DNA of 64,000 bases. It comes from Tubulanus polymorphus. Taxonomy: Eukaryota > Animalia > Nemertea. Numbering within the stretch: position 1 is the first letter of the stretch; each line of letters begins with the position of its first letter. Below are positions 1-64,000 of the stretch, piece by piece. The notes below the pieces were generated by a model. It saw nothing but the letters and a program-made list of their open reading frames with translations. It had not been told where the DNA came from and searched no databases. The stretch spans positions 11,792,962 to 11,856,961 of the forward strand of contig NC_134034.1 of NCBI RefSeq assembly GCF_964204645.1, read 5' to 3'. The translations under genes were made by a program, and so were the position numbers.

Positions 1-1295
1 TGCTGCCGGTGTTCCTACAGTAGTTGAAACTCCTGGTGTTCCTACAGTAGTTGTGCCTGGTGTTCCTATAGTAGTTGAAGCTGCTGGTGTTCCTACAGTA
101 GTTGAAGCTGCTGGTGTTCCTATAGTAGTTGAAGCTGCTGGTGTTCCTACAGTAGTTGTAGCTGCTGGTATTCCTACAGTAGTTGAAACTCCTGGTGTTC
201 CTACAGTAGTTGTGCCTGGTGTTCCTACAGTAGTTGAAACTGCTGGTGTTCCTACAGTAGTTGAAGCTGCTGGTATTCCTACAGTAGTTGAAACTCCTGG
301 TGTTCCAACAGTAGTTGTGCCTGGTGTTCCTACAGTAGTTGAAACTGCTGGTGTTCCTACAGTAGTTGTGCCTGGTGTTCCTACAGTAGTTGAAACTGCT
401 GGTGTTCCTACAGTAGTTGAAGCTGCTGGTGTTCCTACAGTAGTTGTGCCTGGTGTTCCTACAGTAGTTGAAACTGCTGGTGTTCCTACAGTAGTTGAAG
501 CTGCTGGTATTCCTACAGTAGTTGAAACTCCTGGTGTTCCAACAGTAGTTGTGCCTGGTGTTCCTACAGTAGTTGAAACTGCTGGTGTTCCTACAGTAGT
601 TGTGCCTGGTGTTCCTACAGTAGTTGAAACTGCTGGTGTTCCTACAGTAGTTGTGCCTGGTGTTCCTACAGTAGTTGAAACTGCTGGTGTTCCTACAGTA
701 GTTGTGCCTGGTGTTCCTACAGTAGTTGAAACTGCTGGTATTCCTACAGTAGTTGTTGCTGCCGGTGTTCCTACAGTAGTTGAAGCTGCTGGTGTTCCTA
801 CAGTAGTTGAAGCTGCTGGTGTTCCTACAGTAGTTGTGCCTGGTGTTCCTACAGTAGTTGAAACTGCTGGTGTTCCTACAGTAGTTGTGCCTGGTGTTCC
901 TACAGTAGTTGAAACTGCTGGTGTTCCTACAGTAGTTGATGCTGCTGGTATTCCTACAGTAGTTGAAACTCCTGGTGTTCCTACAGTAGTTGTGCCTGGT
1001 GTTCCTACAGTAGTTGAAACTGCTGGTGTTCCTACAGTAGTTGTGCCTGGTGTTCCTACAGTAGTTGAAACTGCTGGTGTTCCTACAGTAGTTGTGCCTG
1101 GTGTTCCTACAGTAGTTGAAACTGCTGGTGTTCCTACAGTAGTTGATGCTGCTGGTATTCCTACAGTAGTTGAAACTCCTGGTGTTCCTACAGTAGTTGT
1201 GCCTGGTGTTCCTATAGTAGTTGAAACTGCTGGTGTTCCTACTGTAGTTGTTACTCCTGGTGTTCCTATAGTAGTAGCAGGCCCATGTGTTGTAC
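1..1295 (-). CDS. Mucin PTS exon of 21- and 24-nt units; runs off the window
   Basis: Acceptor AG at 1296-1297; open frame [17 protein letters not shown]... Confidence 0.88.
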
Positions 1296-4200
1296 CTAGA
1301 GGTGTTGATAAGACCGATTATGAGATAGTTTGTGAGCTTATTCTTTATGTCAAGTGCCGTTTAAACTTTGTTTTAACTATGAATTTTGTAATTTGATCGT
1401 ATTTTCCATTTTTGTGAATCAGGTCGATAAGATTTGTACGGAAGCCCCTAGGTGACATACGAGAAAGTTTTTTCACAATTTCTGGTGTTCATAATAAGTC
1501 GAATTTCGACATAATAAGTCGAATTTCGTGTTAATTAAGTCGAATTTTGACTTAATAAGTCGAAATTCGACATAACAAGTCGAATTTCGTGTTAATCAAG
1601 TCGAATTTCGAGTTAATTAAGTCGAATTTCGAGTTTTATTTTCATGTCGAATTTGGACTTATTAAGTCGAAATTCGACTTGATTAACACGAAATTCGACT
1701 TATTAAGTCGAAATTCGACTTAATTAACACGAAATTCGACTTATTAAGTCGAAATTCGACTTAATAAGTCGAAATTATGAAAAAAATTATCTCATATGTC
1801 ACCTAGGGGCTTCCGTAGATTTGAGCATGAATTCGGAAAAAGATTAATCGAACTAAATTAACCTGAAACAACCACTCAAATTAACAACCGAATTCATCTC
1901 GAAGTGGAGAATAAGGTTATGGCAAATTGGATTCAGATCCACTAAGTTGATTCCAGTTGACCGTGCCATCGAGACAAATTAGTAACGAACTGTGGAACCG
2001 GATCTTGGTTTTTATGGTAAAAGTTATAGAGCAATTCTAAACGCATATATATATATATATATCAATCGCTACAGTAATAAGCACTAATAATAAGCACTAG
2101 AAAGAGAAACGACATCTTTAATACTAGGACAATTCATTTCAGTCACAGATATCTATAAGCAAAAGATCCAGTTATATTTCTGAACCATTTAAACCACTGA
2201 AATCATTGAGACGATGCACGATAGATCATAAATCGCATTCGATTGACGTAACTTCTCCATCCACCCAAGAAACACGTATTGTACTCAGAGAATTAAACAT
2301 AGCCTTTCCAAGTCCGACATATTATCTATAGCAAGTGATTGGACAACTATATCATTTGAAATAGATTGATTATATAAATGAGACTCGGCGACCTAATCTG
2401 CCAGCGCTGGACGCGAAACGGATAATACAAAAATCTATATAACTTTTTACTGACGAAAGCGATAAGCAAGAAGCGGACATTACATTTGACTTACTAACAT
2501 AACAACAAATCTATTGATGAATTATATAGATGGTATTTGTCAACAACAAGCAGCCACCGCTGAGTCCGAAACGGATAATACACAAACGCATCTATCTGAC
2601 TTTGAACTGGCGAAAGCGACAATAATACCAAAGCGGACATTACATTTTTGACTTACTAACACAACTGGGTTCGGTAGTGTTTTGGCAATAAGTTCTACCG
2701 TTAAACTCAAAACCTTCAAAACCATTTGGGCATTTACAGAACCTGCAGAGCTCGTTATACGTGACGTCACCCAAGCATTTGCATCCGGTGCAAATGCAAA
2801 AAGTTTTACATTCTATACAAAATGAATATAACACAGGAAACTTTAACAATTGATGAAATGTACACGTCCCTGAGCGATGTCATTAAACGGTGCAGCAAAC
2901 AACTCACGTCCATAGGTAACTGTTGTAGAAGTTGTTGTAACTGCGAATTCGCTAACACCCCCTGTTAAATAATTTTGAAACAGATTACTCGCCTGATCTT
3001 GTAAACAGGTGTTTAGAGATTTGAATCATAATTTTGTAAAACCATAGCAGCTTTTGCGAAAACTAACAGTTTTGGAAGAGAACACATTGTTAATCACGCA
3101 GTGGCAAAGAGAAAATACATTATTCGAATATCAATGAATTGACAAGGTTGATGTAGAATTGCTGCTGAAGTGAAGTAAAAGATGTTAGATATTGTTTCGG
3201 GTACCAGAATCGGGAGATTTTTGCCTACCTACAGTAGTTGTTGTCCCTACAGTAGTTGTTGGTGCTGGTGTGGCCAAAGTAGTTGTTGTTCCTAGTGTCC
3301 CTATAACTGTTGTAGTTCCTGGTGTACTGGTGGTAGTACTAGGTTTTAGTGTTCCTACAGTTGTTGTTGGTGCGCGGGTACTTTCAGTAGGTTGAATACC
3401 GATGCATGCATTGATTACAACATCAGATATTATTGGTTGTGTTTTCTTGTTTCCAACGATCGAAATCCTTATGAATGGTTCGTTAACATCCGGTCCGAAA
3501 TGGTACACGATGCTTCCATTGAATTGTTTCCATTTGTGTTCCCTTTTGTACTTGCTTCCGTCTTTGCTAGTGAGCAGTTGAACTTTGGCCACCGATTGAG
3601 GTTTAAATGAAATCCATCTCAGTTGTACTTTTGTTGCAGATTTGATTTCGTAGGTGATATCCCCTTTTTTATTGTTTGTTGGTGGTGACCACAACCCCCC
3701 TACGCTTTTTAGTGACTTGTAGCCATCTTTTGGGTCATTTATTTGAAAATTAGTCGAGACAGAATCGAAAGTTGTTGGTATACAAAGCTCGGGGCTTGTC
3801 GTTATTTTAGTCGTCGTTTGCGTGGTTGTTGCAGCTGGTTTTGTCGGTTTCGTAGGAGTAGTATTCGTAGTTGATGGTGTAATCGTGGATGTTTCTATCA
3901 GGAAAACGAACAGAACATTATCTCAAAAGTAAATCTAGTTACACACACGTCTATTCTAGATCATCACAAATGAATAAAACAAAATGAGATATTGCAAAAG
4001 GAATCAAACATACGGTATGAATTAATCTTTTTTAAAAGGTTTATAAATGTCATATGCTATGTAGGTACAATATGAATACACATAATACAAATATCATTGA
4101 ATTAGTGATGCTACAATGTCTGTTTATCTACAGTGGAAAAGTGTATGATGTTGGGGATACTGTTATAATCAATCATCCAGGAGTGTTTGCATACCTAAAA

Positions 4201-7200
4201 TTGTAGTTGACCCTAACGTTCCTACAGTAGTCGTAGGTCCTGGAGCTCTTAGAGTAGTTGTACCTGGTGTTCCTATAGTAGTTGTACCTGGTGTTCCTAC
4301 ACTAGTTGTACCTGGTGTTCCTATAGTAGTTGTTGGTGCAGGTGTTCCTACAGTAGTTATACCTGGTGTTCCTACAGTAGTTGTACCTGGTGTTCCTACA
4401 ATTGTTGTTGTAGTCGTCGATTCTGTGAATTCAGGTGGAGTTTGTGGTGCCACAATAGGTGTAGTAGCTGTACCTGGTGTTCCTACAGTAGTTGTACCTG
4501 GTGTTCGTACAGTAGTTGTACCTGGTGTTCGTACAGTAGTTGTACCTGGTGTTCGTACAGTAGTTGTACCTGGTGTTCGTACAGTAGTTGTACCTGGTGT
4601 TCCTACAATTGTTGTTGTAGTCGTCGATTCTGTGAATTCAGGTGGAGTTTGTGGTGCCACAATAGGTGTTGTAGTAGTTGTACCTGGTGTTCCTACAGTA
4701 GTTATACCTGGTGTTCCTACAGTAGTTGTACCTGGTGTTCCTACAGTAGTTGTACCTGGTGTTCCTACAGTAGTTGTACCTGGTGTTCCTATAGTAGTTG
4801 TACCTGGTGTTCCTACAGTAGTTATACCTGGTGTTCCTACAGTAGTTATACCTGGTGTTCCTACAGTAGTTGTACCTGGTGTTCCTATAGTAGTTGTACC
4901 TGGTGTTCCTACACTAGTTGTACCTGGTGTTCCTATAGTAGTTGTTGGTGCAGGTGTTCCTACAGTAGTTGTACCTGGTGTTCCTACACTAGTTGTACCT
5001 GGTGTTCCTATAGTAGTTGTTGGTGCAGGTGTTCCTACAGTAGTTATACCTGGTGTTCCTACAGTAGTTGTACCTGATGTTGCTACAGTAGTTGTACCTG
5101 GTGTTCCTACAATTGTTGTTGTAGTCGTCGATTCTGTGAATTCAGGTGGAGTTTGTGGTGCCACACTAGGTGTTGTAGTAGTTGTACCTGGTGTTCCTAC
5201 AGTAGTTGTACCTGGTGTTCCTACAGTAGTTGTACCTGGTGTTCCTACAGTAGTTGTACCTGGTGTTCCTACAATTGTTGTTGTAGTCGTCGATTCTGTG
5301 AATTCAGGTGGAGTTTGTGGTGCCACACTAGGTGTTGTAGTAGTTGTACCTGGTGTTCCTACAGTAGTTATACCTGGTGTTCCTACAGTAGTTGTACCTG
5401 GTGTTCCTATAGTAGTTGTACTTGGTGATCCTACAGTAGTTGTACCTGGTGTTCCTACAATTGTTGTTGTAGTCGTTGATTCTGTGAATTCAGGTGGAGT
5501 TTGTGGTGCCACAATAGGTGTGGTAGTAGTTATACCTGGTGTTCCTACGGTAGTTGTACCTGGTGTTCCTACAGCAGTTGTACCTGGTGTTCCTACAGTA
5601 GTTGTACCTGGTGTTCCTACAGTAGTTGTACCTGGTGTTCCTACAGTAGTTGTACCTGGTGTTCCTACAGTAGTTGTACCTTGTGTTCCTACAATTGTTG
5701 TTGTAGTCGTCGATTCTGAGAATTCAGGTGGAGTTTGTGGTGCCACAATAGGTGTAGTAGCTGTACCTGGCGTTCCAACAGTAGTTGTACCTGGCGTTCC
5801 TATAGTAGTTGTGCCTGGTGTTCCTATAGTAGTTGTACCTGGTGTTCCTACAGTAGTTATACCTGGTGTTCCTACAGTAGTTGTACCTGGTGTTCCTACA
5901 GTAGTTATACCTGGTGTTCCTATAGTAGTTGTACCTGGTGTTCCTACAGTAGTTATACCTGGTGTTCCTACAGTAGTTGTACTTGGTGTTCCTACAGTAG
6001 TTGTACCTGGTGTTCCTACAATTGTTGTTGTAGTCGTCGATTCTGTGAATTCAGGTGGAGTTTGTGGTGCCACACTAGGTGTTGTAGTAGTTGTACCTGG
6101 TGTTCCTACAGTAGTTATACCTGGTGTTCCTATAGTAGTTGTACCTGGTGTTCCTACAGTAGTTGTACCTGGTGTTCCTACAATTGTTGTTGTAGTCGTC
6201 GATTCAGTGAATTCAGGTGGAGTTTGTGGTGCCACACTAGGTGTAGTAGTTGTACCTGGTGTTCCTACAGTAGTTGTACCTGGTGTTGCTACAGTAGTTG
6301 TACCTGGTGTTCCTACAGTAGTTGTACCTGGTGTTCCTACAATTGTTGTTGTAGTCGTCGATTCAGTGAATTCAGGTGGAGTTTGTGGTGCCACAATAGG
6401 TGTAGTAGCTGTACCTGGTGTTCCTACAGTAGTTATACCTGGTGTTCCTATAGTAGTTGTGCCTGGTGTTCCTACAGTAGTTGTACCTGGTGTTCCTATA
6501 GTAGTTGTACCCGGTGTTCCTACAGTAGTTGTACCTGGTGTTCCTACAGTAGTTGTACCTGGTGTTCCTATAGTAGTTGTACCCGGTGTTCCTACAGTAG
6601 TTGTACCTGGTGTTCCTACAGTAGTTGTACCTGGTGTTCCTACAATTGTTGTTGTAGTCGTCGATTCAGTGAATTCAGGTGGAGTTTGTGGTGCCACACT
6701 AGGTGTTGTAGTAGTTGTACCTGGTGTTCCTACAGTAGTTATACCTGGTGTTCCTACAGTAGTTGTACCTGGTGTTCGTACAGTAGTTGTACCTGGTGTT
6801 CCTACAGTAGTTGTACCTGGTGTTCCTACATTAGTTGTTGTAGTCGTCGATTCTGTGAATTCAGGTGGAGTTTGTGGTGCCACACTAGGTGTTGTAGTAG
6901 TTGTACCTGGTGTTCCTAAAGTAGTTGTTGATCCTTGGCTGCCTAGTTGGGTAGTAGTTGGTATTATTGATGTTCCTAAATTATATGCCAAATTTCTTGT
7001 TGCAGTTATATCGTGGGGTGACTATTTGTCATTGAAAGTCATATTTGGTCAAAAGCTCTTTGTGACAGAGGAAACATTGTCATGAAGACTTGAAATACTT
7101 TATAGCGAAAATAGTCAGATGATTATCTTGTAGCGTTACTTCTTAGGTCACCAAAAGCTTCACACTTTACACGAGTCACTGTTACTACATGTATGTTAAC

Positions 7201-10200
7201 TTTAACTGCCTCATTGCTATCGATATAAAAAATCTTCGGTTGCTTCAAAGGCAAAAACGCCTAATGTTTACCCACTGTTTTAGATGATTAGCTTAGCCCA
7301 AAGTGTACTAGCAATTCCACGCGTAAGCTGCGTTTATATTTTTACCATACGTATGATATACAGGGCGCATATGCACTATTACTTCAAGTGGCTACACTTT
7401 ATTTCAGATTTAAAGTATAAAATTTGATGTACTTACCAATCGTGGTTGGTGTTGTAACCGGTGTCGTTACTAAAATTGAATATAAGAAACTAAATGTCAG
7501 TACATCAAAAAGTTTGACTTCGATGAACGTCTTTATACATTTTATGGATGAATTTGCATCCTTTGTCAAAGCTGTGCATTTAAGTTATCATTGGAATAAT
7601 CCAATATGAGAGTTGTACATACTAATACAATAGTAAACATCATTACCGCGATGGCAATTCTGATTACCATCGTGCCAGGAATGAAGCAGGTATGTTGGTG
7701 GACCAGCTTCGCTAGTGTTTCACAAAGGTGCTAAGGAAAACGTTACGGTTTCCCAATTGCTTTGGCTTTTTCTGCGAGCATTGCACAGGATAGCGCAAGG
7801 ACTTACCTGATTTAGATGTGTCCGCTAAATGAGCAAAGATAAATTGTCTAAGAAGTCGCAGGGTTCGCATAAATAGCAATTCATTTTCGTTATCAATGAG
7901 AAAATAAGAATAATGAGACCATTACCTTTTATAAAGATCAGATTAAAGAGAGTCCAAATAGAAATCAAAATGACAACCAAATACCTGTAGGTTGGATGTC
8001 AACACATGCTTTTATTACGACATCGGATAACTTCGGTGATTTCTTACTAACTCCTACGAGCTTTATCTTTATAAATGGCGTGTTATTGTACGGCTTGAAT
8101 TTGTACTTGATCGTTCCTTTGCAGTTATTCCACACTTTTTCACGGTTGTACTTGCTTCCGTCTTCGCTAGTGTACAGAAAAACTTTACGCACGGAACTAG
8201 GTTTAAACCAAATCCGGTTCAGTTGAACATTTGTTGCAGATTTGATTTTGTAGATGATTTCTCCACTTTTCCCTCGTGGCGACCACGACCCTCTTTCTCC
8301 TTTCAGTGACTCGTAACCGTTATTCGGCTTACTAGTTATTTGCAAATCAGTCGTGCGTGAATTGAACTTTTTTTGTTTACAAGGTCGAGGACTGGTCGTT
8401 GTTCGAATTGTCGTTTTTGTGGTTGTTGCAGTTGGTTCTGTCGGCGTCGCGGGAGAAGTAGGCGTAGCTGCTGGTGACACCGTGGATGTTTCTATCGGGG
8501 CAACAAACAGAGCATTATGCACTGTATGTATCAGTTACGCATTTGTCTATTCTGGATAGCCGTTTTCATCTGATTATCGACGCGCGAACAAAATTATTCG
8601 AGCATCTATGTATGAAATGGCAATAATTCATCAATCCGATTTCTGCCGAACACGTTTTTTAATTGGTTACTCGACCTGAGCATCAAGTCATTAATAGGGG
8701 TCCGATGCCCATTCTCGAATTGGCAAAACAACATGGCCACCGTTTTGAGCTGGATTACGGCACTTATCATCAAATTGCCCACTTTCAATGTGCCAGACAG
8801 GAACATGAAATCCTTAGAGCGTTTGGAAAACCTATAGACGCCAGAATGATTTTGCTCGTCACGCCCGTTCATGCATGCAATATGTAAAAAAATAGTGGAG
8901 GTATCATGCAATATATAAATATATATATATAGTTTAGGTACAAAATAATTGATACAAAACGTTACTTTTGGTATCAATATTTGAATCATAGTATAAGTTA
9001 CGCTTAGTAGCGATTGCTGATCAGATAGGATATGAGTTATTTTTTCATGCAACATGCAACACCATCATCCTCGCCTCGAGAGAACAAATATTCTAATAAA
9101 TGACTTACCTTTGTGGCAAACCTCTAAGGTTACATCGGTAGCGGGACTGCCAGCATTTACTGCTATTTCAACGAGCGAAGCCTCGAAACGTTTTAAGATA
9201 TCTGCACTGCCGGATGGCAAATCAATTTTCTGAAAAATGACGGGAGCCCAGATTAGGCGAAACGTTTGAACTACAAATTTATTGCTGATTTGGCTGATTG
9301 TGACGCCTGCATCTGGCAGTTCTCTTCGGTCTAGTCATGATCCTACTATTCGCCCTAGTCAACATCATTTTTCACGAAATTATGGAAGCAGTGCTTTTAA
9401 AATCTTAGCTGCAGCAAATCTATGGAATTTTATTCGACGAAAAAAAAAACAGGTTAGGTTCGCCCTTTCACTCCTTTGAACGTTGTCTTAAAATGTACCT
9501 CTTTATAGAATAGCATTTGCAGTGTATATATCTTTTTGATATCTAATCAATATCTCATCATAATCAACGTATCTTAAAGATTTTTATTTTCTTGTTTACA
9601 TTTTGTGTAACGCACCGTGATCGATTTCAATTAGTGTAGGGCGATATACAAGAAATAAGAAGATAGATTATTATTATTATTATTTCTGGCATTACTCTGA
9701 ATTTCTGGTGATTTTTTTTACCTCAGTGAGCGTCAGTTGTTTCGGGCTCGAAGGTTGATCGTATTTGACCGTTATCGACGATACCGCCGACGAGTAGGTC
9801 GTAAACTTTTCGATGAAGACGAACTCGGCGAAGGTGATCACGATACTGGTTCCAGCCTTCAATACAGTGCCGGTCGAGTTGTATTTAGCCGGGCTAATTT
9901 GCGTCAGGGATGGCTTTGAAACGACGCTCGTTACAAGACCAGGGATTCCGTAGATAGCCTGCAAAGTTCCCTCCGTACAAACTAGAGAAAACACAATCTC
10001 AAAAATACATTTTTGGTTGAATTCGACAATCTTTCTATCTCTATATCGATAATGATAATAATGATGATAGAATGATGCAATTTTACAAACAAAAGTAGCC
10101 TTATAAAGGATGCAATTATAAGTATGATATTCTGGTTGAGATGGAAGGGAAATGTTCTCGAAGAAGCAAATATATCTTTTACCAACAAGGCCTTATCACC

Positions 10201-13200
10201 TAGATCGTTTGAATAACAATTATTTCTCTTCTTTCTTCTTTACTTCTTTCTTTTTGAGGGCCCTATTTCATATTAACTGTTTCTCAGTTACTACAGGCCC
10301 AGTCGAGTTTAGTTTACTGTATTTCGTATTTTGTATCAATGTATACATTACGATGTAGATGATATTTGAAAATGAAGGCATTCGATACCGATATCAAAAC
10401 AGAAAAGAAATTCAACTTCAAATTGGGAAGAAATCTTCTATTTTCAACTGATTTCCGAGTTGGGGTTAATAACGAGACGCGTATTAAACCTACCGTGTGT
10501 CGGTAGTGTTGTTCCTGGAACGGTTGTTGTCGGTGTTGGTGTACCGGGTGTCGTACGAGGTGATGACACAGACGAAGACGGTGAGATTACTGTTGTTGTG
10601 GCTGTAATGTAAGACATTAAATGAAAATCGAAACGTAGTTTTTCACGTCATTTCAACTTCCCTCGTTTGAGCGCCACGTTTATTAGCTGGCTTGATATTT
10701 GTTTTCTCGATTAAGAGGGAGGGGGGACAAAGAAGAAGTTCCTTTCGATTAGCGGCTTTTTATTCTCTAAATTTTTTTTCGTTTATAACCCAACCCACGT
10801 TGAAATTTCAATGAAAATTCCAAATTACCTTTTTCCGTATTCATTTATCATATTGTCAAAAGTCAGGCCAAATATATCGTACCGAATTCGAAATCTTTAA
10901 TCGAAACTTTGCCATCTGTTAGTCACTACGCCTGTCTGGTCACAACATTGACCAGACAAACGATCAAACTTGATTTGTCGCTAGAGCTTATTGGTCTCGT
11001 GGCTAGCGTGTTCCGCTTATATGCTGAAGGTTCCGAGTTCGAATCCTTTGAAGAGTTAGGACTGGGATTGGAAATATTTTTGTTTGGGTTGTTTTCGAAT
11101 ATTGCCGCGAAGATATTTTCTAGCAAAAAGGTCTGGTCTAAGAATTTTGCAATTTTGAGAATTTAGAATTTTCTAACTTACAGCAAATCTGTTGCAGGAC
11201 GCAGCGATTGTCAATAATCTTGTACTGATCTGGACATACGTAATTCGGACAACATTGCGGGTGGTTCTTGCAATGTGAGGTTGCATCAGCGTTACATGGA
11301 ACCAAACAGTTGCACGTAATGTTCTCAACACAGTCTGTAAAAAATATTTAAAATACGTTACTCATAAATTGCCCGCATCGTATCATGATTTATTATGGCG
11401 AACCGCTGGGATTCAAGATTTGATTCAATTTGTTTTTCTTCAATTTCACTATTCGTTCACGTTTGAGTCGGAAATCGGTCCTTGAAATTTAAGCCGCGAT
11501 CACACGGAGATGATTTGGCCCGGGCCAAATTGGCACGGATCAGGCGCTCTCGGGCCAAATTTGGCCCGTGCCTAATTAGAGAGCGCGCTCACACGCAAAC
11601 CATTCAAACGCAATCATTTGTCTGGTGCTAAAATTTGGCTCGGGCCTGGTCCGACGTTTTTGGTCGGGCCAAATTTGGCACCCGTGTGAATAGTTGTTCC
11701 GGGCCAAATTTGGCACGGGCCAAAAATGTTCGTGTGATCGCGGCTTTAGTATATATGGAAAGAACGGAAACTGAAAACTTACAAACGGGAGTCGTGGGCG
11801 GTCCTGATGGTGTAGCGAATGGTGTCGTCGGCGGGGGTATAGTTGTTGTTAGAACCTCTTCGCAGATGAACTGCGGGCCTGTTAAAGACAAAAATCCATA
11901 CATTTACTACATATGAAATACGCGGAACAAAATAATGGAATCGAATTAAATGAGGGGCTTCTCCCTTTTAGTATGATTAGTAAGCGTACTAGTCCACGGT
12001 TTGGTTATACTTACTTGGTTGTGTACCGTCAGTGCAGTTCTTTACCAAAATCTTACAGCATGGTTTTTCCGGATCTTGAGTTAGATATTCTCCCTAAAAT
12101 GACGAAAAACGTAGAGAGATCATTGGCATGAGAAGAACGCATAATAGCTAATCTGCTTCCACCGCCAACCGGTCGGTAAGGTACCGTTCCGAGGAGGAGG
12201 CGTTCTCTCTTTCCAGCCGGACGTCGGCGCAACCGCCAACAATCTAGAATGGTATCTGGAAACAAAGATATCGACGGCACTGAACAAGATCTAGACAAAC
12301 AGATAATCAGATATGATTACCTTTTCTGGATCTGGTGTTGGCAGCTGTGGACACGTGGATGCGTTGTTCTTCGTTATGATTTTACCGTCCTTGCAGAAGC
12401 GGTAGGTACATTCCGTCAACGAGTCGATGATCTTATTTGCTTCGTGAGTTGTGTTGGTTTCCGGATCGACACACTTACATTCAGTTCGGTGAATACAAGT
12501 CGTGCCATCGTATACTTTTCCACCATCGCATTCGCAGCATCTTCCGTCGGGAGAGGTTACGCAGTCTCCCGTTTCCAGGAGTCCCGGACACACGTGTTTT
12601 CTGCAACATTCTTTAGTCGGTATGTCGACCTTACGTTCGTTAGTGTCGCAGACTACAAATCAGAAAATAAGGGGATATGAATAGAATACAAAATCATTGT
12701 GACAAGAGAAATCGAAGTTTAAAAAGACACAATGTTTCGGATTCTATCAATATAGGTCATCGCACAATTTTGAGGAGGACTGCTTTCTACTACCACCAGG
12801 ATTCAAACACATGAATCCTGGATTGATGAGAGACCAGTGAAAGACTGACTGCCTGCTACCACCAGGATTCAATCACATGAAACCTGGATTGATGAGAGAC
12901 CAGTGAAAGACTGACTGACTGCTACCACCAGGATTCAATCACATGAAACCTGGATTGATGAGAGACCAGTGAAAGACTGACTGCCTGCTACCACCAGGAT
13001 TCAAACACATGAATCCTGGATTGATGAGAGACCAGTGAAAGACTGACTGACTGCTACCACCAGGATTCAATCACATGAAACCTGGATTGATGAGAGACCA
13101 GTGAAAGACTGACTGACTGCTACCACCAGGATTCAATCACATGAACCCCGGATTGATGAGGACTGAGCAGGAATAATTCTTTAAACTTACCGCATCGAGT

Positions 13201-16200
13201 GTTGCAACAATCCGTTGCGTTGTATAGGCTGTAACGTTCTGGAAGTAGGATCGTTTCACCTAAGTCGCAATTCAAAACCGGACAAGTTTCGTTATTACAC
13301 TTCAGATTATTCGGACTTTCACAAATGCACCTCGAGCAAGAATCTGCTTTGACCGTTTCATTTACCTACAAAACAATAGTTTATCGGAATCAGAATATTT
13401 ACGGCGGCGTTTGTTTTAATAAATCGGAGCATTGGACAGGTCTCAGGTAAGCTTTGATTATTTAGGCGCAGGCGTCTATAATCAACTAATCAGTAAGAAA
13501 TCTGTTACGTACTTTGATGCATGCACCGTTTTCCAGCAGGCAACCGCTACAAGGTGGCACTGTAGTACTGACGGTGGTTAAAACTGGAGTGGTGGTCAGA
13601 ATAACGGTGCTCGAGGCAAACGATGTAACTGTCGTGTGAACTATTGTAGTTATTGTCGTAACGCTGAAATATAGTGCAATAATGAACAATCAACAGAGAT
13701 ATACCTATATACCTGTCCGTCAACTTCTAAAGTGCTATCAAATTCATTCCTGGCATCTTCCACGAATTACGTTTTCGGACATGGCTTATTGCAGCGACTC
13801 CCGTAGCGCGACGGAAACCCGGCTGGGCGCGTTATTAACTCACTTGTAGCCGAAAGGAGTCTGATTTTGAAAGTGTGATGCGCAGATATTGCCATTCGAG
13901 TTGAAAATGATCGGAATTTAACTTTTGCGAGAGGTTCGAACCCTCCTTCCCGATTACTATTTACTCGTGTGTAATAATCGAATTCGCAGAGGGTCACGAA
14001 AGTTGAGGCGAATGTATATAATTTCCAGTTGATGTAGTTCGGAAAGATATATCGAACGAAATACTTACCAACCGGTTGAGGTAGTATCCAAACCGCATTT
14101 TATACTGAGATCTTGCATGCATTCACATGTTCGGCACGGAATCTGTTTGTTGTCTGGTCCAATTTCAGGGAATATCGTTCCGACCTGACGGGGAAAAATG
14201 GCATCCATTCTTTGAACTATTCGTCCGATCAATGAAGATAATCATATACGATAAACGAACATAGGTGCGGCAAGGTGACGGGTAGAAATATACAATAGAA
14301 ATTGTTTTAAAAAAATGTGGAGGAAAAGATCATCAATTTATTAGCAGTTATATTATGCCCATTCCTACAGAATACATCAAATAAAACATTGCACAAAGAA
14401 GTCAGACATTAGTTCATTGACAAAGATGTTTGTGTAACTGTTGATGAGATGAATTGAAGCCGCACGCTGAGGCGTAGGCTGACCATTATGTATGCCCGAA
14501 CTTAGTGTAGAGAATGCGACCTCGGTATCTTCTTTGGAAATTTGCCCAAGTGCGAGTTCTGCTGTTTACACAACACAGGCATCGGTGATTCGTGAGATTA
14601 TTTCAGTGTATAACTGTTCCTGTTATGTTTTGTTTTTGTTTTAAAAACATGCTTTGTGTCTTTATTGCAACTGCTGCATTTGCTCTCTGTTTGTTCGCAT
14701 CTCGTCTGCATTCCTCTTTATCTCTGCTCTTATTTGCATATCCACCTCTTCTCTCATTAGCACTATCTGGTTTGTTCTGGTTGGTGTTCATTTTTTCTCT
14801 ATCCGCTCTTTTCTGGTTTGTATACGCTCCCCTAGTGTTTTGTATCTTGAAGCATGTGATATATCAGTTTGTTAGCACATCGTTTGATACGTATAATCAG
14901 TTCCTCATTCGTATTTATGTTTCTGATAATGAGTACAATATTGTGCTGTGTTTTATGCTTGTTTTAGTTCCGCTTGTGTCTTGAGTGAATGTAGTAAGTA
15001 ATACGTCTGGTATTTCGGTGTACTTGCCACACTACTATCACAAACAACTTACAACATGGGTATTTCCGTTTTTCATGCAGCGGCGTTCGCATTTCTTCCC
15101 GCCGCTGTGAACGTTGCAAAGATACGTGTCACCGTATTGCGCTGACGTGATGGTTTTCTCATAGTATTGTCCCGGTAGACATCTTTGAGTCACGTCACTG
15201 ATGCATTGGCTTAGCTGCTCATTTTTTACAGTAGCGGTGCCATCTTGGATGAAACCGGACGAATATTCACAAGTCATCACTTTCACGGGAGCGTCGCAAG
15301 GGAAAGTGCACGTTCTACGGGCGCACGATTTTTCTGTAACATTCAATTTCTTCCGTTTTATTCGAGTTTACTTCATTCTCTTGTCGATTTACATCAAAAA
15401 AGCAGTGGATACATCAATGAAAAGATTGGATACAATCTACCGGTGGACGAATGCCATTTCGATTTTCGCTGGCATTTATACACCAGGGGCCGGTTCCATA
15501 GTCGAGACTTAAGACCAAAATTGGTCTTAAATTTTATAACTTGTCTTTAGTTGTTAGATTGGGTATGGAACTAAGTTGGTGTTAGAACGGTCTTAAGTCT
15601 AAGCCCTTACTATGTAACTGGCCCCAGTTACTTACGATCGCAACTATTCAGCCACTGGCTCCCGGATTATCAAGTGCACAATATAAACAATGCGGTACAT
15701 AAAATCGTTATATTCAAGGAACGAAATAATCATGGACACAAAAAAACACAAATTTTTTTGTCGTTGATCGAAAATATTTGTACGAAGAAAGTTTCGATTG
15801 CATGGAGTGAATGAGTTGTATTGATATAAATATGACATGCCGGAAATCATCGTAATAAACAGGTTTCGTGTTGAACCTAATCGTATTGACAAGGTTCAAA
15901 TGTAAAAGCATCCGAATCATCGACAGTTTGTGTGTACTTACGAGATGTGTACTTTGTGTGTTGTTGTCTGTGCATACTTCCGTAGGTGGACAGGTATTTT
16001 GTTTTTGACAGAAAAGACGATTCGTTTTACCAACTGCCCGTATGCCTTCAGATACCTCGTCCGGGTTGCATTGCGCATCGCAACGAGACGGTCGAAAATC
16101 GAAGTTACCGATAAGTTTAGCTCGAAGGTCTTTATTGAGAAGAGCGTCGTAGCACGTGAACTTTTGTTCATTCGGCTTAAAGCATGGGAGCTTGCAACTG

Positions 16201-19200
16201 ATGACACCGTAGGTGCCCGTGGGACATGCTGAAAAGTATATAGTGTGTATGTAATGAAATGTTGTTCTGTATAGTACGAAGTAATCGTGGTTGATTCATA
16301 GATTAGGCTGACTAAGGGGGTGCTTGGGAGCCCTGCCTTCCCATAGAGGTTTGCCATTATCGTCAAAGACCTGGAAATTTGACTCCAGTCCCATCGAAAA
16401 TTTCATCCTTTCGGAATATCAGTTCAGGTGCTAAGACAACTGCTATCAATCCATGGTCACGTTAAGGATTAAATGGAATCTACCATATGCTGTGTACGTC
16501 TCAACAGCCTTATTTTAAATATCATTTCTGATATCAATTACATCTGATGTTTCAGGTTCAGAATGAACTTTCGTAACGGATTGTAATCTAATCATCCCGC
16601 GAGCTAAGAGGAAAAGTTTATCTATGGACGGATTCAAGTGTTATTTAGTTTACGAAAAGTATGGACTTTGTGAATGGACCTTCCAGATTTTCAGCGTATT
16701 CGGGTACCGGCACACGAGCTATTCCGTCAGGCCATCACTTAAGCTTCAGGCGTATGTTCTAATCCAAAATAAGAACAAAACTAGCGACACCTGGTTGATT
16801 CCGGAGGAATTTCGCCTGCTGCAGTAGCGTTGCGAGTAGCCCCAATTCAAATAAGTAATGTTTGAAACGGTTGATAACTAGCATGACTTGTAAGGTCATC
16901 AAGTCATGTTCAATTAAGGGTTGTTTGCTATGTAGCAGTTATGTTTGATTGAGGGTTATTTGCAATGTAGCAGTTATGTTCAATTAAGGGTTATTTGCAA
17001 ATGTAGCAGTTATGTTCAATAAAGGATTATTTGCTGTTTAGTAGTTACGTATTTTTCACTTACGCTTAGTAGTTGTTTGTGGAGGATTCGTCGGTGGAGA
17101 GTAGCAATCACAACATCCGGTAACATTATTCACTGTGTAATGATGCTGAAAAACGAGCAAAGAAAATTTCAAAATTCAAATTCCCAGTTCATTTTGGTTA
17201 CTCTTAAGGGATCTAGTATTTTTTTAACATCCATTCGGTTGACTAATAGTATATAAGTCGTGCCACTCGGTCATGTCGGTTTACCGATTCTGCCAAACTC
17301 TTTCAGTATATCGATCTATTCTGATGGTCTTTATTTCCAATTTTGCCAACTGAAGTGAAGTCTGTAGTCTTTGATGATGCAGTAGACACGTGTTTGCCTC
17401 GGGACCAGAAAGTTTTGCGAATTCCAGGGCAGTCGGAGTAGGGACGGGTCGCTAACACGATGAATTGGAGTATATGACAATTTGTAATTTATTATCCAGA
17501 GTACGCGATATTCCGAGGCAATCGACTCCAGGATAAAACGAAATCTATAATTTTGATTTACCTGAGCACATTCTATAGCACAGAATGATTCGTTTGCTAA
17601 CGTAGCCTTATTTCCTAATGTTCCATCAGGCAGACATTGTTGCTGGGAACAGCAGTGAGTGCTCGGGGTGCCTCCTGATGTACATTTTACTATAAGCTCT
17701 CCGGTAGTGTACGATTTTCCGTCAATTACGCATTCTATTTGAATTACGAAACAAGAATAAAGCATTTTGAATTATAAGAGAAGGTCTAATGATTGTTGAT
17801 GGACATTTAGTGCCAATCCGTTACGAACACCGGATATAACGTTTCAAAAAGGCTGACTTACGGTTCACGTTTATTGTAGAAGTACCTAGATCAAAAAATA
17901 TATGATCGCGTTGAAATGGCAATTTATTCAACCACTCTTAACAATTTGACTTATAGCTTTTGAAATTCGAATGTAATTTCATTCGTCTTGAACAGGAGTT
18001 GTGAGATGTTTATTCTAAATTGTAGATAATGTAATGACCAAGTCTTACCAGTTGGCGGAGTTGTTCCTGGCGCCGGTGTTCCTGGAGAGGTTGTTCCAGG
18101 CGGAGTTGTACTAGGTGTGGCTGTTACTGGAGTAGTTCCAACTGCAAGTGAAAATTGGATTTTATGGAGTTGATTGAAATGAAATATTCATCGATATATC
18201 AGAAGATTATCAGTGAATCAAACCTTGTTTTTCGTAACACGCTTTCACTGTAGTTTCAGATACTTCTGGGGTATTTCCTGTTTTAGACGGCGTTATGGTT
18301 ATTCGAATGTATGAACCAGGTACGCCATCTGGTGTCATCGTAGTTGTGTAATCTAGCTCAACTGGGCTTGATGTGTTTGGATCGGTTGGTGTGGTGACCT
18401 ATATTAAAAGAAAATGGGTGAAAATTGGGTTGATTTCCATTCAAACGAACTTAGCATAAGATAGAGAGCAATTCAAGTCTAAAGTCAATACACGTTCGCT
18501 TCAACATACCTTCCTGTTTTTCCAAGTCGTTTTATCAAGACTCGTTTCGACGACAACTTCATCAACATTCTTTACAACAACCGAAACATTGACAATTGTA
18601 ATCGGAGTACCAGGCTTGTTTTCAATCTCCAATGTTACGGTTGGTTTTTTATCAGCAGGTGTTGGTGACCAGACTTTTGGGCTTTTCTCAAAAACATCAG
18701 TTGATGTTTGTTGATTCGATGTTGTTGTCACTTTGACATCAGGACTGTTTGCATCGATGACAGTTTTCGTACAACGTTTTGCTAGATTGAGAACATTTTC
18801 AATTAGTTTTGATACAACTATTTTCTCTTATTTGTTGTTTGTACTCAATTGTCAATGTGCAAAGCTTACGTGTAGTTGTTGCTGGGGTTGAACCTGGAGG
18901 GGTTGTCCCTGGTGGGGTAGTCCCTGGTAGAGTAGTCCCTGGTGGGGTCGTTCCTGGTGAGGTAGTCCCTGGTGGGATTGTCCCTGGTGGGGTTGTCCCT
19001 GGAGGTGTTGTGCCTGGACTAGTTCCAACTGCAAGTGAGAATGAAGACACCACACAGTGGATTTAATGGTGTGGATGGGGATGAAATATTCAATATCAGA
19101 TAAATGTCAGTGAATCAAACCTTGTTTTTCGTAACACGCTTTCACTGTAGTTTCAGATACTTCTGGGGTATTTCCTGTTTTAGACGGCGTTATGGTTATT

Positions 19201-22200
19201 CGAATGTATGAACCAGGTACGCCATCTGGTGTCATCGTAGTTGTGTAATCTAGCTCAACTGGGCTTGATGTGTTTGGATCGGTTGGTGTGGTGACCTATA
19301 TTAAAAGAAAATGGGTGAAAATTGGGTTGATTTCCATTCAAACGAACTTAGCATAAGATAGAGAGCAATTCAAGTCTAAAGTCAATACACGTTCGCTTCA
19401 ACATACCTTCCTGTTTTTCCAAGTCGTTTTATCAACACTCGTTTCGACGACAACTTCATCAACATTCTTTACAACAACCGAAACATTGACAATTGTAATC
19501 GGAGTACCAGGCTTGTTTTCAATCTCCAATGTTACGGTTGGTGTTTTATCAGCAGGTGTTGGTGACCAGACTTTTGGACTTTTCTCAAAAACATCAGTTG
19601 ATGTTTGTTGATTCGATGTTGTTGTCACTTTGACATCAGGACTGTTTGCATCGATGACAGTTTTCGTACAACGTTTTGCTAGATTGAGAACATTTTCAAT
19701 TAGTTTTGATACAACTATTTTCTCTTATTTGTTGTTTGTACTCAATTGTCAATGTGCAAAGCTTACGTGTTGTTGTTGCTGGGGTTGAACCTGGAGGGGT
19801 TGTCCCTGGTGGGGTAGTCCCTGGTAGAGTAGTCCCTGGTGGGGTCGTTCCTGGTGAGGTAGTCCCTGGTGGGATTGTCCCTGGTGGGGTTGTCCCTGGA
19901 GGTGTTGTGCCTGGACTAGTTCCAACTGCAAGTGAGAATGAAGACACCACACAGTGGATTTAATGGTGTGGATGGGGATGAAATATTCAATATCAGATAA
20001 ATGTCAGTGAATCAAACCTTGTTTTTCGTAACACGCTTTCACTGTAGTTTCAGATACTTCTGGGGTATTTCCTGTTTTAGACGGCGTTATGGTTATTCGA
20101 ATGTATGAACCAGGTACGCCATCTGGTGTCATCGTAGTTGTGTAATCTAGCTCAACTGGGCTTGATGTGTTTGGATCGGTTGGTGTGGTGACCTATATTA
20201 AAAGAAAATTGGGTTGATTTCCATTCAAACGAACTTAGCATAAGATAGAGAGCAATTCAAGTCTAAAGTCAACACACGTTCGCTTCAACATACCTTCCTG
20301 TTTTTCCAAGTCGTTTTATCAAGACTCGTTTCGACGACAACTTCATCAACATTCTTTACAACAACCGAAACATTGACAATTGTAATCGGAGTACCAGGCT
20401 TGTTTTCAATCTCCAATGTTACGGTTGGTTTTTTATCAGCCGGTGTTGGTGACCAGACTTTTGGGCTTTTCTCAAAAACATCAGTTGATGTTTGTTGATT
20501 CGATGTTGTTGTCACTTTGACATCAGGACTGTTTGCATCGATGACAGTTTTCGTACAACGTTTTGCTAGATTGAGAACATTTTCAATTAGTAATGATTCA
20601 ATTCGCCGCTCTTATCTGGTTCCTATATTCAATTGACATTTTGCAAAGCTTACGCTGTGTTGTTGCTGGAGTTGAACTTGGAATAGTGGTTCCAGGCGTG
20701 GTTGTCCCTTGTGGGGTTGTTCCTGGAGTAGTTCCAACTGCAATTTAGAATGAATAGACCACACCGCGTAATATTTTATATCGATGATTGGAATTAAATA
20801 TTCATTGATATATCAGAAAAATGTCCGTAAATCAAACCTTGTTTTTCGTAACACGCTTTCACTGTAGTTTCAGATACTTCTGGTGTATTTCCTGTTTTAG
20901 ACGGCGTTATGGTTATTCGAATGTATGAACCGGTTTCGCCATCTGGTGGTGAAGTAGATCCATAACCAACGTCAACTGTGTTTGATGTGGTTGAATCTGT
21001 AGGTGTGACGACCTACATTAAAACAGATAGGTGAAAATTAGGTTAATTTTTATTTTAACGAACTTAGATTAAGATAGAGAGTAATTTATGTCTAAAGTCA
21101 GTGAAAGTTCGCTTCAAAATACCTTCTTGTTTTTCCAATTCAATCCATCAGGACTCGTTTCGACTACAACTTCATCAACATTCTTTACAACAACCGAAAC
21201 CTTGACAACTTTTACCGGAGTACCAGGCTTGTTTTGAATTTCCAATATTACGGTTGGTTTTGTATCAGCAGGTGTTGGGGACCAGACTTTTGGGCTTTTC
21301 TCAAAAACATCGGTTGAATTTGGTGAATTCGATGATGTTTCAACTTTGACATCAGTACTGGTAGCATCGATAACAGTGTGTTTACAATGTAATGCTAGAT
21401 TTAGAATATTTTCAATTAGTTTTGATACAACTATTTTCTCTTATTTGTTGTTTGTACTCAATTGTCAATGTGCAAAGCTTACGTGTTGTTGTTGCTGGGG
21501 TTGAACCTGGAGGGGTTGTCCCTGGTGGGGTAGTCCCTGGTAGAGTAGTCCCTGGTGGGGTCGTTCCTGGTGAGGTAGTCCCTGGTGGGATTGTCCCTGG
21601 TGGGGTTGTCCTTGGAGGTGTTGTGCCTGGACTAGTTCCAACTGCAAGTGAGAATGAAGACACCACACAGTGGATTTAATGGTGTGGATGGGGATGAAAT
21701 ATTCAATATCAGATAAATGTTAGTGAATCAAACCTTGTTTTTCGTAACACGCTTTCACTGTAGTTTCAGATACTTCTGGGGTATTTCCTGTTTTAGACGG
21801 CGTTATGGTTATTCGAATGTATGAACCAGGTACGCCATCTGGTGTCATCGTAGTTGTGTAATCTAGCTCAACTGGGCTTGATGTGTTTGGATCGGTTGGT
21901 GTGGTGACCTATATTAAAAGAAAATGGGTGAAAATTGGGTTGATTTCCATTCAAACGAACTTAGCATAAGATAGAGAGCAATTCAAGTCTAAAGTCAATA
22001 CACGTTCGCTTCAACATACCTTCCTGTTTTTCCAAGTCGTTTTATCAACACTCGTTTCGACGACAACTTCATCAACATTCTTTACAACAACCGAAACATT
22101 GACAATTGTAATCGGAGTACCAGGCTTGTTTTCAATCTCCAATGTTACGGTTGGTTTTTTATCAGCAGGTGTTGGTGACCAGACTTTTGGGCTTTTCTCA

Positions 22201-25200
22201 AAAACATCAGTTGATGTTTGTTGATTCGATGTTGTTGTCACTTTGACATCAGGACTGTTTGCATCGATGACAGTTTTCGTACAACGTTTTGCTAGATTGA
22301 GAACATTTTCAATTAGTTTTGATACAACTATTTTCTCTTATTTGTTGTTTGTACTCAATTGTCAATGTGCAAAGCTTACGTGTAGTTGTTGCTGGGGTTG
22401 AACCTGGAGGGGTTGTCCCTGGTGGGGTAGTCCCTGGTAGAGTAGTCCCTGGTGGGGTCGTTCCTGGTGAGGTAGTCCCTGGTGGGATTGTCCCTGGTGG
22501 GGTTGTCCCTGGAGGTGTTGTGCCTGGACTAGTTCCAACTGCAAGTGAGAATGAAGACACCACACAGTGGATTTAATGGTGTGGATGGGGATGAAATATT
22601 CAATATCAGATAAATGTCAGTGAATCAAACCTTGTTTTTCGTAACACGCTTTCACTGTAGTTTCAGATACTTCTGGGGTATTTCCTGTTTTAGACGGCGT
22701 TATGGTTATTCGAATGTATGAACCAGGTACGCCATCTGGTGTCATCGTAGTTGTGTAATCTAGCTCAACTGGGCTTGATGTGTTTGGATCGGTTGGTGTG
22801 GTGACCTATATTAAAAGAAAATGGGTGAAAATTGGGTTGATTTCCATTCAAACGAACTTAGCATAAGATAGAGAGCAATTCAAGTCTAAAGTCAATACAC
22901 GTTCGCTTCAACATACCTTCCTGTTTTTCCAAGTCGTTTTATCAACACTCGTTTCGACGACAACTTCATCAACATTCTTTACAACAACCGAAACATTGAC
23001 AATTGTAATCGGAGTACCAGGCTTGTTTTCAATCTCCAATGTTACGGTTGGTGTTTTATCAGCAGGTGTTGGTGACCAGACTTTTGGACTTTTCTCAAAA
23101 ACATCAGTTGATGTTTGTTGATTCGATGTTGTTGTCACTTTGACATCAGGACTGTTTGCATCGATGACAGTTTTCGTACAACGTTTTGCTAGATTGAGAA
23201 CATTTTCAATTAGTTTTGATACAACTATTTTCTCTTATTTGTTGTTTGTACTCAATTGTCAATGTGCAAAGCTTACGTGTTGTTGTTGCTGGGGTTGAAC
23301 CTGGAGGGGTTGTCCCTGGTGGGGTCGTTCCTGGTGAGGTAGTCCCTGGTGGGGTTGTCCCTGGTGGGGTTGTCCCTGGAGGAGTTGTGCCTGGAGTAGT
23401 TCCAACTGCAAGTGAGAATGAAGACACCACACAGTGGATTTAATGGTGTGGATGGGGATGAAATATTCAATATCAGATAAATGTCAGTGAATCAAACCTT
23501 GTTTTTCGTAACACGCTTTCACTGTAGTTTCAGATACTTCTGGGGTATTTCCTGTTTTAGAAGGCGTTATGGTTATTCGAATGTATGAACCAGGTACGCC
23601 ATCTGGTGTGATCGTAGTTGTGTAATCTAGCTCAACTGGGCTTGATGTGTTTGGATCGGTTGGTGTGGTGACCTATATTAAAAGAAAATGGGTGAAAATT
23701 GGGTTGATTTCCATTCAAACGAACTTAGCATAAGATAGAGAGCAATTCAAGTCTAAAGTCAATACACGTTCGCTTCAACATACCTTCCTGTTTTTCCAAG
23801 TCGTTTTATCAAGACTCGTTTCGACGACAACTTCATCAACATTCTTTACAACAACCGAAACATTGACAATTGTAATCGGAGTACCAGGCTTGTTTTCAAT
23901 CTCCAATGTTACGGTTGGTGTTTTATCAGCAGGTGTTGGTGACCAGACTTTTGGACTTTTCTCAAAAACATCAGTTGATGTTTGTTGATTCGATGTTGTT
24001 GTCACTTTGACATCAGGACTGTTTGCATCGATGACAGTTTTCGTACAACGTTTTGCTAGATTGAGAACATTTTCAATTAGTTATGATTCAATCATTTTCT
24101 CTTATTTGCTTTATAGATTTAACTGTTAATGTGCAAAGCTTACGTGTTGTTGTTGCTGGAGTTGAACGAGGAGGAGTTGTCCCTGGTGGGGTTGTCCCTC
24201 GAGGTGTTGTGCCTGGAGTAGTTCCAACTGCAAGTGAGAATGAAGACACCACACAGTGGATTTAATGGTGTGGATGGGGATGAAATATTCAATATCAGAT
24301 AAATGTCAGTGAATCAAACCTTGTTTTTCGTAACACGCTTTCACTGTAGTTTCAGATACTTCTGGGGTATTTCCTGTTTTAGACGGCGTTATGGTTATTC
24401 GAATGTATGAACCAGGTACGCCATCTGGTGTCATCGTAGTTGTGTAATCTAGCTCAACTGGGCTTGATGTGTTTGGATCGGTTGGTGTGGTGACCTATAT
24501 TAAAAGAAAATGGGTGAAAATTGGGTTGATTTCCATTCAAACGAACTTAGCATAAGATAGAGAGCAATTCAAGTCTAAAGTCAATACACGTTCGCTTCAA
24601 CATACCTTCCTGTTTTTCCAAGTCGTTTTATCAACACTCGTTTCGACGACAACTTCATCAACATTCTTTACAACAACCGAAACATTGACAATTGTAATCG
24701 GAGTACCAGGCTTGTTTTCAATCTCCAATGTTACGGTTGGTTTTTTATCAGCCGGTGTTGGTGACCAGACTTTTGGGCTTTTCTCAAAAACATCAGTTGA
24801 TGTTTGTTGATTCGATGTTGTTGTCACTTTGACATCAGGACTGTTTGCATCGATGACAGTTTTCGTACAACGTTTTGCTAGATTGAGAACATTTTCAATT
24901 AGTTTTGATACAACTATTTTCTCTTATTTGTTGTTTGTACTCAATTGTCAATGTGCAAAGCTTACGTGTAGTTGTTGCTGGGGTTGAACCTGGAGGGGTT
25001 GTCCCTGGTGGGGTAGTCCCTGGTAGAGTAGTCCCTGGTGGGGTCGTTCCTGGTGAGGTAGTCCCTGGTGGGGTTGTCCCTGGTGGGGTTGTCCCTGGAG
25101 GTGTTGTGCCTGGACTAGTTCCAACTGCAAGTGAGAATGAAGACACCACACAGTGGATTTAATGGTGTGGATGGGGATGAAATATTCAATATCAGATAAA

Positions 25201-28200
25201 TGTCAGTGAATCAAACCTTGTTTTTCGTAACACGCTTTCACTGTAGTTTCAGATACTTCTGGGGTATTTCCTGTTTTAGACGGCGTTATGGTTATTCGAA
25301 TGTATGAACCAGGTACGCCATCTGGTGTCATCGTAGTTGTGTAATCTAGCTCAACTGGGCTTGATGTGTTTGGATCGGTTGGTGTGGTGACCTATATTAA
25401 AAGAAAATGGGTGAAAATTGGGTTGATTTCCATTCAAACGAACTTAGCATAAGATAGAGAGCAATTCAAGTCTAAAGTCAATACACGTTCGCTTCAACAT
25501 ACCTTCCTGTTTTTCCAAGTCGTTTTATCAACACTCGTTTCGACGACAACTTCATCAACATTCTTTACAACAACCGAAACATTGACAATTGTAATCGGAG
25601 TACCAGGCTTGTTTTCAATCTCCAATGTTACGGTTGGTTTTTTATCAGCAGGTGTTGGTGACCAGACTTTTGGACTTTTCTCAAAAACATCAGTTGATGT
25701 TTGTTGATTCGATGTTGTTGTCACTTTGACATCAGGACTGTTTGCATCGATGACAGTTTTCGTACAACGTTTTGCTAGATTTAAAGAATATTTTGTGTTA
25801 AATCAATTTCAACCTAAACGTAATTCCATAATTACTGCAAAAATTCGTACGCGCTGTTGTTGCTGGCGTTGTTACTGAAGGAGTGGTCCCAGGAGGACTT
25901 GTTCCAGGGCGAGTTGTTCCGGGAGACGTCGTTCCTGGAGGTGTCACAGATGGTCCTGGAGAACCACTTGTTGCTGGAAGATTTAAATGGTGATACATTA
26001 GAACAAAACTAATTATCTATTTCAGGATGTAATCTTTGTGCTAAAACGATAGGATATCAAAAATGGAAAATACCCATGCTAAAATGTATCCACACACCAT
26101 AAAAATACGAATTCTGAAAATTTGCAGTCCACCTAAACATCCGATATGCTGTTTCGATGGATGATATACAACAATGTACGGTGAAAAAATACGAAACCAC
26201 GAAAATAAATACGGTTCAGGTTATCAGTTTATGGACAACCATTATATGCAATGAGACGGGTAAGGGCTATGTAGAGTAAGTGATGGTGCGTTATACCAAA
26301 TGGTACTTACGACGCTCGAATATGCAAGCCCAAACATACGCTTGAAGGTTCCAAGCACTGATGCCGAAATAGAACCTACGAGCCAGGAATCGAACCTTAC
26401 TCGCACGAGTCTCCGGACTAAAATGTACTGTATTCGATACTTCCGTGTCGATCGATTTCACTAGATTCCATGACTTTGTGTCGACATCAAACCGTTCGAT
26501 ATCGATTAGTTTTGCACTAGTGTCTATTTGAAGTTTCACAACACCGGGTATTTCAGAAGTGGTATTGCTAAGGTCAATAGTAATAGATGGATGGACTGGA
26601 CCCACCTGACTCAAAGGAATGCTAAAGGGAGCTGAACCGCGACCTAGGGCATTTGATGCACGAACTGTATCGATATTAGGATTCGACGTTATAGCTGAAT
26701 CGGGAACAAGGTCTTTCCTATCATTGATTAACACCGTTTTGTCATTGCATTCTGAAGTTGTGGCAGATGGCGATGTGTTTTGTAAAGTTACTAAAACTGA
26801 ACCTACTGTTGATGGATTTTTAATAGTGCTACTGACCAAATCTAAGGTTGCTGAGGTGTAGGCATTTGTAATGCTGGAAGCACTATTTGTTGTTGATTCT
26901 TGGTCATGTCCAATCGTACTTGAAGTAATCGATGGGGTTGGCAGGGACGCAGATGAACTTACAAATATTGATCCATGTGCACCAATAGTAGTGGGAGTAC
27001 CTTGGGAATGAGGAGACGGAGTAAATATAATCCTTGGTGTAGACGGACCAGAAAATGAACTTCCTGGTAAGTTGGGTTGCGGCAATGAAGTTGAACCAGT
27101 TACCGATGGTTCACCAGTTACAGATGTGACTGGCGTTGTTCCGCCTGGTGTATTTCTAACAGGGATTATAGTACCAGGAGATGTAGTAACAGATATAACT
27201 GGTGGTGTTGTGCTTGCTGTAGTACTAACAGTGGATAAAGTTAAACCGGATTCAGTAGTTACTGATGGTTCACTAGGAGGTGTAGTTACAGATGTAACTG
27301 GCGGTGTTGTACCCGGTGTACCACTTACAGTGGATGGAGTTGAACTAGATTCAGTAGTTACTGATGGTTCACTAGATGTATTTACCGATGTGACTGGTGG
27401 TGTTGTGCCTGGTGTACTACTAACAGGGGGTAAAGTTGAACCAGATTCAGTAGTTACTGATGGTTTACCAGGATGTGTAGTAACAGATATAACTGGTGGT
27501 GTTGTGCCTGGTGTACCACTAACAGTGGATAAAGTTGAACCGAACTCAGTAGTTACTGATGGTTCCCTAGGAGGTGTAGTAACAGATATAACTGGTGATG
27601 TTGTGCTTGCTGTAGTACTAACAGTGGATAAAGTTGAACCAGATTCAGGAGTTACCGATGGTTCGGCAGGAGATGTAGTTGGAGATGTGATTGGTGGTGT
27701 TGTGCCTGGTGTACCATTCACAGTGGAGTGAGTTGAACTAGATTCAGTGGTTACCGATGGTTCGAAAGGAGATGTAGTTGCAGATATAACTAGTGGTGTT
27801 GTGGTTACTGTAGTACTAACAGTGGATAAAGTTGAAACGGATTCAGTAGTTACTGATGGTTCACTAGATGTAGTTACAGATGTAACTGGTGGTGTTCTGC
27901 CTGGTGTGCCAGTAACAATGGGTATAGTTGAACTAGATTTAGTACTTACTGACGGTTCACTAGAAGGTGTAGTTACAGATGTAACTGGTGGTGTTGTACC
28001 CGGTGTACTACTAACAGTGTATTGAGTTAAACTTGATTCAGTAGTTACTGATGGTTCGCTTGGAGCTGTAGTAACTAGTGGTGTTATGCCTGGTGTACTA
28101 CCAGCAGTGGGCAAAGTTGAACCAGTATCAGAAGTTATTGATGGTGCACTAGGAGATGTATTTACAGATGTAACCGGTGTTGTTGTGCCCGATGTTCTAT

Positions 28201-31200
28201 TAACAGTGGATAAAGTTGAACCATATTCAGTAGTAACTGGTGGTTCGCTAGGAGCTGTAGTAACCGATGTCACTGGTGGTGTTGTGCCTGGTGTACTTAA
28301 AACAGTGGGAGAAGTTAAAACAGATCCAGTAGTTACTGATGGTTCACTAAGAGCTGTAGTAACCGATGTAACTAGTGGTGTTGTGCCTGGTGTTCCACTA
28401 GCAGTGGGTAAAGTTGAACTAGATTCAGTAGTTACTGATGGTTCACTAGGAGATGTAGTTACAGATGTGACTGGTGTTGTTGTGCCTGGTGTACCTCTAA
28501 TAGTAGATGAAGTTGAACCGGAAACAGTAGTTACTGCCAGTGGTGTCGTTGTGTCAGGGGTGTAAGTAACGGTTGGTACTTTTTTCATAATGCTGGTTGG
28601 TGTAACTTTAAGTGAAGAAGTGCCTGTAACTGCACCCACTGGAGTCGATACTACTCTAGGTATAGAGGTTATGGCTGGCGATCCACTAAGAGTGGGTCCT
28701 GTTGTGGTAATACTGGGTACATTTTTCCATGTAGTCCAAGCAATAAATGTTGGTCTAGACAGATGAACAGTTGATTCCGATGGAACGGATGTCTTTGGAA
28801 TCGTAGTCTTATGTCGTGTTTCTGTCCCGATGGAGATAGTTGTGGCCGTGGTTGTTGTTGGTAAGCTAGGATATGTCACTCTTTTCAGATCTATACAAGC
28901 CTTAATTTCCGCAACAAGATGTTGCTCGTCATTATCGAGGAATGCAACTGGTATGAGTCGTATTTTAGATGTCGTCAACTCCGGTTGAAATGTTGCCACT
29001 TTATCGATGGTTACGTTGACGGTTTTTGCAACTTTCCATACGTTATTTGATGGATCGAGGTATTCTATATGTACAAGTCTGGCATTCGTATCTATTTTGA
29101 CTTCAGTTATTCCCGGGATACTTGCCGCATTATATCCGATATGTATTTCTACAAAACTTCTCTTTGTCCCAACTTTGTTCGTCCATGGACCAATGTCGCC
29201 TCGACTCAGCACACCTATTGCCCTGTGGCTGGTTGGATAGGAGTATATTGCACAATCGGGCACCAAATCACGTCTTTCGTTGATCAAGACAGATTTTTCA
29301 ATACAGTTTTTTAATTTGTTTGGTGTCTCAGTCGACGAAGGAATGGTAGGTGCGGTTGAGGTTGTTTTTGCTATTGTGGTTGGTACATCGGTTATTTCAG
29401 GTCTGTTTGGACTGTAAGTGATAGCTTTCTGCGTAATAGTTGGTTGTATGGTAGGTGGAGATTTCGTTAGACGAGTAGCTAGCTTTGAGCTGTATGGTGT
29501 AATCCTTACTGTGGGAATAGTTGAACCGGCTAGACTGCTTTCTGGCAACTCACTGCTGGTTGGTAATGTTGAACCGGATACAGTAGTTACTGATGGTACA
29601 CTAGGAGGTGTAGTTACAGGTGTAACAGGTGTTGCACCTGGTGAACCGCTATCACTAGGTAAAGTTGAACTAGATTCAGTTGTTACTGATGTTTCACCAG
29701 CAGATGTGGTAAGAGATGGAACTGATGGTTTTGTGCCTGGTGTACCACTAGTGGATTCAGTTGAACCGGGTTCAGTAGTAACTGATGGTTCACTAGATGT
29801 AATTATAGATGTAAGCGGTGTTGTTGCAGCTGGTGTACCACTAACTGTGGATGGAGTTGAACCAGATTCAAAAGATACTGATGGTTCACCAGGAGATGTA
29901 GTTAGAGATGTGACTGGTGGTGTTGTGCCTGGTGTGCCACTAACAATGGGTAAAGTTGATCCAGATTCAGTAGTTACTGATGGCACAATAGGAGCAGAGG
30001 TTACAGATGTAATGGGTGATGTTGTGCCTGGTGTATGTCTAACAGTGGATTGAGTTGAACCGGAAACAGTAGTTACAGATGGTTTACCAGGAGGTGTAGT
30101 TACAGATGTTACTGGTGATGCTGTGCCTGGTGTATTTCTAACAGTGGATTGAGTTGGACTTGATTCAGTAGTGACTGATGGTTCACTAGATGTAGTTATA
30201 GATGTTATTTGTGGTGTTGTGCCTGGTGTACCACTAATAGTGGGTAAAGTTGACCTGGAAATAGTAGTTACTGACAGTGGTTTTGTTGTGCCAGGTGTGT
30301 TGGCAACGGTTGGTAATATTTTCATAGTGCTGGCGGATGTAACTTCAAGTGATGAAGTCATTGTTACTATACCCACTGGAGACGTTACAAATGTAGATAT
30401 AGAAGTGATAGCTGGTGATCCACTTATAGTGGGTTCTGCTGTCGCAGATGAACCGGGTGTATTTGTCCATGTAGTCCTTGCTGCAAATGTTGGTTTAGAA
30501 CGGCGAACAGTAGTTTCTGGTGCAACGGATGTCTTTGGAATCGTACTTGTATGTTGTGTTTCTGTCCCAGTGGTGGTTGTTGTCGCTGTGCTTGGTAAAC
30601 TAGGATATGTTACTCTTTTCAGATCTATACAAGCCTTGATTTCCGCAACAAGATGTTGCTCGTCATTATCGAGGAATGCAACTGGTATGAGCCGTATTTT
30701 AGATGTCGTCAACTCCGGTTGAAACGTTGCCACTGTATCGATAGTTTTGTTGACAGTCTCTGCAACTTTCCATACGTTATTTGATGGATCGAGGTATTCT
30801 ATATGTACAAGTCCGGCATTCGTATCTATTTTGACTTCAGTTATTCCCGGGATACTTGCCGCATTATATCCGATATCTATTTCTACAAAACTTCTCTTTG
30901 TCCCAACTTTGTTCGTCCATGGACCAATGTCGTCTCGACTCAGCACACCTATTGCCGTGAGACTGGGTGGATAAGAGTTTATTGCAGAATCGGGCACCAA
31001 ATCACGTCTTGCGTTGATCAAGACAGATTTTTCAATACAGTTCATCAATTTGCTTGGTGTCCCAGTCGAAGGAAGAATGGTAGGTGCGGGTGATATGGTT
31101 GTCGCTATTGTAGTTGGTACGTCAGTTATTTCAGGTCTGTTTGTACTAAGAGTGGTAGCTTTTCGGTTACTAGTTGGTATCATGGTAGTGGGAGGTTTAG

Positions 31201-34200
31201 TTAAATGAGTAGCTAGCTTTGAGCTGTATGGTGAGATCCAAACAGTGGGAATGGTTGAAACAGCAAGACTGCCTTCTGGTGTATCACTAACAGTTGGTGA
31301 AGTTGAACTAGATTCAGTAATTACTGTTGGATTACTAGATGAAGTTACAGATGTAACTGGTGGTGTTGTGCTTGGTCTACCACTAACACTGGGTAAAGTT
31401 GAACCGGGTTCGGTAGATATCAATGGTTCACTAGGAGATGTAGTCACATATGTAACTAGTTGTGTTGTGCCCAATGTACCACTAACACTGGGTAAAGTTG
31501 AACTAGATTCGGTAGTTACTAATGGTTCGCTAGGAGCTGTAGTAACTAGTGGTGTTGTGCCTGGTGTACCACTAACACTGGGTAAAGTTGAACCGGATAC
31601 AGTAGTTACTGACGGTTCACTAGGAGATGTAGTTACAGATGTAACCGGTGGTGTTGCGCCTGGTGTACCACTATCAGTGGATAAGCTTGAACTAGATTCA
31701 GTCGTTACTGACGGTTCACCAGGAGGTGTAGCAACAGATGTTACTGGTGGTGTTGTGCCTGGTGTACCACTAGCAGTGGGTAAAGTTGAACTAGATTCAG
31801 TAGTTACTGGTGGTCCACCAGGAGATGTAGGTACAGATGTAACTGGTGTTTTTGTACCTGGGTAACTGCCAGCAGTAGGTAATTTTGAACTAGATTCAGT
31901 AGTTACTGATGGTTCACTAGATGTAGTTACAGATGTAACTAGTTGTGTTGTGCCTGGTGTACCACTAGCAGTGGGTAAAGTTGAACTAGATTCAGTAGTT
32001 ACTGATGGTTCACTAGATGTAGTTACAGATGTAACTGGTGGTGTTGCGCTTGGGGTACCACTAATACTGGGTGAACTTGACCTAGATTCAGTAGTTACTG
32101 ATGGTTCACTAGGAGGTGTAGCAACAGATGTTACTGGTGGTGTTGAGCCTGGTGTACCACTATCGGTGGATAAAGTTGAACCAGAATCAGTAGTTATTGA
32201 TGGTTTACCAGGAGATGTAGTTGCAGATGTAACTAGTTGTGTTGTGCCTGGTGTACCACTAGCAGTGGGTAAAGTTGAACCAGAATCAGTAGTTATTGAT
32301 GGTACACTAGGAGATGTAGTTGCAGATGTAACTGGTGGAGTTGTGCCTGGTTTACTACTAACACTGGGTAAAGTTGAACTAGATTCAGTAGTTATTGATG
32401 GTTCACTAGGAGATGTAGTTACAGATGTAACTGGTGGTGTTGCGCCTGGTGTACCACTATCAGTGGATAAGCTTGAACTAGATTCAGTCATTACTGACGG
32501 TTCACTAGATGTAGTTACAGATGTAACTGGTGGTGTTGCGCCTGGTTTACCACTATCAGTGGATAAGCTTGAACTAGATTCAGTCGTTACTGATGGTACA
32601 CTAGGTGAAGGTACAGATGTAACTGGTGGTGTTCTGCCTGGTGTACCACTATCAGTGGATAAGCTTGAACTAGATTCAGTCGTTACTGACGGTTCACTGG
32701 GAGAGGTATTTACAGATGTTACTGGTGGTGTTGTGCCTGGTGTACCACTAGCAGTGGGTAAAGTTGAACTAGATTCAGTAGTTACTGGTGGTGCACTAGG
32801 AGATGTAGTCACAGATGTTACTGGTGGTGTTGCGCCTGGGGTACCACTAACACTGGGTGAACTTGACCTAGATTCAGTAGTTACTGATGGTTCACTAGGA
32901 GGTGTAGTAACAGATGTTACTGGTGGTGTTGTGCTTTCTGTCGTACTAACAGTGGATAAAGTTGAAACGGATTCAGTAGTTACTGATGGTTCACTAGGAG
33001 GTGTAGTAACAGATGTTACTGGTGGTGTTCTGCCTGGTGTACCACTATCAGTGGATAAAGTTGAACCAGAATCAGTAGTTATTGATGGTTTACCAGGAGA
33101 TGTAGTTGCAGATGTAACTAGTGGTGTTGTGCCTGGTTTACTACTAACACTGGGTAAAGTTGAACCAGAATCAGTAGTTATTGATGGTACACTAGGAGAT
33201 GTAGTTGCAGATGTAACTGGTGGTGTTGTGCCTGGTGTACCACTATCAGTGGGTAAAGTTGAACCAGAATCAGTAGTTATTGATGGTTTACCAGGAGATG
33301 TAGTTGCAGATGTAACTGGTGGTGTTGTGCCTGGTGTACCACTAGCAGTGGGTAAAGTTGAACTAGATTCAGTAGTTACTGGTGGTGCACTAGGAGATGT
33401 AGTTACAGATGTAACTGGTGGTGTTGTGCCTGGTTTACTACTAACACTGGGTAAAGTTGAACTAGATTCAGTAGTTACTGATTGTTCACTAGGAGATGTA
33501 GTTACAGATGTAACTGGTGGTGTTGTGCCTGGTTTACTACTAACACTGGGTAAAGTTGAACTAGATTCAGTAGTTATTGATGGTTCACTAGGAGATGTAG
33601 TCACAGATGTAACTGGTGGTGTTGCGCCTGGTGTACCACTATCAGTGGGTAAAGTTGAACTAGATTCAGTAGTTACTGGTGGTGCACTAGGAGATGTAGT
33701 TACAGATGTAACTGGTGGTGTTGTGCCTGGTGTACCACTGGCAGTGGGTAAAGTTGAACTAGATTCAGTAGTTACTGATGGTTCACTAGATGTAGGTACA
33801 GATGTAACTGGTGGTGTTGCGCCTGGTGTACCACTAACACTGGGTGAACTTGACCTAGATTCAGTAGTTACTAATGGTTCACTAGGAGATGTAGTAACAG
33901 ATGTTACTGGTGGTGTTGTGCCTGGTGTACCACTATCAGTGGATAAAGTTGACCTAGATTCAGTAGTTACTGATGGTTCACTAGGAGATGTAGTAACAGA
34001 TGTTACTGGTGGTGTTGTGCCTGGTGTACCACTATCAGTGGATAAGCTTGAACTAGATTCAGTCGTTACTGACGGTTCACTGGGAGATGTATTTACAGAT
34101 GTTACTGGTGGTGTTGTGCCTGGTGTACCACTAGCAGTGGGTAAAGTTGAACTAGATTCAGTAGTTAATGGTGGTGCACTAGGAGATGTAGTTACAGATG

Positions 34201-37200
34201 TAACTGGTGGTGTTGTGCCTGGTGTACCACTAACAGTGGATAAACTTGAACTAGATTCAGTAGTTACTGATGGTACACTAGGTGAAGGTACAGATGTTAC
34301 TGTTGGTGTTGTGCCTGGTGTACCACTAACAGTGGATAAACTTAAACTAGATTCATATGTTACTGATGGTTCACTAGGAGATGTAGGAGATGTGACTGGC
34401 GGTGTTGAACGTGGTGGACCACTAACACTGGGTATGGTTGAACTGGTTTCAGTAGTTACTGATGGTTTACTAGGAGATGTAGTTACATATACAACTGACG
34501 GTGTTGTGACTAGTTTGCCACTAAGGGTTGTTGTAACTTGTGGCGTAGAAGGTGCCGTAGTGGTTGTTTGAGCTGCTGGAAAAAAATACATTAAAACAAA
34601 ATCATTATGGCATAAAAATATTCTTTATCTAGTCACGAGGAATGTAAATACACAATGTATGAAGTGAATTAATTAGGGAATGAATTCTACGATGTTTTGT
34701 TAAACCTACGGTCGTAAATTATATATTCAAATGGCAACCAGGGTGCCGAACTTTTTCTTCTTTATGAGATAACAGGTTTTAATTCATAGATATTACGGTA
34801 AAAACTTTGATATTCCATAAGTATGAAAAAGGTTTGGTTTAAAACTGGTTAAAGCTAAGTAGCTTACTTTTGTATAATTGTCGTTGCAGAGGGTGGAAGG
34901 TGTGTAGTTGTGTGAAGCTGTGTCATTGTGGAGGTCAAAGGGTGGGTTGGTGCGGGTTGGTTTAATCGCGAGGGTTGGTGGAGTACAGGATCGGTATTAC
35001 CAACTGGTGTCATCTTCTGATATTTCTTCTCCCAAATAACTGCTCTCGATATAGATAAAGCTCTTTGAACAAGCATCACAGCAGGATTTGCAGACAAAGT
35101 AAAACGAATTGTTGAAATATGAATGAATCAAACTGATACAAGATGAGAAAGTACATGACCACCAGAATCATCAAATATGAACTCAAAACTGAGGCAATAA
35201 GAACCGATGACATGCTGGTTTTAGTTGACAGGCATGCTTGAGTTTCGAATAGGTTCACGGCTGTTGGCATCTAGAGTGAAACGGGTAAACCCTCAAAAAA
35301 GTGGAAGGCTTTAAACAAAAAGTTCGTCATAGGAACGAACACAATAGGGAATAAGCCTCGCGATATTAGGTCTGTTAATAGGTTGGTAGAAAAACATCTC
35401 GGAAAAATCAAATAAGTAATTCATTTCATGGGCATTGGCAATAAAGCAGCATTTGAGAGGATTGGATCATTCGTGAATGAACAAAAACTGGAAACAAGAT
35501 GCAAAAACGGGTTGTTAGGAATTATAGGATTGGCATTCGTGTGTAAAACTTACGGGGCTCGATGCATGCCCAGATTTTAGCCGTCAGGTACACTTTCGTA
35601 GCCGATGGGTCAATCGTGTCTTTAGCAACTAACCGAAACTTGGGCCCATCAACGCCATCGCCTAGATCGATTTTGCCGCCGTTGTTTTCGGTCGAAACAG
35701 TTTTCGCGACTTTCCACTTATTTGTGGCTGTGTCGTAAACCTCGACGTCGATAGTTTTAATGTTTGTATCGACTTCTAGTTTGGTTAATTTCGGTATCGA
35801 CGCGCTATTGGCGGTAAGATCTAGTGTCAATGCGGCGGGCTTATCGCCGGTTTTGGGCTTCAAGATAACCCACTGGGTCGCGTTTCCTCGATTCAAAGCG
35901 CCCAGTACAGACGTTAGTGACTCGGGTGACCCATCGGCCGGCGTAGCTGACACCTGACTATCGGAAACTAATCCTGGCTTATCGTTTATAAGAACAGCTT
36001 CTTCCTTGCAAGTTTCTGTAAATCATAATACACGTAGAACGTCATATGTGTCGTTCATAATTCTTCAATCTCAATCATTAACGACATTAATGAATAGATT
36101 CGCAAAACTTTGCGATAAGTATTTGTCAATACCACTTTTAGAATTCTGTGAAATTCCGCCGATACTGAGGTGATATTTTACCGGATTCACGTTAACCAAA
36201 AAATCACAAGCAGTTATAACTCTGTGGCAACCAATATTTCCTGAATTCAACTCTTTCAGACTAGGAATGACCTATGAATCAGTAGAAACTTACTTTGTGG
36301 TGGAGTCGACACTGTAGTTGATGCTAAAATGGAAAATAGAAAGTAGATGTACTTGACATATAGAGATATACGATGATGGTTGAGTTTATAGATAAGCAAT
36401 GGGTGAGGCAACAATCACATATAGCATCTGCAACTTCCCCTTCATTTTAAAGCGACCTAAAATGCGTCTAAAAGCAGGATAAATGTTACATTAATATCAA
36501 CAAATGAACGCTGTAAGTAGTCACTGGAATTCTGCAAGGAGAAAAGACAAACATAGGATTAAAGCCTTTGTCCGACAGAGACAATTACTAGTACACACTA
36601 CTGCGATAAGTTGGGACGAACAATTATTGCAGAAGCGCTACAAATACTTTTGCTAACTCTAAAAGCTGTCCATGTACCTAGAAGCAAAGGCATATAATTT
36701 CTCCGGACAATTCCAGGTTACAACATAGCGACTGGAATCCCCGTATCCTGAATCCGTGTTCACTGCTCTAAATTTGATGCAAGACTTGTCTGTTCGCTAT
36801 CCAATCAAACATTATGTCACTGTAGCCTAGCCGGCGACTTCACAGTCTGGATTTCCCCGAACCAGAAATTTGGGGTTAAGCTCCGTGTGATTTTATTGAA
36901 ACCGTTAGCTATACCAGGTTTAAGGTGATACCATTGCATGCAAAATGGGTCTGCGAAACTGCACTAGATAGCGATAACATTTTTCTGTTCTAATCATTCC
37001 GCACTCACTTGGTTCAATGCATGCGAACACTTGGATTTTCACTTCATACGCATCGATGACGTTAATTGGATATTGTCTAAGATTCTTTGCGATAAGTCGG
37101 AACTTCGTCGCAGGCAGTGTTGGCCGAAACAGTAGCGAAGTACGTAAAGTGCCGATCGGCTTCCATTTGCCGACATTGTCGATAATTTCAACATCGAATG

Positions 37201-40200
37201 CTTCGATGCCTTTCGTACTGGCAGCAAGTGCGAAAAGTTGTGGAACTCCGGCTGCTTTTTTCGCCAAGTCGAATGTAAAAATTGGATCTTTGCCAGCTGT
37301 ATCATTTTGTGAGAATGTCAACATATTTTGTCCCCCTCGTCCGAGGATGCTATATGGTTTTGCCACGGACGGGTTTTCTGTCGTGATCTGATCGTTGCCG
37401 AATAGATCGGTTCTATCGTTGATTTGGACTACATTTTTTGAACTACAGGCTGAAATTCAAATATCGTAAAAAGCTGATGACAATGAAAGCTCATGTTGAA
37501 AAGGCACGTACAGATATATACACACGCAAGCATACGACGCGTGAACTAGATCTTACATCATTCTCTATCGAGAGATGGAGAGAAATGTGTATCTAGAGAT
37601 TGAAAGCGGTGATAGCATTTACATCCATTCCTTTAAAGAAGTCTTCGTTTAATGATATTATTGGCATGAAATAATTCATTATGTGTATATTGAAAAAGCT
37701 ACCCCAATCAGGAAGCGCGTCTAGAACTTTTTTTTCCAGTTCACTTACTCGGCGGTGTCGTTGTCGCCAGTGTGGACGGTCCTGGTGTTGTTGTGAGAAT
37801 TGTTGTAGTTGGAATTGTAGTTGGTTTTGAAGTAGCTGAAAAAACCGAACTATATTGGTAAAAGTTGTTTTCCTTCCTTTTGCGCGTGCTCATCATATAA
37901 GTCAAGAGCAATTTATGAAAACAGAGCGTTGATCATAGATTATATCATCATCTGCCTCGTTTAGCTGGAATGTTTGGAAATTATTTATTTACTGCTTTAT
38001 TGGACCTACACTCGATGATATTCTAGGTTCTGTTTATTGAACTCACCCGGTTCCATACAGACAGAAATCTGTACCGTTATGTGTATAATCGAGTTCTCGA
38101 GATCTATTGGAAGCTCAGTTGCGATCAACCGAAATTTCGTTGTCGCTACTGCTGGTTCAAACAGGGCTTCGTCATTTTTGATATTAGAATCTGGTACTTT
38201 GACCCATTCGCCGTTGTTTCCAACGACCTCTAATGCGAATTTCCTTATATTTGTGTCGACCATAATGTGAACAAGTTGTGGAACTCCGGTCGCTTTTTTC
38301 GCCAAGTCGAACGTGAAAATTGGACCTTTGCCAGATACACTTCGTTGTGGAAACGCCAACATTGTTTTTCCTCCTCGTCCGATGATGTTGTACGGTTCTG
38401 ACACAGACGGGTTTTCTGTCGTGACCTGATCGTTGCCGAATAAATCAGGCCGGGCGTTGATAACGATAGCGTCCGCTCGTTTGCAGGAGGGCTGAGCTGA
38501 AATTCATAACAACCGACGATATGTGTATGTGTGCTGCGTGTTATAGGGGCTAAAACTGTCTCTACAATCGTGTGCACAACTTAATGTCATAAACTGCACT
38601 TCGATTTAAACCAACAACTTCGGAATCAAAACATATATCAGACAAAATACAAAATTGGTTTCATCATTTCTATCCGAAAGTACATCTACGCCTGATTTCC
38701 AGTGCACTTACTAGGTGGCGCTGTTGTCACCGTTGTGGATGGTGCTGGGGTTGTGGCAACTATTGTCGTAGTTGGAATTGTAGTTGGTTTCGATGTAGCT
38801 GGAAAAAACCGAACTATATTGGAAGAAATTCCTTCCTTTTGTATTCATCAGATTGAAAGCATCGTCTGAACATCGTAATAGAACGATTTGTGAAAATGGG
38901 GTGGAGGTCATCAAAATGAAATCGTGGTCAAAAGCTTAGGTTGAACAGATTCTTTCACGAGAAGATTCGTAGAATAGCCGTGTTAACCGGGTGTAGAATA
39001 AATAATTAAACGAGTAGTATTATGTATTTGACGAACGAGCTTTCACTGCTAATGTATACATTAGCTTCATCGGTCGAATGAGTATAGTACATAGGCCTAC
39101 TACTCGTCTCGATATAGATTTTATCATGTGCCCAGTGTACTGAATTAGCATATTTCCTATCATGGACGCTTGTGAAAATATTCAACTGCTTTGATGACCT
39201 CCACCCGACGATATCCTAGGTTCTGTTTGATGAACTCACCAAGTTCCATACAGACAAAAACTTGTACCCCTATGTTTATAATTGGAGACTCTGGTAGCTT
39301 AGTTGCGATCAACCGAAATTTCGTTGTCGCTATTGCTGGTCCAGACAGGGCTTCATACTTCTTTATACTAAAATTTGGTACTTTGACCCATTCGCCGTTA
39401 TTTCCAACGACCTCTAATGCTAATTTCTGTATATTCGTGTAGACCTCAAGGTCCTCAAGTTGTGGCACTCCGGCCGCTTTTTTCGCCAAGTCGAAAGTAA
39501 AAATTGGATCTTTGCCGGATGTTTCGCTTCTTTGAAAGATCAACGACGCTACTCCTTCTCCTCGACCGATGATGTTGTACGGTTCTGACACAGACAGGTT
39601 TTCTGTCGTGACCTGATCGTTGCCGAACATAGCAGGCCAGTTGTTGATGCGGATAGCATTCGCTCGATTACAGGTGGGCTGAGCTGAAATTCATAATGGC
39701 CCACAATTGGTGTATGTACGATGGTGTGGAACAACTTAAGAATCAGTTGAAATCTGTCCACGTCATGGTCAGATGCAAAATTATAACGATTTGAAATTTC
39801 GATTGTAACCCACGAATTCGGAATTGATATTCAATTGGAACGGTTTAATAGTTTCAAACTCTCGAATTTTCACCGAAGATTCATTATTTTACACGCGATT
39901 TTTTCGTTCATTAAACGCGCATTTTCTGGCAAAAGTATCGAGCTCTTTCTCTATCAATCAGATCGGAGCCATTGGCATTGTTTCAAATATTGCTTAAACC
40001 AAGTGCCGAACGAAATACAGAACAAGTTTCAGATATTCATATCCGAAAGTATATCTTGGGAGAGTTTTCCTGGGCACTTACTAGGTGGCACTGTTGTCGC
40101 CGTTGTGGATGATGCTGGGGTTGTGGCAGCTATTGTTGTAGTTGATGGAGTAGTTGGTTTTATGGTTGCTGGAAAAAAATCGGAACATTTTCGTGCGAAT

Positions 40201-43200
40201 TCATCGATCAAAGAGATGATTTTGACGACTAAGAGTTAAATAAACAAGCAGTGAAGTAGATTGAATTGAAGTCGACTTCAATTGGAGGACTTCTTCATCG
40301 TGCAAACGTTCTCTCTGAAATTCAAAACATCTGACGAAAATCATCAAAATTGTCCTCAGAAAAAGTTGTTACAAAAAATTCAATCAGTCAACTGAAAATG
40401 AGTATACTAATAATGAAATTGGACCCGGTTCCAAAAGATGGTTGAAAATGCTTTTGAAATCGTATAAATCTTAACCAAATACAGTGAATTTAGATTCGTG
40501 AGCCCTAACGAAAAACCCCATCGGCAGTCTAAGCGTCAGATTAAACCAATTCTCACGGAACCAGATCCTGGGACTTTACTCGTTAACATTTATTGAAATG
40601 ACGAATAAAAAGTTTGTTTTTTATCATGGAAAATAATAAAAAATATAGCGCACACTCACTTGATGGTACAGGTGTCGTGGGTGTTGGTCCCGTAGTTGTA
40701 GGTGTTAGTGTTGATGAGCCTGAAATGTTGTTTTTGTTTATATACTAGAGGTATGTGTCGTCGTGTTTCAGTGGGTTTATATGTATATGAATGTGAAAAA
40801 CGAATTCGTGATTGCATTTTACGCGGCACGGTTGCTCTATAAGTTGAATTATGTTGACTTCGAGCACTGCTAGAAACCAATCTCGATCAGGTTTCTTTGC
40901 GAAGTACTCAGAGTTCGATTTTATTTATATACTTTCATAGAAAAAAGTTCTTTTTAAAGAAGTGTTAGGATGATCTGTAAATGAAGTATGCTTTCGGGCT
41001 CTGAAGGCTTTAACTGAGGACAGAGTCACCCGGATCCAGTTCCACAGTTGTGAGTTTGAGTTTACTCTCCAGATAGAATAAGTTCATCTTCGATGAATTA
41101 ACACTTAAAAAAACCTTTAAACTCAGTACCGTACCGTGAAACGGGTTCCAGACGATGACGTTAAGCTTGTTGTATGTTTAACTCAATTGGTTAACATAAA
41201 ATCCAATACTTACTCGGCGGTCGGCAGACACAACATCCAGTCGACGGCGAGATATCTTTCACAAGTCCCTGATTTAAGAAATATCGAGAAAACAGAGTTA
41301 AGATATCGTCGTAACGAATTCGAATGCCTTATATTAAAAATACATGTATTGTTGCTAATATGTAATCTGATTATATCAAAACTATAACAAAGCATCTTAT
41401 GATAGCAAAGCGCAAATCATCAGCTAAAATCAAATTAACGAATCGTCCTGTTGCTTGTAATTTCAACTATGTTTTGACGAGGCCGCGTTAATAACGTTGT
41501 AATATATGAGTCAGTTGCATAAGTCATGGCTTAGGTTAAGCTCATCTTGGTTTTGACAAGCAGCGCAACACCAGTCTATGGCCATCTCAGTTCAGCCAGG
41601 GAAGTGTGACTTCCCCGGTTCAGCTAACAATCATTTCACGTCGGTTTTATTAACAGCGAAAGACATTTCCCTATTCCGTAAGTCATATGTCGTATGTCAT
41701 ATGCTGTTGAATGTACTTACGGGGCTACACTGTTCTGTATTGCAGTCTTTACCGCACGTTACTGATCCGTTTATACATGTACATTCGATGCATTTCGTTT
41801 TGTTCCAAACATCACCGTCCTATCAATAGAAAACACGAACACATATATTCATATATTACTGAAGATGGATATTATAAATAATAATCAAAACGTTGATCGA
41901 ATGTTAAGCCCAATGAAATTCGGATTTCTTTTTTACTTTGCTTTGTGTAGGATTCAATGTTATTCAATGACAAGACCATATCCAAAACAATATTTGAACA
42001 ACTGGTCGATTTGCTCATGAATTGCTACGACGTTCTAGGTGCCTGTTGGAGTAATCATTTGGGAGCAATCAAATGATTACAATGATTTACTCAAATGATT
42101 ACTCCACGGTTTGACGTCTAGAGCTGATGACATTACTCTCGTAGATGAAATCTTGTTCATACTTACAGCACGTTCAACTGGCGGTTTACCAGGTACGGTA
42201 GACTGTTCCAAGCAAGGGCAATTCCGTTCATCCGACCCGTCCGCGCAGTCGATTTTCTTGTTACATTTATCAACCTTTTTAAAGCACTGTTTACAATCAT
42301 CGCACCGCATGTACGTGCTGTCTGCGCACTCGACGCAAGGCGAGGTTGTTGGCGAGCTCGGTGGGACTACTGGAGTTGTCGCAGTTGAAGCTGGACTACT
42401 GACGGGAGTGGTTGTGTGCGGCACTGTAGTGGTTATCGGGGGCGTAGTCGGAACTAGAACAAAAAGCCAAATACATCGTTATATGTTATATCATCTTTAT
42501 GTATTACCAGGGCGATAATATTGCGGAAAATGTATGTACAACGCGTTGAAAGGTGACAAAATCCTAAATTTCCAAATGACCGAGGAAAGATTATGTAAGA
42601 TTTCTACATATCTAGTTACATAGATGTACATAAAAAATGTATTCTACACGGTTTATTTTTCTCGAATATTTCTTAATTGTAATCATTCCAATAATCTAAT
42701 CATTGCGGATGAATAAAGAACATATTTTGAACTGAATTCGAATGAATTATCAACATAAATATAAGACATCCGGATAGAGAGACCTCAACTATATCATATT
42801 CAACTTACGTTTCTTGCAGTGACAACAGTCATTTGGATTATTCACCAATGTTGTCTAAAACAAAACAAAAAAAAACAATTTCAATCAGTGATATTATACA
42901 CTGATTACAAAGGTTCGAGGAAGGCCTAATCTTTTCTTGGCCCAGACGACAACAGATACTATACTAACCCCTGTTCTACAAGTAATTGAACAGATTATCG
43001 TGCATTTGAGCGTGCACCCTAGATCGTACGTGCATGTTTCGTCACAGGTCACTGTGCCATTATATTTCCTCGTGAACGGCTTGCCGATCTACGAAACAAT
43101 ATCATGCGTATCATTTATTACATCGTATCATTATTAACCATTATTAGAACAACAGCAATAACAATAACAATAACAATAACAATAACAATAACAATAACAA

Positions 43201-46200
43201 TAACAATAACAATAACAATAATAATAATAATAATGATGATAATAAAATGCTAGTGAAATTTACATCAAACATTTGCAGTTGTCAAGAAGCACCAAATCTT
43301 TTTTTCAATATCAGCATCATGATACATAGATCAATATAGAAAACCATCTTGAAAATAAGGTCCAAAAATTGCAAATTGAGATGATTCAAAATTCAAAGGT
43401 TTTCACGAGAACGAACATGATTCTTACCGGGTACGTATCGTTGCCTTGTCCACATACACAATCGGTATGGTTGACACATTTTCCTTGGTCATCGACGACC
43501 ATATCAGTGGGACACATGCAGCATTTACCTGCACGAAAAAATAAAACAATATTCCTATGGCAATTGGATATTTCTGGAGATTATTAAACGAAAATAGAAA
43601 TAATCTCATCGCGACCTCGGTATAGCTGCACTGAAATATTACTGACTTATATCGGCCGAATAATCGTAGATAAGAAAATGTCCCTACTGATGTTATTACT
43701 TCACCGCCTATAAACATCTTGAAGTATTTCGTAAAAATTAACTAATCAATAAATTACATTTTATCTACCGAAATATTTCTCTCATTAGTATGTTCGTAGT
43801 TACTCTTGTTATTTCTATTTTTTATCTAAATCAGTTATATCGTAGTATATCGCGTTTTTGAATTTGTAATTTTTCTACTGTGTTGTTATGAATATAAATG
43901 TAAATTGTGTGTTGTCCGGGTTTCAGTGTAAATGAAACAAATAAAACTTAAAAGACGTCGACTTCCGACGTACCGAATTTATCGGGAGTCTTATCCGTGC
44001 ACACGGTCGATGCTTGTCGATTATTCAGGACGTCCTGACACGTTCGTTCGCAACCGCAGCTTTCATACTGTTTACCATCGGTACACGGTGGAGTGGTCGG
44101 TGGTATCGTTGTCGGTTGAGGCGAAGTTGTAGGCACGGTTTTCGGGGATGTCGTCGGTATCGGGGAGGAGCATTCGTTGATATCGATGCACTCGAGGACT
44201 TCGATCTTTATGTTCGCCAGGTATTGGTTATTCGGATCCTTAGCTAGGTAAATCGTTAATTTCTTCGCTGATACAGGTTCGTTGACCAGTGTATTACTCG
44301 GTGTGAAAACCTACGTAAGACAATTTCATAATCGTTATTATCATTATTATTGACATTTTGGCGTCCTATTTAGTGTTATGCACTGCTCACGGGTTCTTAC
44401 GTCATCTAGAAAGTACATTTAGCAATCATGCAGGTAGCTGGAGTAAACTTTGTCAATTTAGAATACGGGTACATGTAATATGAAATTTGAAAATCTTCAA
44501 ATCTAGAAACCACATGGTGAAATAGCCCGTACACTCGTCCAAGGAGAAAAAAGATTATAATCGATATCTATTTATCGAGAATGAATAAAATCAAAAAGAC
44601 AAGACGAACTCCCCACTTTTCGTGTAGAAACGATTGTCGAACATTTTTTGGGAATAAACGCTACCTGTTTATTTCCGTTAATGTCTTTTACTGGTGCCAT
44701 TGTATTTCTGGCCATCATCGAGTTGGAATATTCTGCGGTCCATTCGTACCCGTTTATGACTTTGATATTGTGAATAACAAGAGGCCGTTCCCCGATTCCG
44801 GCTAGAGTCAGTTCGATGTGTGGGTTCGAACTGAGTCCGTAATTCAACGTCCAACCTTTACCGTCCGTCTTAACGATATCTCCCGATCTGCTGAGCGCGC
44901 CGCCATTTATGAACAGCCGGATCTTCGAAGCGGCGATATCCTTCATGACGTTAGTGCACACCGATTTAATGCAACCTATGAAAAAACGCGACACAGATTC
45001 GTGTTAGTTCGCAATGAGACATCTAATACAGGGCAGGCACGGATCCAGAGGGGGGTTTCAGGGGTCGTGACCCCCTGCTCAGCTACCAAAAAAATTTCTT
45101 AATCGTTTTTTTGAAGGAATATACTCAAGACAAAGCGGCCGAACAGTACTATATAATCGGTACCATATCATTTTATGTTTGGCCATACAATATCCCGTTA
45201 AGGGTCCCTATCAGAGATTTTAGTCGGTGGTTTGACATTAACTTTCATTAACACCCTCCTGGAAAAAATCTTGGATCCGCACCTGCAGGGGCTGCAGTTG
45301 TCCGAAAGAAAACCAACGGATAAATACCATAGCAACAATGAACATTTAACTATCGCTATGTCAACTATCCACTACTCAACTCGATCCAACTTTTGAGCAA
45401 CTGACCCCAGCACGTGTATCGATCGAGTCGGTTTAACGAAAATAAAGTGTAGTTCAAGTAGAACTAGTGGAGACTGATGGCTGACAATGGCCATTACGCG
45501 ATACAGCCGAAACGTTGTTGAAATAACATATCCATTTACGGAAGAACTTTCTTTTTCCGGACTTATTACTTTAATGTAGGATTGTTGACAACAAAGACAA
45601 GTTCCCCTATGTAAGATGCTAGAACATCGAGTAGTGGACCGATGTCGGACTCGTCATCAATACTTTCAGTGTAAGATGATTTGAAGAATATTGTATGTGC
45701 GTATATATTACCGGGTGATGTAGTTGAAGAGATTGGTCCGGAAGCTGTAGTGATCGGGGGTGGTACTGTCGATGCGCACGACGGGCAACACTCTCCTTCT
45801 ACGTGGACGGCCGACAATCCCTGAAAATGATGACGTAATTTCTTTTTCCAAACACAGCAAAAAGTAAATGAAATCAGTTCGGGTGAATTAAATTCAAAAA
45901 CGAGCGATTCATGAATGTGTCGGAAATACAGTAAACCTGGCCTTTCTCTGACATGGCCAACTGAGACCTTTGTCAAAATCATTTTTCTGATTAACATATT
46001 TTCGTATCGTTTACGCGTACTAGTTCACAGTAAGGCGAAGTTTACTCTAAATCGAACCTCAAACCGATGTTGTTTACTTACCGCTTTTTCGCAGAGAAGT
46101 TGCGCACATTGAACGCCGCACGATATCGTCCCGTTTAGACATGTACACGTTTTGCAGCCTTTCTTCCAAGTTTCGCCAGGCTATGCAAAAAAATATTAAT

Positions 46201-49200
46201 GAAAATAGTCATTTCACGCGAAACACTTATATTTTAGCAGTTACATCGGAGTAAACCGGCATTAAAAGTTTTTTTTTCGTGTTTTCAAAAAGAGTTCGCC
46301 GTTTTGGAAATTATTTGCACGGGATACTTAGATCTACGACCATTCTTATACCACGGAAAATACTTAGATTTTAGATCACTCGAAGGTCATGTTAGTTCGA
46401 TTTCCAATCTTAAGGCCGGTCTAATGAATGATTTAAGACAATTTCGGTCACGACCGTAGAAGTAGAATAGTTGTGATAACAATCAAATCTATCAATCTAT
46501 CATATATATGTAAGATATAGTCCGTAACTTTACCCGAGCTTATGATTCATTTGAAAATTCCACTAAGAGCTAATAGTCATCTTCGGGTTCCCAAAGATGA
46601 CACGGATGACTATTATGACAAAACTTCGAACGAAACTTTGCTCGAATAAGATTTTCGGACTCGTTTCATTTTTGGGATTGTATCAACGAATATCAACAAG
46701 GTTCAAGTCATTCTAACGTACTTTGTGAGTGGAATTGGTTTCTGGGTCCTTGCATTGACACTCTTCTTTTAATACACAATCGATTCCGTCCAAAAGGAGA
46801 GGGCTGCTGCCATTCATCGGCTTTGCGCATATGCATCCTGGGACGCAGTCGGCTTGTTGTCTGTTGCATTGAACGAACGTACCGTTCTTCTGGTAGGTGC
46901 ACATGTGATCGCAGGGGGTAAAGCAATCGGTCGGTTCCTTACCGGGCGGGCAGGCTAGCGAAGAGAACGATGGTAAATGTAAATTTTGAGATATTCAAAT
47001 ATATTTTCGTCGTAATAAATCTAAACACCACACGAATGCGTAAACAAATTCGAATTAGGGTTCAAAAACGTCCAACCACAATGAAACATTCGAAATCGTG
47101 TCTTATGGAGGAATAAATGAATATCAAACTCAAGCACACGCGGAGGTACGAAGGCTGCTTACTAATTGTGGTAGTTGGTGGTACGCTAACGGTAGTGCTT
47201 GTAACAGGTGTTGTCAGTGGAGACGTGGAACCTAATTAGAAAAAAAAACATAACATGTTAACATGCTTTTTGTGTAAACGGACGAATTGGAGCGCGGTAT
47301 GGAACTCCGACGGCCAATATGACGCGCTGTAACGTGTATACATAGATATTATTTGTTTTTAGTCTCTCTTACCGCTGGAAGGTGGCGTTGTTGACGTCGA
47401 GCAGAGAGTCTCGGTGCATTCGAAAACACCGTCTTCACAAATGCTGAAATTCACAAAAGCAATAAACGTTGAAACGTTGCAAATAATGCTCGCTTCTCGT
47501 CCGTCTCCGGTTCAATATCCCGGGCGGTGCTTACCATTCTTTACAGTTCAACAGTAATTTATATCCTGGTGGATAAACTTCGGATGGGTTTTCCGGGTTG
47601 GCGCACTCACAGTTTTCTGGCTCGACGCATCGCCCTGGAGTAAAAGAAAACAATGATATGAAATAATGTTGTTTGACTTCACCGCCGATCCAGACAGGAG
47701 CACAAGCATCACGTGCCGGCGCCGTAATGTTCCCATGCCCTTTTGAAAATACAAAGGCAACATTTTTCAGCGCCGGTTTCTACCCACAACGATGGAACTA
47801 TATTGACCTATTCTGGATTTGAACCGCTTATATTCTCTTAGATAACTATGAACAAAAAAGGGTTCGGGAATTTCTAAATTTTCCAGACTCTTGTTTTGGC
47901 TTGGCACTCGGTCTGCGTGGAAACCTGGCCTTTCTAGAGGTGGATTTGAAAGTTTTCATGTTTCTGTCGTTAAGGTACCGCGTCACCTTCACATCGAAGA
48001 GTACTAAGTGATCAGGACTCGACTGGTGTTCTTACCTTGGCTGTCCAAATAAGTGCCATTTGGACAACAACATCCTTCCGAACAGGGTAACTTGCAATCC
48101 ATCGATTGGCCATTGTTTCTTATGGACAAATCGATGCATCTTTTCGGACAGTGATCACAGCATTCGGAATACGTTTGTGGGAACGGAATGACATTTTTTC
48201 CTGTCGAGTTGTTGATAAATGGTTCTGTATTTCCGTTGGAACACTGTAGACCTATTCACAGGAAAGAGAACGCTTTTTTAAAACAATTTTTTACAACTTA
48301 AGCATGAAGCGACAACGCGCTTTTGAAAAGGTCTTAACGTGAACTTAAAGACGTCGCAGTGAGATCTTCGGTAGGTACCATCTCCACACGGAGGCCATAG
48401 TTAATATACAGAATATCTATATGAATGCGAGTTTGCTTACCGCATAATCCATCGTGTCTCCAGCGGATTGAGATGCCTTTTTCCGCGGAGCAGGCGTCGG
48501 CGTAAGCAGCAATAGCAGTACACGCGCATTCACAATCGCCACCTCTATCACACCCACAAGCATCGTCCATACAATATGTAAAATAGACCTCAACAGGGAT
48601 CTGTGACGACGATATAAAAAAATACGTATGTACAAACGTGACAATACAGATTATACATCCATGATTAAACTGGGACTAGGTCCACAGTCAAATACAGATT
48701 ATACGTCCATGATTAAACTGGGACTAGGTCCACAGTCAAATACAGATTATACGTCCATGATTAAACTGGGACTAGGTCCACAGTCAAATTAAACATACAC
48801 AATAAGGGTTATAGGCCTAACGTTCGTTACCGGAAGTAGGTATCAGTTTTCGCGTCAGCCAACTACATTTCAATGAAAATCGTCGGTTCAAGTTTCCAGA
48901 AAGCATTTTCTCAAAAACTATACACGCACTCACCTTTTCCAAGATTTCCCACTTTTTTGAAAGAAAATGCTTACTGGAAACTTGAATCGACGGATTTTCA
49001 TTGAACTGTAGTTGGCTGACGCGAAAACTGATACCTACTTCCGGTAACGAACGTTAGGCCTATAACCCGTATTGTGGAACTGGGTCCACAGTCAAATTAG
49101 ACCCACACATCTATGGAACTGGGTCCACAGTCGAACTAAACATGTACAACTGTGGAACTGGGTCCACAGTCAAATCAAACCCACACAACTGTGAAGCTGG

Positions 49201-52200
49201 GTCTAGAATAAAAACAAACCCCACACAATTAGAGGGTGTTATAGCTCACAGTCAAATTAAATTCAACAACAACCTGTAGGAGACTCATAGCTTACCGTGC
49301 AAGCTTGGAACGGTGGAGTTTTGAGTACACCACACACTGTTGACGCCCAGTGTTTTCGGTGCGGATTTAAATCACACGGCTTCGGTTCGGGGTTCCTCTC
49401 CTTCGGGCAATTCTGCGCCTTCCACGAATTACCGAACGCCCGAGCTGTATTTTCCAGACCGCCCGACGGAGTCGTAAAATCATCGGTCTGATCCTGATTG
49501 AAGGTTCCACAAAGCCCGCAAACTTTGTTTACATATTTGGGCCCTAGCCACACCGTCACGGACATAGCGTGATCCCATTCAATGTAAATACCTACAAAAA
49601 GAATTTGATATTCTAGACACCGTGCGGAACCCAGTTGTGAATTAAGATCCAACTCATTGAAAATGAACGTATTGGAACTTCAAGATCGAAGAGTTAACTT
49701 TGACTCACAACTGTGAAACTGGATTCACAACTGTGAAACTGGATTCTGATCTAGTCAATAGTTAGGAATCTTGAATAGTTGTAGCTTCAGACCAGTCCCC
49801 CCTCACCCCTCCGCCAGTACTAGCTGGGGATCCTCAAAGCCTAAAAACCCGTTACCGTGAATCCACAACGGTAATACCCATCGCCCAACGCAAGGAAACA
49901 TAGAAACAGGAGACAGAAACATGTTTCCGAGCGTTTCCATGCGTCGTGTGCGTTGGGCTTTATGGGCTCGGGGGATTTCCTTTCATTGAGGACAAATTGA
50001 ATATCATTTCATTCTGAAAAAAAAAGATAAATCTACGAGAAAGAATATAAAAACGTTACGTGCCATCGGAGAGCGTTATGCCCATTCTGAGTCCCGAGGG
50101 ATCGCTGATCTGGAATGATCTATCTTCCAGCGAAAATTGGAGATCATCGTAGATAATCGGGTCGGCGCCTCGCACCAGTGTGATCACGTGTTTGTAGTAA
50201 TGAATACGGATGCCCTTCGTACAGGACATTCCCGTTTCACCGCAAGCGATGTTCGACACTACGATTTTGAACGTCGACGCGCCACCATTGCAGCCATCTC
50301 TGGTCAGAGTGTAGGAACAGTCGCCCATGAATGAGAAGTATTTTCCGTCATATGTTCGGTAATGCGGGTCACCCCACGCTTTGCAATAACTTGGGCACAC
50401 TTTTTTCGCGCAATCCCAGGTACCAGTTGTGCATTTACTGAAAATATAGATAGATTTCATAGATTATTTCTATTTACTATATATATTCACAATACATTAA
50501 TTACATATACATTTCTCACACCTGACGATGATCTCTAGGGTGAACTCGAAACGTCGTGTATTTCATTTTAGATTTTTTGAATAAATAAATTCTCGATTTT
50601 AAAATTCATCTAATTTGTACTTAGTGGATTTTTAACTTATTATCCGTTATAAAAAATTTCTGGTTTCGATACGAGGAAGAACCCCGGTTTGCCAATCAGG
50701 GGCGTAACAAGGATTTTTAACAGTTTTAGCTACGGATATATGAAGTACATGTATATGCCAGTGTATATATCATTTTGTTATTACTTTTAAACACATTAGA
50801 AACATGAAAAGCTAATATGCGTTATCAATCTGGCCTCTTAAACATGTTCGACGAGAGTGTGAAAAAAATGATGGATTTTGAAAGAAAACAAATGCAACGC
50901 GTATTAATTGTCATACCATTGATTACACGAGTCTGACTTCATCGTTTCGCCTTCATTGTAACTCCTGCCGGCATGGAAACACGGGCATTCCAGTTCTTTG
51001 ATACACGTGCCCGTGCTATCCTTGGCATAGGTATCTCTACACACACAGCCATCGGTAGCACATTCCACATTCCTTCCGATGCCTTGGTGCATTGTTGCGC
51101 AACTTCTATCATCATGTTCATAGCATGTCGACCACTTCATGTTCGCCGGACAGTAATCACCCTCGACGCATTTTTTCTCCGTACACGCCCACACACCGTT
51201 TGTGCATGTACTGAAATAATAAATTTTATTCGTTATACTCGCGATAACGGGTTTTCTGCCAGTGAATTTCATTCATAATAATGTAATATTTCTATCGATG
51301 AAATTTAAGAGGAAATACAAATCAAAATCCTTAATGATAACACTTATCTTCATCTAAATATTGCCTTCTTGGAAAAGTGCCGTTTGAGGTGTTAAAAGTT
51401 CAGGTCCTGGTACACAGAACTGCTGAGGGTATTGGGTTTGAGGTCATGTTACAAGTGACTAAAATTGTCACCATAAAACAGCCGGGGTGTACGGTTTAAC
51501 TCAGTTGGAAGTGACTTAATATTTTCCGACATCAAAGTGCCATGTGACAGGTACTACAAAATTAGCCTCTGGATCTACCCCTCAGTCGCGTATTCAGACA
51601 TTCAATTTCTTCTGTATTTTTTTCTGTTCAACTCACCAAGTGTTGCAACGATCTTTACGGGTTGCTCCGGGACCATGAGGAAAGCCTCTGTATTGGCAAG
51701 TGCATGAGGCGATCGATGTACAGCCTTTTCGTTCTATGTCATATCGTTGACCCTGTGTTTGAAAAAAAATAACATAATTGGAACAGGAAAAATGTATTCA
51801 TTCATGGGAACAATTCGAAATAACTCGAAAAATCTCGAAAAAATTTGTCCGACACGAAAATTTGGATAACTCACATCTGGGCATTGGCAGCCAGCTATGC
51901 ATTCTTTTGAACAATTAGCTGGCTTCACATCACCGCATTGGAAATCGCAATTTGTCCCGCATTCTTTGTAGACCATACCGCTTTTACAAGTAATATCTGA
52001 AAAAAAATTGAATTTTCAAAAGTTACCGGTTGCAAAAAACACAATGATATCTGATTTTCTCGATAGACCAACATATATGATTATATTACGTACGTATCAT
52101 CTTCACGCTCGAGATCGTTAAAGCCTCATATCGTGTTATATATAAACACCCCACAATATGTGTGTGTGATTGTGGGGCGTATATATTCAACTTCTCGTTG

Positions 52201-55200
52201 CGCGAATCGTCATCAATTAGTTAAACTTACCGCATTTCAATTCGGTTCTCCAATCCGAGACAGTTACTTCGTGTGTGGCACAAATACGAGCGAAAGCGCT
52301 GTAGGCGGCACAGTGTGCGCTCTCCGGTTCTGTCGTAGCGGTGCACACGTCTGATTTACACTGCTTGACGAAAGCATCGCGCACGTCTTCGCTCACTTTT
52401 TTGTTACACGCCTTGAAGGCTGCATCGAAAAAAGAAAAAAACAAAGAACGATTTTATTTATAACCATCGTCATCATTATTGTCATCGTTATCATTATTAT
52501 CAAAGGGCCGTTGAAGACATTTCTGTTCAAGTCATCGCGTGTTTCTGGAGAGCAACTTCTATTTTACGAGGTGCTCTACAAATTCATAATCCATAATACT
52601 ATCATCAGGACCAAGTTCAACAGTTCTGTGTTAAGATTTCACGAGGAGTTGCCTCACTAGAAATGAACTAATTCTAACTCAGAGTTAACACTAACTCACA
52701 ACTGTGGAACCGAGTCCAGATTTCGGCAAGGAGCCATTTGACTGTGTGCCTAGACTCTCCTTAATGGATAGGCGTTACATATATTTTGTTGCAGATTCCT
52801 CATTAAAAAAGCGTCAAATATATCGGTAAAATTGGTAGAAACATTTAACCCATAACGTAATTGTAACAGATTTCGTCGTCAATCTTACACTGTGGGGCGT
52901 GTTATATATATTTCTTCAATATTGCGGGGCGCTTTATATTAACTTTTCGAAATGTATTTTCCATTCTTATCGCGGGACTTTGAGCTCGTACTGACCTGCT
53001 ATACTATCGAAATTGGGGCAGTTGGCCGTTGACATCGCATCTCGTTGAAGGTTGAAAGTGCATTTGTCTTGGGGTTGTTCGATGGTACATTTATCCGAAT
53101 TCAAGAATCCTTTTACGAATCGTGTTTTATTCGTAGCTATGTCCGACCCGTAGGTTTTGAAATCATCGTCCGGGCTGAAGACGAAACGAAATCGAACGAA
53201 AAATCGATTAAACAACAAGACGAAACGTCAATGAATAAAAAAAAACGACCTAAGAATTTATCTTTCATGCGGGATACATGAAATAAAATATATCAAATAA
53301 TGATTAAAAAGATAATCCATATTCTTATATAGCGCTCTCCTACAAATTGTAATCAATGCGCTTTACACCGGTATGAAATAAACGTGAGCTACTGTGGTAA
53401 TCGAGGATTCCACTTATGGTAAGCGAGGATCCGCCAGGTGCGTTAGTAGTTTCTTGGTCTATCGCGTTCAATTTCTACTACTTTCCAGTAAAAACTGAAT
53501 GAACTTTTCTCTAGAATAATTCAATCGTTAATGAAAACTATACAAAAAAAACTGAATAGCGAAATGAACGTAATGTGTAATGTGTATTTGGTTCAGTGAT
53601 AATTTAACGGTATCGGGAGCCTGGAAATTCAGCTCAAAGTTCATCAGAAATGAACTAATTTTTGAAAAATCTACGATTACGATTACGATTACGATTTATT
53701 TACACTCCAACCATTTCCATGGTATATGGAGGAAAACTATTACACATGTATATACAAATAACAAAACAACACTGAAGTGATTAAAATTTAGATAATGAAA
53801 ACGTAATAAAATATATATACATCAATTATTTACAATACTATATATACTATTGGAGGGATCTATATACATCTAAGCCGGTCTTAATGAATTTAGCTAAGTT
53901 GACCGTTGGGTTTTTCAGAATATCAAGGGTATTAAAGGTATTCAAATTCAAAAAGTTTTTGCGTTGTTCGTTAAGTAAGGTACAGTCAAACAGAAAATGG
54001 GATCCGTCACCTAAAGTATTACAAGTGGGGCATTGCTCATCACGCCATCTGGTGGTATAACCGGTGTTGTAGCTCCCCATTATGATCCTACTGTATGATT
54101 TTAATCAATATACGGGAGTAAATTAACTCGGTGATTTATACATACTTGTTGTTGTAGGTACCGCAGAGACCGATAGTTTTGTCCTTGAAATTAGAACTGA
54201 TCGCCAATTCCATAAATGCGTCTCCGTCAAACAACATGGAAAAATCGTAATTCGTATTTTCATACTTGATGTACTGCGTTGACACTTCTCGAATGAACAC
54301 GCCATCTTTCTCGTACGGCAAGTTTAAAATCGTCCTTCTGTTCAAAGTTTGCATATGCGCAGTGAATCCACCACTGACCTGGCCTCCGATGCGGCTGATC
54401 CTAAAAAGATAGTTTTGGATTTGAATATATATCGATAATTGAATTGAATTAAACGGCAATCAGTCGAGCTCGATATATTGATGACCTAGTGCACATCCAC
54501 TCGGAAAGTAATTATTAGAATTAATCAAAAATAAAATAAGAGTTATGAAATATATTTGATGACAGAATAAACGCCAAAATTCATAATTGTAATTGTTAGT
54601 TTGAACCGCCAATATTGATGACGTAGTGCACATCGACTCACACAGAACGCCTTACATAACGCATACTAGGTATCAATGTATATAAACATCAATTGTAACG
54701 GTTTGTACGGCGAAAAAAATACCGATTAGTGATGTTAAAAATGGATATATACACTTGCTCGACAAGAATTTTTTTTTCAAAACACTTACTCATAGGTGAC
54801 CAACTTCTCGCCGATACCGGTAGAAATCATCAGTTTCTTTACTTCGCTTTCCAGAGGCTGGACGAGCGAGTTCTCGACAGCAATACTGATCGGAATGCTG
54901 ATTGATTCTTTTCCCGAGGTCGTCTGACTGGGCATCATCAGGTAATAACTACAGCCGGGTCCCTCGAACGAGTAACGTCTTCCGTCGAATGTCGTGAAAT
55001 GCGGCAACGCAATTTGACACCGGGCCATACAGTTTGGCTTTGATTTTCGATCCCATTTACCGAACTGTTTACATGTTCTGTCGGAAGAAGACATTTAAAA
55101 TCAGCAAGCGCTGGTTCAAAGTCATGAGTACAGTACACAGTCATGGGGTCTTAAATCTTAAGACTGGTCTTTAAGTTGTTAGATTGGCTATAGAACCAAA

Positions 55201-58200
55201 ACGAGCTTAGACTGGCCCCAATTAAGTTGTTGGATTGGCTATAGAACCAAAACGAGCTTAGACTGGCCCCAATTAAGTTGTTGGATTTGGATTGGCTATA
55301 GAACCAAAACGAGCTTAGACTGGCCCTTATTAAGTTAGAACCAAAACGAGCTTAGACTAGCCTAAAGTTGTTAGATTAGCTATAGAACCGAAATGAGTTC
55401 AGACTGGTCTTAAGATGTTATAGAACCAAAATGAGCTTGGTCTCAGGTTATTTGATTGGCTATAGGTATAATTTGGTCTTAGGGGGGTCTTAAAGCAAAG
55501 CCATGATTGTGCAACTGGTTCTGCAGCGGGGATCCAGAGGATCTTACGAGACATTCGCAAGATCTTCACTTTTTTGAAAACATAAAGGTACTTCGTCAAA
55601 AAGGGCAAAATCTTGTCGGAAAAAATCCTAAAAACGGCAATTTCTGTAAGACTTGTTATATAATTGCCACGTGATCAACCATGATGACACGTCATGAATG
55701 GATGAATGCTTACATTTGAATACAGCCGGAGGTATATTCGTAACCTTGAGGGTAGAATGTATCGTCGTCATCCGGTCGGCGACATGCGCACTGCTTCTCG
55801 TCGACGCACGTGTCTTTCGACAGTTTTTGATTGTTCGGACAGTAACAGCCGTCTAGACATCCAGACGCGCAGCTCGACGTCGAGCCGCAAACTTGATTGC
55901 ACGATTTTCCACATTCCTTCCATACTTGCCCGCTAGGACAGACGTTGGCGCCGACTTCTGCAATGAAAATCAGACAAAATTATGATCATTGCGCTTTATT
56001 TGCACCTAGTGGTCGAAAAAGCTTTTTGACGCCGTAAAAACCGTTCCAATAATGTTTATACACATTGATACCTAGTACGCGTTATTTAAGGGCGGTTCTT
56101 TGCGAGTCGATGCGCACTACGTCATCAATATTGGCGTTTCGAAATAACAAATTCAATTGTGAATTTTGGCCTTTATCTTGTAATTGAATATATTTCATGA
56201 CTCCTATTGTATTTTTGATCGATGGTAATTGTTCTAATGATATTTTGATTATGAGATTTTAAGATAACTATTATAATATTTTAGTAGCTTTTAGTGATTA
56301 CTTTTGCCAGGATGTGCACTGCGTCATCGATATATCGGGACTAGACTGGTGGCCGGTCATTTCAATTTATCATCTTTTATTATTATCATACTTTATTCGC
56401 GAATCAAATTTACATTAGAAAATTACAGGTGATAATATGGTAATGTAATTTAAGTCGATGGATACCGGGAGCAATTAAAAACAAATCCAAAATAACTCCT
56501 TATCAACCTATATGTTATATGATTTAAATCATAATATTTTTGAGGTCGACAATACGGGTACGAAGCAATATATGTGTTACTCTTTCGAGGCGTCGATAAA
56601 CTTTCAAGTTAGATTTCTTGTTGCCAACTCACCGCAATTCATCGGTGTTCTCCATTGGGAGAATACGACACCTTTGTGTGAACAGACACGACTATATTCC
56701 TGGAACGCTACACATCGCGAACTGAGGTCCTCTTTGCCGTCGACTACATGGGCGCAAATGTCAAACATACATGCCTCGTAGTAACCTGCAGGGTCGACTT
56801 TCGAGTGACAGGCTTGGAATGTAGAATCGTTCAACGGCTTGCATTGCTGTTTGACTGTGTCGTACTGTTTGTAAATAGAAAAAAAATAGGATCGTCCGAA
56901 AAACGTCCGTTTGTGATAGAAATAATGTTGCCAATTAAGGAGAAGTAACACCCGAGCTGCTACTAGGCCAGGTACGCATTTATTCATGGGTGGAGGGAGG
57001 CAATACAGCAAAGTACGGGATTCGAAACCCGCTACGCTCTAACCACTCGGCCACACCGCTCATCTGAAGGCCGTCCTTATAGCCGACAAACGTACATTCT
57101 CGATAAAACGTTCCAACGAACTTCGGGAGACCAGAAAATCTGTTCGTCATAACCGATAGTTCGTTATATCCAGTGTGAAATTAAATTATCAAAATTGTCC
57201 CAATTGCGAGGAAATTCTAGGTTTGTAAGAACCGATAAATCGTTATATCTGTTTCATTGTTACAACGAGGTTCTAGCTCAAGGAAACATTCCCCAGACTC
57301 GTTCTTCGTTTGTATTGTGAGATTTCAACGTATCATCGAGAATATATGCAAATTAGTCAATGCCCGTTGTATAAATTATGCAAATTTCTTACCATTTCTC
57401 GTTTTTGATTTTGCAATGTGACGCACGGATGTATAATGGCGTTCATAGGTCCTCCACTCGAACTTTGAAGCCACGACTGCATGAACTGCGACACGTCGGT
57501 GGTGATTGTTCCAGCCTGGGTGCGGAAATCGTTTCCTTTGTTACCATCGTATAAGCCGCACAGACCGCATAAACTGTTTTTCAAATTTTTCGCGGCGTAA
57601 ACGTAGACTCCGTTCTCTCCGTCGAAGTAGACGTACACATCTATTCAGTTAGATAGAGAAATTAGAGGATATCGTCGTGACCGTTTTTAAAATACCCCGA
57701 TAGTTAGGTTTCAATGAGGCTTACAAGTCGAGGGATGTTTGAGATTAGGGCAGTGATGTATGTTGGACCTAGCCCTCCCTCCTGTCCAGAACAAATTCAC
57801 ATACTTACTTTCTATTCTCAAAGCGACCTTTGTGTAGATGCCGTCGTGCATTATGGAAACACTTTGTGTGATTACTGGTAAATCTACTGGCACATTTTTC
57901 GAAGTGACGACCTTTCCTCCCTGTTCGATCGTGTAGCTGTCTGACCCAGCCATGATCTGCGAACCGAAGTTTTAAAACGAATTATTTCATACTGATTTTC
58001 AGGGGGGGGGGGGATTCACGGGCAGACTTTTGACCCGAGCGCGAAGAAACGAAAAAGATACGTATAGTGTCATGGCAGCAAAAAATTGGGTCTGGAACAT
58101 TTTGACATTGCAGCATATTTTCTGACGCAATTTCCAGATGCTTGAGTGACATTTAAACGAAAATTAGTGTATATGTCCAGCTCAGAGGACTGTCCTTTTA

Positions 58201-61200
58201 TTAGTTATGGGTGGAAAATTGCCGTTGTCTTTCAAAAGGGTACAGGGAAATTGAAGCACGTTCCCGTGAGAGTCGCTGATAGAGTTCAAACGTAAATTTG
58301 AAGAAAGTAACGAGAGCGTTCGAGTTCTGAAATTAACGGATTATACGTACCATCAATGATGGTGTGCAGGCGTAATTGTTTGTCGTACAGCCCGTTGTAT
58401 ATTGCACTGACCAGGTATTCTTGTTGCAATCCTGAACTAACGTGTAACGACCGGTGGCCATTTGATTGTACGCGACTCCGTCAAATGTGATGAAATGTTT
58501 GCCTTCTAATGCGTTACACTCGGCGTGTTCGGGGTGGAGAGCGGTTGCGGACGTTGCTTCAAGATAAAATCAGTTTAATCCTATTAGAAAACGTCATGTT
58601 TTTCATAGAAATAGGGAACCTCCAACGCTACTGTGGCAATTGGGGATTCCGCTTATGGCAAGCGAGGGTTCACCAGGCGGCGCTTGCGATTACTCGGTCT
58701 TTCGCATTCAATTTTAGTAAAAGGAACTTTTCTATAACCAATCGCTGAGTAGAAAATGAATTCTGAGTATATTTTGTTGGGCCTGTGATAATGTTCGGAT
58801 TCGGGAGCCTAAAGATCAGTTCAAACTTGATCGATAATAAACCAATTTTGACTACGTAGATCGAAGACATCGCATCTTGTCATGGGGAGAAAACTGGTTT
58901 ACCGGTCGCTATTGTACTCAGTACAGATGGCCGAATTAGGAACAAAATTATTATCTGTGTTCTTACACACGGCAGTTTATCATAAACTCACCAGATAGCG
59001 CATTAACCTGTCTTGCTATTCTGATATCTGAAATAAAGTAATCGTTAAACATTGATTATATTCACAGCAGTAGAAACAAATCTATCCGTAAATGAAGAAA
59101 ATTGAATTCATCTCAAATTCATAACTGCTATGGGCTCAGGGAACATAGACTTATTCTAACTGCACAGTGAAAATATACAACTGATATCAGATTCAAGTTG
59201 CTCGATTTATTACTTTGTTTGAATCAGTTCAATTTTGATTTTCACTTAGCCCAACTGGGCTAGCTCCATAAACTGGATCCTAGAACAAATTCCACAGTTG
59301 TGAGTTTCATGACGAAAATGAATTAATTTCAACTCGGAGCTAACTCTAACTCTGAACTGTGGAGCTGAATGCTGGAGTATAAAAGTCGGTGAATTTTTCT
59401 ATCATTTTGATTCGCCAGTTTTAAATGTCGGGTCCTACTTACAGGATGGAACGTGTTCTTCGCATTTCCTTCCTTGATATTCCGTATGACAAGTGCAGCG
59501 ATCTGGACCGACGCAGAATCCGCCGTGTTGACATGGTGGGTCGCAAATAGCTACAAAAACAAGTCGATTCGTGATTCCCTTTAACAAAGCCATCAATTTG
59601 TATTCAACTGGATAAATGAATACCTTGTTTTTCGTGTAAACTCATAACTAGAGAACTCATTCCTAAGTTTCTCCATTTGTTCAACTTATATATTATTAAT
59701 TTCTGTTCGAGGCCCTATTTCGGTATCAGACCCATTTTTAAGATCATACCCTCCTCTTAAGCCTTGTAATATAATGATCATTGTAATATAATCATCACTG
59801 GAATGATCATTCTAGACTTACGTTCGCAGTAGTTGGATTCGTTGTAACCTTGTGCGCAGATACAGGACAGGGTAGTCCTATCACAGCCCAGGTATCCCGG
59901 GGAATGCATACAATCAGTACACGGACCTAAAATACAATCACGCATTTAATTACATGAAAAAAAAACACCATTTCAAATTTTTTGAAAGATTATTATTTTG
60001 AATTTTTCGTCTGAATTGTCAGCGTTGTTGGAGAAATTTCAATTAAAAAACGTTGTAACATATTCAAATATGTTTGTATGAAACCGAATTATATTTCGTG
60101 AATCCAGAATGAATGCCTATTCATACGTAGTTGAAAATGAAACATTGAAATTCGTTAGATTTTTATCGTACAAAACCTCTAAAGGTCTACCTCGAGGACT
60201 ATACCCGAAGAATCCAGCGCTGAAAACGTCCTTTTAGCGAGAAATAAACAGCAAATTTTCGGCTGTTGCCATCAGAAATCTTACCGTAGAATGTTTCACA
60301 TTTGTCTCCTTTGTAATCTGGGTGGCATTCGCATTTGCCCGGCGCTAGACACTTGTGGGGGTCGGTACAGTGCGCTCCGCAACTAAACTCGCTACAGTCG
60401 TCTCCGAAATAACCTGGATGGCATTGGCATTTGTTCGGACCGACGCAGTTTCCGTACTTACAGCTCGGACAGGATGCTGCAACACATTGAATACGCGTTA
60501 TATGTTGATTTCTATATCGCTGATTCGATGATGAAATGATTCGAGTTGGCTTTTAAAGTAATTAATTTCTTATTAAATTTTCAGTCTTGTGATTAAGTGT
60601 TAGGATTGATCTTTATCATACAGTCAACCTAGCCTTACTGAGACGTGGCAGACCTTTGACTAAGTCGAACAAAAACATAATCATTTTCTAATTTCCGTAT
60701 TTAGCCAGTCCCAATTTGTCGTAGTTAAGCGAGGTTTACTATTATTCACGGATCACGGTACTATTTCGATTATTCGTTAAGAAGAGGTCGATGAAGTTGC
60801 TATTTTGAGGTTTCGGTTTTTCATTACCTTCTAAACACGCGTTTCCTTTGTAGCCGGTGCCGGAACAGTCGCACGTATCAGGAGCGATGCACTGACCTCC
60901 GTGATGACACGGATGACTGCAAACAGCTGTTCAAACAAACGAAAATCATTTCAGAAATAGAAATAATACTACACGTCAAATTTCATGTCCCTTATAATCA
61001 TAATCACACTCATTATTTTACGCGAATTCTTTTTATGCTTGAATAACTTGAATAACGAATTTTTTTCAAAGAAAATAAGATGGGAGGGCGAAGGTAGAAA
61101 TTAGAAAATTAAAAAAAAAAATCTTATAATAGGCGTTTTGAAATGGAACGGAACATTAAAAAAAGCAAAAATAGAAACTATTTTATCATTCGAGTATTTT

Positions 61201-63960
61201 CCACATGAAACCTCGGAAGTACTGAAGAAAAAGAAATTTCAAAGGCGTGAAAATTGTGATGAATTTGATTCAAATGATGGTCGATTGAAAAAAAAAACAA
61301 ATTCGTGAGAAAATCGTGAGATTGAAAATTGAGATGAACATAACTTTCACAAGTTACTAGATTGAAAATAAAGACGGACATATCAAAATCAAATTTGTTT
61401 TATTAAAAATTGTGAAAAAACACAGAGGAGGACTGGAAATAAATTTTCCGAATTCTGGGAGGCGGTGCTCCAAGTAATTAAAAAAGGCCTATGTAAGAAT
61501 TGGAGTTGTAGTTGGAGAGGGCAACAGAATAAATGAGAATATACCGAACCGTCCGCCGTACGATGTATTACCTTTATCACAGTGTTCGCCGGTCCAGCCT
61601 TCACAACAGTGGTTAATCTTAATCTTACGGTTATTGAACCGAATTTCAGGTCTTGTCACCGTCCTAGAATAAAACACACACAAATTACGTGAGAAATTAA
61701 CGATTTACGATGCGAACAAGTAATCTATGTGGAAGGACCCGAAAAAAAATGCAAATGAATTTCTATTTGAATTGAAAATGAAACATTTATATATGGAAGG
61801 AGCGAAAAATCAATTTTCTATCAAAATTGAAAATGGATTTTATTTTTAAAGTTTTTACCAAAAAAAATCTTTAAAAAAATCTATTTGTTCGTTCCAATCT
61901 TTTGTAAACAAGGGGCCGTTTTTAAACTTACATCATACGTACTTGTATGGAAGGAGCGAAAATCCATTTTCGATCGCGAATTTTATTTAGAGATATATTT
62001 ACCAAAAAAAGACCATAATTTTGTAGATTATTTCGTAGATAAGGGCCATTCTTTAGACGCAGCTAGCTACATATAACACCAATCAATAAAACTGATCCCT
62101 GAATCTAATTTAGCATGAATAAAAAGATGAAAAAAATAAAAGTTAATCATTTCATTAGATCATACGTACTGTTGTACTGTGCAGAGCTTCCGCCCGGAAT
62201 CCCAGATGATCTGGAATTTTTCCGGGGTTCTTTTGGCCCGTTCACAATTGAAGTACTCCATCAGTTCCTTGTGTTCGACGTCTTTTCGTTCGCGCACGAG
62301 CATCGTTTTGTATTTCGGACAAAAATGGCCGCTCCTTATCGGGATCTGATCGGCTTCAATTTTGTGCGCTAGAATTGAGTCGTCTCTGAAAGACACGGAG
62401 AGATCGTGGGATTTAGACGGGGAAGTCTAGAAATGTTGAACAAAAATAAAAACTACCGAACAGACGCCACCGTCGGATGCAAATATAAGTTATTGTACAA
62501 AACAGGCTGTAATTGGACAGTTTTCCCAATGATGCGGGACAATAGGTTTTAGAAACAGGTGCCATTCTATCTAGACTTAATCATTTGTCAAATTACTCCA
62601 AGATCTTGACAAGCGGCCCGATGAAAATAGAATAACATAAGGGCGGGGTCGAAACAAAGTGATATCATTATTTGTTGCATTTGAAGGCTCAAAGCTTTGC
62701 TGATATGGATGATGTTGGAAATCACTGTTGAGTCCAAAGCCTTTAGGGCAAGTTTTTAAAGACCAGTTTCAACTTAAACCCAGTGCGCTAACTCAATTGG
62801 GTTAACCTCCTCGATCCAGTTCCACTTTTCGGCTTAAGAGTTAACTCATCGAAAATGAACTGAATTTGTGGAACTGATCCTGGGGCCGGTTTTATAGACT
62901 GGGGTTAACTTTTTTAACCCAGGCGCGTTCATTTTCAATTGAGTTAACCCCGGGATTAAAGCTGATACCAGTCTATAAAACCGACCCCGGCTTAAGGTTG
63001 ATACTAGGCTATGAAAACGCCCCGTATTTTCCGGAAGGTTACGAAACTGTTGAAGTGAAACAGTCGAAGAAGACTGGATCAACACTGTTGATAATAATAA
63101 ATAACGTTACGAATTCCACATTTCACTTCTACAGAACAAAAATTGGTTTCGATCAAAAATAATATCATTTTTATACATATATATTTTCCGATGAAGTATT
63201 AGTTCAAAATTTGTGGCGACATATGTTCGAAATCTGAAACGTTTAATTGTAATTAGATGCCGTTGAGTTTTTTTCGTCTGCAACATGTGACCGAAGTAAA
63301 AACATGTGCTAAAACGTATTGTATAGGAAAGAAATCAGCGCTTAAACACATCGGGTGAACACTCAGTTAATACGGTACGTGAGCGTGTTTGCAGAATTGT
63401 TATTGATTGAAAAAGTCCTACGCTCTAAAAAAAAAAAAACATTGAATGATTTCAAAATTTCCTCCGATATAAGATATAAGAACCAACTATACAAATTAAA
63501 ACCGTTATTAAAACTGAAAAAAAACTGATATATTTTCAAATCTTTAATCATCGTAGGTGAATTCAAAGTTGGGTTTGTGTGAATCGGTGTGCGCTGGGGG
63601 ATCACAGATTTTATAAGCCTTCATTAGCTTCATCTAATCTCCTGCACCCAGTTCCACAGTTGTGAGTTAGAGTTAACTCTGAGTTAAAGTTAGTTCATTT
63701 TCAATGTTTTAACCCAGGGTCAAATCTTAACTCAGAACTGTGGAACTGGACCCAGCACATTATATTCAAATATTTCATATGTGTATATTCTCGTATATCT
63801 CTGGTAATTTACGACGTAATGTTGTAATTTATTGTGGAAATAAAATTATTATTGAATTATCATTATTAATTGTTATAATATAGAAAGTGATTATTTTAAA
63901 ACTGATTATGGCTCACGCTAGTTACGCCGGTATACGTGCGACGTGACGTCGAATGCCACT
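1..63960 (-). CDS. Giant multi-exon mucin/SCO-spondin/hemolectin-like VWD protein gene (partial at both ends; about 95-100 exons, about 10,000 aa in window)
   Basis: Chain of minus-strand exons with AG acceptors, GT donors and compatible phases. They encode EMI, EGF, three VWD-C8-TIL assemblies, VWC, LDLa, discoidin-like domains and PTS repeats. Confidence 0.92.
1437..1817. mobile_element. Foldback-like MITE with internal inverted minisatellite and 6-bp TSD
   Basis: TIRs TACGGAAGCCCCTAGGTGACATA..; GATTTG on both flanks; internal AAGTCGAATTTCG repeats flip orientation at the centre. Confidence 0.88.
2657..2961 (-). CDS. PTS microexon (2908-2961) and small Cys-rich exon (2657-2812)
   Basis: [37 protein letters not shown]; phase 1-1. 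Confidence 0.7.
3229..3894 (-). CDS. PTS plus Lys-rich discoidin-like domain exon (paralog of 7985-8491)
   Basis: [25 protein letters not shown]. Confidence 0.85.
4195..6975 (-). CDS. 2,781-nt mucin PTS exon: 21-nt TTVGTPGT-type units with 11 [12 protein letters not shown] spacers
   Basis: 940-aa ORF; tttAG acceptor, GTATGC donor; length divisible by 3. Confidence 0.92.
7437..7469 (-). CDS. 33-nt PTS microexon ([11 protein letters not shown])
   Basis: ttttAG acceptor, GTAAGT donor; phase 1-1. Confidence 0.7.
7985..8491 (-). CDS. PTS plus Lys-rich discoidin-like domain exon
   Basis: [26 protein letters not shown]; SxDG motif. Confidence 0.85.
9109..9981 (-). CDS. Highly degenerate Cys-bounded beta domain (exons 9722-9981, 9109-9229)
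   Basis: VCTEG...SIVITF..|..VTLEVCHK; same Cys-to-Cys layout as the other discoidin-like copies. Confidence 0.7.
10494..14184 (-). CDS. VWC/TIL-like and PTS exons (14069-14184, 13513-13663, 13191-13365, 12321-12652, 12015-12093, 11783-11878, 11182-11334, 10494-10601)
   Basis: [44 protein letters not shown]; GT-AG boundaries in phase. Confidence 0.82.
11492..11745. mobile_element. PIF/Harbinger-type MITE
   Basis: TIR AGCCGCGATCACACG; TTA on both flanks; subterminal GGCCAAATTTGGC repeats. Confidence 0.8.
12780..13162. repeat. Intronic 66-bp minisatellite, about 6 copies
   Basis: TACCACCAGG recurs at 12791, 12857, 12923, 12989, 13055 and 13121. Confidence 0.92.
15053..15333 (-). CDS. Cys-rich (TIL-like) exon, phase 1 to 0
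   Basis: [35 protein letters not shown]; ttacAG acceptor, GTAAGT donor. Confidence 0.72.
15486..15625. mobile_element. Short MITE (GGGGCC(A/G)GTT... family)
   Basis: GGGGCCGGTTCCATAGT ... ACTATGTAACTGGCCCC; related copies near 41510, 45290, 55110-55520 and 62882-62988. Confidence 0.65.
15942..16228 (-). CDS. Cys-rich (TIL-like) exon, phase 1 to 0
   Basis: [46 protein letters not shown]; tttcAG acceptor, GTAAGT donor. Confidence 0.75.
16905..17045. repeat. ~34-bp tandem repeat, about 4 copies
   Basis: ATGTTCAATTAAGGGTTATTTGCAATGTAGCAGTT-like units. Confidence 0.8.
17064..17885 (-). CDS. Microexon (17862-17885) and VWC-like exons (17562-17734, 17064-17145)
   Basis: [20 protein letters not shown]..|..VTGCCDC; phases consistent. 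Confidence 0.8.
18049..18781 (-). CDS. Cassette 9 (divergent terminal exon C, 18049-18141)
   Basis: Exons A and B as in the other copies; exon C diverged. Confidence 0.88.
18870..19678 (-). CDS. Cassette 8
   Basis: Near-identical copy. Confidence 0.88.
19767..20565 (-). CDS. Cassette 7
   Basis: Near-identical copy with a 10-bp intron deletion. Confidence 0.88.
20654..21394 (-). CDS. Cassette 6 (divergent variant)
   Basis: [27 protein letters not shown]; open frame, splice sites intact. Confidence 0.88.
21483..22291 (-). CDS. Cassette 5
   Basis: Near-identical copy. Confidence 0.88.
22380..23188 (-). CDS. Cassette 4
   Basis: Near-identical copy. Confidence 0.88.
23277..24055 (-). CDS. Cassette 3
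   Basis: Copy with two fewer 15-nt units. Confidence 0.88.
24144..24877 (-). CDS. Cassette 2 (short exon C)
   Basis: Copy of cassette 1 with five fewer 15-nt units. Confidence 0.88.
24966..25774 (-). CDS. Cassette 1: discoidin-like exon A (25503-25774), exon B (25217-25391), GTTPP exon C (24966-25124)
   Basis: [28 protein letters not shown] | ..[15 protein letters not shown] | [10 protein letters not shown]. Confidence 0.9.
25851..25973 (-). CDS. PTS exon preceding the cassette array
   Basis: [19 protein letters not shown]...; splice sites; phase 1-1. Confidence 0.8.
26311..34575 (-). CDS. Giant 8,265-nt exon: ~33-aa PTS tandem repeats with three embedded discoidin-like domains (~30621-31039, ~28887-29305, 26311-26749)
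   Basis: Uninterrupted 2766-aa ORF; ttttttcCAG acceptor and GTAAGT donor; length divisible by 3. Confidence 0.93.
31300..34480 (-). repeat. Coding minisatellite, ~99-bp (96-99) unit [33 protein letters not shown]
   Basis: Periodic repeat visible in DNA and protein; more degenerate copies at ~27100-28500 and ~29550-30260. Confidence 0.9.
35554..36323 (-). CDS. 30-nt PTS microexon (36294-36323) and discoidin-like domain exon (35554-36015)
   Basis: [38 protein letters not shown]. Confidence 0.85.
37009..40168 (-). CDS. Three tandem two-exon units: 87-nt PTS exon plus ~445-nt discoidin-like domain exon (40082-40168/39240-39683; 38712-38798/38047-38496; 37749-37835/37009-37449)
   Basis: Paralogous translations sharing [30 protein letters not shown] and VFxCxE; all exons phase 1-1. 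Confidence 0.88.
40660..43528 (-). CDS. TIL/VWC-like, LDL-receptor class A and VWC exons (43428-43528, 42969-43088, 42809-42854, 42167-42453, 41721-41819, 41214-41268, 40660-40719)
   Basis: LDLa motif [17 protein letters not shown]; [21 protein letters not shown]; GT-AG boundaries in phase. Confidence 0.85.
43156..43232. repeat. (AACAAT)n/(AAT)n microsatellite
   Basis: Direct observation. Confidence 0.9.
43974..44975 (-). CDS. Discoidin/FA58C-like domain plus TIL start (exons 44665-44975, 43974-44310)
   Basis: C...[24 protein letters not shown]|[20 protein letters not shown], the FA58C-like pattern. Confidence 0.75.
45034..45285. mobile_element. MITE (CAGGxxCGGATCCA termini) nested at the end of another MITE
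   Basis: CAGGCACGGATCCA ... TGGATCCGCACCTG; CAGGG on both flanks. Confidence 0.65.
45712..47231 (-). CDS. PTS linker, TIL and VWC exons (47163-47231, 46722-46954, 46082-46180, 45712-45820)
   Basis: [31 protein letters not shown]. Confidence 0.85.
47373..50437 (-). CDS. Third D assembly VWD3-C8-TIL-E (exons 50064-50437, 49296-49591, 48441-48600, 48036-48251, 47535-47634, 47373-47443)
   Basis: [30 protein letters not shown] and [26 protein letters not shown], the classic D3 signature. Confidence 0.93.
48643..49260. repeat. Intronic tandem repeat (49-bp units decaying to ~40-bp units) interrupted by a palindromic element
   Basis: GGTCCACAGTCAAA recurs on both sides of the insertion. Confidence 0.75.
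48800..49074. mobile_element. Palindromic MITE with ~120-bp TIRs
   Basis: CAATAAGGGTTATAGGCCTAACGTTCGTTACCGGAAGTAGG... and its reverse complement. Confidence 0.85.
50518..50559 (+). ncRNA. Possible minimal hammerhead ribozyme / Penelope-like element remnant
   Basis: acac-CTGACGA-N19-GAAA-CG-TC-gtgt followed by AATAAA; stem II weak. Confidence 0.4.
50917..51210 (-). CDS. Exon: E module end plus TIL-E (D'-like)
   Basis: [44 protein letters not shown]. Confidence 0.9.
51637..55077 (-). CDS. Second D assembly VWD2-C8-TIL-E (exons 54790-55077, 54146-54400, 52996-53174, 52231-52419, 51875-51996, 51637-51752)
   Basis: [14 protein letters not shown] and [16 protein letters not shown]; C8 ...[10 protein letters not shown]; [21 protein letters not shown]; phases consistent. 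Confidence 0.92.
53390..53670. mobile_element. Dispersed repeat; second copy at ~58625-58870
   Basis: Shared CTACTGTGG..GGATTCC.CTTATGG.AAGCGAGG..CCAGG..TCGGGAGCCT. Confidence 0.65.
53672..54090 (-). mobile_element. 5'-truncated non-LTR retrotransposon (LINE) 3' end
   Basis: ORF2 C-terminal CCHC knuckle [19 protein letters not shown], then AATAAA and an (ATCGTA)n tail. Confidence 0.75.
54458..54730. mobile_element. Dispersed repeat, inverted relative to the copy at ~56030-56355
   Basis: CCGCCAATATTGATGACGTAGTGCACATCGACTC versus GAGTCGATGCGCACTACGTCATCAATATTGGCG. Confidence 0.75.
55160..55480. repeat. ~46-bp tandem repeat inside a MITE
   Basis: GATTGGCTATAGAACCAAAACGAGCTTAGACTGG repeated. 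Confidence 0.8.
55714..58556 (-). CDS. First D assembly VWD1-C8-TIL-E (exons 58351-58556, 57809-57956, 57393-57640, 56633-56864, 55714-55957)
   Basis: HFITFDG and [16 protein letters not shown]; C8 [27 protein letters not shown]; [22 protein letters not shown]. Confidence 0.92.
56940..57060 (-). mobile_element. tRNA-derived SINE fragment
   Basis: A box GTGGCCGAGTGG and B box GTTTCGAATCC, then the CCCTCCACCCA..AAATG.GTACC core typical of metazoan core-SINEs. Confidence 0.7.
58992..59027 (-). CDS. 36-nt linker microexon ([12 protein letters not shown])
   Basis: ttatttcAG acceptor, GTGAGT donor; phase 1-1. Confidence 0.65.
59443..60926 (-). CDS. Four exons encoding five EGF-like repeats (60828-60926, 60285-60476, 59822-59926, 59443-59550)
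   Basis: Translations such as [30 protein letters not shown] and [29 protein letters not shown]; phase 1-1 GT-AG exons. Confidence 0.9.
61572..61663 (-). CDS. Exon: EMI domain C-terminus ([16 protein letters not shown])
   Basis: CCxGWxGxxC EMI signature; canonical splice sites. Confidence 0.85.
62170..62426 (-). CDS. Exon: EMI-like domain, first part ([11 protein letters not shown]...YFNC...KLCTVQ)
   Basis: Strong polypyrimidine acceptor; CA|GTACGT donor is in phase with the next exon; Cys spacing fits an EMI domain. Confidence 0.75.
63642..63755. mobile_element. Short palindromic MITE (CCAGTTCCACAGTT...AACTGTGGAACTGG); relatives at ~41030, 49626-49745, 52608-52717, 59285-59372, 62810-62880
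   Basis: Terminal inverted repeats and multiple dispersed copies. Confidence 0.75.
63917..63960 (-). CDS. Putative small N-terminal exon ([14 protein letters not shown])
   Basis: ttgtttAG acceptor, GTGAGC donor; ends in phase 0, matching the next exon. Confidence 0.4.
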
Positions 63961-64000
63961 CTAAACAATATCATTTTGATTGATAATAATAACGGTGTTG

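Follow-up and report, generated by a model that had tools for sequence, protein, structure and literature searches.

A Tubulanus polymorphus locus, best read as a giant gel-forming mucin gene, carries amplified Cys-bounded domains with a predicted discoidin fold

Overview of the locus

The window (64,000 nucleotides of Tubulanus polymorphus contig NC_134034.1, positions 11,792,962 to 11,856,961; coordinates below are those of the window unless stated otherwise) is best explained, judging from its sequence, by a minus-strand gene for a giant secreted gel-forming mucin, of which it holds the 5′ two-thirds if the exons belong to one gene. Long Pro/Thr/Ser-rich (PTS) repeats are broken up by 20 small domains bounded by Cys residues (‘beads’), 18 of which are confirmed as one superfamily (three in family B, four in C, nine in D and two in F). 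Models of two families predict a discoidin fold that Pfam does not call. We regard the reading as a whole, a giant VWD mucin with amplified discoidin-fold beads that make reversible non-covalent contacts, as probable on balance.

The order along the minus strand is three VWD-C8-TIL units, then PTS repeats and beads; all exons lie on this strand, with gaps of less than ~4 kb. The N-terminal polymerisation region (VWD x3, C8 and TIL; many exons, 46711–58569) was recognised by Pfam matches on single exons. A scan of the organism's own genome with PF00094 matched 49461–49628, 50131–50385, 54145–54360, 54864–55004, 57507–57665 and 58342–58518, which locates three VWD domains within 49.4–58.5 kb, and the mucin context proposed in the initial annotation is borne out as that of a VWD-C8-TIL gel-forming mucin. 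The PF00094 scan found no further VWD in the 120 kb downstream (C10:11,722,962–11,842,000), so that the layout differs from the 3+2 VWD arrangement of hemolectin and hemocytin. Upstream of the VWD region, an EGF-like exon (60202–60552; Pfam EGF_PEAR1L, E=1.3e-11) is a candidate member of the gene. PTS sequence with a weak LDL-receptor class A-like Cys module is found at 42080–42478 (Ldl_recept_a, E=0.0058, below cut-off), and translations show Cys-rich exons clustered in the middle of the locus, some of them VWC-like, with PTS after them (12294–17771), where Pfam gives VWC (E=0.0027) at 13123–13365 and is blank for the remaining exons. A genome scan for CysD (PF13330, Mucin2_WxxW) returned seven matches, all in another gene at C10:10.66–10.67 Mb and none in the locus, in keeping with the earlier claim that the beads stand where CysD would.

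Two classes of PTS tandem array are present, of 99 nt and of 24/48/72 nt. The former makes up 33-aa repeats in a giant exon that also contains three family C beads (26312–34575, within an open stretch at 26294–34624; open frame of 2,777 codons), and the latter 8-aa TTVGTPG-type repeats in an exon of ~950 codons (4172–7021; open frame). A further PTS exon leaves the window at its left edge (1–1317), its open frame extending 2,678 bases into the flank.

Bead families and modular exon structure

Recounting Cys-bounded domains of 125–150 aa gave 1+3+4+9+1+2 for families A to F, which reproduces the ~20 domains originally reported, and the identity matrix (31–96% within families vs 10–32% between them) backs their division into about six sequence families, with B and C related to each other. 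Family A is a single two-exon Cys-bounded unit directly after the third VWD unit (43974–44975), with a canonical acceptor at 44975 and a canonical donor at 43974, both phase 1, and with no Pfam match. Family B comprises three single-exon beads (39241–39678, 38048–38491 and 37010–37453, within 37010–39683) that are 49–70% identical to one another and 16–32% identical to family C, with phase 1 donors at 39240, 38047 and 37009. Family C includes one single-exon bead (copy 4, 35555–36016; weak Pfam match to F5_F8_type_C_2, E=0.074) and the three beads of the giant exon, delimited by their Cys positions (30629–31039, 28895–29305 and 26324–26749; 137–142 aa Cys to Cys). Family D, defined by translations, splice sites and phases, is an array of nine tandem three-exon cassettes (18213–25802; period ~897 bp, mostly 95–100% identical), each consisting of a PTS exon, a bead N-half exon (phase 1-0) and a bead C-half exon (phase 0-1) that together encode a bead of ~141 aa Cys to Cys. 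The same exon and phase layout is seen in family E, a two-exon Cys-bounded unit of ~127 aa with canonical splice sites (9981–9722 and 9229–9109; phases 1-0 and 0-1). Each of the two family F beads shares one exon with PTS sequence, as PTS-bead in copy 1 (7986–8491; bead 7995–8387) and PTS-bead-PTS in copy 2 (3230–3894; bead 3395–3790), copy 2 being 53% identical to copy 1.

The domain ends first assigned (44975, 43974, 37009, 35554, 9981, 9109, 7985, 3894 and 3229) coincide exactly with canonical AG/GT sites, and the original coordinates stand. Every module is phase 1-1, so copies can be gained or lost without breaking the frame. The segment 2521–3999 has a 98.1% identical copy 32,161 bases leftward. 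A large segmental duplication of the locus was considered and rejected, as this 1.48-kb module is all that is duplicated outside the PTS repeats.

Predicted fold of the beads

AlphaFold models were built for one family C bead (30623–31045) and one family F bead (7995–8387), while families A, D and E were taken exon by exon. The family C model (pLDDT 90.5, pTM 0.86) returned discoidin or CBM32 structures for all of the top 50 Foldseek matches (probability 1.00). In an exhaustive VIA-align search, DDR2, DDR1, CASPR2, factor V C2 and neuropilin b1 ranked first (Z 13.2–13.4; 127–131 of 141 residues aligned), the match to the discoidin (DS) domain of DDR2 having Z 13.4 and an rmsd of 3.1 Å over 131 of 141 residues. 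Model residues 4–141 align to DDR2 29–188, ranges that are compatible with the predicted disulfide between the N- and C-terminal Cys. PF00754 is present in each of the ten ESM Atlas neighbours listed. The family F model (pLDDT 84.8, pTM 0.83) had CBM32, IFT25, factor VIII C2 and neuropilin b1 as its best Foldseek matches. On these models, a galactose-binding-like β-sandwich (jelly-roll) holds over the whole domain in families C and F, in line with the discoidin fold originally called. Taken family by family, that call is upheld by compact discoidin-like models for C and F, but sequence comparisons do not tie A and E to the other beads.

Sequence relationships

Families B and C align with invariant Cys, Trp and K.R columns (alignment A1), and a wider alignment of 22 rows (A4), comprising 19 beads of this genome from window and flank and three segments cut from two database relatives, is coherent. 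Its C-terminal Cys column is invariant (22/22 rows), and all 19 own-genome rows have the N-terminal Cys, as does one of the three database rows, where the cuts may begin after the Cys. Families D, A and E carry the Cys pair as well. Beyond that pair, conservation across families in A4 is confined to a few columns (a Trp, a Pro and hydrophobic strand positions), and nothing points to a shared sugar site. A bead HMM built without family D matched all nine D N-half exons (iE 1.9e-5 to 4.5e-4; hmm positions 14–97), with the D C-half aligning at profile positions 114–143. The same HMM gave no match below E=6 on the plus strand, and the bead pattern is therefore not due to chance.

For family A, discoidin kinship is only suggestive at the sequence level, with hhalign pairing it with canonical FA58C N-half exons of the same genome over 48 colinear columns (E=0.03). 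Alignments of the A and E exons to the bead profile were colinear but fell short of significance, as were those of the bead profile to the genome's canonical FA58C exons (E 0.19–0.24), and profile and hhalign comparisons provided no sequence support for kinship of family E to the other beads. Protein-atlas look-ups with the first exons of A and E yielded no usable match.

The initial annotation had predicted that the beads would be too divergent for Pfam, and bead and genome scans agree. Single bead exons and the 22 aligned beads gave nothing above Pfam cut-offs. F5_F8_type_C (PF00754), the only Pfam family to match more than two beads, matched three of 22 (best E=0.004), none of them reaching its cut-off, and a PF00754 scan of the genome found 119 exon matches with none in the locus. 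When 1.84 billion representative proteins were searched with a B/C profile, 11 matches were obtained, most of them short alignments to Kelch or cadherin repeats that were taken as spurious. Three were accepted: P0005, P0011 and a bacterial protein matched (E=1e-7) within a stretch that Pfam calls F5_F8_type_C. P0005 is encoded on a metagenome scaffold. Such a small number of relatives fits the description of the beads as lineage-specific, although spliced animal genes may be under-represented in the library. Against PDB sequences, a profile search returned chance-level matches only (a phage tube protein and Kelch), and searches for homologous proteins with the bead region of the giant exon and with A4 were blank, a weak result because of length limits.

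Extent of the gene

The string of beads continues past the left edge of the window for ~64 kb, with ~15 more beads, bringing the total across the locus to ~35 (~20 in the window). At 63 kb to the left of the window, one exon weakly resembles a cystine knot (DAN, E=0.0019; Cys_knot, E=0.082; both below Pfam cut-offs). We infer that the string runs to this exon; as a single transcript it would then hold ~35 beads and encode, as a very rough figure, 20,000 residues. A protein of >10,000 aa, as envisaged earlier, is plausible; should the locus be one gene, that figure is probably too low. Depth islands in runs X2 and X3 were considered as possible exons and rejected, since their contigs end at GATC sites and thus represent Hi-C DNA, not RNA.

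The locus might instead be divided among at least two neighbouring genes on the same strand: a VWD mucin that ends in the Cys-rich block at ~12–18 kb, and then one or more secreted bead-and-PTS proteins without VWD. The mid-locus VWC-like Cys-rich exons (12.3–17.8 kb) resemble the C-terminal region of a mucin and could mark such a boundary, and TIL exons are found 44–46 kb left of the window. However, no cystine knot is seen by eye in the Cys-rich exons of the window, the only cystine-knot-like exon being the one 63 kb to the left, and the 120 kb downstream contains no VWD start. The single strand, the short gaps and the uniform 1-1 phase likewise count against a division, which we consider rather unlikely.

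Proposed role of the beads

As cross-linkers or lectins, a role that we infer for them, the beads would form unglycosylated, disulfide-clamped knots between stiff glycan brushes, and contacts between beads, or between bead and glycan, that are non-covalent and reversible would set the cohesion and pore size of mucus or tube. Bead copy number has grown in blocks, as a nine-copy three-exon cassette, as pairs and as triplets. By analogy, this would be the role proposed for CysD in vertebrate MUC2, in a locus that itself contains no CysD.

Two other functions could be served by the same domains. Beads with a true discoidin fold might act mainly as outward binders of microbes, prey surfaces, substrate, collagen or lipid rather than as gel cross-links. 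This proposal comes from likeness of the predicted fold, which is common to the CBM32, neuropilin b1, DDR and factor V/VIII C2 binders; it has precedents in Sfp1 (discoidin with VWD) and nectin (six discoidin domains; PMC7037938), and many diverged subfamilies would suit many specificities. Near-identical block amplification (nine D copies, ~99%) suits a bulk material property better than it suits varied recognition, and we hold a mainly outward role to be somewhat improbable. Less probable still is that the beads are passive spacers, or aids to folding or secretion, that bind nothing specific and are FA58C relics decaying under relaxed selection. Their FA58C motifs have eroded below Pfam thresholds, and dN/dS among paralogous beads (0.11–0.82, with 0.4–0.8 in most pairs) shows, at values up to 0.8, weak constraint. 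Yet every frame is intact, all 18 confirmed beads retain both Cys, two paralog pairs have dN/dS of only 0.11 and 0.33, and two families yield confident compact models.

The cross-linking mucin remains our preferred reading. Its most specific form, in which a lineage-restricted galactose-binding-like family fills the role of CysD with ~35 copies in about a dozen subfamilies, all phase 1-1, in a single mucin of ~125 kb and ~20,000 residues, is offered tentatively, as a possibility.

Relation to known systems and significance

The literature background given in the initial annotation was found in print: F5_F8_type_C domains are detectable in hemolectin/hemocytin-type and lophotrochozoan VWD mucins (Lang et al. 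2016, PMC4948705), and the CysD domains of vertebrate MUC2/MUC5 are proposed to form non-covalent cross-links (PMC3195396). In a neighbouring gene 350 kb away, canonical two-exon FA58C domains alternate with PTS exons. Given these published lophotrochozoan mucins and the canonical form next door, the arrangement is a divergent, heavily amplified version of one already known in related animals. Three N-terminal VWD-C8-TIL units and, after them, discoidin-fold domains and PTS are shared with hemolectin and lophotrochozoan VWD mucins, whereas the beads of this locus fail PF00754 and amount to ~20 within the window and ~35 across the locus, falling into at least six subfamilies; unlike hemolectin/hemocytin, the locus also has neither downstream VWD units nor CysD. 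Like CysD in MUC2/MUC5, which is disulfide-stabilised, the beads are small, non-PTS and globular and are interspersed in the mucin region, but CysD has ten Cys and WxxW, against two Cys and a discoidin fold in the beads, and the two are unrelated in sequence and fold.

The predicted whole-domain β-sandwich is that of DDR1/2 DS, factor V/VIII C1-C2, neuropilin b1/b2, CASPR2, lactadherin and CBM32, and the Cys near both ends recall animal discoidin domains; identity to animal discoidin domains and CBM32 is only 12–20%, however, with no Pfam-level match. Other secreted invertebrate structural proteins with discoidin domains are the marine adhesive proteins Sfp1 of sea star, where discoidin occurs together with VWD, C8 and EGF modules, and nectin of sea urchin, whose six discoidin domains are described as binding galactose and GlcNAc (PMC7037938). 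Both, unlike this locus, have only a few such domains, of the canonical FA58C kind, which do not alternate with long PTS repeats.

Discoidin domains of invertebrate VWD mucins were previously on record only where Pfam detects them. This locus shows that surveys of mucins based on domain matches can overlook globular domains by the dozen that come to light only through fold prediction, so a mucin region supposed to be unstructured may be far more structured than annotated. The bead alignment is a possible basis for a family model with which to annotate related animals. If the beads cross-link the gel, frame-neutral cassettes amplified in blocks would be a simple genetic means of tuning the mechanics of mucus or tube, and the beads would provide small two-Cys domains for the engineering of hydrogels. 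Should the single ~20,000-residue mucin prove true, it would rank with the largest gel-forming mucins on record and would be a natural case of a material tuned through how many cross-linking beads it has and of which type.

Layout of the mucin locus

All relevant coding sequence in the window (C10:11792962-11856961), which belongs to a 268-Mb assembly, is carried on the minus strand. In 5'-3' order, an EGF-like exon (EGF_PEAR1L type; 60202-60552, minus strand), upstream of the VWD exons, is followed by three VWD domains with C8 and TIL modules (~46.7-58.6 kb, minus strand; Pfam and a PF00094 scan of the species' own genome), then by alternating Pro/Thr/Ser-rich (PTS) stretches and small Cys-bounded domains ('beads') up to the left edge. 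An exon of EMI-like appearance, with a CCEGWTG motif, is also found upstream of the VWD exons, within 60202-61704; it and the EGF-like exon may encode the N-terminus of the mucin or be part of a separate gene. The largest exon (the 'giant exon'; open at 26294-34624, minus strand, 2,777 codons) carries 33-aa PTS repeats in 99-nt arrays, broken up by three beads whose Cys-to-Cys length is 137-142 aa. In a mid-locus block of Cys-rich exons (12294-17771, minus strand) Pfam gave one weak VWC match (13123-13365; E=0.0027) and no assignment for the remaining Cys-rich exons. Two intronic stretches (11396-11763 and 12684-13235) have contig word depths in the thousands in all three sequencing runs (X1-X3) and are therefore high-copy interspersed repeats, one of them containing a 66-bp tandem array (12790-13160).

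Bead families and exon structure

Each bead unit listed in the initial annotation was found in the window, with boundaries matching canonical AG and GT sites. All are on the minus strand: family A, a two-exon unit (43974-44975); family B, three beads (39241-39678, 38048-38491 and 37010-37453); family C, four beads, three of them within the giant exon and one at 35555-36016; family D, nine cassettes that recur every ~897 bp and are mostly 95-100% identical; family E, a two-exon unit (9109-9981); and family F, two beads (7995-8387 and 3395-3790). The division into families is borne out by the identity matrix (31-96% within families vs 10-32% between), in which B and C are mutually closest. Each D cassette comprises three exons, one for PTS sequence (phase 1-1), one for the N-half of the bead (phase 1-0; KRCTK...TTWKNRK) and one for its C-half (phase 0-1; VTTPTD...VKACYEKQ). 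Taken as a whole, each module is phase 1-1.

Sequence relationships among the beads

Families B and C can be aligned from end to end, and their Cys, Trp and K.R columns are invariant. A 22-row alignment (A4) of window beads, left-flank beads and two database proteins, with no D sequence, is coherent, sharing an N-terminal Cys, a G-W motif, a P-x-I-x-I-D-L strand, an I-D-G-N-V turn, F-x-P, a K-I-R-L-V-P strand and a final V-x-A-C. The A4 HMM matched all nine D N-half exons (iE 1.9e-5 to 4.5e-4; profile positions 14-97), and the D C-half aligns to profile positions 114-143; on the plus strand, over 134 kb, the bead HMM gave no match better than E=6. Family A matched the bead profile in the correct register (E=0.05) and canonical FA58C (F5_F8_type_C, PF00754; discoidin) N-half exons of the same genome (E=0.03). 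The proposal that the ~20 beads are of one kind was confirmed for 18/20 (B, C, D and F); the evidence is only suggestive for A, a probable member, while E, which drew no sequence support and is like D in its Cys pair, size and two-exon 1-0/0-1 layout, is at most a possible one. Paralogous beads evolve fast (dN/dS 0.11-0.82), which accounts for the fading of their motifs.

Relationship to discoidin domains

As anticipated, the beads are too divergent for Pfam, none being above threshold in Pfam searches, and a profile search of PDB sequences with the beads returned nothing. PF00754 is the sole Pfam family matching more than two beads (3/22; best E=0.004). A B/C profile matched a 2,903-aa bacterial protein at 1771-1858 (E=1e-7, whole library), a stretch to which Pfam assigns F5_F8_type_C. 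Alignments of beads to canonical FA58C exons of the same genome are in structurally equivalent register and non-significant (E 0.19-0.24). These are the three sequence links between beads and FA58C, and they are weak to moderate.

Giant-exon bead C1 (30623-31045, minus strand) was modelled by AlphaFold2 with A4 as input alignment, giving a confident all-beta structure (pLDDT 90.5, pTM 0.86; 5/5 models at or above 88.6). In a Foldseek comparison with the PDB, the best 50 matches were all discoidin-superfamily (probability 1.00; TM 0.59-0.71), including DDR2 DS, factor V and VIII C2, neuropilin b1, CASPR2, lactadherin C2, discoidin II and CBM32. VIA-align, an exhaustive scan of 48,161 chains independent of Foldseek, ranked animal discoidin domains top (DDR2 DS: Z 13.4, rmsd 3.1 A, 131/141 residues aligned, model 4-141 to chain 29-188), followed by CBM32 (Z 12.6) and IFT25 (Z 12.3), which lie within one Z unit and are thus effectively tied. 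In the ESM Atlas, PF00754 was annotated on 10/10 neighbours of C1 among the matches listed. The model of family F bead F1 (7995-8387, minus strand; pLDDT 84.8, pTM 0.83) had CBM32, IFT25, factor VIII C2 and neuropilin b1 as best structural matches, the same superfamily as those of C1. The fold prediction called for in the initial annotation yields a discoidin fold for C and F from models, and for B and D by homology; the discoidin-fold interpretation of the beads is supported at the level of predicted structure. By the Pfam criterion the beads are outside PF00754; by fold they are in the same superfamily.

Continuation beyond the window and gene limits

The PTS exon at the left edge of the window runs on into the flank, and in the 70 kb examined there (L001-L007; C10:11722962-11792961) the bead and PTS architecture persists for ~64 kb. 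This flank contains two further bead families of four copies each (CNEPIENIADF...FAACVESK and CKEPVKDVISNK...FAACVGK), another copy of F (the third), TIL exons, four full-length beads that occur singly and two exons that are probably N-halves. The string ends near a cystine-knot-like exon ~63 kb left, which has weak Pfam matches (DAN, E=0.0019; Cys_knot, E=0.082). No VWD (PF00094 scan) or CysD (PF13330) was found in the 120 kb covering the bead string and left flank. A reverse-transcriptase fragment lies in an intron ~23 kb left of the window. A 1.48-kb module (2521-3999), in which an F bead exon is paired with a small exon rich in Cys (2643-2879; 79 codons, 12 of them for Cys; without a Pfam match), has a 98.1% identical copy in L003, 32,161 bases to the left; outside PTS repeats, nothing else is duplicated between the first 20 kb of the window and the L003 region.

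A search for sequencing runs yielded none from RNA. Depth islands over some predicted exons in the unlabelled runs X2 and X3 were considered as RNA exon coverage and rejected, since contigs start or end at GATC sites (7900-13400), identifying these runs as Hi-C DNA libraries, whose patchy coverage can be misread as that of exons. Run X1 is genomic, with introns covered continuously. A gene boundary could lie at the VWC-like Cys-rich block (12.3-17.8 kb), which would imply more than one gene; we consider this rather unlikely. If a single gene is involved, it would span ~125 kb and encode ~35 beads and very roughly 20,000 residues, a figure that sums open exon segments and is not a gene model.

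Comparison with known mucins

The association of FA58C with VWD mucins, cited as background in the initial annotation, is documented: the F5_F8_type_C domains of insect hemolectin are preceded by three VWD units and followed by another two; the F5_F8 domain typifies lophotrochozoan mucin-like proteins; and several protostome groups have CysD domains inserted near F5_F8 domains (Lang et al. 2016, PMC4948705). In the same genome, canonical forms of both kinds are present at two other C10 genes. One (C10:10662481-10688129, minus strand) has VWD and FA58C exons plus 7/7 of the genome's PF13330 matches, the classical lophotrochozoan layout of Lang et al. 2016 (PMC4948705). The other, a VWD gene at C10:11.42-11.45 Mb (L009/L010; C10:11437001-11452000, plus strand), has Pfam-detectable FA58C between Ser/Thr/Gly-rich PTS exons, with the domain split into ~105-aa and ~48-aa exons. 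D, A and E are each divided between two exons in a way that resembles the canonical domains of this neighbour and fits descent of the beads from a canonical two-exon FA58C as in the L009/L010 gene, likely the ancestral form of the arrangement. The window locus differs from these known forms in four respects: its domains escape Pfam, they occur in far larger numbers and in many subfamilies, and the locus lacks both downstream VWD units and CysD. The papers retrieved on ribbon-worm mucus concern toxins and not structural mucins.

Possible function of the beads

CysD domains of MUC2 form non-covalent dimers and have been proposed to set gel pore size (PMC3195396), while cohesive or sugar-binding roles have been assigned to discoidin domains of sea star Sfp1 and sea urchin nectin (PMC7037938). 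The beads occupy a place in the protein equivalent to that of CysD in MUC2; they would be unglycosylated globules, putatively clamped by a disulfide and set between glycan brushes, and the protein that carries them may polymerise covalently at its ends. Rival readings are that the beads are outward-facing lectin or adhesive binders, a role close to those assigned in Sfp1 and nectin, or that they act as passive spacers. Because of bead position, the MUC2 CysD parallel and the discoidin roles in Sfp1 and nectin, we favour, by analogy, reversible bead-bead or bead-glycan contacts, through which the beads may act in the protein much as has been proposed for CysD in MUC2.
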